A stretch of DNA of 64,000 bases from Raillietiella orientalis (Eukaryota): assembly GCA_036172245.1 (NCBI GenBank), contig JAYWIR010000068.1, positions 1-64,000 of the forward strand, in the 5' to 3' direction. Positions within the stretch are counted from its first letter, which is position 1; the number at the start of each line of letters is the position of its first letter. Made by a program: the position numbers and the translations under genes. The notes below the pieces were generated by a model. It saw only the letters and a list, made by a program, of their open reading frames with translations. It was not told the origin of the DNA and made no database searches. This document shows positions 1-64,000 of this stretch, one piece after another.

Positions 1-410
1 TTGTGGAGATCGACCGCGATCGCTAGGGCTCCCTTCCCAGCCCGGGTATCCATTCCCAGCCCAGCTGGCGGTCCCAAAGTGAGGTTGCCAATCTTTCCCC
101 CTGTGTCATTCAGGCAGCGCTGCACATAGAACCATGTGCTCGCGAAGAACAGGTTGGCATCCATACTTCGCCCGGGAACAGCGTACGTCTGCTCCGGGCT
201 AATTATGGAGTCTGCCACCTATCCTAGACGCGAAGCTCACAGTCCAGCGATCAGCTTGGCGTCCGTATTCACGATTGTGATCGGACGCCAATTGCCCAAG
301 GATCTCAGGTCTCCTCACTTCGGGAGGAGCCTCACACGGGCTGACCGAAACGAAGCGGGAACGTCGCCTTCGTCTCGGATCAGCCCGGTCAACTGAAGCA
401 CCAGGGGTGC
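1..410 (-). mobile_element. L1/Tx1-like family B, RT fragment (runs off the window start)
   Basis: Reverse complement closely matches ~34983-35393; encodes APLVLQLTGLIRDEGDVPASFRSARVRLLPK and ALAIAVDLHK. Confidence 0.9.
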
Positions 411-3400
411 CTCCGCGCGTTTATTCGGAGCTTCAGGATGCAGAGACTTCAGGACTGGGACCGCTTTAAGCAGTCGGTCCAGGAGTTCTGCGACCAGTTC
501 CCCCTGCATCGCCTACCTGCGGGATTTGGGGAGGGGCCGCGTAACGAAAGGTGCTATCTTCAGGCCCGACGTAACGCAACAACCCCCGACATGCGCAGGT
601 TAGCAGAGTATCGAGCGGGAGCCGAGAGGCAAGCCTGGCAATCCGGGTCGGCCAGCTTGCTGGACGACCAGGGCCGGGAGCACTCGGTTCCCGCTCAGAA
701 ACGCGGGATAGTGAGGAAATTTTACTCCTCCCTGTACGCCAGGGCGCCTCCGTAGCGAGACGTCTCACGACTTCTGCTTCCGGAAGGTGCTCCAGCGATT
801 GGGGAGGAGGAGAAAAGAAGCCTCGACGAGCGTTTCACGATGGACGAGATCCTCTCGGCCATCGGAAAGCTCAAGAGGCGGAAGGCTCCAAGGGAAGACG
901 GCCTGCCCGCGGAGTTTTACCAAACTTTCGCGGCTGAGCTTACCCCCCTGGTAGAGCAACTCACCTTGCTGATCCGCGAAACAGGTGACGTTCCCACCTT
1001 GTTTCGTTCAGCAAAGGTGCGGCTCCTTCCTAAGGGAGGAGACCTTAGGAGCATGAACAACTGGCGTCCCATCACAATAGTGAATGCGGACGCCAAGTTG
1101 ATAGCCAAGCTGTGGGCAGAGCGCCTGGGACGGGTCGCCAACATCTTCATCAGCTCGGAACAGACATATGCTGTTCCCGGGCGAAGTATGGAGGCGAACC
1201 TGTTCCACGCTTCCACATGGTTAGAGCTCCAACAAGAAAGGAGCATAATAAGCAACCGGAATTCCGGTGCGTCCGTCGGTGGGGAACATGATGGTCGAAA
1301 GGGGAGAGGAGCCCTCGCGGTCGCAGTCGATTTGCATAAAGCATTCGATTGCGTCGAACAGAATCTCCTTTTGGAGCTTCTGGAACGCTTGGGCTGGCCT
1401 ACCTGCGCTCCAGCTGACGCGACGCGCTTATTAATGTTTTTTTTAGTGGATCCACCGTGTACGGCGTACCGGTGCGACGCGGCATACGGCAGGGAGACAG
1501 CCTCAGCCCCTTGCTCTTCAGCGCCTATTTCGAATTGGTGCTGAGAGCGTACAGGGAGACTCTGGCGCACCTGCCGTGCGATTGTCCCGGTATGCCTGCG
1601 GTTTCGGCGTACGCGGACGATCTTCTGCTGCTGCTGCCTATGTCCACCCCGGCCTCGGCGGTCGAGGACTTCTTCGACCTGCTGAGTCGTGGAACAGGGC
1701 TGACGGTGAACAGGGCGAAGTCGTCCGTCATGCCAGTCGGAGCGGCGTGGGCAGGGCAGCAGGACTGGGTCCGTTTGGGGATCCCCACGGTGAGGTACTT
1801 CAAGTACCTTGGTGTGCCGTTGGGGGAGTACTCCCCTGCGGAAGCGTGGTCCGGCTGCCTTCAGAAGGCTCAGGCGGCGATCGGCCCGTTCCAGGACGGT
1901 AGGTTCTACCTGCAGGAACGGGCCGCGGCGTGGAACGCGTTTGCGGCCCCCCTCCTTCGCCCCTTGCTTTTTTTTGCCCCCCCTCAGCGGAGTCAAAGAA
2001 GAGGACGAAGGACCTCCTGAGGATCGCCCTTTGGGGCAGAGGGAGGCCCCGAGTCCGTCTTTCGGACTTGTGCGCTCCTCGTCGGGATGGTGGTCTGGGC
2101 CTCCTGACGTTGGAGCGGCTGGAGCTACAGCTCCAGTTACGAGTTGTTGCCTTTATGGCAGGAAATTGGTGCACCCCTTGGTGCCTCCCTGCACGTCTCC
2201 TCGTCGAGCGGGCCACCGGCAATGCGGGACTCTCGTCCTACTTTGCACTCCGAAGCGCCATCTGCCACTGCGGACTTCAGCTTCCTAGGGCGGCCAAGCT
2301 GGTAAAGACCAACTCGGAGCGGATCCTCGTACGCCCCGGGAACGGTCCTGTCTGGCTGCAGGAAACCGTCCGCACGTGGGCGATGACTCAGGAGCAGAGC
2401 CCGCAACACGAGCGAATAGCCCTGTTCGGGCCACACGCCCGCCGCACGCTCCGAGAAATCATCGAGGATCCCCGAAGGAGAGCGTGGGCACAAAGAACCT
2501 CCCTTGCTGCGGTGCTGCCTACTTCAAGGGAACATCTGGGCAGTGACGTCGCGGCACAATAAGAGGTTACTTTCAAGATCTTCGAAAGAAAGAAGATCGG
2601 GGATTGGAGAACCGGTCAGCTGACCAACGCTGCGACCCGAGGACCACCCCACACGGACTCTTGCGCTGGGGCGAGCTACTGGATGTTCCTGAGGAACATC
2701 TGGAGTGGCTTCCGATGCTCATGGACTCCCGAACCCTCCCCATGAAGTGCCAACATTCGGCACTCCTGGTGTTGCATTGGAGCCTCTTTAGCAACGCCCG
2801 CCGACACCACTGGACTCGAGGGGGTGTCAACCCCAATTGTGTCAGGTGCGGGGAGAGGGAATACTTCCCCCACCTGTTAGTGGAATGTGTTGCCCTCCGT
2901 CCCTTGTGAGAACGCTTTGCCGCGGCCCTGTGGATTCCCGGAGGCAACCCCAGAGACGCTTTGCGCCCCCTCTTCGTCCGGGGCCCCCCTTCCTCCGGCG
3001 GCCTCGCTTGCAGCCCTGTGCTGCCTACGCGGGATCTTCGTGGCCTGGAGCAAAGGGACGGGAGGCTCCAGCGGCAGGGACGCCACCGTGTTCGCCGCTT
3101 GTTTCCTAAGGATGGCGACGCGATGGCCTCATCTGAAATCCACCATTCAGCGACAGCTTCCCGGCATCCTCCAGAGGATGACGGACCCTCCCAGCAGACA
3201 GTGTACTTTTCCCGCTCCCTCCCCGGTTTTGTTTATTTCTTTGTTTTCTTTTTCTTCGATTCCCCCTCCCCTCTGCTGTCGAGGTAGACCGCGCTGGTCT
3301 GCGCACCGTTAGCCCAGTAGGCTGAATGTTTCTTTGGCGTGGCTGGACTATTGGTCCAGTCACAGTATAGATATGTCTATTTTAAAAAATAAACCTCCCG

Positions 3401-3416
3401 GCGTACCGGGTTTCAA
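411..3416 (+). mobile_element. L1/Tx1-like family A, 3' half (RT, C-terminal zinc domain, 3' UTR), disrupted
   Basis: NWRPITIVN, VDLHKAFD, GIRQGDSLSP, YADD and CVRCGE..HLL motifs spread over several frames; pyrimidine-rich UTR; AATAAA-hairpin end at 3388-3416. Confidence 0.93.
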
Positions 3417-3940
3417 GAAAGACTCTGAAGACGACGCCTCTCAGGAATTTGCGAAGGTGTTCGTTCGCACCTGAGAGTCGCGTCTAGTCCTTCGGGAGAC
3501 GCCACACCCTGGGTTTCAGGCTCATCGGTTAGGAGGCGGAGATTGAAATCTATCGCTATCAGTTGAGCCTTTTGCACGTTCGTGTTTGCCAGCCAGTCGC
3601 TATTCAGGGATTTCAGCAACCTTTTACGGTCGGAATAAGCTCTTTTGCCGCTGGGGGCGTACACATTCGTGACGATCAGATCGATCGAGTCGGACCAGCT
3701 TTGAGTCAGCTGACTGACTCGAGCGTCGTCATCGAAGCGCACGCCCTTCATGGCAGCGTTGATGGCTGGCTTCACGAAGAACGCGACCAAGCAGGTGTGC
3801 GGAGGCCGCGTTGCCAGTACAGCCGACCTCCCGCGATCGTCTCGATCTCCTAGGCATCTGCCGCGGTGATCACGTAGATCTTCTGCAGCAGGGCCAGGTC
3901 GAGCTCACGCAGAGTGTCGGCCGTATCTCGCCTGTTACCC
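3417..3940 (-). mobile_element. Family B endonuclease fragment with an internal deletion
   Basis: VAFFVKPAI and TNVYAPSG motifs; similar to 28200-28945. Confidence 0.85.
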
Positions 3941-3944
3941 TATT

Positions 3945-6773
3945 GTTCGGACGTGAATTCTTGCGCTCCGTCTTTGGTGTTTTTTGCGGCTGTTCCTTTT
4001 GGGTGTGCTTATGTTTTTCATTTAAAAATGAAGCCAGTGCTTGCATATATGGAGGTGGGGAAACCTCCCTGCGTCGCAGGGCCTTCTTCGGGAGGAGTGG
4101 AAGCCTCCACCGATCGTCCCTCGCCTCCAGCGAGAAGTTTTGCCGCCGTTGCTAAGGCAGTGGCGGCCCACAAAGCCCCACCTGACGAGGTAGAGCTGCG
4201 GCGTACGCCGCTAGCGGCTACAATCCCCCTCTGGCCTACAAGGTCAGTGCCGCGTACCAGGATGGGACGGGCGACCAGCTCTGGAACGAGCTCTAACGCG
4301 TAGGGTTCCGAGAGGACGATCTCCTGGCACTTATGCTAGTAAGCGCGGCTGGCCATTGGAAGGTGCACTGCAAGGATGCAGCCCTGGTAAAGCGCCTGCT
4401 GCGAACGCCCCTGAAAATCAGGGGTAAGGAGGTAGTCCCAGGGGTAAGTAGTATCGGCCCTGGACCAATCGTTCGTGGTCCAGCTCTCGGGCATTCGGAA
4501 CGCGACATCATTGTTGCACTCTAGGCGTTCGCCACAGAGCACGCGATGTGGAGGCGCGCGAATTTGATCGACAAAGTCGCGCGCCTCTCTTGCGGACTCG
4601 CAACGGCGCGCGTCACCATGGACGACCGGAGGCTCATGCCTTCCCAGATCCTCCTCGGTGACGTCGTCGTCTACCTCCGGTTTGCCGGGCAAAACCCTGC
4701 TTGCGGCAACTGCGGGAAGGAAGGCCACCGTCCGCGGAAGTGCCCGACATGCAGTTGCCGATACTGTAAGCTGCTCGGCCACTCAATTAACGATTGCGCC
4801 GAGCTATTACGTAGAAGGAGGGCGAGAAACCTCACCGCAACATCGCCTTCCGCGCCGACTCCATCCGCACCGTCGTCAGGGAAGAAATCCGGAGCGAACG
4901 GGGATTCGCAGCGGAAAAGTAAAAAGTCCGCTTGCGCGGGCGATTCTCGGAGCAATGCTCTCCAAAACCCCGCGCAGAAGGACAAGAAGCTTCTCCAAGC
5001 TGCTTCAGTAAAGCCCCGTGCGATCCAGCTCGCCGAAAACATCGGGCAGGCTGCGAAACCTCCGCTTCAGTCCGCTCTCGCTTTGGAGCGAAATAGCGGT
5101 GGCACGCCCGATAGGTCCAACGGAGAATCGAAAAAGGGTTCGCGCGCCCCTTTGCTCACGACAGGCAAGCCGGCCACGGCGAGACGAACGCCAGCAAAGA
5201 CTGAAAAGCCTCGCGCGACCACCGAGAATACCGCCACTCTGCCCGCACCTTCCGGTAAGGAGGTGCAAAAGGCAGACGCAGCGAAGGAGACACTGGCCTC
5301 CATCGCCGTATCCGAGGCCTTGGAAAGGATGCAAGGGACCCTGGAAGCCCTCGCGCTCAACCGAGGAAAACCGGAAGGCGGCGAGGATGGCTGGATTTTT
5401 GTTAAGGGAAGAAAGAAGAAGCGAAAACCGCGCGATCCTTTCCACTTCCCGATTAAAAAGGTAGGAGGGGTGAAGAGGCAGCCACGCGAGCCAAGGAAGG
5501 CGCAAGAAAAAGCCTGTGCTGCCGCAGCGCGCGCCGTCGTAAACACCAGCGGCGAGAGGGGAGCTACCGAAGCCGTGACCCCGGAAGGGGGATCGGGGAC
5601 GAAGGCACCCTCTAAGAGTGCTGGACCAGCTCCGGGATGCCAGCAAAATCAGAGGCAGAAAAAACGCTTGCCGCGCGCGCGCAATTCGGACTCCGAGGTG
5701 GAGTTCGAGGGCAGCGCTAAGGCGCGCCAAGCTTCGGTCAAGCCCAGGGCTGCGCGCAAGCCAAAACTTGCCAGGCAAGTGACTGCTGCCGGGAACGGTT
5801 CCCAATGCTCCTCGGAGCCCCAGGCAATGGATCTCGACTCCACCGAGCCAGCCGCGAGCGGCGCGGCGGGGACAGGAAGCGCTTGCGCTACCTCATCCGT
5901 TGTGCTTCCTGCTGCTGCCTCGCCGGACGGAACGAGGAACGCACCTCCATGTCCGCAGCAGCAATTCGTGGTCTCGCTTCTTCCCGTCGTGTCCGAGTGG
6001 CCTGTTGGAACGTCAACGTGCTGCAGGACAACGAGAAGAGGGGATTGGTTGCCAACGTCATTGCGCGACTTCGATCTGGCCCTGCTGCAGGAGATTCAAG
6101 CACTCTCCGAGCAGCAAGCGGCCGATCTGCAAGTTCGCGCAGGCGGGACGCTCCTTCAAAGGTCAGGCTCCCAGAATACCTGCGGAGTCGCATTCCTTGT
6201 CCGGGGCAGGGTGCCCGGAGCGATGCGGAGCGTTTGTTTCGACGAGGTAGGTCGTGTCGGCCAACTTGTTCTCAAGTGGTCCGAATCGATCAACCTTGTT
6301 GTCACGAACGTGTACGCGCCGAGCGGCTCCGCGCGTCACACAGATTAACTGAAGTTTTTCGAGAGACTGAACGACCGCTGGCTCAGCAACTCCGGCCCCG
6401 ACGTGGCTTACCTCGAAGCCGGAGACTTCAACGTCCACGCGCTATCAGAGGAGTCTTACCGTCGCCGGGAGAAACGGCTGGTGAACGAGGTGTGCGCGTC
6501 CGTGCACGCCTCGAAATTGCTGGCCGACGATCCCGAGATGCGCGCTTTGCCGGACCATATGTTCCTCGACGATCACGTGCATTGTCGGGTGGGTCGAATA
6601 GGTCCCGTGCCGTCCGAGCCTTCCGACTACTACAGGCTGGAGTTCTAGCTACTCCCGCCTGGAAAGGGTCCTCCGACGCACGTCTGGAGGTTGCCGGCCG
6701 ACTGGTTGTGAAATCCGGTGGCTGCAAAGCACCTCCGCCAGCATCTCCTGACCTTGGCCGTTCGAGAGCTCGT
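3945..6773 (+). mobile_element. Family C 5' half: 5' UTR, ORF1 and APE endonuclease, disrupted
   Basis: CGGACGTG at 3948; CGNCGKEGHRPRKC and CRYCKLLGHSINDC knuckles; ACWNVN, LLQEI, NVYAPS, AGDFN. Confidence 0.9.
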
Positions 6774-8886
6774 TTTTCACCCGGTTGCGCCGTAGCGTTT
6801 ATTCTTTAAAATAAAACCAACGTAGATGGCTGACCAGTGCTCTGGTCACGCACTGCTATACAAAATTAAGCCTGCCGGGTCATAAATTCATATTCCACAC
6901 GGTCCACCACGACAGCAGAGGGGCCAAGGACAAAACGAAAAATAAAACAAAAAAAAAAAATTTTTAATCAAGATCTGGGGGGAACGAGAAGGGATCACAG
7001 TCTTCTGTGGGACCGTTACATCGTTTGCAGGATGCCGGCAAGCTGTCTTTGGATGTTTGAATCCAGATGGGTCCATCCTGTCGCCGTCCGCATAAATTCG
7101 GCTGCGCACTGTACGGCACCCTTATCGCGAGGTCCTCCCGTTGCTTTGCTCCATGCAGCTACGATCCCCTGAAAGCAGCACAGAGCTGCTAACGCGGTCG
7201 AGGGCCGAAGGGCGTCGCAAACGAAGAGGGATCTAATTGCGTCTCTGGGGTTGCCACAGGGGTTACCGATTTCCGCGGCAAAACGGTTCCAAAGGGGCCG
7301 AAGAGCCACACAATCCAAAAGGAGGTCAGTGAGGGACTCCCGTTCTCCACACCTCGCACAATTAGGGCTCACCGCTGCCCAGGTCCAATGGTGTCGGCGG
7401 GCGTTGCAGGGGAGTCCCCAATGCAGCAACAATAGCGTTGACTCCTGCCATTTTGAGGAGAGGATGGAGGTGTTCATCAGCACCGGAAGACACTTTAATT
7501 GTTCTTGCAGAACATTAAGCAGCTCGCCCTAGCGCAAAAGTCTAATAAGGGTGGTAGTCCGGGGCGAGGTATCGCAGAGAATTCCCGTTTTCCATTCCCC
7601 GATCTTTTTCTCCGTACCGGAGATTTTGATGTAAACATCCCATTTCGCAGCAGTGTTGCTGTTTAAATGTTCCGCGAGCGGAAACAGCATTGCAGCGAGG
7701 GGAGTTTTTCTTGCCCACGCTCGTTTTTGGGGGTTCTCCAGGACCTCCTGGAGAGTCAGGCGGTCATTACGAGCGAAGAACTGTCTCTGCCTTTCTTGGG
7801 TGCGTTGCTGGTTGCTCCTCGCCCACGTCTGAACCGTTTCCTGCAGCCATGCAGGTTCGTTAACGGGGCGACAGCAGAGCAATCCTGCGTTCTTTCTCAT
7901 CAGGTCAGCCACTCTCCGTAGCTTCAACCCGCAGTGACCGACTTGGCGGCGCCGACTGAGCGCAAGGAAGGATGACAGTCCCACCTTGCCTGTAGCCTGC
8001 TCGACGAGGAGACGTGCTGGCTCGCACCAGCTGCTATTCGAATATTTTGCCACTAGGGCGTGTAATTGAAACTGGAGCTGGAGCTCCAGCAGCTCTAGAG
8101 TCAGGAGACCGAGACCGCCGTCCCGACGCGGAGCGCTCAAGTCCTCAGGCCGGACTCGGGCCCTCCCATTACCCCACAGGGCAATCTTTAGGAGGTCCTT
8201 CGTCTGCTTTTTAGTCTCTGTGGTGTGGGGACAATTAAATAGCAGGGAACGGAGGAGGGGCGCCGCAAATGCGTTCCACACCGCGGCCCGTTCCTGCAGG
8301 AAAAACCTGCGGCCTTGGAACGGGCCGATCGCCGTCTCTACCATTTCAAGGCAGCTGGACCACGCATCCGAAGGGAGATAATCACCCATCTGTACACCGA
8401 GGTACTTGAAGTACCGTACCGTGGGGATCCCCAAACGGACCCAGTCCGGCTGCCCTACCCACGCCGCACAGATTGGCATGACGCACGACTTCGCCCTGTT
8501 CACCTCAAGCCCGGTTCCCCGACTTAGCAGGTCGAAGAACTCCTCGACCGTCGATTCCGGGGTGGACATAGGGAGCAGCAGCGGTAGGTCGTCCGCATAT
8601 GCTGACACCGCGGGCGCACCGGGATAGTCGCGCGGCAGGTGCGCTACAGTTTCCCTGGACGCTCTCATTACCAACTCGAAGTAGGTACTGAAGAGCAAGG
8701 GACTCAGGCTGTCTCCCTGACGTATTCCGCTTTGCACCGGTACGCCGTGCACGGTGTGTCCACTGAAAAAGATCTGGATGAGCGCGTCGCGCCAGCAGGA
8801 TCGCAGGTAGGTCAGCAAAGAGACCGGGAAGCCCAAGCGTTCCAGGAGCTCCAGGAGGAGCCTCTGCTCGACACAGTCGAATGCTT
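6774..8886 (-). mobile_element. Family D 3' half (RT from KAFD onward, zinc domain, 3' UTR)
   Basis: ORF 7529-8836 has GIRQGDSLSP, YADD, FKYLG; ORF 7016-7483 has CARCGE; terminal hairpin ~6774-6803. Confidence 0.92.
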
Positions 8887-9230
8887 ATCCGTGAACTCGT
8901 GGACTGGGACGATCTGAAAAGATCGGTCCGCGAGTTCTGCTGCCAGTTCTTTTTGCACCTGCTTCCCCACGGCTTCGGGAGGGGTGTCGCGAACAGCAGA
9001 TCCTTTCTGCAGGCGCGTGCCTTCTCCCGATGCCCGGACGTCCGGCGTCTGGCGGAGTACAAGGCCAGAGCCGAGCGCCAGGTTTGGCAGTCTGGAGCGG
9101 CTTGTCTGCTCGATGATGCTAGCCAGGAATGCTCGGATGCAGCCGACGTGCGACGCGTAGTTGAGCGCTAGTACTTGCCCATACAGTAAGATCAGTTCAG
9201 AAAGATCACCGGCACGCCGGTTGCCTTCCA
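8887..9230 (+). mobile_element. Family C-like ORF2 fragment resuming after the D insertion
   Basis: IRELVDWDDLKRSVREFC continues the reading broken at 6773. Confidence 0.85.
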
Positions 9231-12200
9231 AAAGAAAGGAACGGAGGAAGAGGGATACAAAATAAACAAAACATAAGAGAACAAACAGAAAAAACTGTGG
9301 AGGGTGGGGTCAGGGATCTTTGGTAGTAAACGTTCCTAATCTTTCTAGAAGCGCTGTTTGACAATGGTGACTTCCCTGGAGACTTTTCTGGGCAGATGAA
9401 GCCACCTGACAGCTGCTTTCATGAGGTTCGCAGCGATTCTGGCGGCGTCCGTTCGCTGCGAGCTTCTTTCTAGTTTACGGCGGGCGATCACGATGGCGGG
9501 GATGCAAGAGATTGTTACGATAACAGCGCCTTTATCCAGACCGTCCTTGCTGAAGAAGCGTCGAAGCAGGTCTGTGGCAGTGTCCTGAGGACGACGAAGT
9601 GCCGAAGGAAGTCTCCGCCATAACTCCCGCAAGTCACTACACTCAAGGAGCAGGTGCGTAAACGATTCTATCGCCCCGCACCTGAGGCAGTTCGGGGAGA
9701 CGACTCCCCCTGTAACCAAGTTTCTGCGCTTATTGCACTGGAATCCCCAGTGCAGAAAAAGAAAAACATCCTGTTTCCATCGAAGCGGGAACACGGATCT
9801 GTCCACACACAAGGAAGGTACCACGAGATCTTCGGGGAGTAATCCAAGAACCTCACTCCAACGCAGAAGTCCCTTTGCCAGGTAACGAGGAGTGGCAGCG
9901 TCTACCAACACGCTCGTTCTGCAGCCGCTCAGCAGTCTTCTCACTCCTGCAATGCTGCAGAAGAGCTCCCACCTTGCCGGTTGGCTACTGTCGTTGTTTG
10001 CCCTGAGAGCAGACAGCGCTGCGGCGATGGGTGAAACGACTATCCGGGAACAAAGCGACCAGTCCTGTAGGATCACTCCTAGCGGTTTGCGTAAGAGGCC
10101 CTCTAAGGGTTGCAGTTGCTCTGGGCGCACATCCAACGTGGACGTCCAGTGCTCCAGAGCTACCTGCTGCCAAGCATTCCAATTCGAGGGGCGGCAGGAA
10201 ATCCAGGAATGGGCTAACAGCAACGAGGACAAATGCCTCAGTGGGTAGCCAAATCCAGTTCTCCGGCGAAGGTTGGGCGGCAGCAACGAAAGCAATCCTG
10301 CACTGCCGACACATCGCTGGAGAATATGACGAGCCGGAGCACACCAGTGACTAGACTACAATTTCCCACATAGGGATAGAAGCCGGAACTGCACTTGCAG
10401 TCCAATCTTCTGGATGCTCAGGATGCCCAGATCTGCGTCCTGGCATGGCGCCACCAAATCTTTAAGGCGAACCCTGGATCGCGCAGCGCCCCACAAGACC
10501 TTACGTAGGAGACGCTGCGCCCGGAGTTTAACCACATACGAAGGCGGAAAAATAAAAAATAAAAAGCGGAGGAGGGGGGCAAGGAAAGTGTTCCATATGC
10601 ACGCCCTTTCCGGCAAGACGAACTTGCCTTCCAGGAAATTACCTAGAGCCATCTCTGCCTTTTGAAGACGGGCCGACCACGATTCAGACGAGCAGAAGTC
10701 GGCCAACGGTACGCCAAGGTACTTGAAGTACCTCACCGTGGGGATCCCCAGGCGGATCCAGTCGGCCTGTCCCTCCCACGACGCACCCACTGGCATGACG
10801 GAGCACTTCGCCCTGCTAACGCTCATGCCCGCTCCACGACGGATCAGCTCGAAGAAGTCTTGGACCGAGTCCGGCCGAGTAGACATGGGCAACAGAAGCA
10901 AAAGGTCGTCGGCGTATGCTCTCGCGGACGGAGTGCACGGAGAGGCGCTGGGCAGGACGGCCAGCGTCAGCCTCTACCCTTTTAGCACCAACTCAAAGTA
11001 GATGCTGAATAGCAACGGGCTTAAGCTGTCGCCCTGTCTGATGCCTCTGCGCACGGCCACTTCGCACACGCGGGAGCCACTGAAATAGAAGTTGATAATC
11101 GCGTGGCGCCAGCAGATGCGCAAGTACAGGAGAAGATGATTCGGAAGCCCAAGACGCTCCAGGAGCTCCAAGAGGAATTCCTGGTTTACGCAGTGGAATG
11201 CTTTCTGCAAATCTACTGCTACTGCCAAGGCTCTGGCCATTCTCCCGTCCGTCCGCACTGGCGCACGCAGTCGGCAGAAGGTCTTGCCGCTGTTCGGCTA
11301 TCTGCCGCAACGCGCTCTTGAAGCTGCCACCAGGTGCGCGCGAAAAGAAGGTTCGCATCCATGGATCTACCCGGTACAGCGTAAGACTGCTCCGGGCTTA
11401 CTGCGGACTCCGCGACTTTCCCTAAACGCGTGACCCACAGCTTCGAAAACAACTTGACGTCCGTATTCACTGATGTGATCGGACGCCAGTTGTTGAGTTG
11501 GCGCAGATCCCCTCCTTTCGGAAGGAGACGCACCCTTGCTGAGCGGAAGGAAGAAGGGACATCGCCCGTCACCCTCATCAGCGTCGAGATTCTAAGAACC
11601 AGAGGGGCGAGTTCCGCCGCGAAGCTCTGATAGAACTCCGCGGGCAGTCCGTCCTCACCTGGCGTCTCTTGTCTCTTGAGTCCTGCGATGGCGGAAGAAA
11701 CTTCCTCCAACGTGAAGGGCTCGTCGGGACGATCGCGTTCCTCCTCGCCGATGCCATGTGCAGCCCGCGGCAAAAGTAGTTCGGAGATGACTCTTTCCGT
11801 CGGGGAATTAGCGTAGAGCAAGGAGAAGTGACGCTTTAGTGCTCGCCGCACTTCGGCAGGAGCCGTAAATTACCGGCCTTGGTCGTCGAGCAGAATAGCC
11901 GCTCCAGACTGCCAGACCTGCCGCTCGGCCCTCGCCTTGTACTCTGCGAATTGCCGGACTTCCGCACGTCTCGAGAAGGTGCGCGCCTGCAGAAATGCTC
12001 TGCTATTCGCCACGCCTTCCCCGAAGCCGCGTGGTAGCAGGTGCAGGGGGAACCGGTCGCAAACCTCGCGAACCGATCTTTTGAGGTGGTCCCAGTCTAA
12101 GTGATCCGCAATGGCAAAGCCGCGAAGGAACTGGTGAAGATGCTTCGCCGCTTCCGGGTGACAGCCAATCCGCCGGCATCCTCCAAACATTGTTTGGAGG

Positions 12201-13596
12201 TACCTTGCCCAGCAGGAGTAGCTCGAACTCCAGCCTATCATGGTCCGATAACGTGCACGGCACCCTGCCTCTCCTTCCCAATCGCGAGAGTAGGTGTTCA
12301 TCGAGGTAGAGGTGATCCACGCACCTTTCCAGTCCAGGCTCGCCGGCTTTCAAGTTACGCGCGTGCACCGACGCGCATGCCTCTTCTTCCCGCGACCGTT
12401 CCGCCAGGGACCGCGTCTCGTTGGAAAGCAGGTGGACGTTGAAGTCCCCTGCGACGAGATGCGCCACTCTGGCTCCGGAGTTTCTGAGCCATTAGCTCTC
12501 CAGCACGTCGAAGAACTCGATTCTTTCGACACGCCGATCAAACCTGCTCGGCGCTTAGACGAACGTTACGACGAGGTCGATTGAATCTGACCACTTCAGT
12601 ACAAGTTGGCCCATTCGCCCTTCCTGGTCGAATCGAACGCTACGCACCGCTCCCGCCATCCTACTATTAACGAGAAACCCGACTCCGCACGATTGTGCAG
12701 AACCTTCTCTCCAGTACAGGGTGCCACCCGCGCGCTGTTCGGTTTCCGCAACCTCCGCATCGGAGATGTCATGCATCTCCTGAAGGATCGCCAAATCGAA
12801 ATGTCGCAGGGTGTCTGACACGTCGCGGCTCTTTCCGTCCTTGCACAGCCCATTGACGTTTCAACAGGCTACGCTGAATCGACGAAAAGATGCGACTACC
12901 TGCATTAAGGCTGGGAAGGTGAGCACAAATTTCTCGCCTTGTCTGGCGAGTGGTCACGAGACAGAGCGTTTGATCTCGGAGACTGGACATCTCCATTCAA
13001 AGCCGCACTGCTTGTTGCCGGTAGCTCATAGGTGAGGTCCTTTTCCTCCTCTTTGCTCCCCAGCAACAGTTCCTCCTCGGCAACTACGCGCTTGCGGGTC
13101 TTCGGGAGGCGATTGCGCGGTTTCGGGCGGTTGTCGCGCTGTGTGTTCTTTCTTTCGGACTCTGGATCAGAATCCGACAGTCGAGGGCTTGCCAGGCGCT
13201 GCTGCTGTTTCCCGGAATTACGGAAATCGTTCGCTGCCTGTTTTTTAGCGCTTTCTGCAACTGCGGCTGGGACTTTCGTCCTTTTAGCCGCAGCAGCAGC
13301 TTCCCGCTCCAGCCGCGAGAGGACGATTGCGCAGGAGGAAAGAATCGCAATCTTTTTCTGGGAAGGTTTCGCGGGTTTCTTTCGCCCACTCACCTTCACA
13401 CAGAGCTGCGAAGACCTTGATGGTTTCTTTCTAATGATCTTTCTCGCCTGCATCCAGCCGTCTTCCTCCGCGTCGCAGTTATCTTTACCATCCTGAGATG
13501 GCGCTGCTCCCACCGATGTAAGAGGCGTTGCTTTGGCTGCCTCTTCGAAATCTGCCTCAACGCAGGCGTAAGCAACTCCTCTAGCGATCGCGAGAG
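9231..13596 (-). mobile_element. Family E: end of ORF1 and a complete but disrupted ORF2; 3' terminus lost
   Basis: AGDFN, SDH, NWRPIT, GIRQGDSLSP, FKYLG and CLRCGAIESFTHLLLEC across ORFs 9345-12821. Confidence 0.9.
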
Positions 13597-15568
13597 CCTT
13601 GCGCACGGGCGGTATCGCCGCCGCTGAACGAAAGGGAGGCGTGATTATTGCTAGGCAGCGAGAAGCCCGCTGCTTCTTCGACGTCTGGAAGAGCACGCTC
13701 TCCCAGACAGAAGAAGCTCAGGAAGGCCGAGAAATAGGTCTTCCCCTTTTATGACCTCTTCCCTATCGACCGCCAGGAGGCTGAACATCGGCTCCTGGAA
13801 CGTAAACGGTGTGGTCGACCAGGGAAAAATAAGAAGGATTGTGCGGACCATCGCACAACAAGACATCGTGTGCCTGCAGGAGACCCACAGGATGGGTCTG
13901 GAGATAAGCCAGCGAATGGAACGGCGATTCAACGGGCAGATGTTCGTCAACGAAGGAGAACGGAACACGAAGGGTGTGGCGGTGCTAATAAAGAACCACT
14001 TAGCCCCCACTATTCTGAAAGTGTTCTGTCCCCAACCCGGACGAATCATCGGCGTGCGTCTGGCCTGGTCCGCAACTGTTCACCTTATCCTGGTGAACGT
14101 GTACGGGCCGCACAGCCTAAAACATCGTTGTGCGGAGGCGCTGCATGCAACACTCCGGCAAAAGCTCGCCCCTAAGCACGTCGTGATTGTTGCTGGCGTT
14201 CTCAACATCTTGGATGAGGTCATTCATTCAGAAGACGCCAGAGGAAGGACGGCGTATCGACGGTTATCCGACGAGTTCGGACTGGTCTGGCGAACAGCAA
14301 GCCACAAGCCAATCGATCACGTCCTGCACAGCACCGAACTTGGGAACCGCATCCAGGGTTTCCGAGACATTATGACCACGGTGTCCGATCACCCCCTGGT
14401 GCGTAGGCCGTATGCGGCGCACAGGGCCTACGCGTTGTTGCTTAACAACTCGAAAGGCCTGATGACTGCGCTGCTAGGCCGAGCAGGCGAATGGAAAAAA
14501 ATGGACCCAACCTGGACGAGGAAGCAACGGCTCGTGCAAAAGCACAAAATCAAGATCGTGCCGCGAAGCAGGGAACTCTGGCAGGACGAGTTCATCCTGG
14601 TGATCCCTTGGATGCTTCCTGTCCCGCCGGACACGAGAAGCTGGATCTACCAGCAGTCCAGAGTTACCCTACTGCAAATCCAGGAGTGGAGGCGAGGAGG
14701 CTACCTACATCAAACTCGTATACTTCGGTATACAGAGACGATGTTAGGAAGGTTTAGTCACAGGAACCGCGAAGTGTGGTTCAACCACAACGACTTCGCA
14801 TCGTCGAGGGTAACCAGAACAAACCTCCGAAGGCTTATCCAAGAAAACGACCATGACACCAGTGCCCTCCAGGAAGCCACCGAACGCTACGGGAACGGTC
14901 CAACCTCTTAGCGATCGGCACGACGCTCTGGAGGAGTGATCTTCCGCCGGGCACCCAGGATGACCTCCTGATGTTTTATCACGGAGGAATCCAGAGTGGG
15001 TCCCGATTGCAGCACTTCACAGGAAGACGGGAAGACCGAGACTGCGCAGCATGTGGAGACGACGACACGAGACTTCACGTCTTGACGTGTCCCACACTGC
15101 TGCATGACTGGCTGATCCTGAAAAGGATCATAGGACTTACCAACAAGTCCGTTATGGAGATCCTCGCCGGGATGTTTCATGGGGATGGTAATGTTCCCTG
15201 TTACAATCCCATGGTGAGGACGACCATAGCCCTCTTCATCACCGCCATACTTGTGCGGTGGTGGAAAATGAGGAAAGCCAGGAGAGCCGCACCACCGATG
15301 GAGATCCTACAAGGGCTCTTGAAGAGGGAAATCGGCATCAGGAACTGCGGGAAGATCCACGCCTGGACGTACCGATTCATCCTGAAGAGGATCCAGGACG
15401 ACGCCCGGGACCATCCAGCTGGAATTCCCCCCTGAAAAGCAGAACTCTAGTGCAACCCAAGGACCCACAAGTGCAAAATGTTTGTATTGAGTGAATGAGT
15501 GCGAATGTAAATATTGTATTTTTATAGAAAAATAAACTTACCCCACCCCTTGTGGGACTTGGGGAAAC
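13597..15568 (+). mobile_element. Family X, 5'-truncated and internally deleted LINE with a 16-bp TSD
   Basis: CTAGCGATCGCGAGAG at 13581-13596 and 15569-15584; the host ORF1 reads through (APLAIAR/GVAY) once the insert is removed. Confidence 0.92.
13751..15435 (+). pseudogene. Family X ORF2 remnant: APE endonuclease joined to the C-terminal region, no RT
   Basis: GSWNVNG, CLQETH, NVYGP, IDH and SDH motifs, then CAACGDDDTRLHVLTC; no QG or YADD motif in between. Confidence 0.8.
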
Positions 15569-17065
15569 CTAGCGATCGCGAGAGGCGCTGCCTCTTCCAG
15601 ATCGGAGATTTCGCGCGTTGCCTTTGCGACCGTTGAAGGCACTGCTGTAGCGGTTGTGCTCGCCCTAGCAGTTTCTTCCTTGGCCGCAGTAGGCGCTGCG
15701 TCTGCGCGCGAGGACTGCGGGTTTGCCGGCTGTTTCTTCGCGGCACTTGGCGCCTGGGGCACCTTGGCCGCGGTAGCTTCAGACGGCGCGGTGTTCTGTG
15801 CCCGCGGGCGCGTTTTTCCCGTATCGGGCTAACGACCGCATTCCGCGCCGCTCGTCGAGGCCTTGGTACGAGGCTTCGCGGTCGTGATGGCGACAGTACT
15901 AGGCTCTTTGACTTTCGGCACAATGTCTCCTCCATTCAACAATTGGCTGCGAGGTCTCGTAGAAAGGTCGCATTCTTCGCGAGCTTCCTTCGAGTCGATA
16001 CTCGGAGGCTTTGACGCGACGAGTTTTTTTCGTGTTTTTCACCCCTTTTTTGTGGGGGCGAGAAACAGTTTTCCGCACATGCGTGGTCGCGGTTTTCGGA
16101 ACGCTTTTCGGAGCTTTGATGTTTCTTTCTCTCGATTCGCGGCGATTATTCCGCAATGCGGAACGCGATTCGTTCCTGCGCTTTTCGTTTTTTAAAAGGA
16201 GCTCCGGGCACGTTCCTTTAGTGTGCCCGTGCTGGTGGCAGTAACGGCAAGCGGCCGAGGGACACTTCGTAATGCGGTGACCCTCCTGCCCGCATTCCGC
16301 GCATACACGGGTTTGCCCGGCAAACCACAGTCGGACGGTCATTCCATCCACCTGCAGTCGCGTGGGCATTGCACGGCGATCCGTCATCGTCACTCGCACT
16401 TGCGCGAGCCCTCTGTGGTGGTCTTCGAACCCTTCAGCAGGGTTTGACAGTCTCCAAAGCGCGTGGACGGTAGCGAATTTTTCAAGGGCCTCCACGATAT
16501 GGCGGTCCGAAAGGCCGTTACACACTCTACAGAGCCGGACAACGAACGACTGGTCCGTTGTGACAGGGAGTATCTCCTGCCCACGAATGCGCAGCGGCGT
16601 GCGCAACAAACGCTGCGTAAGTATAGCGTCCTTAGTGGACACCTCCCAGTAGCCGCACCCACTCATAAGCATGATGGACTTGAATTGGCCTTTTTGAACT
16701 CTAATCCGTTGGAGTTCCTGGCCAACCTCGCGCCCAACCCGCTCAGGCATAAGGACACTTACCTTATACCTGAGTGCAGGCGTGTAGCCATTTGCTACAA
16801 ACGCCTGAAGCTCAGGGCTGTCGGGCGAAGGTCCCATCGTAGCAGCGAAGGCAGCGACCTGGGCGAATGTTCTCCGGGCGAATGTCCCGTCGGCGAGGAC
16901 AGAGGCTCCTTGCTAGCAGCCGAAGCAGCCATCTCAGGAGCAGCTGACGTTCCCTTCTTGCGGCTGATGTTCTTCTTTGCTCCCATTGCAGCACAGAAGC
17001 ACAGCAGAACAAAAACACACAAGAGCCAATCTATCGCGGAGCGACGCAAAAGCACGTCCGTACGC
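15569..17065 (-). mobile_element. Family E 5' end and ORF1
   Basis: CGGACGTG at 17060-17053; CAECGQEGHRITKC and CRYCHQHGHTKGTC knuckles in ORF 15899-16837. Confidence 0.9.
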
Positions 17066-17069
17066 GACC

Positions 17070-17462
17070 GTCGCTGATGCGTGAGACGGGAGATCTTCCC
17101 GCTTCTTTCCGCTCAGCAAAGGTGCGGCTCTTGCCGAAAGACGGGGATTTGCGCCACCTCAGCAACTGGCGTCCGATCACCTTGATAAATTCGGACGTCA
17201 AGTTGTTCTCGATGCTATGGCTTGCGCGGCTGGGGAGAATCGCGGAGTCCTTAGTAAGTCCGGAGCAGACGTAAGCTGTTGCGGGGCGGTCCATAGACGC
17301 GAATCTCTTTTTCGCGCGAACATGGTTCGAGTTGCAGCAGCGCGTGGCGCAGCAGACCCAAGCAGCCGAAATCGCCCCTGCCTAGGGCAGGTGGCGGTGT
17401 TCAAGGCACGATGGAAAGCCAGGCGCCTTAGCGGTCGCCGTCGATCTCTGCAACGCGTTCGA
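17070..17462 (+). mobile_element. Family E-like RT fragment
   Basis: RLLPKDGDLRHLSNWRPITLINSDVKL; ends at AVAVDLCNAFD. Confidence 0.85.
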
Positions 17463-19814
17463 TTTTCACCCGGATTTAGCCGGGGCGTTTATTATAAAAC
17501 AAACATTTACCAAGACGTGCAGTGGCTGCACCATTGCTCCAGCCACGAACGAAGAAACACAGAGCCTGTCGGGTCACCGGTTCGCAGACCAATACGGTCC
17601 ACCACGGGAGCAGGGGGAAGGGGGAAAAACAGAAAAACGAAACAAAAAGAAAAGAAAAAACTGGGAGAGTACGGGAAGGGATCATAGTTGCTGGTGGGGC
17701 CGTTGCATCCTTTGCAGGATGCCGGCAAGCTCTTGCTGCCTGCTTGGATCCAGGTGGGGACATCGGGACGCCCTCCTCAGGAACTGGGACGCTGGCTGGA
17801 TGGCACCCTGGTCGCGTCGTCCTCCCGTAGCCTTGCTTCAGGCGGTGAAGATCCCGCGTAGACAGCACAAAGCTGCTTACGATGCCGCACGTCGAAGAGC
17901 GTCAGCAACAAAGACGGCTTACAGAGCGTCCCTGGGGTTACCGCAGGGGATTCCGATGGCCGCAGCAAAGCGGAACCAAAGGGGCCGAAAGGCAACACAA
18001 TCCACTAGCAGGTAGGGGAGCGACTACGGTTCCCCACACCTGACGCAATTGGGGTCCACCGCTTTCCAGGTCCAGTGGTGTCGGCGGGCATTGCAGGGGA
18101 GTCCCCAGTGCTGCAACAGAAATGCCAACTCCTGCCATTTCAAGAAAAGGGTGGAGGTGTTCATTAGTAGCGGTGGCCAATTCAAACGTTCAATGCCAAC
18201 CTCGAGCAACGCGCCCCAGCGAAGAAGTCCATTAGGAGGCGTACTCGGGGTGGCAGCGTCATTTAGCTGACCCGTCTACCACTCTCCTATCTTCTTCTCC
18301 TTCCCGGAGATTGTAATTGTTACCTCCCACATCGCCGCAACATCGCTGTCCAGATCTTCCATCAGGGAGGGCAGCGAAGCAGCGAGGAGGGTACTTCCTG
18401 CCCACGCTCTCTTCTTTGGATCCTCCAGGATCTCGCGAAGCGTGCAACTTCTGTAACCCCCAAACAGGAACCTTCGTTCCTGTTGGGAGCGTTGCATGCC
18501 CAACTGTCCCCACGTTCGAACGATTTCCTGCAACCAGGCACTACCGTTCAAAGGGAGACATGTGACCAATCCTTGGTTTTTCCGTGTCAGCGCAGCCACC
18601 CTCCGTAGCTGCAGTCCGCATCGATCGACGCAGAGACGGAGTGCAAGAAACGACGTCAGTCCCGTCTTGCCGGTCGCTTGCTGGAGAAGCAGACGTGCAC
18701 GGACGCACCAGCAGGTGCACCACAACTCCGGAACAAGTGCCGACATTCGGAAAGGGAGCTGAAGCTCCAGTCGCTCCAGCGTAAGGAGGCACAGACCACC
18801 GTCCCGACGAGGAGCGCACAAGTCCTTTAAGCGGACTCGGGCCCTCCCGTTGCCCCAAAGGGCGATACGGAGGAGGTCCTTTCTCCGCTTTTTAATCCTC
18901 TCTGTGGGAGGGCAAACAAAAAGCAGGGGGCGGAAGAGAGGAGCAGCAAACGTATTCCAAACCGCGGCCCGTTCAGGCAGGAAAAACCTGCCGCCTCGGA
19001 TCGGACCGATCGCCATCTCTACTTTCTGGACGCAACCGGTCCACGCTTCCGCAGGGGAGTAGTCTTCCAACGGCACACCAAGGTACTTGAAGTACCGTAC
19101 CGTCGGGATCCCCAAACGGACAGAGTCCTGCTGCCCTGCCCACGCCGCACCAACTGGCATCGCGGACGACTTCGCCCTGTTCACCGTAAGTCCGGTTCCC
19201 CGATGCAGCAGGTCGAAGAACTCCTCGACCGCCGAAGCTGGGGTGGACATAGGGAGCAGCAGCAGAATGTCGTCCGCAAACGCTGAAACGGCCGGCGTAC
19301 CGGCACAGTCGTGCGGCAGGTGCGCCAGAGTTCCCCTGTACGCTCTCAGTACCAACTCAAAGTAAGTAATGCAGAGCAAGGGGCTCAGGCTGTCTCCCTG
19401 CCGGATACCACGCCGCACCGGCACGCCGTGCACGGTCTGCCCGCTGAAAGTAACATTGATGAGCGCGTCGCGCCAGCTAGAGCGCAGATAGGCCGTTAAT
19501 GAGGCCGGGAAGCCCAAGCGTTCCAGAAGCTCCAGAAGGAGATTCTGGTCGACGTAATCGAATGCTTTGCGCAAGTCGACTGAGACCGCAAGCGCTCCCT
19601 CCCCCACCCGACCATCCAACCCCTTGCCGACGCACGCACCGGAATTCCGGCTGCGCACCAAGCTCCTTTCATGTTGGAGCTCTAGCCAGGTGGAAGCGTG
19701 GAACAGGTTCGCCTCCATGCTTCGCCCGGGAACAGCATGTCTATTCCGTGCTGGTGAAGATGTTGGCAACCCGTCCCAGACGCTTTGCCAGAACCTTAGC
19801 CAGCAACTTGGCGT
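17463..19814 (-). mobile_element. Family D-like 3' half
   Basis: ORF 18276-19769 has VDLRKAFD, GIRQGDSLSP, FADD; terminal hairpin 17463-17493. Confidence 0.92.
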
Positions 19815-19980
19815 GCGGACGTGTTTTTTCCGCTCTCCTCTGCGCCTGTTGTAAAGCGTTCCTTTTCGTTAGTGTTTGTGTGCGGAGCATCTACGGTGTC
19901 CAATGGCAGAAATGCCTGAGGACATCGCGATGGAAGTCGGCGGGGGAGGGGATTGTTCCTCTCCCCAACCCATTGAGGTG

Positions 19981-20190
19981 GGGCAACCGCCTTTACGCAG
20001 GAGAGGGCAACCGCTTACTTGAAAAAGGAGGCAACCGCCTCTCCGGAATCGAGGGCTACCGCCACCTTGAAAAAGGGGGCAACTGCTCTGGTGAAAAAGG
20101 CAGCAACCGCCCCCTTGAAAAAGGGGACAACCGCCGCCTTGGAAAAGGGCGCAACCGCCTTCTTGAAAAAGGGAACAACCGCGTCTTTGA
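19981..20190 (+). repeat. 24-bp coding tandem repeat, about 9 copies (ATAxLKKG)
   Basis: Recurring GCAACCGCnnnnTTGAAAAAGG units. Confidence 0.85.
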
Positions 20191-21920
20191 ATCCTTCCTC
20201 GGCAACGACGAAGACCTCGAGCTCCGTGGCTGCAGCGCCATCTCCTGCTGCCTTAGCAGAACAACGGGCCTTCCTGGAACAAGGATACAAGCCGTCCTTG
20301 ATTTACAAGGTAGGAAACCTGTTTATAGGGAACACCGCTCGTAACTTTGAAAGGGAGTTACAGCGGTTGGATGTCAAAGAGGAAGACCTGGAAGGTCTCT
20401 CCGTGATGAGTGGGGGCCAGCGGGTGGAGCTGACTTGCAAAAATGCAAGTCTGGCTCAACGCCTGCTGAACACTCCCATCACTCTGGAAGGCCGAAAAGT
20501 CTTCCCTGTAACGGAGGACCGCTCCATTGTTGCCCACCTTACGGGTTTAACTCTTCGCATGACCAAAGCTGGCGTGCAAGAAGACTTGCAAAAACATGGT
20601 ACGGTGCACGCGCTCTGGACCAAGCCCAACGTCTTCCAAACATACGGAAGACTGTTCAGTGGCATGGCTGCAGCGCGTGTGACGATCCACGGAAACGGTG
20701 GGCTGCCCCACAAACTCGACGTCGGCAACGAGGTCGTCGACGTCTGGTACGTGGGCAAGCCCAAATACTGTGGGCACTGTGATGCAACAGGGCACCTGAA
20801 AAAACGGTGCCCATACATCCAGTGTTTTCACTGCAGGAAGAAGGGCCACCTCCGAAAAGTGTGCCCAAAGCGGGAACCTTCAGCGCCCTCTGCATTGAAA
20901 AAAGGCAAGGGGAAACGCTCGGAGAAAACAAGCAAGACCACTGAAGCAAAGGAAAGGCCAAGCAAAAAGCCAGAGTCCGAAAGCTCCCAGCAAACGGCGG
21001 TCGAGAAAACTCCCGACGACGCTGGTGACAACGAGGACTGGCGGACAGCGAAGCCGAAAAGAAAAAAAATTCGAAAAACCGAAGAACCGACAGCGGAACC
21101 CGCGACAACTTCTCTAAATAGAAGGCAACGCCTCGCTTTGCTCCGCGAATGTTCGGTCGCTTTGGAGCGAGTGGAAATCCCCGAGACCTCCACCGGGGGA
21201 GATATCTCCCGCCTCGTTGACGCCGTAGCCGCGATCGAGGAAGGCGAACCCTCTGTGCAAACAGAGGGGGAGCCGAGCGACGCGCTCGCCGCGATCGACG
21301 AGGCCGCCTTCCAACAGGCGGCGGAAGAGCTCGCGGCCGAACTCGCGGAGCGTGAGAACGGCGCGCGAAAGGCCTTGCGAAGGCCGTTCGCGAGCACGGC
21401 ACTTCGGACAGGTGACCACGAACCGGATGCCGGAAGTGCGTCCTCCTCCGCGGAGGCGCCTCCGAAGAAGACTGGACGGAAGTCCAAGAATCCCAAGAGG
21501 CGCATCCCGACAAAGGAGGGGGACGCACCGGCATCCGAGGGGGAAGCCGGCAGCGTGGGAACGGAGGGAGGGATTTTCCCACCCTCCGCTACCGAGCAAC
21601 TGGAGACCCCCATGGAGGAGGGGGATAAGGTGAGTGATTGCCGCCCCCTCCCAACGGTGGAACCTGTCCAGGAGATAGCCATGGAGGAGGGGGAGCAGAC
21701 AGCTGACAACCGCTCCCCCCTGCCGTCCAACGCAGCCGACGAATCGGCCCCCATGGAAGAGGGGGAGCAGGTGCGTGAAACCCGCCCCCTTCAACCGTTG
21801 CGGTTCGCCGAGGAATCGGCCCCCATGGAGGAGGGAGAACCGGTGCGCGGTGATCCCGTTCCTCCATACGTCCCGCCCGACCAGGTGGCGGGAGCCCCAT
21901 TGCCACTTTCCCAGGAGTAA
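20019..21920 (+). CDS. ORF1 gag-like nucleic-acid-binding protein (true start probably ~19903, frameshifted)
   Basis: CGHCDATGHLKKRC and CFHCRKKGHLRKVC CCHC knuckles; basic/acidic low-complexity tail. Confidence 0.85.
   Translation: MKKEATASPESRATATLKKGATALVKKAATAPLKKGTTAALEKGATAFLKKGTTASLNPSSATTKTSSSVAAAPSPAALAEQRAFLEQGYKPSLIYKVGNLFIGNTARNFERELQRLDVKEEDLEGLSVMSGGQRVELTCKNASLAQRLLNTPITLEGRKVFPVTEDRSIVAHLTGLTLRMTKAGVQEDLQKHGTVHALWTKPNVFQTYGRLFSGMAAARVTIHGNGGLPHKLDVGNEVVDVWYVGKPKYCGHCDATGHLKKRCPYIQCFHCRKKGHLRKVCPKREPSAPSALKKGKGKRSEKTSKTTEAKERPSKKPESESSQQTAVEKTPDDAGDNEDWRTAKPKRKKIRKTEEPTAEPATTSLNRRQRLALLRECSVALERVEIPETSTGGDISRLVDAVAAIEEGEPSVQTEGEPSDALAAIDEAAFQQAAEELAAELAERENGARKALRRPFASTALRTGDHEPDAGSASSSAEAPPKKTGRKSKNPKRRIPTKEGDAPASEGEAGSVGTEGGIFPPSATEQLETPMEEGDKVSDCRPLPTVEPVQEIAMEEGEQTADNRSPLPSNAADESAPMEEGEQVRETRPLQPLRFAEESAPMEEGEPVRGDPVPPYVPPDQVAGAPLPLSQE
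21600..21845 (+). repeat. Degenerate coding repeat, about 4-5 copies of PMEEGE
   Basis: CCCATGGAGGAGGG recurs every ~60-70 nt; 3 similar units at ~27900-28060. Confidence 0.75.
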
Positions 21921-22263
21921 CACCTGGGCTCGCCTGTCGCCGTCGATTACGCGTGGCCTGCTGGAACGTGAACGGGCTGCGCGACGACGGCAACAGACGG
22001 GACACGGCCGCCACCCTGCGTGACTTCGACCTGGCACTCCTGCAGGAGATCCACGTGATCACCGCGGAGAACGCCCAGGAGATCGAAAGGATCGCAGGGG
22101 GAGGTTGATGTGGCAATGCGGCACCCGATACACCTGCGGCGTCGCGTTTTTTATGAAGCCGGCAGTCGACGCAGCCGTGAAGGGCGTGCGCTTCGACTAA
22201 GCCGGTCGTGTCGGCCAGCTGATTCTCAGGTGGTCCGACACGATCGACCTCGTCGTAACAAAT

Positions 22264-25200
22264 GTGTACGCTCCGAGCGGTCCTACCAGGTACCAGGAAC
22301 GTAAGGCGTTCCTGGAAACCCTGAAGCGCGACTGGCTGGCGGAAGCGAACGTGCTTGTGGCTCACCTGATAGCGGGAGACTTTAATCTCCGCCTGCTATC
22401 AGGTGAGCCACACGCACAGGAACGGACGGCTAACGAGTTGTGCGCCGCCATGCGCACGCGCAACTTGTTAGGGGATCTTTCGGAAATGGTCAGCAGCATC
22501 GACCACGTCTTTCTGGATGTCGACCTGTGTTCACGGGTCGGCAAACGGGGGAAAGTTGCGTCGCAGCTGTCTGACCATTTCCCGTTGATATTCGAGGTGT
22601 GCCCGCGCGACAAAGGCCCCCCATCCAGGGCGTGGCGTCTGCCTGGGGACTGGACGCGACTCTCAGGTGCGAAGGAACACCTTCGCGAATTCCTGAGAGG
22701 CGTCACCCTCCGCAATCTCAATGATTGGGACCTTTTTAAGGCCTCGGTCCGCGAGTTTTGCGAGGAGTTCCCCTTGCACCTCCTGCCCCGAGGATTTGGG
22801 GAGGGCATCCGTAACGAACGAGCGTACTTGTATGCCCGTCGTTACGCGAGGACCCCCAATGTCCGTCGCTTGGCAGAGTACCGAGCCGGGGCCGAACGTC
22901 AAGCCTGGCAATCCGGATCGGCCAGCTTGCTGCACGACCAGGGCCGGGAGCACTCGGCTCCGGCTAGAATACGGCACCTCGTGCGGCGTTTTTATTCCTC
23001 CCTTTACGCCAGGGCGCCCCCGGACCAAGATGCCTCTCGGCGCTTGCTTCCGAACGGTGCCCCGGAAATAGGGGAGGAGGAGAAGGAAAGCCTCGACGAG
23101 CCTTTTACCACCGGCGAAATTCTCGCCGGTATCAAAAGGCTCAAGAGGCGGAAAGCACCAGGGGAGGACGGCCTGCCTGCGGAGTTTTTTCAATGCTTCG
23201 CGGCAGAGTTGGCACCCCTGGTTCTTGAGTTGACAAGGCTGATCCGAGATGAAGGCGATGTACCCGCCTCGTTTCGGTCAGCCAGAGTGAGGCTCCTTCC
23301 GAAAGGAGGAGACCTCAGGAAACTCAGCAACTGGCGTCCGATCACACTTGTGAACACGGACGCCAAGCTGATCGCCGGACTGTGGGCTTCGCGTCTGGGG
23401 CAGGTGGCCAATTCCATAATTAGCCCGGAGCAGACTTACGCTGTTCCCGGGCGAAGTATGGAGGCCAACCTCTTCCTCGCGAGCACATGGTTTCATGTGC
23501 AGAGTAGTAAAGAAAAGGAAGAGAGAAGGATTGGCATCCCCGCTTTGGGGGCGTCAGCCGGGCAGGGACAGGTCTCCCAGGGAGGAAAGGGAGCCCTAGT
23601 GATCGCAGTCGATCTGCATAAAGCGTTTGACTGCGTGGAGCAGGATCTCCTGCTGGAGCTCCTGGGACGCATGGGCTTCCCTCCCTCCCTACTGACCTAC
23701 CTGCGCTCTTGCTGGCGCAGCGCGCTGATCAATATCTCTTTCAGAGGTCAAATGGCGTACGGCGTGCCGGTACGGCGGGGCATACGGCAGGGCGACAGCC
23801 TCAGTTCCCTGTTCTTTAGCACCTACTTTGAGTTGGTGCTGAGAGCGTACAGGGAGACTTTGGCCCCCTTGCCAAGCTCGTGCCCCGGCACGCCCGCCGT
23901 AGCAGCGTACACCGACGATCTTTTGCTTCTGTTGCCGATGTCCACCCCGGCGAAGACGGTCGGGGATTTCTTCGATCTGCTTAGCCGCGGGACCGGACTT
24001 ACGGTGAACAGGGCGAAGTCGACGGTGGTTCCAGTCGGTGCGGCGTGGGCTGGGCAGCAGCACTGGGTCCGCTTGGGGATCCCCACGGCGAGGTGCTTGA
24101 AGTACCTTGGTGTGCCGTTGGGGGACTACTCCCCTGCGGAAGCGTGGTCTGGCTGCCTCCAAAAAGTGGAAACGGCGATCGGCCCGTTCTTGGAAGACAA
24201 GTTTCTCCTTCCGGAACGGGCCGCGGTATGGAACGCGTTCGCGGCTCCTATCCTCCGCCCCCTGCTTTTTGTTTGCCCCGTCCCCAGAGAGTTGAAAAAA
24301 CGGACAAAGGACCTCCTGAGAATTGCCCTTTGGGGAAGAGGGAGGACCCGAGTCCCGTTGAAGGACTTGTGTGCTCCACGTCGGGATGGCGGTCTCGGCC
24401 TCTTGACGATGGAGCGAGTAGAGATTCAGCTGCGGTGGCGAACCCTCGCCATCGCAGCGAAGTTATGGAGCACTTCTTGGTGCGTTCCGGCCCGACTTCT
24501 TGCCAGCCGTGTATCCGGGACGGAGGGTCTCGCGTCCTATCTTCTGTGCCTTGGCAGGAAGATCAAGAGATGCGGACTTCTCCTGGGACGCATGGCAACT
24601 CTGGTTAAGGAAAACGGCTGGATGGTATGCAGCACTGCCAACAACTCCGCATGGCTGGAGGAGACAGCTGGTACGTGGTCGAAGATAAACCGGAAGAACG
24701 GAGAGATGTGGAACTGCCTGCGACGCGGCGCCTATTCCCGCTGCACTCTGCGGAAGATGCTCCCGTGTCTCGCGAGAAGCACGTGGGCAGAGACAACCCC
24801 CCTAGCTACGGCGATGCCCTTCCTGAGGAGGGCGCTCTCCAGCAGCCGCAAGCCTAGGTGGCAAGTCTCCTGCCGCATCGCAGGCAAGAAGTTGATCAGC
24901 GGCTGGTCCACGGGTGAACTGGCGGACGCCAGTACCCCTAGTGTCCAGCCGAGAGGATTGCAGAGATCGGGCGAGCTACTCGGCATCCAGCCGGTTGACC
25001 TGAAGTGGCCCCCGGTATTAATTGGATCTAGGATCCTCCCCCTGAAGTGGCAGGAGTCGGCACTTCTGTTGTTGCATTGGGGTCTACCCTGCAACGCACG
25101 CCGCCACCACTGGACCAGGGGTCGAGTAGATCCTACTTCCATCAGGTGTGGGGAACGGGAAACTCTCCCCCACCTCCTTGTTGATTGTGCTGCCCTCCGA

Positions 25201-25503
25201 ACCCTGTGGGAACGTCTTCGTGCCTCCCTACGGATCCAGGAGGGCAGCCAGCCCAGAGACGTTTTTCGGCTTCTGTTCGTGCATGATGCCCTGCGTCCAG
25301 CCGCTGCCCTGGCTGCACTTTGCTGCGTACGCGGGATTGTGACGTGCTGGAGCAACGTCAGAAGACCGAGCCACGACAAGGATGCCGTCGTACTTGCAGT
25401 CCGCTACCTGCGGATTGTGACCAGATGGCCCCACCTGGGGATTATACGGACGGACCTCGAGGGCATCCTGCGAAGGATGGACCCTCCTCCCAGTGGTCAG
25501 TGA
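22264..25503 (+). CDS. ORF2 polyprotein (APE-RT-zinc domain); N-terminus ~21920-22263 broken by a frameshift and a stop
   Basis: 1079-aa ORF with AGDFN, SDH, NWRPIT, DLHKAFD, GIRQGD, YTDD, KYLG and RCGERETLPHLLVDC. Confidence 0.92.
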   Translation: MYAPSGPTRYQERKAFLETLKRDWLAEANVLVAHLIAGDFNLRLLSGEPHAQERTANELCAAMRTRNLLGDLSEMVSSIDHVFLDVDLCSRVGKRGKVASQLSDHFPLIFEVCPRDKGPPSRAWRLPGDWTRLSGAKEHLREFLRGVTLRNLNDWDLFKASVREFCEEFPLHLLPRGFGEGIRNERAYLYARRYARTPNVRRLAEYRAGAERQAWQSGSASLLHDQGREHSAPARIRHLVRRFYSSLYARAPPDQDASRRLLPNGAPEIGEEEKESLDEPFTTGEILAGIKRLKRRKAPGEDGLPAEFFQCFAAELAPLVLELTRLIRDEGDVPASFRSARVRLLPKGGDLRKLSNWRPITLVNTDAKLIAGLWASRLGQVANSIISPEQTYAVPGRSMEANLFLASTWFHVQSSKEKEERRIGIPALGASAGQGQVSQGGKGALVIAVDLHKAFDCVEQDLLLELLGRMGFPPSLLTYLRSCWRSALINISFRGQMAYGVPVRRGIRQGDSLSSLFFSTYFELVLRAYRETLAPLPSSCPGTPAVAAYTDDLLLLLPMSTPAKTVGDFFDLLSRGTGLTVNRAKSTVVPVGAAWAGQQHWVRLGIPTARCLKYLGVPLGDYSPAEAWSGCLQKVETAIGPFLEDKFLLPERAAVWNAFAAPILRPLLFVCPVPRELKKRTKDLLRIALWGRGRTRVPLKDLCAPRRDGGLGLLTMERVEIQLRWRTLAIAAKLWSTSWCVPARLLASRVSGTEGLASYLLCLGRKIKRCGLLLGRMATLVKENGWMVCSTANNSAWLEETAGTWSKINRKNGEMWNCLRRGAYSRCTLRKMLPCLARSTWAETTPLATAMPFLRRALSSSRKPRWQVSCRIAGKKLISGWSTGELADASTPSVQPRGLQRSGELLGIQPVDLKWPPVLIGSRILPLKWQESALLLLHWGLPCNARRHHWTRGRVDPTSIRCGERETLPHLLVDCAALRTLWERLRASLRIQEGSQPRDVFRLLFVHDALRPAAALAALCCVRGIVTCWSNVRRPSHDKDAVVLAVRYLRIVTRWPHLGIIRTDLEGILRRMDPPPSGQ

Positions 25504-25709
25504 TCCCTCCCCAACCCTCCCAAATCTTTTTGTTTTTATGTTTTATTTTTCTTTTTGTTTTTTCCCCCACCCCCTTCTGCTGCCGAGGAGAGTCGCGCCG
25601 GTCTGCGTACCGGCGACCCGCCAGGTCCAGTTGAGTTGGGCGTAGTGAGGCCTCCTACCACGAACCAAAGAGAATTTTAAATAAACGCACCGGCGTGACC
25701 GGGTGGCAA

Positions 25710-26294
25710 CTATCAACTTGGCGTCCGCATTCACTATTGTGATGGGACGCCAGTTGTTCATGCTCCTTAGGTATCCTCCCTTCGGGAGGAGCAGCACCTT
25801 TGCTGAACGGAACGAGGTGGGAACGTCACCTGTCTCGCGAATCAGCAAGGTGAGTTGCTGTACCAGGGGGGTAAGCTCAGCCGCGAAATTTTGGTAAAAC
25901 TCCGCGGTCAGGCCGTCCTCCCCTGGAGCCTTCCGCCTCTTGAGCTTTCCGATGCACGAGAGGATCTCGTCCATCGTGAAAGGCTCGTCGAGGCTTCTTT
26001 TCTCCTCCTCCCCTATCGCCGGAGCACCTTCCGGAAGCAGAAGTCGTGAGACGTCTCGCTCCGGAGGCGCCCTGGCGTACAGGGAGGAGTAAAATTTCTT
26101 CACAATGCCGCGGTTCTGAGCAGGAGCCGAGTGCTCCCGGCCCTGGTCGTCCAGCAAGCTAGCCGACCCGGATTGCCAGGCTTGCCTCTCGGCTCCCGCT
26201 CGATACTTTGCTAACCTGCGCATGTCGGAGGTTCTCGCGTAACGTCGGGCCTGAAGATAGCACCTTTCGTTACGCGGCCCCTCCCCGAATCCCA
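25710..26294 (-). mobile_element. Family A ORF2 fragment (linker to start of RT)
   Basis: GFGEGPRNER...KAPGEDGL...NWRPITIVNADAKLI. Confidence 0.9.
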
Positions 26295-26394
26295 ATCCTC
26301 GAGAGCGGACGTGTTTTTCCGGCGCTCCGCGAACGAGCAGCGGAAAGCGGTTTTTTTTGGTTCAGTGTGTGCTTTTTCACATCGTTGGTGTCCG

Positions 26395-28281
26395 ATGGCA
26401 TCGCTGCCAGAGGACACAACGATGAAGGTAGGCGTGAGGGAGGCTAGCCCCCCCCCTCGACCTACAGAATCAGGGGCATCCGCCCCGGAATCGCCCTCGT
26501 CGCCCAAGACGAGGAACTGGAGCGCCATGGTCGCCGCGCCGAGCGCGGAAACCTTGGCTGAGCAAGCGGCCTACAGGGCCTCCGGATATAAACTATCCCT
26601 GGTTTATAAGGTAGGAAACCTGTTCGACGGTCGCACCGCGCGTGCCTTTAGCAAGGCACTACAGGAATTCCCCGTGCGTGAGGAGGATCTTGACGGCCTC
26701 GCCGTACTCAGCGGGGGGCAACGCGTAGAGGTCGTCTGCAAAGACGTAGCCCTAGCGCAGCGCCTCATCAACACCCCGCTGAATGTGGCTGGACGAAAGA
26801 TCCTACCCGTTAGCATGGACCGCTCCGTAGTGGTCTATCTAACGGGGATCACGAACCGCATGACGCGCTCTGCGGTGAACGCGGAATTGAAGAAATACGG
26901 AGATGTGCACGCGCTGTGGCCAAAGCCAACCATTTTTGACGGCTATAACAGCCTCTTTGGTGGCCAGGCAGCAGCGCGTTTCACTGTGAACGAGGGTGCT
27001 GGGTTACCCCACAAACTGGAGGTCGCGAAGGAGCCCGTCGACCTCTGGTACGTGGGGAAACCCCGCCATTGTGGCTACTGCGATGCAGTAGGGCATGTGC
27101 GCAGGCGGTGCCCGAATATCGAGTGCCACTTGTGCGGGGAAAAGGGACACGTCCGTCGTGTGTGCCCTAAACGCCCCACCCCGGTGCCACCTGCTGCCAA
27201 AAAGGCACAGGCGAAAAAAATGAATAAGGTCGAAAGACCTCATCGCGAGAATGGCCGGCCTCAGCAGCCTTCTCCTCCTCCTCCAACCCAGGCGGCGGCG
27301 GAAAAAACCGCGAAAGACGCAGGCGAGGAAGAAGGATGGACGCTGGTAAAGGCCAGAAAAGAACCCAAAAAGGGTTCACACGAGAAGGCGGAGAAAACGC
27401 CGGTCGCGAAGGCGAAAAAACCTGGTCCGCGATCTAAAACTCTCCGCGAGTGCTCGGTAGCACTGGAGCGCATCAGCGTTCCCGAGGCTGCCACCCGGGG
27501 CGACGAGCCTCCCCTCGCCGTTTCCGCCGCGCCCGAGGTTCGCGACGGCGAACCCTCTGTTTGCACAGAGGATGAGACGCGCGACGCGCGCGACGCCGGC
27601 GAGGACGCCGCCTTCGCGAAAGCGGCGGAGCTCGCGGCCACGCTGGCTGAGCGTGAGAACCCCTCACGCAAGGCCGTGCGAAGGCCGGCTCCGCCGAAGA
27701 AGGCCCCCGCAGGTGAGTGCGACCTGAGGGCCGGAAGTGCATCCTCCTACTCGGAGGCACCCCCCCAGAAGACGGGACGCAAGTCCCAAAAGCCGAGGAA
27801 GCGCCTCCCCTCCACGAGCGAGGAGGAGAAGCAGGAAGTCGCCGACAGCGTGGGAATCCCGGAGGGGGAGCTCCCACGCGCGGAAGCCGTCGAGCAGGAC
27901 ACCCCCATGGAGGAGGGTGAGCAGGGGGGCGAAATCCCCCCTGCCGTCGCGGACCCTGAGGAGCCCACCCCTATGGAGGAGGGCCACCAGGTTGGCGCAA
28001 CCCCACCTGAGGGTGAACCGCCCGACGCGCCGTCACCGATGAAAGAGGGTGGCCAGGTGCTAGAGGCACCTGTCCCTCCTCCTCCACCTAGCGTCCCGCC
28101 CCAACAGGTGGCGGACGCCGCACAGCCGATTTCCCAGGAACAACACCTGGGCTCGCCTGTCGCCGTCGAATCCGCGTGGCCAGTTGGAACGTCAACGGGC
28201 TGCGCGACGACGGCAACAGACGAGATACGGCCGACACCGTGCGTGACTTCGACCTCGCCCTGCTGCAGGAGATCCACGTGA
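26395..28281 (+). CDS. ORF1 gag-like protein (reads past the usual stop position at ~28141)
   Basis: CGYCDAVGHVRRRC and CHLCGEKGHVRRVC knuckles; similar to ORF 20019-21920. Confidence 0.85.
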   Translation: MASLPEDTTMKVGVREASPPPRPTESGASAPESPSSPKTRNWSAMVAAPSAETLAEQAAYRASGYKLSLVYKVGNLFDGRTARAFSKALQEFPVREEDLDGLAVLSGGQRVEVVCKDVALAQRLINTPLNVAGRKILPVSMDRSVVVYLTGITNRMTRSAVNAELKKYGDVHALWPKPTIFDGYNSLFGGQAAARFTVNEGAGLPHKLEVAKEPVDLWYVGKPRHCGYCDAVGHVRRRCPNIECHLCGEKGHVRRVCPKRPTPVPPAAKKAQAKKMNKVERPHRENGRPQQPSPPPPTQAAAEKTAKDAGEEEGWTLVKARKEPKKGSHEKAEKTPVAKAKKPGPRSKTLRECSVALERISVPEAATRGDEPPLAVSAAPEVRDGEPSVCTEDETRDARDAGEDAAFAKAAELAATLAERENPSRKAVRRPAPPKKAPAGECDLRAGSASSYSEAPPQKTGRKSQKPRKRLPSTSEEEKQEVADSVGIPEGELPRAEAVEQDTPMEEGEQGGEIPPAVADPEEPTPMEEGHQVGATPPEGEPPDAPSPMKEGGQVLEAPVPPPPPSVPPQQVADAAQPISQEQHLGSPVAVESAWPVGTSTGCATTATDEIRPTPCVTSTSPCCRRST

Positions 28282-29159
28282 TCACCTCGGCAGACGTCCA
28301 GGAGATCGAGGCGCTCGCGGGGGGTCGACTGTATTGGCGATGCGGCGCCAGCAACACCTGCGAGGTCGCGTTCTTCGTCAAGCCGGCCATCGACGCTGCC
28401 GTGAAGGGCATACGCTTTGATGACGACGGTCGGGTCGGTCAGCTGATTCTCAGCTGGTCCGACTCGATCGAATTGATCGTCACGAACGTGTACGCCCCGA
28501 GCGGAAAAGGGGGATACAGCGACCGTACCAGGCTGCTGGAAACCCTGAAGCGCGATTGGCTGGCCGACACGAATGTGCGGAAGGCACACCTGAAAGCTGG
28601 AGACTTCAATCTCCGTCTGCTGTCAGGTGAGCCCGAAGCACAAGAACGCACGGCCAACGAGTTCTTCGCTGCCATGCGCACGCGCAACTTGTTGGCAGAC
28701 GCGGAGGGAATGGACCGCAGCATCGACCACTTCTTCCTGGACGTCGACCTGTGCTCGCGGGTCGGCAAACGGGGAAAAGTTGCGTCGACGCTGTCGGACC
28801 TTTCCAGGATCATCGCCGAGGTTTGCCCGCGCGACAAAGGACCCCCGTCCAGGGCGTGGCGGCTGCCTGGGGACTGGACGCGGCTCTCAGGTGCGAAGGA
28901 ACACCTTCGCGAATTCCTGAGAGGCGTCACCCTCCGCAGTCTCCATTGAAACCCGGGTGCGCCGGGACGTTTATTCTAACGAATAAACTTATACAATCTG
29001 TGACTGGACCAGTAGTCCAGCCACGCCCCAGAAAATTTCAGCCTGCCGGGCTGCCGGTGCGCAGACCGGCGCGGTCCACCTCGGCAGCAGAGAGGAGGGG
29101 AATGAAACAAAAGAAAACAAAAAAATAAAAAAAAAAACGGTGATGGAGCGGGGAGGGAT

Positions 29160-32100
29160 GACTGTCTGCTGGGAGGGTCCGTCCTTCTCTGGAGGATTTC
29201 GGCAAGCTGTTGCTGGATGGTGGATGTCAGATGGGGCCATCGCTTCGCCATCCTCAAAAAGCGGGCGGCGTACACGGTAGCATCCCTGTCGCTGGTTCCT
29301 CCCGTCGCTTTGCTAAATGTCACTACGATCCCGCGTAGGCAGCACAGGGCTGCAAGCGAAGCCGCTGGAGGCAGGGCGTCACGGACGAAGAGTGGGCGCA
29401 AAGCGTCTCTGCGGTTGCCTACGGGGATACCCAGGGCCGCGGCAAAGCGTTCCCACAAGGGACGGAGAGCAACACAATCCACTAACAGGTGAATGAGGTA
29501 TTCCCTCTCCCCGCACCTGACACAATTGAGATTGACACCCTCCCGCGTCCAGTGGTGTCGGCGGGCATTGCAAGGAAGGCCCCAATGCAACACCAGGAGT
29601 GTTGACTGTTGCCAATTCATGGAAAGGGTGCGCGAGTCCATGAGCACCGGGGGCCACTCGAGATGTTCCTACGGAACAACCAGTAGCTCGCCCCAGCGCA
29701 AGAGTCCGTGTGGGGAGGTCCTCGGGGACGCAGCGTTGGTCAGCTGGCCCGTTCTCCAATCCCCGATCTTCTTTTCCCTGTTGGCGAAGTTGAAGGTAAC
29801 CTCCCATTGTGTCACGAGGTCACTGCCCAGATGTTCCCATAGGGTAGGCAGTACCCCAGCAAGGGAGGTTCCTTCTGCCCACGCTCTCCTTCAAGGATCC
29901 TCGACGATTTCACGGAGAGTACAGTGGGCGTGCGGCCCGAACAGAGCTATTCGATCGTGTTGCGGGCTCTGCTCCTGCGTCATCGCCCACGTGCGAACGG
30001 TTTCCTGCAGCCAGGCAGGACCGTTCGCGGGGCGTACGAGGATCCGCGCCGAGTTGTTCTTCACGAGCTTGGCCGCCCTCCCAAGTTGAAGTCCGCAGTG
30101 GCAGATGGGGCTTCGGAGTGCAAAGGAGGACGAGAGTCCCGCATTGCCGGTGGCCCGCTCGACGAGGAGACGTGCAGGGAGGCACCAAGGGGTGCACCAA
30201 TTTCCTGCCATAAAGGCAACAACTCGGAACTGGAGCTGTAGCTCCAGCCGCTCCAACGTCAGGAAGCCCAGACCACCATCCCGACGAGGAGCGCACAAGT
30301 CCGAAAGACGGACTCGGGGCCTCCCTCTGCCCCAAAGGGCGATCCTCAGGAGGTCCTTCGTCCTCTTCTTTGACTACGCTGAGGGGGGGCAAACAAAAAG
30401 CAAGGGGCGAAGGAGGGGGGCCGCAAACGCGTTCCACGCCGCGGCCCGTTCCTGCAGGTAGAACCTGCCGTCCTGGAACGGGCCGATCGCCGCCTGAGCC
30501 TGCTGAAGGCAGCCGGACCACGCTTCCGCAGGGGAGTACTCCCCCAACGGCACACCAAGGTACTTGAAGTACCTCACCGTGGGGATCCCCAAACAGACCC
30601 AGTCCTGCTGCCCTGCCCACGCCGCTCAAACTGGCATTACAAACGACTTCGCCCTGTTCACCGTCAGTCCTGTTCAACGACTCAGCAGCTCGAAGAAGTC
30701 TTCGACCGCCGAGGCCAGGGTGGACATAGGCAGCAGCAGCAGAAGATCGTCCGCGCACGCCGAAACCGCAGGCGTACCGGGGCAATCGCACGGAAGGTGC
30801 GCAAGAGTCTCCCTGTACGCTCTCAGCACCAATTCGAAAAAGGAGCTAAAGAGCAGGGGGCTCAGGCTGTCTCCCTGCCGTATGCCGCGTCGCACCGGTA
30901 CTCCGTGCACGGTTTGCCCGCTGAAAAGAACATTAATGAGCGCGTCGCGCCAGCTGGAGCGCAGGTAGGCCAACAAAGAGGCCGGGAAGCCCAAGCGTTC
31001 CAGAAGCTCCAGCAGGAGATTCTGGTCGACGCTGTCGAATGCTTTACGCAAGTCGACAGCGACCGCAAGGGCTCCCTTCCCCACCCTACCGTTCCATCTC
31101 TCGCCAACGGACGCACCGGAATTCCGGCTGCTCAATAAGCCCCTTCCTTTTGGAGCTCTAACCATGTGGAAGCGTGGAACAGGTTCGCCTCCATGCTCCG
31201 CCCGGGAACAGCATAAGTCAGTTCCGGGCTCATGAAGATGTTGGCGACCCGTCCCAGGCGCTCTGCCCACATCTTGGCTATCAACTTAGCGTCCGCATTC
31301 ACTATTGTGATGGGATGCCAGTTGTTCATGCTCCTTAGGTCTCCTCCCTTCGGGAGGAGCCGCACCTTTGCTGAACGAAACGAGGTGGGAACGTCACCTG
31401 TTTCACGGATCAGCAAGGTGAGCTGATGTACCAGGGGAGTAAGCTCAGCCGCGAAAGTTTGGTAAAACTCCGCGGGCAGGCCGTCCTCCCCTGGAGCCTT
31501 CCGCCTCTTGAGCTTTCCGATGGCCGAGAGGATCTCGTCCATCGTGAAAGGCTCGTCGAGGCTTCTTTTCTCCTCCTCCCCGATCGCTGGAGCACCTTCC
31601 GGAAGCAGAAGTCGTGAGACGTCTCGCTCCGGAGGCGCCCTGGCGTACAGGGAGGAGTAAAATTTTCTTACTATCCCGCGTTTCTGAGCGGGAACCGAGT
31701 GCTCCCGGCCCTGGTCGTCCAGCAAGCTGGCTGATCCGGATTGCCAGGCTTGCCTCTCGGCTCCCGCTCGGTACTCTGCTAACCTGCGCATGTCGGGGGT
31801 TGTCGCGTAACGTCGGGCCTGAAGATAGCACCTTTCGTTACGCGGGCCCTCCCCAAAACCCGCAGGTAAACGATGCAGGGGAAACTGATCGCAGAACTCC
31901 TGGACCGACCGCTTGAAGCGGTCCCAGTCCTGAAGTGTCTGCATCCTGAAGCTCCGAATAAACGCGCGGAGGTGCTCCGCCGCGTCGGGAAACTTCAGCC
32001 AGTCCCCTGGCAGACGCCACGCTGACGAGGGGGGGCCCTTGTCGCGCGGACGCACTTCGAACATGATCCGACCATGGTCCAACAGCTCGGATGGTACCTT

Positions 32101-32739
32101 GCCACGCCTGCCCAACCGAGAGCATAGCTGCTGATCAAGGTACACGTGATCGATGCTGCTTTCCATGGCTGTGTCCCCGGCCAACAAGTTGCGCGTGTTC
32201 ATTTCTGCGCACAACTCGTTGACGCGGTCGTTCAGTGTATCCGGCGCACCTGAAAGCAGGCGCAGGTTGAAATCACCTGCGATCAGGTGCGCTTTGCGAA
32301 CTCCTGCATCGGTCACCCAATCGCGTCTCAGGGCAAGGTAGAATTCCCTTCTTGCCTTCGCCTTCAACGCGTTATTTCCGCTAGGAGCGTATAGGTTGTT
32401 GACGACCAGGTCGATAGAGTCGGACCAGCTGAGAGTCAGCTGACCGACGCGACCTGCGTCATCGAACCGAACGTCCTTTATTGCGGTGTCGATGGCTGGC
32501 CGAAGCAGGAAGGCGACACCGCTTGATTTCGCGGGGCCGCAACGCCACAACAGCCGCCCACACGAGATCTGTTCGATCTCCCGGGCTTGATCTGCGGAGA
32601 TCACATGGATCTCCTGCAGCAGCACCAGGTCGGAGGATGCCAGGGTGGCGGCCACGTCACGCCTCTTGCCGTCGTCGCTTAGCCCGTTCACGTTCCAACA
32701 GGCGATCAGAAGACGACGGCGAGAGGCGATTCCCGGCAT
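29160..32739 (-). pseudogene. Family A ORF2 (APE-RT-zinc), frameshifted near 31140 and 30360
   Basis: ORFs 31132-32739, 30674-31270, 29891-30298 and 28976-29647 carry consecutive ORF2 motifs. Confidence 0.9.
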
Positions 32740-34397
32740 TATGGCTGGGAAAGTGGCGTCGCGGCACCTGCCGCGGGGCAGGTGTACGAAAGGTCCATGG
32801 GTACGAGGACCATCGGAACGAGGACGGAGGCCTCTTCAGGCGCCTGGTGTACCTGTTCGGCCTCCATCCTCACCATCCCCTCCGTGTCCGAGCGTGGAAT
32901 TCTCTCGGGCGACGGGTCCCGGGAGTTTCCCACGCTCATGGCACCCTCGCTACCACAAGCCATCTCTTCCCCTTCGTCGGGGGAGACGATCTTCCGGGGC
33001 ATTGTGGACTTTCGTCCTGCCTTTTTGCGGGGTGCCGCGGAGATGGATGCTGTGTTTCCGGCCTTCACCTCGGGGTCGGAAGTGGCCGACTCCTGAGGGG
33101 AAGCCGGACGTCTGACGGCCTTCTTGCCAGCCTTGGGGGCAACCGGCTGCAACGAGGCAGCCAGCTCCTCCGCGGCGCGCTCCAAGGCGACGTCATCGAG
33201 CGTGGGCTCGATGACGCACGCCACCGCCTCGCTCCACTCCTTGTTGACTTTGTCAACGGAGGGTTGAGCAGGGGCAGCAGGGAGTTCTTTAGCGCCGCAT
33301 TCGTCGATGGCGGGAATCCGCTCTACAACGACGCAGCAGCTTTTAATTTTATCGCGGCGCAGAGCGGTTTCGCTCCGTTTCGCCACGTTCTTTCCCTTCT
33401 TATGGGAGGTTTTCTTGGGGTCGACCTTCTGCCACCCTGGCTCTTGACCCTCGCCCTCGACCTTTTCGGCGTCTTTCGCCGAAGTCTCCGGGCTGGCCTT
33501 CGCCTTGGTGGCGGAGGTGACCTCCTTAGCAGCAGCACGAGCTGCCAGCTTCTTTCTCTTTTTTGCCGCGCGCTTTCTCGCGTTTTTCGCGCACACGACG
33601 CGGACTGTGTTTTGGGGGCACACCAGACGAGTGTGCCCCGCTTGTTTGCATTGCTGGCACTGCACGCTCGGACACCTCATTTTAAGGTGACCAAAGCTGC
33701 TGCAGCAGCCGCAAAACTTGGGTTTCCCCACGTACCACACGTCAACGGATTCACCGTTGACGGTGAGTTTGTGGGGAATCTCAGATCCCTCGCGAACCGT
33801 CACTCGCGCTGCACCCAGGCCGCCAAGCAACCCGTCGTGATCGACAAAAGGAGTAGGCTTGCCCCACAGCGCGTGGAGAGTTGCGAATTTTTCCAATTTG
33901 TTCCGGACGGCCTCCTTCGTCATCCGGAACGTGATACCGGTCAGGTGAATGATCACCGACCGGTCTTCTGTTATTGGGAGAAGCCTCCGGCTGCCCATAC
34001 TTACGGAGGTTCGCAGAAGTCTCTGCGCAAGAGTTGCCTCCTTGCAGATAACTTCCACAAATTGACCCCCGCTTCTGACGGACATAGCCAGAAGCTCCTC
34101 TTTCTGTACGCCGAGAACGCGCATCGCCTGTGAGAAGGCGCGCGCGTTCTCGGGAGAATATAGACCGCCTACCTTATATAGAAGGGGTGGGTCATACCCC
34201 TCCTCCAGGTAAGCGCGCATTTCCGCCATAGCCGCTGGCGTAGGTGCCGCAGCCATGGCGTTCCAAGCCCTGGGTAGGGCCGGGGGCGCATCCATGCTGG
34301 CGGAAGCCTCCATTGATGCGGGAGCCCCCACCTCCATCTCCTCCGGGGGCAATGAGGTCATCGCCCTCGCATCCTCACCGGTGGTGGTATCAGGCAT
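32739..34397 (-). CDS. Family A ORF1, open, 552 aa
   Basis: ATG-to-stop ORF with CGCCSSFGHLKMRC and CQQCKQAGHTRLVC knuckles. Confidence 0.9.
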   Translation of the reverse strand: MPDTTTGEDARAMTSLPPEEMEVGAPASMEASASMDAPPALPRAWNAMAAAPTPAAMAEMRAYLEEGYDPPLLYKVGGLYSPENARAFSQAMRVLGVQKEELLAMSVRSGGQFVEVICKEATLAQRLLRTSVSMGSRRLLPITEDRSVIIHLTGITFRMTKEAVRNKLEKFATLHALWGKPTPFVDHDGLLGGLGAARVTVREGSEIPHKLTVNGESVDVWYVGKPKFCGCCSSFGHLKMRCPSVQCQQCKQAGHTRLVCPQNTVRVVCAKNARKRAAKKRKKLAARAAAKEVTSATKAKASPETSAKDAEKVEGEGQEPGWQKVDPKKTSHKKGKNVAKRSETALRRDKIKSCCVVVERIPAIDECGAKELPAAPAQPSVDKVNKEWSEAVACVIEPTLDDVALERAAEELAASLQPVAPKAGKKAVRRPASPQESATSDPEVKAGNTASISAAPRKKAGRKSTMPRKIVSPDEGEEMACGSEGAMSVGNSRDPSPERIPRSDTEGMVRMEAEQVHQAPEEASVLVPMVLVPMDLSYTCPAAGAATPLSQP

Positions 34398-37300
34398 TTC
34401 TGCCTAATCCTCCACCCACACCACGCACAAGCACCCACGGAAATGGAACTCAGGAGCAACGAAAAGACACGTCCGCTCGACGCTCCGCAGTCTCCAAGAC
34501 TGGGACCTCTTCAAGGCCTCGGTCCGCGAGTTCTGCGAGGAGTTTCCCCTTCACCGCCTGCCCCCCGGATTCGGGGAGGGGGCTCGGAACCATCAAGCTT
34601 ATCCACAGGCCCGCCGGTACGAGAGGACCCCGAATGTCCGTCGCCTCGCGGAATATCGAGCCGGGGCCGAACGCCAAGACTGGCAATTCGGGTCGGCCAG
34701 CTTGCTGGACGACCAGGGCCGGGAGCGATTCGCCCCACCCGCGATCAGGCACCTCGTGCGACGTTACTACTCCTCCCTCTACGCTAGGGCACCCCCAGAG
34801 CGGAACGCCTCGCGGCTCCTGCTCCCGGATGGAGCACCGGCAATAGGGGAGGAGGAGATCAGCCTCGACGAGCCTTTTTCTACCGGTGAAATTCTCGCCG
34901 GTATTAAAAGGCTCAAAAGGCGTAAGGCGCCAGGGGAGGACGGCCTGCCTGCGGAATTCTTTCAATGTTTCGCGGCAGAGCTGGCACCCCTGGTACTTCA
35001 GTTCACCGGGCTGATCCGTGACGAAGGCGACATTCCCGCCTCGTTTCGGTCAGCCCGTGGGAGGCTCCTCCCGAAGGGAGGAGACCTGAGATCCTTGGGC
35101 AATTGGCGTCCGATCACAATCGTGAATACGGACGCCAAGCTGATCGCTGGACTGTGGGCTTAGCGTCTAGGACAGGTGGCAGACTCCATAATTAGCCCGG
35201 AGCAGACGTACGCTGTTCCCGGGCGAAGTATGGATGCCAACCTGTTCTTCGCGAGCACATGGTTCCATATGCAGCGCTGCCTGAACGACACAGGGGGAAA
35301 GATTGGCAACCCCACTTTGGGACCGCCAGCTGGGCTGGGAATGGATACCCGGGCTGGGAAGGGAGCCCTAGCGATCGCGGTCGATCTCCACAAGGCGTTC
35401 GACTGCGTAGACCAGGAGCTACTGTTGGAGCTCCTGGGTCGAATGGGCTTCCCACCCTCCCTTCTCTCCTACCTGCGCTCATGCTAACGCAATGCCATTG
35501 TCAACACCGTCTTTTCCAGCCAACAGGTGTACGGCGTGCCGGTGCGGCGGGGCATACGGCAGGGCGATAGCCTCAGTCCCCTGCTCTTCAGCACCTACTT
35601 TGAGTTGGTGCTGAGAGCGTACAGGGTGACTTTGGCTGCCCTGCCCAGCTCGTGCCCCGGCACGCCCGCCGTAGCAGCATACGGCGACGATCTTCTGCTC
35701 ATGTTGCCCATGTCCGCCCCGGCAGCCGCAGTCGAGGATTTCTTCGACCTGCTAAGTCGTGGGACTGGACTACGGGTAAACAAGGCGAAGTCGTCGGTCG
35801 TACCGGTGGGTGCGACGTGGGTCGGACGGCCTGACTGGATCCGCTTGGGGATCCCCACGGCCAGGTACCTGAAGTACCTGGGTGTCCCGTTGGGGGACTT
35901 CTGCCTCGCAGAAGCATGGTCAGGTCGTCTATAGAAGGTAGAGTTGGCAATCGGCCCGTTCCTGGAAGGCAAGTTCCTTCTGCCGGAACGGGCCGCGGTG
36001 TGGAACGCCTTCGCGGCTCCCATCCTCCGCCCCCTGCTTTTCGTGTGCCCCGTCCCCCGTGAGATTAAAAAGAGGACAAAAGACCTACTCCGCATCGCCC
36101 TCTGGGGCAGCGGGAGGCCACGTTTGCCTCTGGATAATTTATGCGCTCCTCGTCGGGACGGCGGTCTCGGCCTCCTGACGCTGGAGCGCCTCGAAATACA
36201 GCTGCGATGGCGTACCCTCGCCATCGCAGCGAAGACTTGGAGCATTCCTTGGTGCGTTCCGGCTCGCCTCCTCGCCAGACTTGTGTCCTGGTGTGAAGGA
36301 TTCGCGTCTTTCCTTCTGTGCCGTGGCCAGAAGATTCGAAGGTACGGCCTACTGCTCGGGTGCATGGCAACCCTGGCGAAGGAGAACCGCTCGATGGTTT
36401 GTGGCCCCGCCAACTCCTCCGCTTGGCTGGAGGAGCCTGCTGGCACCTGGGCCAAACAAAACTCGAGGAGTCAAGATCCGATTAACTGACTGCGCATCGG
36501 CCTGTACGCCCGCCGCACCCTGCGGGAAATACTAGAATTTCCGCGTGTCGCGCGTGCGCGCAGAGGACCACCCGTGATAGGGCGATGCCCTACCTCTGGA
36601 GGGCGCTTCACGGCCGCCAGAAGAGGAGGTGGCAAGTCTCTTGTTGAATTGCAGGCAGAAAAAAGATGTTAAGCGGCTGGATCACAGGAGAACTGGCGGA
36701 CGCCAAGACCCCGAGCGTCCAGCCGCGAGGATTGATGAGATGGGGCGAGCTGTACGCCATCCCTACGTATGTGCTGAAGTGGCCCCCGGTACTCTAGGAA
36801 TCCAGGATCTCTTTCCTTAAGTGGCAAGAGTCGGCGTTGCTACTGCTGGACTGCGGTTTACCCAGCAACGCGCGCCGCTTCCACTGGACGAGGGGAGCTG
36901 TGGGTCCTGAGTGTGCCAGGTGCGGGGAGCGTGACTCGCTCCCCCACCTTATTGTGGACTGTGCTCCCCTGCGTCCCCTTTGGGAACGGTTCGGGACGAC
37001 CCTCGGGCTCTCTACGGACAGCACCCCCAGAGACGTTCTCCGGCCCCTCTTCTTGAAGAACAACCTGCATCCAGCCGCAGCCTTCCCAGCCCTGTGCTGC
37101 GTCCGAAGCATTGTGGCGGCCTGAATTCACACTAACAACTAAGGAGTGTATCCAAACGCGAGGGAAGTCGTCCCATACGTCCAACGCTTCATGCGAAGAG
37201 CTGCAGGATGGCCCCAACTGGGGAATATACGGATGGACCTCGAGGGCTTCCTTCTCACAGCGAGCAGTTATCCCTTGCCTGCCCTCCAACTTCTTTTTGT

Positions 37301-37479
37301 TTGTTTATTTTTATTTTTATTTTTGTTTTATCCCCATTCCCTTTCGTTTCCGGGGAGTGCCACGCTGGGCTGCGTCCCGGCGTTCCGGCAGGTCCTGTGC
37401 CTATAACCGTGAGCGGGTCCTCCTACCACGGATGTAGAGTTTTTTCAAATAAACGCCCCGGGCGTACCCGGGTGACAAC

Positions 37480-37706
37480 TCCCAGTAATTAGTGATCTCT
37501 TCCCTGCCCTCCAACTCCTTTTCGTTTTCCTTATTTTTTTTTATTTTTTCTTTTTGGTTTTCCCCCCATCCCCTTTCACTGCTGAGAGCCATGCCGGGCC
37601 GCGTTCCGGTGTCCCGTTAGGTCGCGTGTCCATGGCCGTAGTGGGGCCTTCAGCCACGATTATGGAGTTTGCTAAATACACACCCCGGGCGTACCCGGGT
37701 GTTAAC
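37480..37706 (+). mobile_element. 3'-UTR-only LINE fragment
   Basis: Pyrimidine tract, GC-rich block and terminal AATACAC-CCCGGG-CGTA-CCCGGGT hairpin. Confidence 0.75.
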
Positions 37707-40700
37707 CCCGGACGAGGATCGCCATTACGCATGCGTGTGCGGAGCCCTGCTGCCCGTGTAGCGTCCCGCCTGCGCGCTCTCCCAGATTCAATGCCTGTTG
37801 TTTGGAGATGCTGTGTATATCCTCCAGCAGATCGAACGCGCGCAAGGCGTTGGCTACCGTCCGCCTCTTGGCGTCGCTCAGCCCGTTGACATTCCAACAG
37901 GCAACGCGGACGCCACGAGCGTACCCGAGTCCACGCATTACTGCTGCGGACAATACGGCGTGCGCCTCGCCCCGTCCAGCGTTGAGTCAGCAGGCAACAC
38001 AACGGACTAGGAAGTGGAATCGCTAGCGTTCAACGTTATTTCGCTCCCTGCTCAGTGCTGGCACACGAGAATCATCGCCTCAGGCTACAAACAGGTGTCG
38101 GAGTTCCTATGGCAAGAAGCTTCTGCGTGTGCACTTTTGCCCGGCGCGCTTCCTGCATGCGCTCTCTTGTTTGCAAACGCACTCCATCTCGAAGTCCGAA
38201 TGCAGAGCGCGAGATTAGCGTTTTGCCTGTCTGCTAGTGCCAGCAGGTGCAAGCTTTCCATGCCCGCGTGGATATCGCCGTAGTCGCCAACGCAGCTTCC
38301 GGAGCGTTGGCTTCTGCAGCCGCGCTCTCGCGCTGAGCGACAGACAGAGCTCGCAGCCGCAGTGCGTAGCTGGATACGCACCTTCTTCGGCATTTTGCGC
38401 TTCCTCCTTCCACTTATCTTCAGTATGGAAAATTGCGAATGGTCTACCTTCTTCCCGTTTGTATGCGTCCTGGCCACCAGAGTCCAGACCGCCTTGCCGT
38501 CGTCGGGAATGCCCTTCTGGTAAGCCGACGTCTCCCTCGCCTGTTTGTCCGGAGTAACCGAGTCAAATTTCGCGCTTCCGACAAGATAAGTCTCCGTCCC
38601 CGATACCCGCTGCACCTGCTCCTTCGCCAATGCGGGCGACACGGCGTTCATTGCCGCCATCGCACGATGCGCTCTGGCAGCTTACGCTCCCAGTGCTTAC
38701 GCCGTGGAAGGCGTGCTCTCCACGGCCTTCGTGGGAAACGGCCGTTCAAAGGCAGTTCCGAACGAGCTTGCTCTCGGTTTCCCGTGTAGTCTGCTGGACG
38801 AGGAAACGGACGCGGCCTTTGTTAGGTACGTGGGTGCACTCTTAGGCTAATTCAAAAGGGACAACTTGTCATCAGAACAACGTGTCATATTCCCCGGATG
38901 CGCGAATGTCTGGGATCGTGCCTCCCTGATGCAAGCGCAACCTTTTTCGCGGGACTGCCTCTCGCTAAAGCCGCGTCATTCGCGCTCGATTTCTACAGGA
39001 TCACAGCGGGAGAGCTTTTCGGCGCGGACTTCGTCAATTGTTGGCGATTTTTTTCCTGCCGCTTCCGCTTCAGCTCGGCGCACTCTTTAATCGAGTGGAC
39101 GAGCAGTTTGCAATAGCGGCAGTTGCGAAAAGGGCACGTCCACAGACGGTGGCCCTCTGGGCCGCAAATGCCGCAAGCCGGTCGCTGACCGGCAAATTTA
39201 AGGTGGAGGATCGCGTCGCCCACCTGCAAATGCGGAGGCATTTGCCTCCTATGCGCCATGGTGATACGCGCCATGGCAAGTCCGCTGTGGAGAGATGGAA
39301 TCCGTTTTATAGGATTGTCTGCTTTCCACAGCGCGTGCACCGTTACGAATGCACTAAGTGCATCGACGAGCACGCGATCGGGCGTGTCCACCCGGACGGC
39401 GGACAATCGGACCACCAACGACTGGTTCATGGCTGAACGGACGACCTCCTTCCCGCCTATCTTGAGCGGGATGAGAAGGCGCTGGACTAGGGCTGCATCT
39501 TTGATAGAGGCATTGAAAGGGAAGAAGTGCCCTAGGTGCCTCAGGAGATCGAAACTCTTATGGCCATCTCACCTGTCTCGGAAGAGTTGGGTCCCCCACA
39601 CCGTGAACTTCCCAGCAATAATGACGGGAAGCTCCTCTCGCCGTCATCAGCGCATTGCCGTTTGGAACGTCCACGGCATGACAAACGCCGCCAATAGACG
39701 CATCCTTCCAAAACCTCCCGTTATAGGATGGCGGCCTATTTTTCCCAATTCACATCTGTTTTTGTCGCGTGCTTACCGGAAGGTGCGGGCATAGTGGCGG
39801 GATTTTCTTGAGTCGCACGAGGCTTTGCCGCCTTTACCGCGAATCGTTTTTTCGTGGCCGACTTGCCTTTCGCAGACGGAGGGGGACGCGACCCCTTTTT
39901 GGGCGCTACGGAGGACTTCCCGAGCGTGCCACCATATTTCGTTCCGGAGCTATAATGGACGGAGGCTGCGGCTCTGCCTATTGCGTTTTCTGCATGCTGG
40001 GTCTCTCGGTGGCTCCAGGCTTACTTTTGGCAACTTGGAGATACTTTTTCCCTCTTTTGGTGAATTCTGGGGAGCTTTGCTCCCTGACATGGACGTGCAA
40101 TTGGATTTTTGGCTACTCCGCTCCGAGGCTTCGTTCGTGCCGGATTTCTTGCCCGAAGATAGGGCGCATGAAATCTGCATGGACGGCGATGTTACGGATA
40201 CGTTCCTTGCCCGCCTTTTACGTTTTAGCTCGGCGCACTCGTTGATCGAATGGGCGAGCATCTTACAGTAGCGGCAACTGCGTGTGAGGCCCTTCTGCCT
40301 TTCTTTCCGCAGTTTTTCATGCCGGAGTTTGTGCAGCAAAGCGAATAAATATGACGGCGTCACGGATGGATCTCCGAAGGCAGCAGTCTCCGGTTCTCCA
40401 TGATGACGCGCGCCGTGGAGAGTCCACAAGAGAGGCGCGGAACCTTCTTGACGGGGGTCACGCGCCTCCACAATGCGTGCACGGTGGCGAACGCCTCTAT
40501 TGCAACGATCATGTGGCAGTCAGCTATTTCCGTCAAAATGTCCGAGTTGGACCACGAACGAATGGTCCAGGGCCGAGGGGACGACCTCCTTACCCCTGAT
40601 TTTCAGGGGTGTTCGGAGCAGGCGCTGGACGAGGACTGAATCCCTGCAGTGCATCTCCCAATGCCCGAGCGCGCTTACTGCCAGGAAGTCGTCCTTGCAG

Positions 40701-40870
40701 ACCGACGCGTTCCATATCGCTCAAAAGTTGGACGAACGTCCTATTGCAAAACAAGGCACTAACCTTGTAGGAGAACACTGGATTGAAGCCTTGGGCTACG
40801 TATGCATGCTGCTCTGCCTCGTCCGTGGGCGTTGCGTCACCCTCCGCTGCCTTGGCAACGGCGCAATACG
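37707..40870 (-). mobile_element. Two decayed family C-like ORF1/EN fragments, with a short + strand ORF1/EN junction piece at ~39500-39700
   Basis: VACWNVNG, CGICGPEGHRLWTC and CRYCKMLAHSINEC; RIAVWNVHG on + at ~39650. Confidence 0.8.
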
Positions 40871-42099
40871 ATAGATGTTCCCCAGCGGTACGCCTACTTA
40901 TTTCAAAGACGTAACGTTCCGGATCCCCAGGCGGATCCATTCGGACTGTCCTTCCCACACCTCACCAACAAAATCGAAAGTAGCATAAATTTGCATTTCG
41001 CTTCCACGTACTCTTCCATTCCCCATTCCTGACTGTAAATTCCCATCCTCAGCCGAAAAACGATACAATCGTTCCTGTAACCTGAAGCACCATCTGACAC
41101 GTATACACGGTGTAACTCTCCAAAGCTCCACTGGCTTTTGTGACCCATGTGATTTTACTACGAACCGGTTTCACTATTCCCCCGACTCTCGTGAATGAAC
41201 CCATTCACTTCGAAATGTGCAGCTTCCTCGTCTTCTGAAAAAAGTTAACTATCATTCCTAGTCTTCTGTATCTAGCTTCGACCGTAAAAGCTGCCTCTAC
41301 GCACAACCGGACAACACACGACACATCAAGAACAGTTACTATACAAAGTTTTTCACAAACAACCTGCCACTAGTAACGTGATAACATACGAACACCCGAT
41401 TGAAGACCAATCAGCAGCTACCTCAGAAATATCAATCACATACCAACCACCGACCAATTCCACTCCGAAACGTCAACCTGACAACGATATGATTCCCGAA
41501 CCACAACCGATACTAACGTCTGCACAGCAGGAAGCAATTGCCATTTTCCGACAACACAAAGACGCATTCCAACCTTCGCGTGCCGAAATTCTATCCCTGA
41601 CTGATTCTTCCATCCCTGTGCAAATGGAAACAGACCACAACGAACAATCAACTATGGAATCGCGTCAAATGAAATCTCCCCTGTCCTCATAATCAATCTC
41701 ATTAGCTGATGTGAAAAATCAGCCGCGCGTGATTCTCACGAAAATACACTCCCCTTATGCGCCTTCTCAACGCTTCCCTCCTATCATCCCAACCTACCAC
41801 ACCATAAGAGGCAGTGCATCCTCCGTTAAAATGCAATCCCTTGTGAAGATTCCCGTGTCGGCTAAAACATCATGCGCGGTGGTCAATGCTCCACCTACCA
41901 TGTATAGCACCACACAATCAATTTCTCTTCCAATACTTGACAGAGAAGACATCTTAAGTCGCAACCATTACATACTGCTGCTTCCTTGTCCCCTAAAGCT
42001 ATACAGCGCAAAGGACCCTCTCCAAAACAACCACAATCCAATAGCGCCTAGATTCCGTCGATCTCATAGTCAGTGTGTAAAATAACCACCTCTCGACCG

Positions 42100-43560
42100 C
42101 GCCCTTGCTATCTCTATTGTGTCCTAACCCCCACTTCCCGTCCTACTACCGCCCACTTAAGGACATTCAACTTCCGCCTATATCCAACAACGATGTAACT
42201 CTTACACCTAACAACGCCCTTTTAGTGCAATTTAATGTATCCCGTACCCTGAGCTGCATAAAAGCTTCCTGGCCCTGGCGAACACAAACTCTCGATGCCA
42301 GCAACATGCTTCGGTCTCTCAAACGCCACCTAACCACTGCACACAAGCTACCTTTTTGCAAACACAAGTTGCTCTGTTGGAAATGCACCTCGGATGTCTC
42401 CTATCCTACACATCGCCACCCATACTTTAAACACATCGCTCCCCGCAGCTTCCTGCTTCCTGCTTCCTCCTGAATTCAACATACGCCCCTACAACCTTTT
42501 TAGAAGACCCACTCCTTACGGCAATGCTTTTCGCCTAACCAGCCCAAGGCATCTCCAAACTTTGCATCGACGCAACAGAAAGAGAGCCATTCCCACACTT
42601 TTGCACCCCAATCCCATCCAATTCAACGGCTCTCTATCGACAGTTGAAACCATCTTTAGTGAGAAATTCTCAGCAAAGAATATTAACACCGAAATTCTTC
42701 GGAAAAGCCCAACTCCAGCTTTTCGGGAAGTTAATTGCACGAACATTATCCCTCAGGAAGTTCTGGTCACATTACAGTACGCTCCGGACCCTGACCCTGG
42801 AAATAATGGAATGCCCTACTCCTTCCTCCTAGAAGCTGACCCAGGCGGATCTGGTCTTGCGGTCCTTTACAATGTTTGTATTCACCATTTGGGAATCCCT
42901 AAAGACTGGAAGAGTTCTCATACAGTTCTAATTCCAAAATCTGGAGCCTCTGACCCCACGGACGTAACGCAATTTCCGCCCATCGCCATCTCCAACACCA
43001 TGGACAATCTGTTTTGTAAAATCCTCGCTAGACCCATGCGAACGTGCATACTCAACAATGGAATCCTTGGACATCAACTGAAGGGATTTCTCCCTTATGA
43101 TAGTGTTTTAAAACAAAACTTTGCCCTCACCACTCTAGTCGAGCGCTCCCGGCACGACCACAATGACATTGCCATAGCGTGGATAGATTTTAAAGAGGTG
43201 TTTTCCTCCATCCCTACCAGCACATCCAAGATATGTTGATCTTACTGGGGACTGGTCATCAACTTCATGGTATCATATCCGAAATGTATTCGGAATCTAC
43301 AACAGCAATTGTAAACTCGGAAGGACATCCTACCCAATTCCAATCCGTTACGGAGTACTCCCAGGGTGCCCGCTGGCTGGTTTATTATTTAGCATCGCTC
43401 TCCAACCTTTTATCACAATCCTGAAGCACCACCACCCCTCTATCATTCCAATTCCATATGCCGATGATGTTCCGCTCATAGCATGCTACACAGACGAGCT
43501 AGAACTTGCCAACACACTTGCAGAAGACATACCTGCTGCGAACTTACAAATCCACCCCAA
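42100..43560 (+). pseudogene. Decayed RLE-type (NeSL/Utopia-like) non-LTR retrotransposon, zinc-finger region and RT
   Basis: ADPGG..LYNVC..IPKDWKSSHTVLIPK, QLKGFLPYD, IAWIDF..F.SIP, YADD at ~43457; LKRHL..H..C..C upstream; AT-richer than the flanks. Confidence 0.7.
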
Positions 43561-43929
43561 TAAATGCGGCTCGTATCACTACGTAGCCTCCCCACCGCAT
43601 GTGCAAAATACATCGCTGTCTGTGAATTGTGCAGATCCATGGACGCGAACATACTTTTCGCGCCTACTTGGACGCAGCCGCAGGAAATCGTGACGAAGCA
43701 AAGCCGGGCTGCGGTAAAAGTCGCAGCCGCAAGCAAGAACACGCCGCGACGGTAAGAGGGAACGCAAGGAGCCTTCGCGTCAGCGGTAAACCTCCACAAG
43801 ACGTTCGATTCCGTAAATAAAGGGCTTTTCTTCAAGCTCCTGGAACCCTTTGATCAAGCGCAACTTTTGAATAACTTCCGCGATTGCTGACGCCAAGCGC
43901 TAACCTGCATTTCTTTCTGCGGCTGCCAT

Positions 43930-45978
43930 GCGGTCGCTAATCCCGTAGGTAGGGGCATCCGTCAAGAAGATAGCTTAAGTCCGTTACTCTTCAGTGTATT
44001 CTTTGAATTGGTGCTGAGAGCATACAGGCTGACGCTGTCTCACTTGCCAAGCTTCTGACCGGGAACCCTTGCCGTGGCCGCCTACGCTGATGACCTGCTG
44101 ATGAACTGCACCTGCTCCCCATGTCCACCCCGGCGTCCAGTGTTGAAGATTTCTTCGACCTGGTTCGTCGTGGAGCGGGCGTGAGCGTGAACACAGAGAA
44201 CAGCGTGGTCGTACCTGTGGGTGCGTCGTGGGAGAGGAAATCCGACTGGATCCTCCTGGGGATCCCTACGGGCGGGTACTTTAAGTACCTTGGCGTTCCA
44301 AGGGTCGCTATCGGCACTGCCGAGGCGTGGTTGAACCGCCTTCTTAAGAAAGAGGTGGCCGCAGCCAGTTCCTTCATGGAAACTTCACCTTCAGGAATGG
44401 GCGACTATTTCGAATACCTTACTGCCCACCGCCTCCGCCCCCTTTTCCTTGTTTTGGAACGCCCTTACGCAACAAAAGGACGGGCTAAACGTTTGTTGAG
44501 AAACTCTCTGTGGACCGGCGCGATCCAGGATTCGTCTGGAACACTTCGCGGATCCACGTCGGGATGCTGGTTTGCGTATCCTGACAATGGAGCGAATCGG
44601 ACTGCAGGTGCAGTTCCCACTGCTGCCACTGTGTGCCAAGCTGTGGACAACCCCCTATGTGTGCCTGCACGCATTCTCCTGCGGAGATGCGCTGGCAATG
44701 GAGGACAGCCCTCGCTGTTGCCGGGCACCAGATACAGGAAGCGAGGTTTCCGCTATACAATGAGGCAATTTACCGCACTTCTGGAAGCCCACTCGTGGAT
44801 CTCCTGCCTACCAATGAACTTGACGCATGGTGGCAGGAGTATGTTGAATTCTGGGCAGTATTCCAAGGAATGCGCTCTGCAGATCTTCGCCCCCTGAGCC
44901 ATCTGCTTCCGCGACCTTTGGAAGACGTACTGCAGGACGAGGTGAAGTTTTCCATCTTGGCTGCACGCATCTCGCCGCAACGCTGTCTGCCCTCAGGGCA
45001 AGAAATGACAGTTGACAACCGGAGAGGTGGAAGGTCAAAATAGCAGGACGAACAGAAACTCCTGGGCGCCTGGAAGACCAGTGAGTTGGCGGACTCCGCT
45101 ACTCCTGTTGCTGTTAAGGGATTCCTTCACTAGAGAGCAGAACTTGGCGTCACCCCCGAAGAACTTACTGTAACCCTCCACAGTGCGTTGACAGTTCGCT
45201 GCTCCCTCTTGCTTGGAAACAAGCCGTGCTGCTCTTCGTTCACTGGGGTTTTCAGTGCAACGAGCGCTGACATCGTGACTCCGGGGGACTTCCGTCTGGG
45301 AACTGCGTTCGGTGCGGGTCGACGGAGTCGATCCCACACCTACTTCTGGACTGCGGTGTCCTACAAGGAACCTGGCAGAGACTGGCAACGGCACTCTCGC
45401 ATCCCGTGGACACAGCAAGAGACTTCCTGCAACGGTAATTCGCCCCGAGCGGCTGTCTACAAGCACAAGGATCGCAACCATCGGTTTCATACACGCCTTA
45501 GTTTCAGCACGTAAGGCGCAGGTAATCAACGGGCAGCATCAATAAGTAGTAGGCAAGGCAGCCTCCTATATGGAAGCGGCCGCCGGATGGCCTCAATTAG
45601 CCGAGGACACAAAAAAGGATGTCGACGACATACACCGCCAGTTTACAGACGGTACCCAGCAGCGCACCCGGGGACCCTTTCCTTCGCCCCCATAAATTGG
45701 TTTCTCTGTTTATTTTTTTCACTTTTGTTCCCTTAGGCTCCGAAGCATTCCAGGTGCTCTTTCTTTTGAATCCACGTGAGTACGGAGCCTCACCAAAGAC
45801 CCGTTACTCTTCCCTCCAGTTTTTGTATTTTTGTTTTGTTATCCCCTTATTCCTCCCATGTAGCGAGCAAGCCTGCGCGCCGGTAACTTATCTTTGTTTC
45901 TTTCGCTTTGTTGGTTTGGGACATTGTCCCTGACCGGTTTATTATAAATAAACTCCCCGGCGTGACCGGGTGATAAAC
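43930..45978 (+). mobile_element. Decayed family E-like 3' half
   Basis: GIRQEDSLSP, YADD, FKYLG; 3' hairpin 45947-45978. Confidence 0.85.
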
Positions 45979-48560
45979 TTCAATCGAGTATGGACGTTTT
46001 TTTCCATCGCTCTCGTCTCCAGGCTCTCATTCGCTTCATCCTGGTGTCGTGCATTCTGACAAGATGTCGACCCAACCCGAAACTACTAAAGTTGGAGGAA
46101 CAGCATCCGGATCTGCAATCGCGGAACCGAACGGCCGCATCTTCGTCTGCCTCGACAATGGCGAGAGGTTTTCCTGACTTTGCTGCCGCGACAGCCGTCG
46201 AAGGGGCACCCCCCGACGAGTCCGAGTTGCGGACATACGTAGTTCAGGGCTATAGCCCCGCTCTGCGATACAAGGTGAGTGGTCTCCTTTCTGCGCGTCA
46301 CGGGAATCACTTCAACCACGACGCAAGGCGGACGTGCCTAGTGTTGCTCCTCGAGCGCGATTCCTTTTGTATTCATTGTGTGTGGTGTGCCAACGTGCGT
46401 CCACCAGGAAGTCTACGGGACCCGTGCAAGAGAAGATGGATGTCGAGGCTGCAGCTGGAAATAGAGTTCCTCTCATTGATTCTCGGCACGCATCTAATAC
46501 CTGTGTCTCGCCAACGGCGAGAAGCTTCGCTGCCTTCGTCAACGCAGCGTCAGCAAACGGAGAACCCACCGACGAAGCGGAGCTGCAGCCATATGCAGCC
46601 CATGGCTACACGCCTACACTCTGCTATCCGCTGAGCGATGCAATCTCCGACGGGGACCGAGAAGTTCTAGGGGACGAGATTTTCAGCGTCGGGGTCCGGC
46701 AGAGCGACATCAAGGCCGTCATGCCGGCTCACGCGCTAGGACACTGGGAGGTGCAGTGCAAAGAGGCATCCCTAGTTCAGCGCCTTCTCCGCACCCCGCT
46801 TAACATACGCGGGAAGGAGGTCGTCCCGACGGCCATGGACCAGTCGTTCGTGGACCGATGTCCGCCGTCCAGGGCGACACGCCTGATCGCGTGCTCGTCG
46901 ATGCACTTAGTGCATTCGCAACGCTGCACGCGCTGTGGAAAGCAGACAATCCTATAAAACGAATACCATCTCTCCACAGCGGACTTGCCATGGGGCGCGT
47001 CACCATGGCGCATAGGAGGCAAATGCCTCCGCACTTGCAGGTGGGCGATGCGATCCACCACCTTAAATTTGCCGGTCAGCGACCGGCTTGCGGCATTTGC
47101 GGTGCAGATGGCCGCCGTCCGTGGACGTGCCCTTCACGCAACTGCCGCTATTGTAAACAGCTCGGCCACTCCATTAAAGAGTACAACGAGCTGAAGAGAA
47201 AGCGGCAGGCGAATACCCGACAACAATCGACCCCGTCCGCGCCGAAAAGATCCCCCGTTGTGCCACGGGAGAAATCGGGCGCGAAGGGCGGGGCATCTTC
47301 GAGTGGCGGTTCCGCGAAAAAGGGCGCGGTTGCTCCAGGGACGCCACCATCCCAGACAGCCACGCAAACGGGAAAGAAGCCACGTCGCCCTGGGTGCAAA
47401 TCGTTCCCTTCGGAGCAGCCCAAGAATGCATGCACGCACTCAATGAATGCTGCTGAACCGTCTGCGTCCGCTTGCGCGTCCAGCAAAACACACGCGAAAC
47501 CGTGCGCGGGCACCCTCGGAGCTGCCTGCGAACGGCAGTGTCCTCATACGGCCGCGGAAATCACGTCTTCCACGGCGAAGGCACGAGCAGCGAAGGCTGC
47601 AGTAGCGCCTCGCGCGACGACGGCAATCACCGCCGTTTCGCCCGCATCGGCTAAGGAGCAGGTGCAGTGCGCAACGGGGACGGAGCCGTCTCCCGCCGCG
47701 AGCGAGAAATACGAGCCCGCATCTCCGGCCAAACAATTGGGGGAGGCGTCGGCCTTACAGGAGGGCGTCCCCGACGCGGACTGGCCTCGCGTCTCCAGGA
47801 CGCCCACAAAGGGGAAGAAGAAGGTTGACCCTTTAATATTCCCCATCCTTAAGGTAGGTGGGAGACAGAAGAGAAGCACGCCGAAGAAGGTAAGTACCCA
47901 GGTACGCACTACGGCTGCATTCTCTGTCTCTGTCGCTTCGCGCGAGAGGGCGGCCGCGGAAGCCAAAGCTCCAGAATCTGCGTTGGCGACTGCGGCGGCC
48001 CCGCGCGGGCAGCGCAAGCCCCCACCTGCCGTAAAAACAAGAGACAGGAGAATCGCCAGTCTCGTTCTCGGCATTCGGACTCCGAGGTGCAGTCCGATTG
48101 CAAACAGAGAGTGCGCGCATCCCGGGGTAAGCCCGTAGCGCGCCGGGCTAAAGTGCGAAAGCACGAGCCTGTTGCCGGAGGCGGTTCCGGCTCCTGCACG
48201 GAGACCGAGGCGATGATCCTCGGCTCCCAGGACTCAGCTGGGCGCGATGTGGCGGCGAACGGGAGCGATTCCGCTTCCCAATCCGCTCTCCTACCAGCTG
48301 ACTTCTCGCCGGACGGGGCGAGGAGCACGCCGTCATGTCCGCAGCAGTGATGCGTGGACTCGCGTCCGCTCGTCGCGTCAGCGTGTCCTGTTGGAATGTC
48401 AACGGGCTACGTGATGCTAAAAAAACGCGGACGGTAGCCAACGCTTTGCGCGAGTTCGATCTGGTGCTGCTGCAATAGATACATAGCATCTCCGTACGGC
48501 AGGCATCGGATCTGGAAGAGCGCGCGGTCGGGACGCTATACTGGCGGCAAGCCTCCGCGC
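45979..48560 (+). mobile_element. Two family C-like 5' ends (motifs at ~45991 and 46329), ORF1 and start of EN
   Basis: TGGACGT and CGGACGTG motifs; CGICGADG..C and CRYCKQLGH knuckles; SCWNVNG at ~48390. Confidence 0.82.
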
Positions 48561-48564
48561 ACAC

Positions 48565-50288
48565 GAGGACTTCTTCGAGTTCATTCGTCGGGGAGCGGGC
48601 CTGAGCGTCAGCAGGACGAAATCAACCGTTGTACCGGTTGGCTCTAGGTGGAGGGTGGCAGTCCGATTGCATCCGCCTGGGGATCCCCACGGGCAGGTGC
48701 TTTAAGTACTGGGCGTTCCCCTGGGCGCCTTCTGTCCAGTAGAAGCGTGGTAGGACTGCCTTCACATGGCGGAGACTGCTCTGGGCCCGTTCCAAGGCGG
48801 CAGGTTTCTCATGTCGGAACGGGCCTTCGTATGAAACATTTTCGTTGCCCCCCTCCTCCGTCCCCTCTTTTTTGTTTGTATCCCTCCCTACTCGGCTAAG
48901 CGCCGGGCTCAGCGCCTGTTGCGGAACGCCTTGTGGGGACCGGCGAAGTCCAGGATCCGACCTAAGGACTTGAAGGCTCCTCGGCGGGATGCAGGATTGG
49001 GCATCCTGACGGTGGAGCGGATCGAACTGCTATTGCAGTTTCGCATGCTGGCACTTTGTGACCAGCTATGGACTACTCCCAGGTGCGCTCCAGCGCGGCT
49101 GCTGCTGCGGCGCTGCACGGGTGGCGACTTACTACGTTCGTTGCATCTGTGCACGGAGCGCCCCCAGAGAGGATTCGGCTTCCCTTTGAAGCAGCTATCC
49201 TCGCTTCTGGGAAAGCATGCGCGGATCTCCTGCCGGCACACGAACTTCAACGCCTGGAGGCAAAAAGTTTTATCGTCCTAGGCAGAGCAACAGGATGTTT
49301 CGTTTGGAACTCCGTTGCGTGAACCTTTTCCCATATTGTCAGTTGGGGGAGGTGCTGGAAGACCAGGACCAGTGGACACGCCTAGCCGCTACGCCACTCG
49401 CCGAAGCACTGTGTGCACTGATGCTGCGAGACGACAGTGACCTGCCGGGGAGGTGGGAGATCGCTTGCGAAATCGCAGGCGAAACCCGACTTCTGGGCGG
49501 CTGGCGGACTTGCGAAGTGACAGACGCTGCCACACCTCGCCTTCGTGCCAAGGGACTTCTCCTGTGGAGTGAGCTCCTCGGGGTGCCCACCGATGAACTT
49601 GTGGTCCCTTCTGAGTGTTTGGACGCGACTCTCTTCCCCCTTTGGTGGAAACAGGACGCTTTTCTGCTGGTGCATTGGGGTTTGTACTGCAACCAGCGCG
49701 CGCACCTGGTTTCCGGGGGAGTTGCGTCCCCGAACTGTGCCAAACGCGGAGCGGTGGAATCGCTTCCGCATTTGCTGTTTGAATGCGGTGCCCTCCAGGA
49801 GCTGTGTCGGCGGCTGTCTTCAGCGCTCCTGCACGCTGGACACACCGTACTGGATTGGATGTGCCGCTTCTACACGCCTGGCGGTCTTTCTCTTGGAGCG
49901 GTCGTCGCAATCATCTGCTGCGTCCGCGCTATTGTCAGGGCCCGCCACGTATTGCAGATGCGAGCAATCCGCACATCGGTCCCCGACACCGCAGCCTGCC
50001 ACCTGCAAGTGTTTTCCGGGTGGCCACACTTGGGAGCAGAAGTGAGGACGGAGATCGGCGGCATTCACCACCGGTTGTGAGAATAGTAACGGTTAAACTG
50101 TATACCCCTGTCTCCGCCCTCCCACCTAATCTATTTATTTATTGTCCCCCACGCTCCCGTTCCGAACTCTCAGTGTGCACGGCATGCGTTCCGGGAAATC
50201 TACTCCCTATCTTCTGTTCCCCTTGCCTGGGAACACAGTTCCCAGAAGATATTATAAATAAACGTCCCGGCTCAACCGGGTAATAAAC
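48565..50288 (+). mobile_element. Decayed family E-like 3' part
   Basis: APRRDAGLG and CAKRGAVESLPHLLFEC; 3' hairpin 50257-50288. Confidence 0.85.
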
Positions 50289-50289
50289 G

Positions 50290-52365
50290 ACGAACTGTCC
50301 TGTATTGGCGAGCGGGAGGAGCTTCTCGCCATCATGTCCGTAAAAGACATGGGCTATTTTAAGTAGCGCTGCAAAGGCGCTGCATTTGTGCAACGCTTGC
50401 TGCGCACCACTCTATCAAAAAATCCTTCCGGCAGCCATGGATGACTTCTTCGTGGCGGAGATTTTCTACATTGAGTCGGAAATCTGTAATCTCGACATAC
50501 GGGAAGAGCTGGCGAAATTCGCCACGGTCTATGCGCTGTGGAGGGTACGTAACACCCTCAAGGACTTCCCGTCCATACACAGCGGAGTCGCTGGGGCCCG
50601 GCTTACAATGCCGGACCGCCGTCTGCTTCCCGCGAGAATATAGATGAAAGATACGGTCGTTCACCTGTGGTTCGCAGCCAAAGCTCGACCGTGCGACCAC
50701 TGTGGGAAGGGCAGCGGATGGATAAATGCCCCTCCGGTAAATGCCGTTCTTGCAAAATTAACGGACACCAGCTAGTAAAGTCCCCGGATCTCTTGTAGGC
50801 AGCCAGGCAACGGACGCCGCGAAGCAACGGGAAACCTCCACCAAACCCGACGGGGTTAAACCTGGCGTGGAGATGCGAGATACATGCAGCACTAAGGAGG
50901 ACGGTGGCGACCGGGCCCTCCAGCCATGCGTGCTGCTTGCCGTCTGCTCTCCGCATCAAGCGAGCAAAAAGCCACCGTTTTCCTAGCCGTAATACAGGGA
51001 ACTGCGTCTTCTCGTCGTCTGTTCGTCGCGTGCTGGAACGTGAACGCACTGCAGAACGACGAGAAGAGACGAATCGTAGCGAACGCCCTGCGCCCCTTCG
51101 ACCTCGCGCTCCTGCAGGAGATTCACGTAATCTCAGACGAGGCAGCCCGGTAACGTAGGCAGCCAATTTCAAAAATACCATTTCAACAATGCAGTGGGAC
51201 TGTATGAAAAAGGAAAACAAAGTGGTTTATATTCACCCGAGAACGCGCGTGCCTATTCGCAAGTGATGCGCGCTCTCGTCGTTCAAAAAGAGGAGCTTCT
51301 GAAGATGTCCATCAGATTCAGGGGGTAACTCGTGGAGGTAATCTGCAAGGACACAACACTTGCGCAGAGACTCCTCAGAACCCCTGTACTGATGGGAAGC
51401 CGGAGGCTCCCCTCGATAACGGAGGACCGGTCGGTGATCGTTCACCTGACCGGCATAACATTCCCTATGAAGGAGGCCGTCCGGAACGAACTTAAAAAGT
51501 TCGCAACAATGCATGCGTTGAGGGGTAAGCGCACTCCGTTTCTGGATTACGACGGGGTGGTTGGCGGGCAGACTGCAGCGCGAGTCACGGTTACCGAGGG
51601 GTCCGAATTTCCCCACAAACTGTGCGTCAACGTGCTGACGCACAGTTGACGTGTGGTACGGGGGGAAACCGAAGTTTTTCGGCTTTAGGACAAATCAAGA
51701 TGAGGTGCCCCAACGTGTAGTGCCAGCAGTGCAAAGCAAAGGGACAAACTCGTCGTGTGCCCCTAAAACGTGGTCCGCGTCGAGTACACTTGAAACTCGA
51801 AAAAGCGCGCGGCAAAACAAAGGAAAAACCTGGCAGAACGATCTGCAGCTAAAGAGTTGACATCCGCCACCAAGGCGATGGCCAGCATCGAGACCTCTGC
51901 GGAAAACGCCTACAAGGTTGACGGCGACGGTCCAAATCCATGTAGGCAGGAGATTAACTCCAAAACAAATACCTCCAACAAGCAAAAAAACATCACGAAA
52001 CAGGGAATCCGCGCCGCGACGGGAAAAAACAAAAAGTTCCTGCGTAGTCGTTGAGCGTATTACCAAAATCGAAGAGTTTGGCACTCTCGAACTCGCTGCT
52101 GCTACTGCTCCACCCTCCGTTGACATTTTTTTTTTTTTCAACAAGGAGGGGAGCGGGGCGGCGGCGTCCTTCATCGAGCCCACGCTCGATGACGTCGCCT
52201 TCGAGTGCGCCGCGGAAGCGCTGGATGCCACCTTGCAGCCGACACCTTGCAAGGCTGGCAAGGAGGCCGTCGTACGTCCGGCCTCCACCCAGGAGTCGGT
52301 CACTTGCGACCCCGAGCCGGAGTTCGGAAGCACAGCTTTCATCACCGCGGCACCCCACTGGAATG
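50290..52365 (+). mobile_element. Decayed ORF1/EN fragments (50290-51150) and a family A-like ORF1 fragment (51235-52365)
   Basis: ACWNVN at ~51030; TLAQRLLRTPV..ITEDRSVIVHLTG similar to ORF 32739-34397. Confidence 0.8.
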
Positions 52366-52605
52366 CTTGACAGCGTACTGGCGACCTACACTAACCCCCC
52401 TCCCTTTTTAAGTCTGGCTGGTTGGCACGCCCACCCGACTTTATCAGCCTTCCACGAGGTCGGGCTACGCCACGCACTTCCCACGTGGACAGCAACAGCC
52501 TGTTCCGCATTCCAAAGTCTTCCACGATTGCGGACAAAGACCAGCCACCAAAAAAATAATCTTACAACATAACACGAATTTCCCAAGGTTTTGCATGTCA
52601 GCGAA

Positions 52606-52640
52606 ATGCAATCTGCGTAATACTATTTACCAGATTGCAT
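52606..52640 (-). other. CRESS-DNA virus rolling-circle origin stem-loop
   Basis: Perfect 10-bp inverted repeat ATGCAATCTG/CAGATTGCAT; the loop holds GTAATACTA (52617-52625), i.e. TAGTATTAC on the minus strand. Confidence 0.9.
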
Positions 52641-52659
52641 CTTCTACGCAGTTACCAAC

Positions 52660-52667
52660 TATAAATA
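52660..52667 (+). promoter_or_regulatory. TATA box upstream of the viral rep
   Basis: TATAAATA between the origin and the rep ATG (52725). Confidence 0.6.
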
Positions 52668-52724
52668 CCAATTCGCAGACAGGAAAAGGCAAGTCTTACT
52701 TACTCAGAATTTCACAACGACAGG

Positions 52725-53802
52725 ATGCCATACGTACTATCTTTTAACTGGTGTTTCACACTGTGCAACTTCTCCGAGCAAGAACTCAAAGGAATCAAAG
52801 ACTGGTGTCGCCATAACTGCTTCTTCGCCTGCATCGGGAGAGAAACAGCGAAGACAGGAACGCCACATCTTCAAGGCTACTTCCAGTTAAAAGAACCCAG
52901 AACAATGCCTGGATTAAAACGCAAAACATTCCAAAAGAGTCACATCGAAACAGCAAGAGGCAGTCCACAGAGCAACTTACGGTACTGCACTAAAGAAGAC
53001 AAACAAGCTTGGACATTCTGCAAAATACACGAATCTAACGAACCTCAAGACTACCAGGATCTGGTAAGCACTTATCAACATATTTCTAATACTAATACCT
53101 CAAATCTAGGTACTTCAACTCATTGAGGACGGAGCCGACGAACACTTCATATTAAAAAACCACACGAAGTTTTATAGCAAAAATATTAACTTCGTTAAAG
53201 AATGCTTCCTACTCACGAGAAGCCGAGCACACCCCAATCCCCTTGCTTAACTATAGCTCCGAACATGGCAAATGGACCTACTTATACGCAAACACCCCAA
53301 CAACCGAGAAATCCATTGGTTTTACGACCCTATTGGCAAAACCACGATGGCAAAATTCTTGTACCTTAAAAAGGGTGCAATACACATGCACTCATGCAAA
53401 AAAGCCGACGCAGCCCATATATACAATGGGGAAAGGATCATTGTAGTTGACCTTACCAGAGATAATATGGAGCATGTTCAATACGGATTCATTGAATCTC
53501 TTAAAAATGGTATCATTTTTGACTCTAAATATCAAGGGTCAATTAAATACTTTGAACCACCTCACATCATTGTCTTCAGCAACTGGGAATCCAATTTCGA
53601 TAAAATGAGTTCCGATAGATGGGTCGTCAGAGATATTTCCAAGTCTGAGTCATGTAAGTTTACTAACTGGATGATGGATGATGATGGAACCATACTCCCT
53701 TGGGTTTGCACTTCAAGCCCTGGTACAGCGCAAGTCCTCGACACGCCTGATTCCTCATTGTCACCCCTTTCCCCCTTTTTTGATGAAATAAACAAAACCT
53801 AA
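52725..53802 (+). pseudogene. rep: Endogenous CRESS-DNA virus Rep 1 (HUH endonuclease + SF3 helicase), frameshifted
   Basis: Motif I CFTLCN, motif II PHLQGY, motif III YCTKE; WFYDPIGKTT, IIVVDLTR, YGFIESLKNG, IVFSN; AATAAA at 53787. Confidence 0.93.
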
Positions 53803-53828
53803 CTTTTAGCTTTTTGTATTGCATTCAT

Positions 53829-53942
53829 TTAATATAAACCAACATCTCTCAAGTGCTTAAACTCTATGTAGTATCTTCTCGTTATTCTGAATATGGGAAA
53901 TCCTTTACTCAAAGTTCCGTTCTTTGACTGACGAAAGTTCAG
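53829..53942 (-). pseudogene. Putative CRESS capsid C-terminal fragment 1
   Basis: Manual translation GTLSKGFPIFRITRRYYIEFKHLRDVGLY*, convergent with rep. Confidence 0.65.
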
Positions 53943-53944
53943 CA

Positions 53945-54978
53945 CGCACCGGAAGATCGTCTCCCCCGACGAAGGGGAAGAGATGGCTTCCGGTAGCGAG
54001 AGTGCGATGAGCGTGAAAAACTCCTAGAACCCGTCGCCCGAGAGAATCCCACGCTCCGACACGGAGGGGATGGAGGTGGAACAGGTGCCCCAGGTTCCTG
54101 AAGAGGCCGTCGTCCCTATGGAAATCCCCAACACATGCCCCGCGGCAGGTGCCGCAACGCCACTTTCCCAGCCATAATGCCAGGAATCGCCTCTCGCCGT
54201 CGTCTGCTTTTCGCCTGTTGGAACGTCAACGGGCTGAGAGACGACGGCAAGAGACGTGACGTCGCTGCCACCCTGGCATCGTTCGACCTGGTGCTGCTGC
54301 ATGAGATCCACGTGATCTCCGCAGATCAAGCCCGGGAGATCGAATGGATTTCGGATGGACGGCTGCTGTGGCGCTGCAGCACCGTGAAATCAAGTGGTGT
54401 CGCCTTCCTGCTTCGGCCAGCCATCGAGGCCGCAATAAACGAAATACGGTTCGATGACTCCGATCGCGTCGTTCAGCTGACTCTCAGCTGGTGCGAATCC
54501 ATCGACCTGGTCGTCACCAACCTGTACTCTCCTAGCGGAAACTCCGCGTTGATGGTCAAGGCAAGAAGGGAGTTATCCTTGGCCTAAGACTGATTAGCTG
54601 AGTGAAGCAGGCATTCGCAAAGCCCACCTGATCGCAGGTGATTTCAACCTGCGCCTCCTGTCAGGTGCGCCGGATACGCTCAACGACCGTGTCAACGAGT
54701 TGTGCGCAGAAATGCACACGTGCAACTTGGCCGGAGATACGGACATGGAACGCAGGATCGATCACGTGTTTCTTGACCAGCACCTTTGCTCTCGCGTGGG
54801 CAGGCGAGGCAAGTTACCGTTTGAGCTGTCGGACCATCGCCCGATCGTGCTCAAGATTCACCCGCGCGACAGGGGACCCCTCATCAGCGTGACGTCTTCC
54901 AGGGAACTGGCTGAAGCGCCCGTACGCTGCGGAGCATCTTTCCCAGTTCATAAGAGGCTTCGGGATGCGGACGCTTGA
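53945..54978 (+). mobile_element. Family A fragment: ORF1 end and endonuclease
   Basis: MPGIASRRRLLFACWNVNG, close to ORF 31132-32739; ends at HLSQFIRGFGMRTL. Confidence 0.9.
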
Positions 54979-54979
54979 G

Positions 54980-55853
54980 GAATAACCTCAAAATAGAGGA
55001 GCTTCTGGCTACACAGAAAACCGTTCTCGATATGCCATTTCGAAAAGAGCAGAAACACTCCACAAAGCAACTTAAGGTACTGCATAAAAGCAGAAAAAGC
55101 TACTTGTATATTCGGCTCCCTCGTCGATGAAGCGGAATCCACATCATACGAACAAGTATGGACTTTAAGATCACTTTTCCTGCGCAAAATCTTTCTAGGT
55201 CCTGCTACTTATACAGGCTGGTGCAGAGGAAAGCTTCATACTCCACACCATACAAAATTCTACGCACGCAACATAAATTTAGGAAATAAGGAACCCTTTG
55301 GCAACACTACGATTACGCCAATGTCAAATGAATCTACTAAACATCACACCCGAGAAACATGTACTGGTTTTACGACCCTGTTGGTAACGCGGGGAAAACA
55401 ACCATGGCGAGATATTTTTACCTAAAGAAAGATGCAATTTACATGTATTCTTGCAGAAAAGCAGCTGCGGGAAACATATACAATGGTGAGCCGATAGTAG
55501 TAGTACACTTCACTCGGAACAACCAGGAAGTTGTCCAATACGGCTTCATTGAGTCGATAAAAAATGGAATTATCTTTGATCCGAAATACCAAGGATCAAT
55601 TAAATATTTTGAAACGCCTTATGTACTAGTCTTCGCCAATTGGGAACCTGATTATGGCAAGATGAGCAAAGACAGGTGGACAGTCAAAAATATTCCAAAG
55701 ATGGATGCTATGAAACCAATTTCATGGACCATGGATCAAGGATGCGTTCTCCCATGGGCTTGTTCTTCAAGCCTTAGACCAGAACAAGCCTCTGACTCGC
55801 CCGTTTCCTTCTTAGCTCCTTTGTCACCCTCCAGTAGCCCACATTCTCAATAA
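54980..55853 (+). pseudogene. rep: Endogenous CRESS Rep 2, 5'-truncated
   Basis: PQSNLRYCIK; WFYDPVGNAGKT (Walker A), YGFIESIKNG, LVFAN. Confidence 0.9.
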
Positions 55854-55863
55854 GCAACTTTTA

Positions 55864-55960
55864 TTACAAATACATGGCTCGATTATGCTTAAAAGTCACA
55901 TAAAACTTTTGAGTCAGTCTGTATATCGGATAACCCTTTGTTAGAGTTCCCACCTTTGCG
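55864..55960 (-). pseudogene. Putative CRESS capsid C-terminal fragment 2
   Basis: GTLTKGYPIYRLTQKFYVTFKHNRAMYL*, aligns with fragment 1. Confidence 0.65.
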
Positions 55961-55974
55961 GCCCACCGTCGCTG

Positions 55975-56745
55975 GCGGTTGCACGCGTTTTTCGTGAGCC
56001 CCCGCGAGCGAAACCAAAAAGCAGTTTTCGTGTGTGTGGAAGTGCAGCTGTTGGAAGGCAGAAATGCCTGAAGACGCCGCAGTAACTGCGACGGGAGGCG
56101 TGAGACCCACGTCTCCCCAACCAATGGAAGTGGGGTCATGTCCCACCACAAAATCAGCCCCGCCGCCCCAGCGAGGGCATGGAACAAAGTGGCCGCGGCG
56201 GCTCCGCCGGACGTAGCCGCAGAAGTAAAAGGCTACATAAAGGAGGGCTACAACCCTGCCCTCCTTTATAAGGTAGGCAATTTGTATTCAAGAATCACAA
56301 CGCGGAAATTCGGAAACGCCATCCATAGGATGGGAATTTCAAATGAGGAGAATCTGTGCTTATCCGTTCGGAGCGGCGGGCAGTTCGCGGAGCTGATCTG
56401 CAGAGATGCAGCGCTCACGCATAAACTGCTCTGCATGCCCGTTCCTTTCGAAGGGCGCAATCTCCTCCCTCACACGGTGGATCACTCGATAGTGATCCAT
56501 CTAACAGGTACAACGGTGCGGATGAGCGACGAAGCCATCCGCACCGAAATAAGCAAATTCGCGGAGATATACGCGATGTGGAAGCCCAACGCCTTCACAT
56601 TTAGAGGCGCATTTAGTGGGCGACTTGCCGCTCGCGTAACTCTCCGCGACAATGTTGAAATTCCCCATAAGCTGGAGATTAATGACGAGCTCGTTGATCT
56701 TTGGTACGTGGGGAAAGAAAAATACTGCAAGAAAGACAGCTCGTA
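55975..56745 (+). mobile_element. L1/Tx1-like 5' UTR and first half of ORF1
   Basis: GYNPALLYKVGNL...IPHKLEIN..VDLWYVGK, as in families A and B. Confidence 0.85.
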
Positions 56746-56799
56746 GAGTTCTTTTCAACGCGGCGGCCACTCCCAGAGCCCATCGCGATGTACCTTAGA

Positions 56800-57335
56800 G
56801 GTCTTGGGAGATATCACTGAGCAAACTGGCAAGCTGGTAGAATGCGACATTCAATCATGCCCTTGGGGGCATTCACAGGACATGCATGGAAAAATATTTA
56901 AAAAATGGCAATTAAACCTTCTACGAATAATACAAAATGAACCAAACGAACGCGACCTCCATTGTTATGCCGACTACAAAAGAACTTGAAAAACAACCAC
57001 GGCAAAACATACATACATGCAATATGATGCCATTTACTTAAATAACTGCAAGAACAGCGATGCTGCATACATATACAACGGCGAGAAAATCATTATGGAC
57101 CTCACAATGGACGTCGAGGGACATATAAATTATGGACTCATCGAATCGCTCAAAAATGGTATCATCTGCTGTACTAAATGTACACAAAATTTTTTAAGCG
57201 TCCTCATGATCATCATGGCTAATATGGGCCCAAAGTACGAAAACATGAGTAGTGATAGATGAATTGTCCACTTCATTGACGACAACTCAGAACAAGAAAC
57301 AGAATTTATTGTAACCCACAATAACGAAATAAAAG
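56800..57335 (+). pseudogene. rep: Endogenous CRESS Rep 3, helicase half, decayed
   Basis: YIYNGEKIIMDLT, INYGLIESLKNG, IIMAN, MSSDR. Confidence 0.85.
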
Positions 57336-57342
57336 AATTTAT

Positions 57343-58209
57343 TTAATATAACTTGTCTCTAGCTCCTTTAAATTGAAAATAATATTTTTTGTAGATTCGA
57401 AACATGAAAATTCTTCACAAGCTTCTGATGACCAGGCACTATTATCTTCTCATAAGGCCAATCAGCAGGAACCTTAAAAGTAACATGTTTAGCAATAACA
57501 GGACTGCCAACAAGTATCTTTGTAGTCATCTGAGTATCCTTTTCTGTGCTCAACCATGGGCAACGAGGCCTCGTATACAGTACACAGTCACCTGTGCCTG
57601 TCATAGGCGACTCCTGTATATAAGCCTTTACATAACATCAAACATCTGTCTTTGAATTTATAATAGAAAGATGATATCTTCGTTTGATGCCAAGTCAAAT
57701 TATGAAGCACATTTGAATAAGTTAATTCTCCAAATGTATTCCAACCGTGTTCTTTGGGATTAGCCACAACATAATTAACATAACCATAATTCCCTTCTAC
57801 AGTAAATGTGCCAAGCTGTGCTTCATTCTCATCAGTAACTGTTCCAGATAAAAGTTCAAAAGTCCATCTAACACCAACACGAATTCAAAACAATTAGTCA
57901 TATCCTTTAGACCACACAAATTCAATATTTCTCTATTATCATCATTCAGAAAATAATCCCAGGTCACAAAACACGATATTTGATTTCCCTCATTACGATG
58001 CAAATCATCCATATATATTGTATGAGGAATAACAGCACGCTTAGTGAAATCACGACAACCAAAAGCCACTCTCGAACTTAAAACAATTAAAGGATCAGCC
58101 CAAGTATTCCTCTTTATATAATTACGCCTTTTTGACGATAATTATAATTCCGAACATTTCGCCTGCGACGATATGAGACCGCACGTCGCCTCCCCAAATA
58201 AAACAACAT
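57343..58209 (-). pseudogene. Putative near-complete CRESS capsid gene, frameshifted
   Basis: Arg-rich start MLFYLGRRRAVSYRRRRNVR; TRPRCPWLST; ends FRIYKKYYFQFKGARDKLY*; convergent AATAAA signals at ~57328 (+) and ~57343 (-). Confidence 0.7.
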
Positions 58210-58883
58210 CCGCATTCTTCGCTGATAATCAGGACAACGATAACGCGTTACAACAGGCATCTTTAATTAGACCACTTTAATTAGACTTTCTAATACATTC
58301 TCAACTTTATATTTATTCAGAAATTTCAGTTACTGATTGCATAATTTAAATGCTTCTTCTTCATGAGCTTCCTTTGAAACAATAACTACACTTTACCCTT
58401 CAGTGCTGAAATCATCATTTGGATCATTAAGAGCTGTAATTTTTAACATTTTCAAACATTCATTTCATAAATACCCTATACTATGGCAGAAACATGAAGT
58501 GCTTCTACGCCAAAAAATCGAATGAAAAATGTTACATGCGCTTCGCTATAGACTGGACATGCAATCTTGAAAGGCACTGCAGATTATGTTGGTCATTTTT
58601 ATTTTAAAGATGTACTTCCTTGTCACTTTTTCAACTATTCATGATAGTTTAGATGATTGATTTTGTTCCACGGACTGAGTAGACAAAATCATCAGTAAAT
58701 GCGGACTACAATGGAAATAAAATCGCAGTTAGCAAAATGCATTACACTGTGTATTGGTTGACACTCAAACAGTAAACTATGGAGGGTTGCGACAGTGAAT
58801 TCCAAAACACACGGAGCACATAGGCTAACAATCCATCACTTGCGTAACAGTACAATCAGGTAGATACATAAGATTGCTGCATC

Positions 58884-59965
58884 ATGTTTGCGTTAAGTTA
58901 TGTTAACATGTTTAGGTGTTTTCCCAGTCCGGTTGTTTACCCGAGTATTATTGGCCATGGTTGCAATTTCTCGCGCGCAAATATCACTGTAATATCAATT
59001 TCACAGGTTGAAATTTGTAGAGCAGGAGTTTGTCACCAATATTTTAAATGTACAGGTTCTCCAGCGCAGAGGGACTGGATATATACACTTATACTCCTGC
59101 ATGCTAGAGGAGTCTATGATCGTTTACCACTGTGGCATGCGCTCTCACGTTAGTATTGTTGCACAACAGTTTGCTGTAAACGATAGAACTCATATGTCCG
59201 GAGAAACACGCAATCAACTTCATCAATATGGAGAATTTACAACGTCTAAAGGCCAACTAAGAGCTGGGATTACGCCCAACAGCTCATAAGTTTTCAACCA
59301 TTTATTAGCTTGGCAAATAACAGGCGACAAAGGTAGTTGTCAAGGATCTGAATACATTTACGAGAACATTCATTATTCAAGCGTTATTGTGAGCAAATTA
59401 AGATTAGAAATGAGTTAGCCCTTATAGACGAAGACTGGGAAAAGAATCACATCATCTGCATATCAATTAGCTCTGCAAGACAACTATGGATTTGATGGTG
59501 AATACGGTTACACTAACTGGGATGAACGGACTGCAGAAGGATGCTGCGGTCCTCAATCTCATATAGTACTATATAAAGGGCTCGCCTTCCTAGTTGAATC
59601 AGTAAACAGCATGAAAACTATAATGATCAATACATCCAATACAAAAGCTGCTCTGAGGTTGAAAGATGCTACAACCATCTATCAACATGGGTACAACACC
59701 GAACATCCAAAACTAACTAACAGTGGTAATGAGATTTGGTGCTGTGTTCTATTTTGAGAAAGCATCGTGCAGTCTGAAAGATGTAGGCTTATTGTAGAAC
59801 AACTCCCGATCGCGTATACTAGGCCAATATAGGACTAAGACTGACTGTCACCTATTGCTCCTCCTCTCATCAAATTAGAAGAATCATGGTTTCACATGTT
59901 TCCTCATCCGACAGAAACCATAAAGCCTCTCACTTTAACTCCTACGAGTACAGACAAGTGGAGGT
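58884..59965 (+). pseudogene. Chuvirus-like (Jingchuvirales/Anakin-type) glycoprotein relic, frameshifted and internally deleted
   Basis: Colinear motifs recognised from memory of this family: IIGHGC..NITVISI..V..C, VQVLQ..C..YHCGMRSHVSIV, GYTNW..C..VLYKGLA, TEHPKL, RSRIL, SWF..PHP.E..P..W. Confidence 0.8.
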
Positions 59966-59979
59966 CTTGAAATTTCAGT

Positions 59980-60019
59980 TTTCGTTTTAATGCTGATCCT
60001 ATTTCCCCTTACTCAACGT
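59980..60019 (+). repeat. ~40-bp dispersed repeat, second copy at 62809-62848; probable 5' end of a LINE family
   Basis: TTTCGTTTT(A/C)ATGCTGATCCTA(T/C)TTCC(C/T)CTTA(C/T)TCAACGT at both sites. Confidence 0.7.
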
Positions 60020-62804
60020 GATTCTATGGTGCACACCAGAAATATAGGCGGCACAATGATCCCCGACGGAGACTGGTATCCTGCAACCAAATTTGTGGAG
60101 CCCACTGAGATGACTAGACGGCAAACTACCACGCTCGCATCGGCCATAGGCTTTCGACCACACGCAAAATTGCGATTGAAATCGCCACCGGCTCACGACA
60201 CCTAACGTTCTCTGATAGACGAGTTCGACAAGCTGAAATCATCAACTCTCCTGGAATCATTCGCTTAAACGTTTGCTTCCTTCGAGGATGATAAATTTCT
60301 TTTGACGGAGGGCCCCCGTTCGGCATACGTTCGCCATCCCCACCAGGGCGAGGAAACGCCTATACTCGATGCTGCGCACCGCACTAGGGGACAGTCGCAG
60401 ATCAAAAATTAGGATTACGGATATCTAACTATCCAGGAACCAAGAGGAATTGGAAATCCTACGCCCAGAAGTCCTTCGTAACCAGATAATCATCAAAAGG
60501 TTATTCATGGCAGCGGCGGGCTGGGATGGAAACTGGTTCGAACCCGCACGCCGGACGATGCAGTCTATATGCGGCAGCATCAACTTAGCAGTCCGTAAGA
60601 ATTCCCAAGCCGAAGAACATGACTGCCACATCCATTCAAGGAGTTTGCAAAAATACCCAACTGTGCTGCAAACCAGCAAACTATGGAGCGTGCAAATTAG
60701 CTTCAATAAAGTTCTGGATCGAAACACCAACGAAGAGGATCACATCACAAGATACTGGCCAAAATAAGAACCCACCATCGAACAGGCGTAAAGACTTCCC
60801 AGGACTCGCGTCACGTGGGAAAACCGGAATGGAAAAGAGACTCTATGAGCTGAAGAACAGAACCCATTCCCGAGAACCCACAAGATGGTCACGAATCTGG
60901 CTGAGAGAGGAAACGGAAATCACCCAGGAAAAGTGCAAGCCTGCACAAGTAGGAAGAGGTGTGCAGAGAACAGCAATAGAGATGCACAGATAGACGAGAA
61001 CTTTCCATGTGCAACAATTAGCAATTCCTACAGGCTCCCTGGATGCAGCAGCTATGCCCATGAAAGTGCAACATGTAGCACTCACGATACATTAGGGGCT
61101 GCCGAGGAACAACCACCTGCACCACGTAACCCAGGGCATGATCAAACCAGAATGCAGATGAGGGAACGTGGAGACCTTTTCCCACATGCGCCAGCCTTCA
61201 TCATAATCGAGAAAAACTGGCTTTGAGCTGAAGAATAGGGCTGATTCTCCAGAACCCGACAGATGACCATTAACCTGACTCGAGGGAATCGGAATACTAC
61301 AGGAAAATGAAAGTCCACGTGCGTAGCAAGCGTCTACCAACCACCTGGAAAACACGCACACAGGCCACTTGAAACACAGGCCACTTCAACATAATAATGT
61401 AAAAAATTCCGCAAGTTTCCGCATCAGTGCAAAAATATTCACCCAAGTCGTACACAGCCGAAGCAGTACATGAAGATAGTAATCCACAACCATTGTTTTC
61501 GTTCATTTCAAACAGCAGATAACATACGTTCACACGGGATTAAATAAAAAGCTTAGAGCCATATAGTTTAGGTTTCCAGCTAGGTCGAATGAATGGATGA
61601 CCATTTGCAAAATGCTCCTACATAACCAAAGATTGAAACTAACTCCTATTTAAAGAATGGTGTTTTTATATCCAAACAAATAAGAGCATTTAAAAACTCT
61701 TTCAATCAGAAGAGCAACATTTCCTGCCAAATGCTTCCCAACTTCATTATTTTAAAATACACATACCACAGGGTCACGGAGCAATAATTTCCTTTTGAGC
61801 TTCCCCTCTAGACCACCAGCTCCTGTAAGCAACACCAACTACGCTGCAACTGATATTTGCTAAGTAAGAATGAGAACAAATCCCAGAGTAGGAAATTAAT
61901 TAAACTCAACAAATATTAATGATGTCCATTTTGTATATATGGCCGGATATTTCCATTACTTTTGCTATACTTGCTCAGTATGTGGCTACTACCGTTGCAA
62001 AAGGATTTCCGATAATAGTGAAACATGAAAACCTTCATGTAAAAATCACATACTGCGAAGGTTCATACACATAAATGGAAATGCAGCATGCAAGTGAGTA
62101 CAATTTTACATTTACAAAGCATTTGAAACCCCTGGTGCTAAGGAAAACGATAAAGGATCCACTCCACATTTTTCAGCATTTATGGAGCACTTCACGATGT
62201 TGGACAAACAAGTTCATTACAACGCAATCAAATGGAAAAGCAACAACAGGTATGGTGTTCAATCTTATCTGCACTCTTGCAATGCTGCACCCACATATTT
62301 GCACAGAGATCTCGGTAAGAACCACCCAAGTGTCAATGATGCCAATGAGTGGAAACAAAAGGAAGCATTTGATTCATCACATGGTATTTCTGAAATCAAA
62401 GTGTTGGTGAAATGAACTACAGATGTGCAGCTACTCTCGTGCTAACTGAATACTTAGCACTCTTTCAAAAACTTTAGAAGACACCATTTGCTCAAGAGCA
62501 ACATGAGGATAGCACGTGCAAACTTCTGAGAAGAAAGTTCTACAAATCCCATGTCTCAAGAAGACTTCAGGTTATGCTACATGATAAAATCTCAAAATGA
62601 CTTGCTGTTTGCTGGCAAAGCCACACCTATTGAACAACACTTTACACAGCATTGGGTGCTCAAGCCACATCTAAAGGTAAAACCCTATTGAAGTCTTGAG
62701 GGGAACACATCAGGAAAACACAACTCCTTGTCAAGGAGTGCACAATGAGCACTTACCCACACTACACGTCAACGTGGAATCCCTGCATTCGAATGCAGCT
62801 ATTC

Positions 62805-63674
62805 TAACTTTCGTTTTCATGCTGATCCTACTTCCTCTTATTCAACGTTATGTGCACCTTTTGCAATGATCCTTAATGCCAGGTTGGGAAAACGAATTTC
62901 CACTAGTGGGGAAGAGGCCACGTTCACATGGATTTACGGACCAGTCGGAATCAGAAGGCAAAACAACATATATCTGTTGAACATATCTTTTCCCCAAATG
63001 CATGAAGATGGGGCATTAACGAGTTCGGATTGAGGACAATCGCGTTACGGGGCTTTCAGGCCATTTCCCAGCTACGAACATTCCACGTCCCCTTTTTGAG
63101 GCGAGAAAGCAACGAAGCGCAAGCAGTTGCGCATTCGTACAACAGAGGCATGCAAACTTACTGCAAAGCAACCTGAGCCGGCCAGATGCTAAGACGAGCA
63201 CTCCAAAGCCACCTCCACGCTGCCACAGACTTGACGCTTCCACCACCGCCAACCACCACGAAGCACATCCGGAGCGTCCATTTTGCTTCCGTTCGACGGA
63301 GCCCTCCTCTCGGTGCTGCCATCTCGGAACAGGCGGCAGAGGTGGAACTCTCGCTGCCACGCCGACGTTCCGGTGAGTTTCCGTGATGCGGCAGGTCTTC
63401 GAGCCGGATGGTCCGCCGCCTCAGCTGCGATGGGGCAGTAGGGGTGGCGGCCGTCCCGAAGGAGCGTCCTCCTTGCAAAGGGGGCGCGCGTTGCTCCGAA
63501 CCCGCTTGCTCCGCTGGACGGCGGGGACCGCACGCCGATCTTCCCTAGTGATGGCCGCTCCTGCTATCGCCTTCAAGCTGACGAAGAAAGGGGTGGCAGC
63601 AAAGGAGGGCCGAGGATCAAGCAAGACTGGACTCTGGACCCAAGCCACCATGCCTGCCCGCACCCCCAATTCAA
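62805..63674 (+). mobile_element. Probable family X-like 5' end and decayed ORF1
   Basis: Starts with the 40-bp repeat; KLTKKGVAAKEGRG resembles ALRTGGIAAAERKG at ~13600. Confidence 0.4.
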
Positions 63675-64000
63675 GGTTTCCCCAAGTCCCACAAGGGGTG
63701 GGGTAAGTTTATTTTTCTATAAAAATACAAAATTTACATTCGCACTCTCATTCACTCAATACAAACATTTTGCACTTGGGGGTCCTTGGGTTGCACTAGA
63801 GTTCTGCTTTTCAGGGGGAATTCCAGCTGGATGGTCCCGGGCGTCGTCCTGGATCCTCTTCAGGATGAATCGGTACGTCCAGGCGTGGATCTTCCCGCAG
63901 TTCCTGATGCCGATTTCCCTCTTCAAGAGCCCTTGTAGGATCTCCATCGGTGGTGCGGCTCTCCTGGCTTTCCTCATTTTCCACCACCGCACAAGTATGG
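63675..64000 (-). mobile_element. Family X 3' end (runs off the window end)
   Basis: Near-identical to the reverse complement of ~15245-15570, including the terminal hairpin. Confidence 0.93.

Follow-up and report, generated by a model that had tools for sequence, protein, structure and literature searches.

A nest of L1-superfamily LINEs on alternating strands, with recurrent antisense insertion at one ORF2 site

Structure of the nest and its elements

The window analyzed here is a stretch of 64,000 nucleotides from Raillietiella orientalis (contig JAYWIR010000068.1, positions 1 to 64,000). From position 1 to 37706 it consisted end to end of LINEs of the L1 superfamily (Table 1). Strands were assigned by tblastn of ORF1 (19977-21920) and ORF2 (22201-25503) of a reference copy (Eh) against the window. 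From 1 to 37.3 kb the series was -,+,-,+,-,+,-,(+),-,+,-,+,-,+,-,+, where the eighth block (13597-15568, in parentheses) gave no tblastn match and was placed on the + strand from its APE-domain ORF.

A preliminary description of this sequence had counted strand switches at 16 of the 17 junctions up to 37706, and this count was borne out by tblastn, blastn and flank mapping. Its breakpoints, checked by blastn against the reference copy and by flank-by-flank mapping, were accurate to a few bases at 16 of the 17 junctions (the block ends from 410 to 37706 in Table 1, other than 9200). The remaining one, given as 9230, was corrected to about 9200 because the minus-strand element there (Ef) has its 3′ hairpin at 9204-9222. 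The sole same-strand junction was indeed 37479, and 37706 was a flip into a minus-strand LINE piece. The absence of non-LINE spacer DNA also held: 88.6% of positions 1-37706 matched some other LINE copy within the window, and what did not match, eight stretches in all, lay inside element bodies (5′UTRs, ORF1, a 3′UTR and the APE-only LINE).

The 17 junctions do not represent 17 events, because every nested insertion yields two junctions; they reduce to 12-13 elements and about 10 insertions. Three elements (Eh, Ej and Ef) were full length, in one block or two, and complete 5′ ends were kept in at least five (Ed, Ef, Eh, Ei and Ej). The 5′ side of Eg is missing because Ei inserted there. Seg1 probably represents a young Ei-like element distinct from Ec, judging from its divergence from Ei, which was about 9-fold below that of Ec. 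The tail at 37480-37706 represents the 3′ end of Ed or else an element of its own. To the right, at 37.7-57 kb, the LINE pieces were -,- and then seven + pieces, on the same strand for the most part.

Table 1. LINE blocks of the nest and two LINE pieces to its right. Truncations and breaks are in coordinates of the reference copy.
Element	Positions	Strand	Description
Seg1 (Ea?)	1..410	-	RT fragment, reference coordinates 3807 to 3397; 96.6% identity with 34983-35393
Eb	411..3416	+	clade-J LINE, 5′ truncation at 2866
Ec (Seg3)	3417..3944	-	Ei-like fragment, site A back to 2170; internal deletion of about 212 bp
Ed part 1	3945..6773	+	5′ end complete, ORF1, ORF2 as far as site A
Ee	6774..8886	-	clade-G LINE, 3′ end at site A of Ed; 5′ truncation at 3806
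Ed part 2	8887..9200	+	resumes 14 nt before site-A nick, extends to about 3207
Ef part 1	9201..13596	-	3′ hairpin 9204-9222, ORF2, ORF1 start
Seg8	13597..15568	+	1972-bp LINE derivative of another family, APE domain only; perfect 16-bp TSD CTAGCGATCGCGAGAG
Ef part 2	15569..17066	-	ORF1, 5′ end complete
Ed part 3 (presumed)	17067..17462	+	reference coordinates 3417-3816, stops at site B (..GCGTTCGA^)
Eg part 1	17463..19814	-	clade-G LINE, 3′ hairpin end at site B
Eh	19815..25709	+	reference copy, full length, 5895 bp; perfect 11-bp TSD CAACTTGGCGT
Eg part 2	25710..26294	-	reference coordinates 3558 to 2978
Ei part 1	26295..28945	+	5′ end complete, ORF1, ORF2 as far as site A
Ej	28946..34482	-	clade-J LINE, full length, in site A of Ei; perfect 14-bp TSD CTCCGCAGTCTCCA
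Ei part 2	34483..37479	+	site-A TSD through to 3′ hairpin end
Tail	37480..37706	+	final 227 bp of + LINE, reference coordinates 5673-5891; target of Ei
R1 piece	37707..39503	-	ORF2 start back into ORF1; receives 3′ end at 37706
Ek	51224..54981	+	clade-J LINE outside the interval first described; two pieces, 51224-52371 and 53930-54981

ORF2 encoded an APE endonuclease domain at its N-terminus and a reverse transcriptase downstream of it, the arrangement of APE-type LINEs of the L1 superfamily (Exo_endo_phos, PF03372, E=1.9e-13 at 31132-32835 on the minus strand; RVT_1, PF00078, E=8.7e-21 at 22201-25503). Its closest solved structure was human L1 ORF2p (E=4e-42; R2, E=2.8e-14), and the nearest database protein, 68% identical, carried no name. 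ORF1 was present (647 and 688 aa); its zf-CCHC score of 19.2 bits fell under the 20.8 cut-off, and no relative of ORF1 was found among solved structures. In Eh, ORF1 was open, and the APE N-terminus of ORF2 contained one stop and one frameshift, after which the frame stayed open for 1100 aa. The only repeat reported by Tandem Repeats Finder was a 24-nt coding repeat in ORF1 of this copy. In Ej, the endonuclease domain had an open frame throughout the 312 aa that were translated.

Perfect TSDs surrounded Eh (11/11), Ej (14/14) and Seg8 (16/16), and 5′ truncations were found at reference coordinates 2866, 3806, 3397 and 2170. A poly(A) tail of the relaxed L1 type was absent, with no A-run at any 3′ end. 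All 3′ ends instead had the form AATAAAC..CCGG-loop-CCGGGT plus 5-7 nt, with the hairpin ending exactly at the junctions, which we take to resemble the 3′ stem-loop of the stringent type. An Rfam search gave no match. When the hairpin pattern was searched in metagenomes, none of 121 loci had tblastn similarity to LINE proteins (E<=1e-5), so the search pattern was too loose.

Three insertions at one bond in ORF2

In three different target copies, the 3′ hairpin end of an inserted LINE lay at the identical bond. These were Eb in Ec, Ee in Ed and Ej in Ei, all antisense to the target. The bond, here called site A, is 1 nt 5′ of GACTGGGAC, directly after the APE endonuclease domain of ORF2. For example, the 3′ hairpin end of Eb, ...CCGGGTTTCAA, adjoins site A of Ec. 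The probability that 3 of 9 events have a common bond and orientation by chance was about 6e-7; for 2 of 8 events it was 0.002.

Eb and Ej are independent retrotranspositions, because their differences are concentrated at third codon positions (57, 55 and 116 sites at positions 1, 2 and 3; p=1.5e-7). This skew also indicates that much of the divergence between them arose under selection before insertion and not after a segmental duplication.

Ej and Eb together with Eg and Ee formed one clade, J+G (support 98/98). Among copies with a visible 3′ junction, three of the four in this clade were at site A and one at site B, compared with none of five other scored copies at site A; the site-A evidence thus comprises three events and the clade evidence four copies, all from one window. 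All four clade copies were antisense to their targets. The fourth, Eg, was inserted at ..TTCGA^CTG.. (site B), likewise within a GACTG, with its nick 3 nt off the position expected from the site-A rule. A nick consensus common to all nine events was not found.

The site-A region was retained in eight copies. Three of them had a LINE there, one (Ek) was broken 2 nt beyond the nick and continued into non-LINE DNA, and one was broken 42 nt upstream; in the other three, Eh, Ej and Ef, site A was intact yet unoccupied.

Two candidate determinants of site A were rejected. Pairing between the primer and the RNA 3′ end had a GGGTGAC match in Ei alone, which was not conserved in Ec or Ed. A 6-bp inverted repeat was present in Ei and Eh, with matching changes, and missing from Ed and Ej. 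Three further proposals were also discarded. The breaks that suggested another hot spot around reference coordinate 2300 (37707, 48562 and 51150) were about 22 and 65 nt apart in the alignment. The window start is not a site-B junction, since the sequence begins 9 nt ahead of the site-B nick and a junction would lie on its other side. Site specificity of Seg8 was discarded because the flank of its other copy was unrelated.

Orientation of insertions and alternative explanations

Taken naively, 16 flips at 17 junctions have a probability of 0.00014. This figure inflates the evidence because junctions occur pairwise. Under the reconstructed nest topology the probability of at least 16 flips was 0.0015 (0.003 with the 227-bp tail counted as an element of its own), for an interval that was chosen post hoc for its alternation. 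For LINE-into-LINE 3′ junctions in the nest, eight of nine were antisense (P=0.02), the one same-strand insertion being that of Ei into the tail. When the site-A events were removed, five of six were antisense (P=0.11), so the bias of these remaining insertions is only suggestive. The three insertions in the window with perfect TSDs (Eh, Ej and Seg8) were all antisense, as were four of four when the imperfect TSD of Ee was counted. Over the whole window, a hand tally of adjacent elements gave about 10 opposite and 9 same-strand relations (P=0.5); there was no net orientation bias because the pieces at 37.7-57 kb are mostly on the same strand.

The preliminary description had proposed two causes of the alternation, orientation-specific integration and recombination between direct repeats that removes same-strand nests. 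The former is supported for clade J+G by the three independent antisense insertions at one bond, and stands as a suggestion for the other insertions. Their bias may reflect an excess of nick-site motifs on the sense strand: the sense:antisense counts, summed over Eh, Ej, Ef and Ei, were 38:15 for ACTGG, 34:16 for GACTG and 8:1 for ACTGGG. Recombinational removal appears superfluous and unlikely. In this reading, sense and antisense insertions would be equally frequent, with direct-repeat recombination deleting the same-strand nests while inverted ones survived. In its favor, internal deletions and head-to-tail arrangements occur among the same-strand pieces at 43.6-51 kb (48562/48564, 45977-45990 and 50287); the identity between copies is also mosaic along their length. 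Against this, insert and target were only about 66-82% identical, a poor substrate for homologous recombination, and the three insertions with perfect TSDs, too young for filtering, were already antisense. The filter would also leave the thrice-used bond unexplained, and we regard it as quite improbable.

Chance combined with geometry, in which site and strand are random and the flips come from paired junctions in a stretch picked from a larger cluster, is an explanation that we consider unlikely rather than remote. It fits the collapse of 17 junctions to about 10 events, the five of six antisense events without site A (P=0.11), the tally for the whole window (P=0.5), and the mostly same-strand right-hand 20 kb. 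It also fits the same-strand relations that junction counts hide: Ei in the tail shows one junction only, and Ec and the R1 piece are both minus. However, it would have to produce the shared bond and orientation of three independent inserts, and the alternation is improbable even under the nest topology.

An inverted segmental duplication, or mis-joined reads, could instead have created the flips and the repeated Ei/Ej-like composite, in which 1-3944 mirrors 28212-35393. The inverted identity was 96.6% for 1-411 against 34983-35393, 89.9% for 410-3512 against 28849-31972, and 81.7% for 3515-3939 against 28212-28637. A sequencing run, X1 (Logan contigs), had 0.20 of the sampled words in common; over 17001-37000 it gave 321 short contigs (likeness >=99% in 30, 95-99% in 95 and 90-95% in 196), whose apparent joints are consistent with mosaic matches among paralogous copies and provide no test of the junctions. 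The identity between the mirrored parts is, however, very uneven (82% to 100% in 200-bp steps), and the twofold excess of differences at third codon positions is not what a duplicate decaying neutrally would show. Moreover, site A was used a third time, by Ee in Ed, where the insert belongs to another clade and has another 5′ end, and the perfect TSDs and hairpin ends right at the junctions are unlike mis-assembly. We therefore consider duplication or artefact very improbable.

Proposed homing and comparison with known systems

The explanation that we favor, and consider probable, is a genuine LINE nest in which clade J+G homes into site A in ORF2 of other LINEs, always antisense, so that the strands alternate. 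The nest would consist of 12-13 copies of L1-superfamily LINEs from several subfamilies, with 3′ hairpins and no poly(A), that arrived one after another by target-primed reverse transcription, the clade (Ej, Eb, Ee and Eg) homing into other LINE copies. The nick made by the endonuclease of this clade is predicted to lie in the sense strand of the target ORF2, 1 nt 5′ of GACTGGGAC. The new copy would necessarily be antisense because the nicked sense strand primes cDNA synthesis. As each new copy brings its own site A, repeated rounds would give an onion of alternating strands, and about 10 events would look like 16 flips because each nested insertion makes two junctions. The site specificity would presumably reside in the endonuclease or ORF2 protein of the element. 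As a possible refinement, read-through RNA from a site-A copy would have a 3′ tail complementary to other site-A primer strands, which might reinforce homing.

The formation of dsRNA from read-through of the nest, which had been predicted from the sequence, is plausible; the best inverted pairs (90-97% identity) are separated by 24-35 kb. More tentatively, the lineage could be a hyper-parasite of its own superfamily, which uses a motif of about 10 bp in ORF2 of its siblings in antisense only, and thereby maintains self-renewing alternating-strand nests as a gene-free safe harbour. Such nests might give rise to convergent transcripts (dsRNA and small RNAs) and might have a Zepp-like structural role at centromeres.

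The known targets of site-specific LINEs are rDNA, telomeric repeats, small-RNA genes and one DNA transposon. If the proposed homing is correct, the coding sequence of sibling LINEs, as a fixed antisense target, would add a new niche to this list. The homing would also give a simple mechanical account of alternating-strand LINE nests, explain how LINE clusters devoid of genes, as at algal centromeres, could arise and be renewed, predict that an APE-type endonuclease recognizes a short sequence, which can be tested, and make such clusters built-in sources of sense and antisense RNA. A practical warning is that orientation bias is overstated when junction flips are counted, because each nested insertion adds two junctions.

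Adjoining LINE segments in opposite orientation also result from L1 twin-priming, where an inverted 5′ part and a direct 3′ part of one element lie inside one TSD pair. The blocks here were instead separate elements of different subfamilies or clades, with their own 3′ hairpins and often their own TSDs and complete 5′ ends. Target-site-specific APE LINEs (R1, TRAS/SART, and Tx1L, whose target is the Tx1D transposon) use target-primed reverse transcription to insert repeatedly, in a fixed orientation and with short TSDs, at a single nucleotide position of a multicopy target. The site-A insertions resemble them in that independent copies occupy the same nucleotide of a repeated target in fixed orientation. 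They differ in that the target is the ORF2 coding sequence of a sibling LINE, that the specificity appears not to be absolute (three of the four clade copies at site A), and that the strands alternate, because each insertion makes a new target. In the parts of the literature covered by our search, we found no report of LINEs that insert antisense into their own kind at a fixed site in ORF2.

Double insertions at the same site are described, in the available portion of the source, for site-specific transposable elements (PMC5932611). In both cases repeat arrays build up as one element after another uses the same target site; as described there, the result is head-to-tail dimers at a host target, whereas here the site is inside the element and the nesting is inverted.

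In cluster description, a further likeness is to Zepp and ZeppL, L1 LINEs of green algae that form clusters at putative centromeres by insertion into existing copies (excerpts of PMC8226300, PMC9940879 and two preprints). As far as these excerpts go, they share with our nest the L1 superfamily, nested insertion into copies, and dense clusters with little other DNA. Zepp-like clusters are described, in the portion seen of PMC8226300, as tandem arrays chiefly of 3′ ends; such arrays would be on the same strand, whereas the strands alternate in 1-37.7 kb here. On the same partial descriptions, the elements also differ in size (about 5.9 kb here, without poly(A), against 8.3 kb for ZeppL-1_cRei), and the lineage described here uses an internal ORF2 site.

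LINE anatomy and reconstruction of the nest

GC content is about 56-63% until about 40 kb and drops to 38-50% at the right end of the window. Long ORFs across 1-37.7 kb encode a reverse transcriptase (RT) domain (PF00078, best E = 8.7e-21) and an APE-type endonuclease domain (PF03372, E = 1.9e-13 and 2.5e-16); their zf-RVT and CCHC matches score under the respective cut-offs. The solved structure nearest to the ORF2 protein was human L1 ORF2p (E = 4e-42; R2, E = 2.8e-14). At E ≤ 1e-3, a large protein collection contained 14 relatives, of which the top one was 68% identical and carried no name and the remaining 13 were at most 29% identical. The LINEs of the nest lack a poly(A) tail. All 3' ends read AATAAAC..CCGG-loop-CCGGGT followed by 5-7 nt, and the 5' ends, where complete, contain ..GCGGACGTG... 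Reference coordinates are those of the full-length copy Eh (5895 bp). Towards the N-terminus of the endonuclease domain of Eh (21990-22200), the coding sequence is broken by an in-frame TAA and a frameshift, so this seemingly intact copy is non-autonomous as it stands. A 24-nt (8-codon) tandem repeat of about 8 copies is present in its ORF1 (19982-20191).

Elements were resolved by same-strand fragments collinear in reference coordinates and by target-site duplications, which reduced the 17 junctions to 12-13 elements. Ed-like plus-strand pieces (8887-9200 and 17067-17462) house Ef and Eg, and about 213 bp of target are absent between these pieces. The 3' end of Ei was inserted in a plus-strand LINE 3' tail (37480-37706), which could terminate Ed or represent an element of its own. 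The 5' end of Ei is joined to the interior of Eg through TCCCA microhomology, with deletion of the intervening DNA. The segment at 1-410 may be a separate young element or part of the LINE copy Ec; its divergence from Ei is about 9-fold lower, which favors the former.

Resolved elements of the nest
Element	Position	Strand	Arrangement	Target-site duplication
Ej	28946-34482	minus	full length; inside Ei	perfect, 14 bp
Ei	26295-28945 + 34483-37479	plus	divided by Ej	
Eh	19815-25709	plus	inside Eg	perfect, 11 bp
Eg	17463-19814 + 25710-26294	minus	divided by Eh	
Seg8	13597-15568	plus	inside Ef	perfect, 16 bp
Ef	~9201-13596 + 15569-17066	minus	divided by Seg8	
Ee	6774-8886	minus	inside Ed	imperfect
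Ed	3945-6773 + 8887-9200	plus	divided by Ee	

Seg8 (1972 bp) derives from a LINE of another family, carries the APE domain only and has a 3' end of ..CCCCACCCCTTGTGGGACTTGGGGAAAC. A second copy, in minus orientation, occupies the end of the window (63676-64000); it is 98.5% identical over 326 bp and has an unrelated flank, which indicates that this family was recently active and is not site-specific.

Strand alternation

The preliminary description reported a strand switch at 16 of 17 junctions, with essentially no spacer DNA. Tblastn, blastn and flank-by-flank mapping bore out the alternation and the count, and 16 of the 17 positions were right within a few bases, the junction placed at 9230 being actually at about 9200. 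Spacer DNA was indeed absent, since 88.6% of 1-37706 matched another LINE copy in the window and the 8 stretches without a LINE match all lay within element bodies. The weight given to the count as evidence was too high, about ten-fold. The junctions of one complete nested insertion come as a pair, flipping or not together, so that the flips are not independent. Exact enumeration over the reconstructed topology gave P = 0.0015 for at least 16 of 17 flips (0.003 with the tail as a separate element), compared with a naive figure of 0.00014.

Relative to the LINE target, the 3' end of the insert was antisense in 8 of 9 events (P = 0.02) and in 5 of 6 once the three events at site A, described below, were removed (P = 0.11). 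The insertions bearing a target-site duplication were antisense in 4 of 4 cases (P = 0.06), a total that includes Ee with its imperfect duplication. The nest interval had been picked for its alternation. Between 37.7 and 57 kb, LINE pieces followed the order minus, minus, then seven plus, and a hand tally over the whole window gave about 10 opposite-strand and 9 same-strand relations (P = 0.5). Given the topology-corrected probability, the choice of interval and this tally, the strand pattern by itself is suggestive, not compelling. Read-through transcripts of the nest would, as the preliminary description predicted, be rich in dsRNA; the best inverted pairs were 90-97% identical and separated by 24-35 kb. 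A same-strand head-to-tail junction at 45930-46000 (45977-45990) consists of a 3' hairpin end, 12 nt (CTTCAATCGAGT) and a LINE 5' end that is complete, which may reflect tandem use of a single target site by two elements.

A recurrent insertion site in ORF2

The decisive feature is a positional one, in ORF2. The same phosphodiester bond (site A) abuts the 3' hairpins of three elements in three targets: Ej in Ei, Ee in Ed, and Eb in Ec. It lies 1 nt 5' of GACTGGGAC (reference coordinate 2908), in the protein at ..LQDWD.., about 30 residues past the end of the APE domain. A primer from the target's sense strand at this bond makes the insert antisense, as in 3 of 3 cases. If events were random, 3 of 9 would coincide in bond and orientation with a probability of about 6e-7 (0.002 for 2 of 8).

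The three events were independent, as judged from several differences. Their 5' ends differ (Ej is full length, Ee is cut at 3806 and Eb at 2866), and Ee belongs to a clade other than that of Ej and Eb in the RT-region tree. Identity of the mirrored composites was very uneven, from 82% to 100% by 200-bp steps. Differences between Eb and Ej at codon positions 1/2/3 numbered 57/55/116 (p = 1.5e-7), a pattern that indicates divergence in active lineages rather than neutral decay after segmental duplication.

Among the 8 window copies retaining the region, 3 hold a LINE at site A; the site is intact in Eh, Ej and Ef. Eb breaks 42 nt upstream of it, and Ek, a copy outside the originally described interval, is broken off 2 nt beyond the nick, where non-LINE DNA follows. 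In Ei, site A is within a 6-bp inverted repeat, CAGTCT cca AGACTG (28931-28951, 34482-34502), and the nick falls where loop and stem meet. A 5-bp version with both arms changed, CAATC..GATTG, is kept in Eh (22706-22731), and Ed and Ej have no repeat.

In the RT-region tree, one clade with 98/98 support (J+G) unites Ej and Eb with Eg and Ee, apart from Eh+Ei and from Ef and two further LINE pieces (R4 and R6). Of the 4 members of this clade, 3 were at site A, versus 0 of 5 among the other elements whose 3' junction is visible. The remaining member, Eg, joins its target at ..GCGTTCGA^CTG.. (site B), likewise within GACTG, its nick 3 nt off the position predicted from the site-A rule. The targets fall outside the clade: Ei and Ec group with Eh, and Ed with Ef. 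Ee is 5'-truncated at 8886 (reference coordinate 3806), a position 10 nt before the site-B nick (17462; 3816) at which Eg sits in another copy. If an element were split at site B with a 10-nt duplication, its 3' part would start at 3806. This may be chance, or Ee may have descended from the 3' piece of a copy that had been interrupted.

Ek is interrupted by two diverged non-LINE segments, 52372-53929 and 54982-~56140, the second starting 2 nt beyond the site-A nick. They are alike (53300-53755 versus 55346-55809, 67.6% identical), and an ORF of the first encodes a replication-protein domain of the circovirus type (PF02407, E = 1.8e-15, 52665-53123). Both resemble remains of an endogenous CRESS-DNA-virus-like element. 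Two plus-strand ORF fragments (58993-59286 and 59428-59754), in the non-LINE, low-GC part (38-45%) of the window, match the fusion glycoprotein family of Monjiviricetes (PF24664, E about 1e-12 to 1e-13) and look like a degraded envelope gene, derived from a virus or a retroelement. A C-rich, lower-GC block at 40971-43632 (GC skew -0.18 to -0.26) had no match among the other LINE copies in the window, and an ORF crossing its right edge (43187-43690) carries an RT fragment (PF00078, E = 1.8e-6). The block is probably a different, older retroelement.

Explanations and known systems

The hot spot supports site-specific integration of the J+G lineage into the ORF2 of sibling LINEs, and hence orientation-specific integration. 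The latter, one of two explanations offered in the preliminary description, is thus supported for this clade through site A and only suggestive for other insertions. Insertion would proceed by ordinary target-primed reverse transcription, and repeated rounds in antisense would give alternating strands; we infer that the source of this specificity is the endonuclease or ORF2 protein of the element. Among insertions of the nest outside site A, no shared nick consensus was found. Sense:antisense counts over Eh, Ej, Ef and Ei were 38:15 for ACTGG, 34:16 for GACTG and 8:1 for ACTGGG, and this sense-strand excess of short motifs related to site A could produce a milder antisense bias elsewhere, a post hoc suggestion. 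For Ei, the sole same-strand insertion, the antisense strand of a 3'UTR provided the primer, which terminates in ACTGGGA; this geometry is unlike site A.

Pure chance behind the flips and sites cannot produce the hot spot. The hot spot is also left unexplained by the other earlier proposal, removal of same-strand nests by recombination. This is unlikely, because the repeats are just 66-82% identical, an unlikely substrate for efficient recombination, and all 3 insertions with perfect duplications are already antisense. The distribution of differences over codon positions between Eb and Ej contradicts an origin by inverted segmental duplication. Mis-assembly appears contradicted by the perfect target-site duplications and by hairpin ends exactly at junctions; contigs from one matching sequencing run were mainly 90-95% alike to the nest.

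In green algae, Zepp and Zepp-like elements form nested LINE clusters by targeting themselves, and these clusters are described as tandem arrays of mostly 3' ends (PMC8226300). Further passages on these elements mention neither orientation nor a fixed site. LINE homing antisense to a fixed LINE ORF2 site was unreported in the full-text literature searched, a scope with few subscription journals. The site-specific APE LINEs R1, TRAS/SART and Tx1L resemble the J+G LINEs in having a fixed site and orientation. However, they enter host repeats or a DNA transposon, whereas the target here is the ORF2 of a LINE.

Follow-up and report, generated by a model that had tools for sequence, protein, structure and literature searches.

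The known targets of site-specific LINEs comprise rDNA, small RNA genes, microsatellites, telomeres, DNA transposons and LTR elements, and some LINEs nest into their own copies. According to the survey that describes the Tx1 clade, a LINE family counts as target-specific when more than 20% of its flanks are the same sequence, and the choice of target in this clade is ascribed to the endonuclease (PMC4494074). The targets that it lists include other transposons: Tx1L inserts into the piggyBac-type Tx1D, Tx1-Mar into Mariner-N4_AMi and Tx1-9_AMi into Harbinger, and Tx1-8_Crp and Tx1-4_AMi target LTR retrotransposons (PMC4494074). Zepp and Zepp-like L1 elements of green algae are described as inserting into existing LINE copies and forming GC-rich nests, Zepp being arranged in tandem arrays of mostly 3' ends (PMC8226300, PMC3446292). 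Cnl1 of Cryptococcus is described as a non-LTR element that favours insertion within its own copies, giving nested arrays in tandem orientation near telomere repeats (PMC9942834).

The locus described here is a nest of L1-like LINEs. The window, that is the whole stretch of 64 kb that was analysed, is LINE over nearly all of its positions 1-38 kb. The elements, named below by family (A to E and H) and copy, carry ORF1, an APE endonuclease (EN) and RT, and their 3' ends run from AATAAAC through a CCGG hairpin to a short tail that is specific to the family. PF03372 (APE endonuclease) is found in A2, B2, A' and H and PF00078 (RT) in P0001; among solved relatives, human L1 ORF2p is the best (E = 4e-42). 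Having both APE endonuclease and RT, the elements of the nest are L1-like (APE-type) non-LTR retrotransposons. They also bear the hallmarks of target-primed reverse transcription (TPRT), namely TSDs matching at 14/14, 10/14, 13/16 and 16/16 positions, 5' truncation of D1, A1 and AD, and a common architecture of the eight aligned 3' ends. The sole hint on a possible Tx1 placement is the Atlas cluster 'Transposon TX1', which ranks 22nd (score 0.88) for the homologue P0002.

As in Zepp and Cnl1, insertion has been into pre-existing LINE copies: 9 of the 12 3' ends are flanked by LINE sequence, and the nest is GC-rich like those of Zepp. Unlike what is described for Zepp, 8 of the 9 3' junctions within LINE sequence are in antisense orientation, six elements have a complete 5' terminus and are full length, the 3' end is a hairpin with a short tail, and one precise codon has been reused; tandem same-orientation arrays of mostly 3' ends were not found in the window. 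The difference from Cnl1, as that element is described, is that the elements here insert antisense into other families, at a defined position of ORF2.

That position, which we call site S, is a break point in host ORF2 shared by three LINE 3' ends (3416/3417, 6773/6774 and 28945/28946). S sits in the stretch of ORF2 that links APE endonuclease and RT, 14 codons plus 2 nt past the His of HLR (1-2 nt in one case) and one base ahead of GACTGGGAC, which encodes DWD. The initial annotation had reported three junctions at one ORF2 position with differing host sequence to the left of the break; all three lie where it claimed, their left flanks do differ, and all three inserts are antisense relative to the host. 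The features of the A2 insertion are as follows:

26299..28945, + strand: host B2, 5' part (5' terminus, ORF1, EN and linker to S), continuing at 34483-37480
28932..28945, + strand: left TSD copy of A2, CTCCGCAGTCTCCA, whose last base is S in host B2; 14/14 identical to 34483-34496
28946..34482, - strand: A2, a full-length A-family LINE (ORF1, APE-EN, RT and 3' end AATAAAC-hairpin-TTTCAA) at S of B2; PF03372; 5' terminus GGACGTGT
34483..34496, + strand: right TSD copy of A2, then A-GACTGGGAC (34498-34506), where host B2 resumes
34483..37480, + strand: host B2, 3' part (linker from S, RT and 3' end with tail TGACAAC)

At 28945/28946, host B2 (+) reads HLREFLRGVTLRSL followed by 'ca' and then passes into the reverse complement of an A-type 3' end, AATAAAC-GT-CCCGG-CGCAC-CCGGG-TTTCAA. 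The corresponding features of the D1 insertion are:

3949..6773, + strand: host C, 5' part (5' terminus GGACGTGA, ORF1, EN and linker to S)
6760..6773, + strand: left TSD copy of D1, GTTCGAGAGCTCGT, up to S of host C; 10/14 match to 8887-8900
6774..8886, - strand: D1, a 5'-truncated D-type LINE (begins at KAFD, tail TGAAAA), antisense at S of C
8887..8900, + strand: right TSD copy of D1, then G-GACTGGGAC (8902-8910), where host C resumes
8887 to about 9190: resumption of host C, the pieces CL and CR lying on either side of D1

The junction at 6773/6774 has host C (+) as HLRQHLLTLAVREL plus 'gt', then the reverse complement of the D-type 3' end. Three of the four mismatches between the TSD copies of D1 are at third codon positions (synonymous-type), and with a TSD so imperfect the two halves of C could stem from different copies. 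CL, CR and X lie at similar distances from E and B3, and on this basis 17060-17463 and 37491-37707 are probably further pieces of C. Identity is only 73% between D1 and A2 and 57% between C and B3; by these sequence comparisons, D1 and C are an insert/host pair unrelated to the A cases. D1 and AD, the other element with a D-type tail, both lack their own endonuclease region, so that the D-type endonuclease could differ from the A-type one. The TSDs of A2 and D1 mark both as staggered-cut integrations into intact host DNA.

The third junction joins the following two features:

410..3416, + strand: A1, an A-family LINE that starts in the His codon of HLR and whose 3' end (tail TTTCAA) adjoins S of B1; 90.2% to A2 over 3032 nt
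3417..3940, - strand: host B1, comprising EN and the linker as far as S; compared with B2, it has an internal deletion of 212 nt

Here, host B1 (-) reads HLRKFLRGVVFRVF plus 'c' or 'ct', with 1 nt of ambiguity at 3416/3417. A second copy of the 14-mer was sought within the window as a TSD of A1 and not found, and the B fragment adjoining A1 on its other side is a different one, 96.6% like B2 as against 81% for the host piece B1. With no TSD and with mismatched B neighbours, the 5' side of A1 is not a simple insertion.

Both cases that keep the downstream host (A2/B2 and D1/C) have the nick exactly one base 5' of GACTGGGAC. Upstream of the nick, the bases of the host vary from case to case, and GACTGGGAC is the sole conserved stretch next to it. 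The exact motif occurs five times in the 64-kb window, each time at S. Occupancy is partial: a LINE end is present at three of the eight S sites in the window, and four are empty, three of these with exact GACTGGGAC:

453..461, + strand: empty S site in A1, exact GACTGGGAC
12089..12097, - strand: empty S site in E, exact GACTGGGAC
22723..22731, + strand: empty S site in B3, variant GATTGGGAC
31921..31929, - strand: empty S site in A2 itself, exact GACTGGGAC

The A copies thus have their own S sites empty (2/2), and another A-like element is broken there by other DNA:

51224..54981, + strand: A', an A-like LINE (ORF1, EN and linker; 82% to A2; PF03372), with an interruption at 52357-53929 and a break at S to S+3 (54982), beyond which lies non-LINE DNA

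The DNA joined to A' at the break is AT-rich and CRESS-Rep-like and is not a LINE 3' end. A break 0-3 nt from S has a chance of about 0.005-0.015 and is consistent with repeated cleavage at S; its partner being non-LINE DNA, events other than A/D insertion can also end there.

Use of S depends on family. Three of four A/D-type 3' ends lie at S, compared with none of eight other 3' ends (Fisher P = 0.018, for one 64-kb window and n = 4 A/D-type ends). The fourth A/D-type end belongs to AD, a mosaic element which is split by B3:

17464..19816, - strand: AD, 3' part, an A/D mosaic LINE (tail TGAAAA) with its 3' end at KAFD of host X/C, not at S; the 5' part, 94% A-like, is 25711-26293
19815..25710, + strand: B3, a full-length B LINE, antisense in AD at DAKL (TSD 13/16, with an 11-bp perfect core), carrying the intact reference ORF P0001

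These two off-site junctions and those at HLRAF and GFGEG, all four mentioned in the initial annotation, are found in the window. Of its proposal that LINE ORF2 serves as a target, a recurrent, strand-specific and family-dependent S is borne out; strict specificity is not, given AD at KAFD and the four empty S sites. Use of S is a preference, no absolute rule.

We lean towards reading S as an endonuclease-directed hotspot for the A and D lineages, based on TPRT. This reading builds on the observed position, strand and TSDs of the junctions, on the independence of the events (see below) and on the dependence on family, and we infer from them that the endonuclease, not another part of the particle, reads S and that GACTGGGAC is what is read. 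More specifically, elements of the A and D lineages would integrate via ordinary TPRT, with an endonuclease that has a strong preferred nick site inside the ORF2 of related LINEs. The nick would fall on the host sense strand, one base 5' of GACTGGGAC, a motif that owes its conservation to the DWD that it encodes in the endonuclease-RT linker. With the 3'-OH at this nick as primer, cDNA would be synthesised from the 3' tail of the incoming RNA, so that the insert would lie antisense to the host, and a second nick on the other strand, 14 nt upstream, would give the 14-bp TSD. The preference for S is seen in three events of a single 64-kb window.

The alternative that survives best, although we consider it unlikely, is that the target is fragile or exposed at S (through DNA structure, chromatin or a repair hotspot), which would be open to any end-joining or TPRT event whichever LINE endonuclease is involved. 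The use of the site by two lineages with different tails (TTTCAA in A, TGAAAA in D) and the joining of A' to CRESS-Rep-like DNA at S to S+3 would fit such a point, and a short inverted repeat surrounds the nick in B-family hosts (AGTCT-CCA-AGACT in B2); this repeat is, however, missing from C, A and E. Moreover, none of the eight 3' ends of other types lies at S despite their insertion into the same nest, and a precise 14-bp staggered TSD is the expected product of element-encoded cleavage.

Antisense orientation is general across the nest, including junctions away from S, so S alone does not explain it. With the B1b 5' junction added, the count is 9 of 10 (one-sided P = 0.011). Such a general bias would be accounted for if incoming LINE RNA paired with the resident antisense strand and the displaced sense strand were nicked, S being merely the most accessible place, and an insert-host identity of 57-77% would allow for it. 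We hold this to be improbable: H, too, lies antisense in E, where it has a perfect 16-bp TSD, although the protein identity of its endonuclease is only 27%, and the last 300 nt of the insert had significant complementarity or similarity to the 80-nt target in none of the four TSD-proven cases. To our knowledge, homology-guided target choice by a LINE has no precedent, which also counts against it.

The three junctions might also descend from one ancestral composite, with an insert at S, multiplied by segmental duplication, gene conversion or composite retrotransposition. The nest is heavily rearranged: E and B2 show joins that lack a TSD, and AD is an example of a mosaic element. In addition, the 80 host bases beside the A1 junction are 87.5% identical between B1 and B2, near the 90.2% of the inserts. 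Host identity overall, however, is 81.4% (387 nt), and B1, B2 and the uninserted B3 are about equidistant. A1 and A2 differ at 231 positions, 61/50/120 at first, second and third codon positions (P = 4.4e-9), with a dN/dS of 0.2 (278 codons), and this pattern matches that of B2 and B3 (175/130/328). A third-position excess and a dN/dS this low, unexpected for a dead passenger, point to divergence as active elements rather than as copies of one dead composite. The initial annotation had named duplication of a composite as the case against its own proposal; the codon-position test rejects it for the A pair, and D1/C share neither insert nor host family with the A cases. We thus regard a single composite as quite improbable, and at least two retrotransposition events, most likely three, struck S independently of one another.

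Coincidence was assessed by Monte Carlo simulation of 3 of 10 junctions falling within 1 nt on the same strand, giving P = 2.5e-6 (5.5-kb element, both strands) or 6e-5 (3.6-kb ORF2, one strand), and P = 0.01-0.03 when the two A cases are merged into one event. Coincidence or an assembly artefact in an insertion-saturated region is therefore very improbable even though repeat nests are hard to assemble and any new insertion into 1-38 kb must land in LINE, and mis-joins would yield neither TSDs nor a complete 3' terminus at the joint.

An endonuclease-directed preference for S would resemble the Tx1 clade, as surveyed in the source cited above, in that APE-endonuclease LINEs occupy a set position, in a set orientation, within a different multicopy mobile element. 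It differs from the targets listed there since the A/D target is the coding sequence of other LINEs of the same broad group, at a conserved protein motif, and since the preference is three of four ends in one window and not a family-wide statistic. R1 and R2 in 28S rDNA, as described, likewise nick a conserved multicopy target at one position and insert in a fixed orientation (PMC1919474, PMC5035012), but their targets are host genes hit with near-absolute specificity, whereas here the target is a rival transposon's gene, with three of eight S sites occupied.

The pattern of A and D at S suggests a retrotransposon homing in on its own relatives. We tentatively consider it possible, rather than probable, that A/D is a hyperparasitic LINE lineage whose endonuclease evolved to read GACTGGGAC, a DWD-encoding stretch that its rivals' ORF2 cannot easily change; each insertion would be a harmless landing that severs the competitor's endonuclease from its RT, and in the ensuing arms race the unoccupied B3 variant GATTGGGAC could be an escape allele. 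If true, a LINE that chooses a conserved codon in other families' ORF2 and lands there in a fixed antisense orientation would represent transposon-on-transposon parasitism of a distinct kind, and its natural APE endonuclease, with a target of roughly 10 bp, would be useful for studies of specificity. It would also provide a mechanism of growth for GC-rich LINE nests, possibly centromere-like or heterochromatic blocks, and a concrete, testable case of retrotransposon families competing with one another.

Three LINE insertions in the window have their 3' ends at a single position, S, in the ORF2 of other LINE copies. S lies 14 codons and 2 nt past the His of the HLR motif and one base 5' of GACTGGGAC, the motif encoding DWD. 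The initial annotation had placed three 3' junctions at one ORF2 position in the linker between endonuclease (EN) and reverse transcriptase (RT), one of them with a perfect 14-bp target-site duplication (TSD), and our reading of the junctions bore this out, with a 1-nt ambiguity at the third:

28946-34482: A2, A-family insert, full length, perfect 14-bp TSD; its host B2 (plus strand) ends at 28945, and next comes an A-type 3' end in reverse complement
6774-8886: D1, D-family insert, TSD 10/14; its host C (plus strand) ends at 6773, and next comes a D-type 3' end in reverse complement
3416: 3' end of A1, A-family insert (plus strand), against the minus-strand host B1, itself cut after 14 codons and 1 or 2 nt

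A TSD could not be shown for A1, as the 14-mer, allowing up to 3 mismatches, recurs in no plausible place. In both cases with preserved downstream host, exactly one base separates the nick from GACTGGGAC; upstream of the nick, the targeted hosts have little in common except a Leu codon. In the B2 ORF (285 residues) the endonuclease Pfam match covers residues 30-219, and S follows 66 residues later. The RVT_1 match begins 193 residues beyond S (residue 174 vs 367 of P0001, the intact reference ORF carried by the full-length B copy B3), and the term 'EN-RT linker' thus fits the place of S.

The surrounding sequence is GC-rich from base 1 to about 55,000 (about 57-63% GC up to 40 kb) and consists of LINE copies on both strands and almost nothing else. 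The LINE copies code for an ORF1 whose CCHC knuckle hits are weak, and for an APE endonuclease (PF03372) and an RT (PF00078); human L1 ORF2p is the closest solved relative (E = 4e-42). At the 3' end, every family has AATAAAC and two variable bases ahead of a CCCGG-loop-CCGGG hairpin, after which comes a short family-specific tail. Six full-length elements of different families retain a complete 5' terminus that starts with GGACGT(G/T) and continues with a T-run, and three of the six have TCGAG a few bases upstream; the shared start suggests a 5'-end or promoter requirement common across LINE families.

Terminal features of the LINE families
3' tail, A family: TTTCAA
3' tail, D family: TGAAAA
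3' tail, B family: TG(G/A/T)(C/T)AAC
Complete 5' termini: C, 3949; E, 17059 (minus strand); B3, 19817; B2, 26307; A2, 34474 (minus strand); G, 45992

C, from 3949 to 37707, appears to be the backbone host, containing D1, E and the A/D mosaic AD in antisense and B2 in sense. Some of these inserts are themselves interrupted:

About 9190-17059, minus strand: E, one full-length element, split by H
13597-15568: H, with a perfect 16-bp TSD
17464-19816 (minus strand) and 25711-26293: AD, split by B3 (TSD 13/16)

Two full-length insertions, E (about 9190 / 17060) and B2 (26293-26307 / 37480), have no TSD. The two flanks of each match stretches of the presumed host C that do not adjoin one another; about 70 codons are missing at E and about 2 kb at B2, which suggests that target DNA was deleted on insertion or that a rearrangement came later. 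The 3' end of F and the full-length 5' end of G stand head-to-tail, 13-14 nt apart (45975-45992), the sole tandem arrangement seen in the window.

Twelve LINE 3' ends were recognised in the window, nine by pattern and three (D1, C/Y and E) by reading; six further pattern hits were not element ends and were set aside. LINE sequence is recognisable as flank for nine of the 12, and the insert is antisense in eight (A1, D1, E, H, AD, B3, A2, C/Y) and sense in one, B2, which entered a B-like 3' UTR. With the 5' junction of B1b included, the count becomes nine of ten (one-sided P = 0.011). Antisense bias therefore characterises the nest as a whole and is not confined to S.

Eight copies in the window span S, and a LINE 3' end occupies it in three (B1, B2 and C). 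S is empty in four, with the exact GACTGGGAC in A1, A2 and E and with GATTGGGAC in B3. The eighth, the A-like copy A' (51224-54981, plus strand), stops at S to S+3, where AT-rich DNA adjoins it; the chance of an unrelated breakpoint landing in this interval is about 0.005-0.015. Use of S is divided by family in this one window, with three of four A/D-type 3' ends at S and none of the eight others (Fisher P = 0.018). The fourth A/D-type end belongs to AD and sits in a C-like host at KAFD, an exception that the initial annotation had already listed as a D end at this motif. The 5' truncation of D1 also falls at the K codon of KAFD (8880-8886), about 9 nt in ORF2 coordinates from the AD 3' end within host KAFD (17450-17463), a proximity that may be coincidence. 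Identity of AD to A1/A2 is 94% as far as A2 position 3203, 83-88% for about the next 700 nt and 60-70% near the AD 3' end; outside its 5' part, AD is 66-88% A-like. Together with the D-type tail, this makes AD a mosaic, suggestive of template switching or recombination between families.

The simplest account of S would be target-primed reverse transcription initiated by an endonuclease whose family-specific preference is for the sense strand immediately 5' of GACTGGGAC, with the second cut falling 14 nt upstream of the first. Its rivals include a hotspot intrinsic to the target at S and a target choice guided by homology. A stretch of the A 3' UTR (29002-29010) resembles the motif minus one G. 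RNA-target pairing is not supported, as local alignment of the last 300 nt of the insert with the 80-nt target gave P <= 0.05 in none of four TSD-proven insertions. No common nick motif is readable across the 12 3' junctions.

Against its own claim, the initial annotation had set descent of the copies at S from one duplicated composite, a reading disfavoured by codon positions. Over 3032 nt, A1 and A2 share 90.2% identity; for their hosts B1 and B2 it is 81.4% (387 nt), or 87.5% in the 80 nt adjoining the junction. Of the 231 A1/A2 differences within the ORF2 frame, 61/50/120 fall at first/second/third codon positions (P = 4.4e-9), with a dN/dS of 0.2 (first 278 codons); the proportions are as between B2 and B3 (175/130/328). 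This divergence is the signature of selection in active lineages, and its third-position excess and low dN/dS would not be expected of a dead passenger carried along when a composite was duplicated, converted or retrotransposed. The uninserted B3 is about as far from B1 and B2 as these are from each other, and the third case is unlike the A cases (D1 vs A2, 73% alike; host C vs B3, 57%). From the codon-position pattern, the host distances and the distinct D1/C pair, we count three independent insertions at S. A1 is the least clean case because its 5' side adjoins a B fragment 96.6% like B2, which probably inserted later, in antisense, at the HLR of A1 and has its 3' end outside the window. Chance or artefact is the least likely rival. 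In Monte Carlo simulation three hits have P = 2.5e-6 (10 junctions, 5.5-kb element, both strands; within 1 nt on one strand) or 6e-5 (3.6-kb ORF2, one strand), and two coincident hits among nine P = 0.01-0.03.

Two further candidates were rejected. The endonuclease breaks of G and G' do not form another recurrent site, since they are 27 nt apart and not identical. Head-to-head 5'-5' joins as double-priming products predict a TSD around the AD/B2 pair, which is absent; most such joins are simply an insert 5' end beside its host.

H is a 1.97-kb LINE-like element inside E, with an APE endonuclease ORF and no RT match, and is probably non-autonomous. Its 3' end is unlike the others (AATAAACTTAC-CCCAC-CCCTT-GTGGG-ACTTGGGGAAACC). 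A second copy at the window end (63674-64000) is 98.5% identical over 328 nt, and H was therefore recently active.

The LINE nest stops exactly at the broken S of A', and from 54982 to 64000 GC falls from about 60% to 38-50%. Two copies resembling the Rep of CRESS-DNA viruses lie inside and beside A':

52357-53929: first copy, interrupting A'; Pfam Viral_Rep in ORF 52665-53123 (E = 1.8e-15), Walker-A helicase-like ORF 53257-53799
54982 to about 55960: second copy, the AT-rich DNA joined to A', 5'-shortened by about the first 530 nt; Walker-A helicase-like ORF 55341-55850

The two match at 67.6% nucleotide identity (53300-53755 vs 55346-55809) and 64% over 115 aa in the best translated segment. 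Among the ORFs scanned in the last 9 kb, none was Pfam-recognisable except the Rep-like copy and the terminal H copy.

Metagenome contigs scanned for the shared 3'-end signature yielded 110 loci, none with any similarity to these LINEs. Protein searches gave 14 hits with one close relative, P0002 (68% identity in the RT part only, with S outside the alignment); a 151-aa query spanning S found no protein relatives, and an Atlas search with P0002 gave generic RT clusters only. From one public run, X1 (share 0.12), 570 short Logan contigs belonging to related LINEs could be placed on 17601-37600; the tabulated placements, which leave aside 310 loose ends, had nothing at S and count neither for nor against reuse of the site.

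Tx1-clade LINEs that have DNA transposons or LTR elements as targets, each at a fixed position, are described in PMC4494074, whereas the target here is the ORF2 of other LINE families. Passages on Zepp (PMC8226300, PMC3446292) and Cnl1 (PMC9942834) describe nesting in tandem into own copies, in contrast to the antisense entry into the ORF2 of other families seen here. The texts searched contained no report of LINEs reusing one fixed ORF2 position or codon of other LINE families in antisense. On the three events in this window, we therefore rate the reuse of one ORF2 codon in antisense as a new form of known LINE targeting and nesting; by interpretation, insertion at S may provide a safe harbour and disable a competitor.
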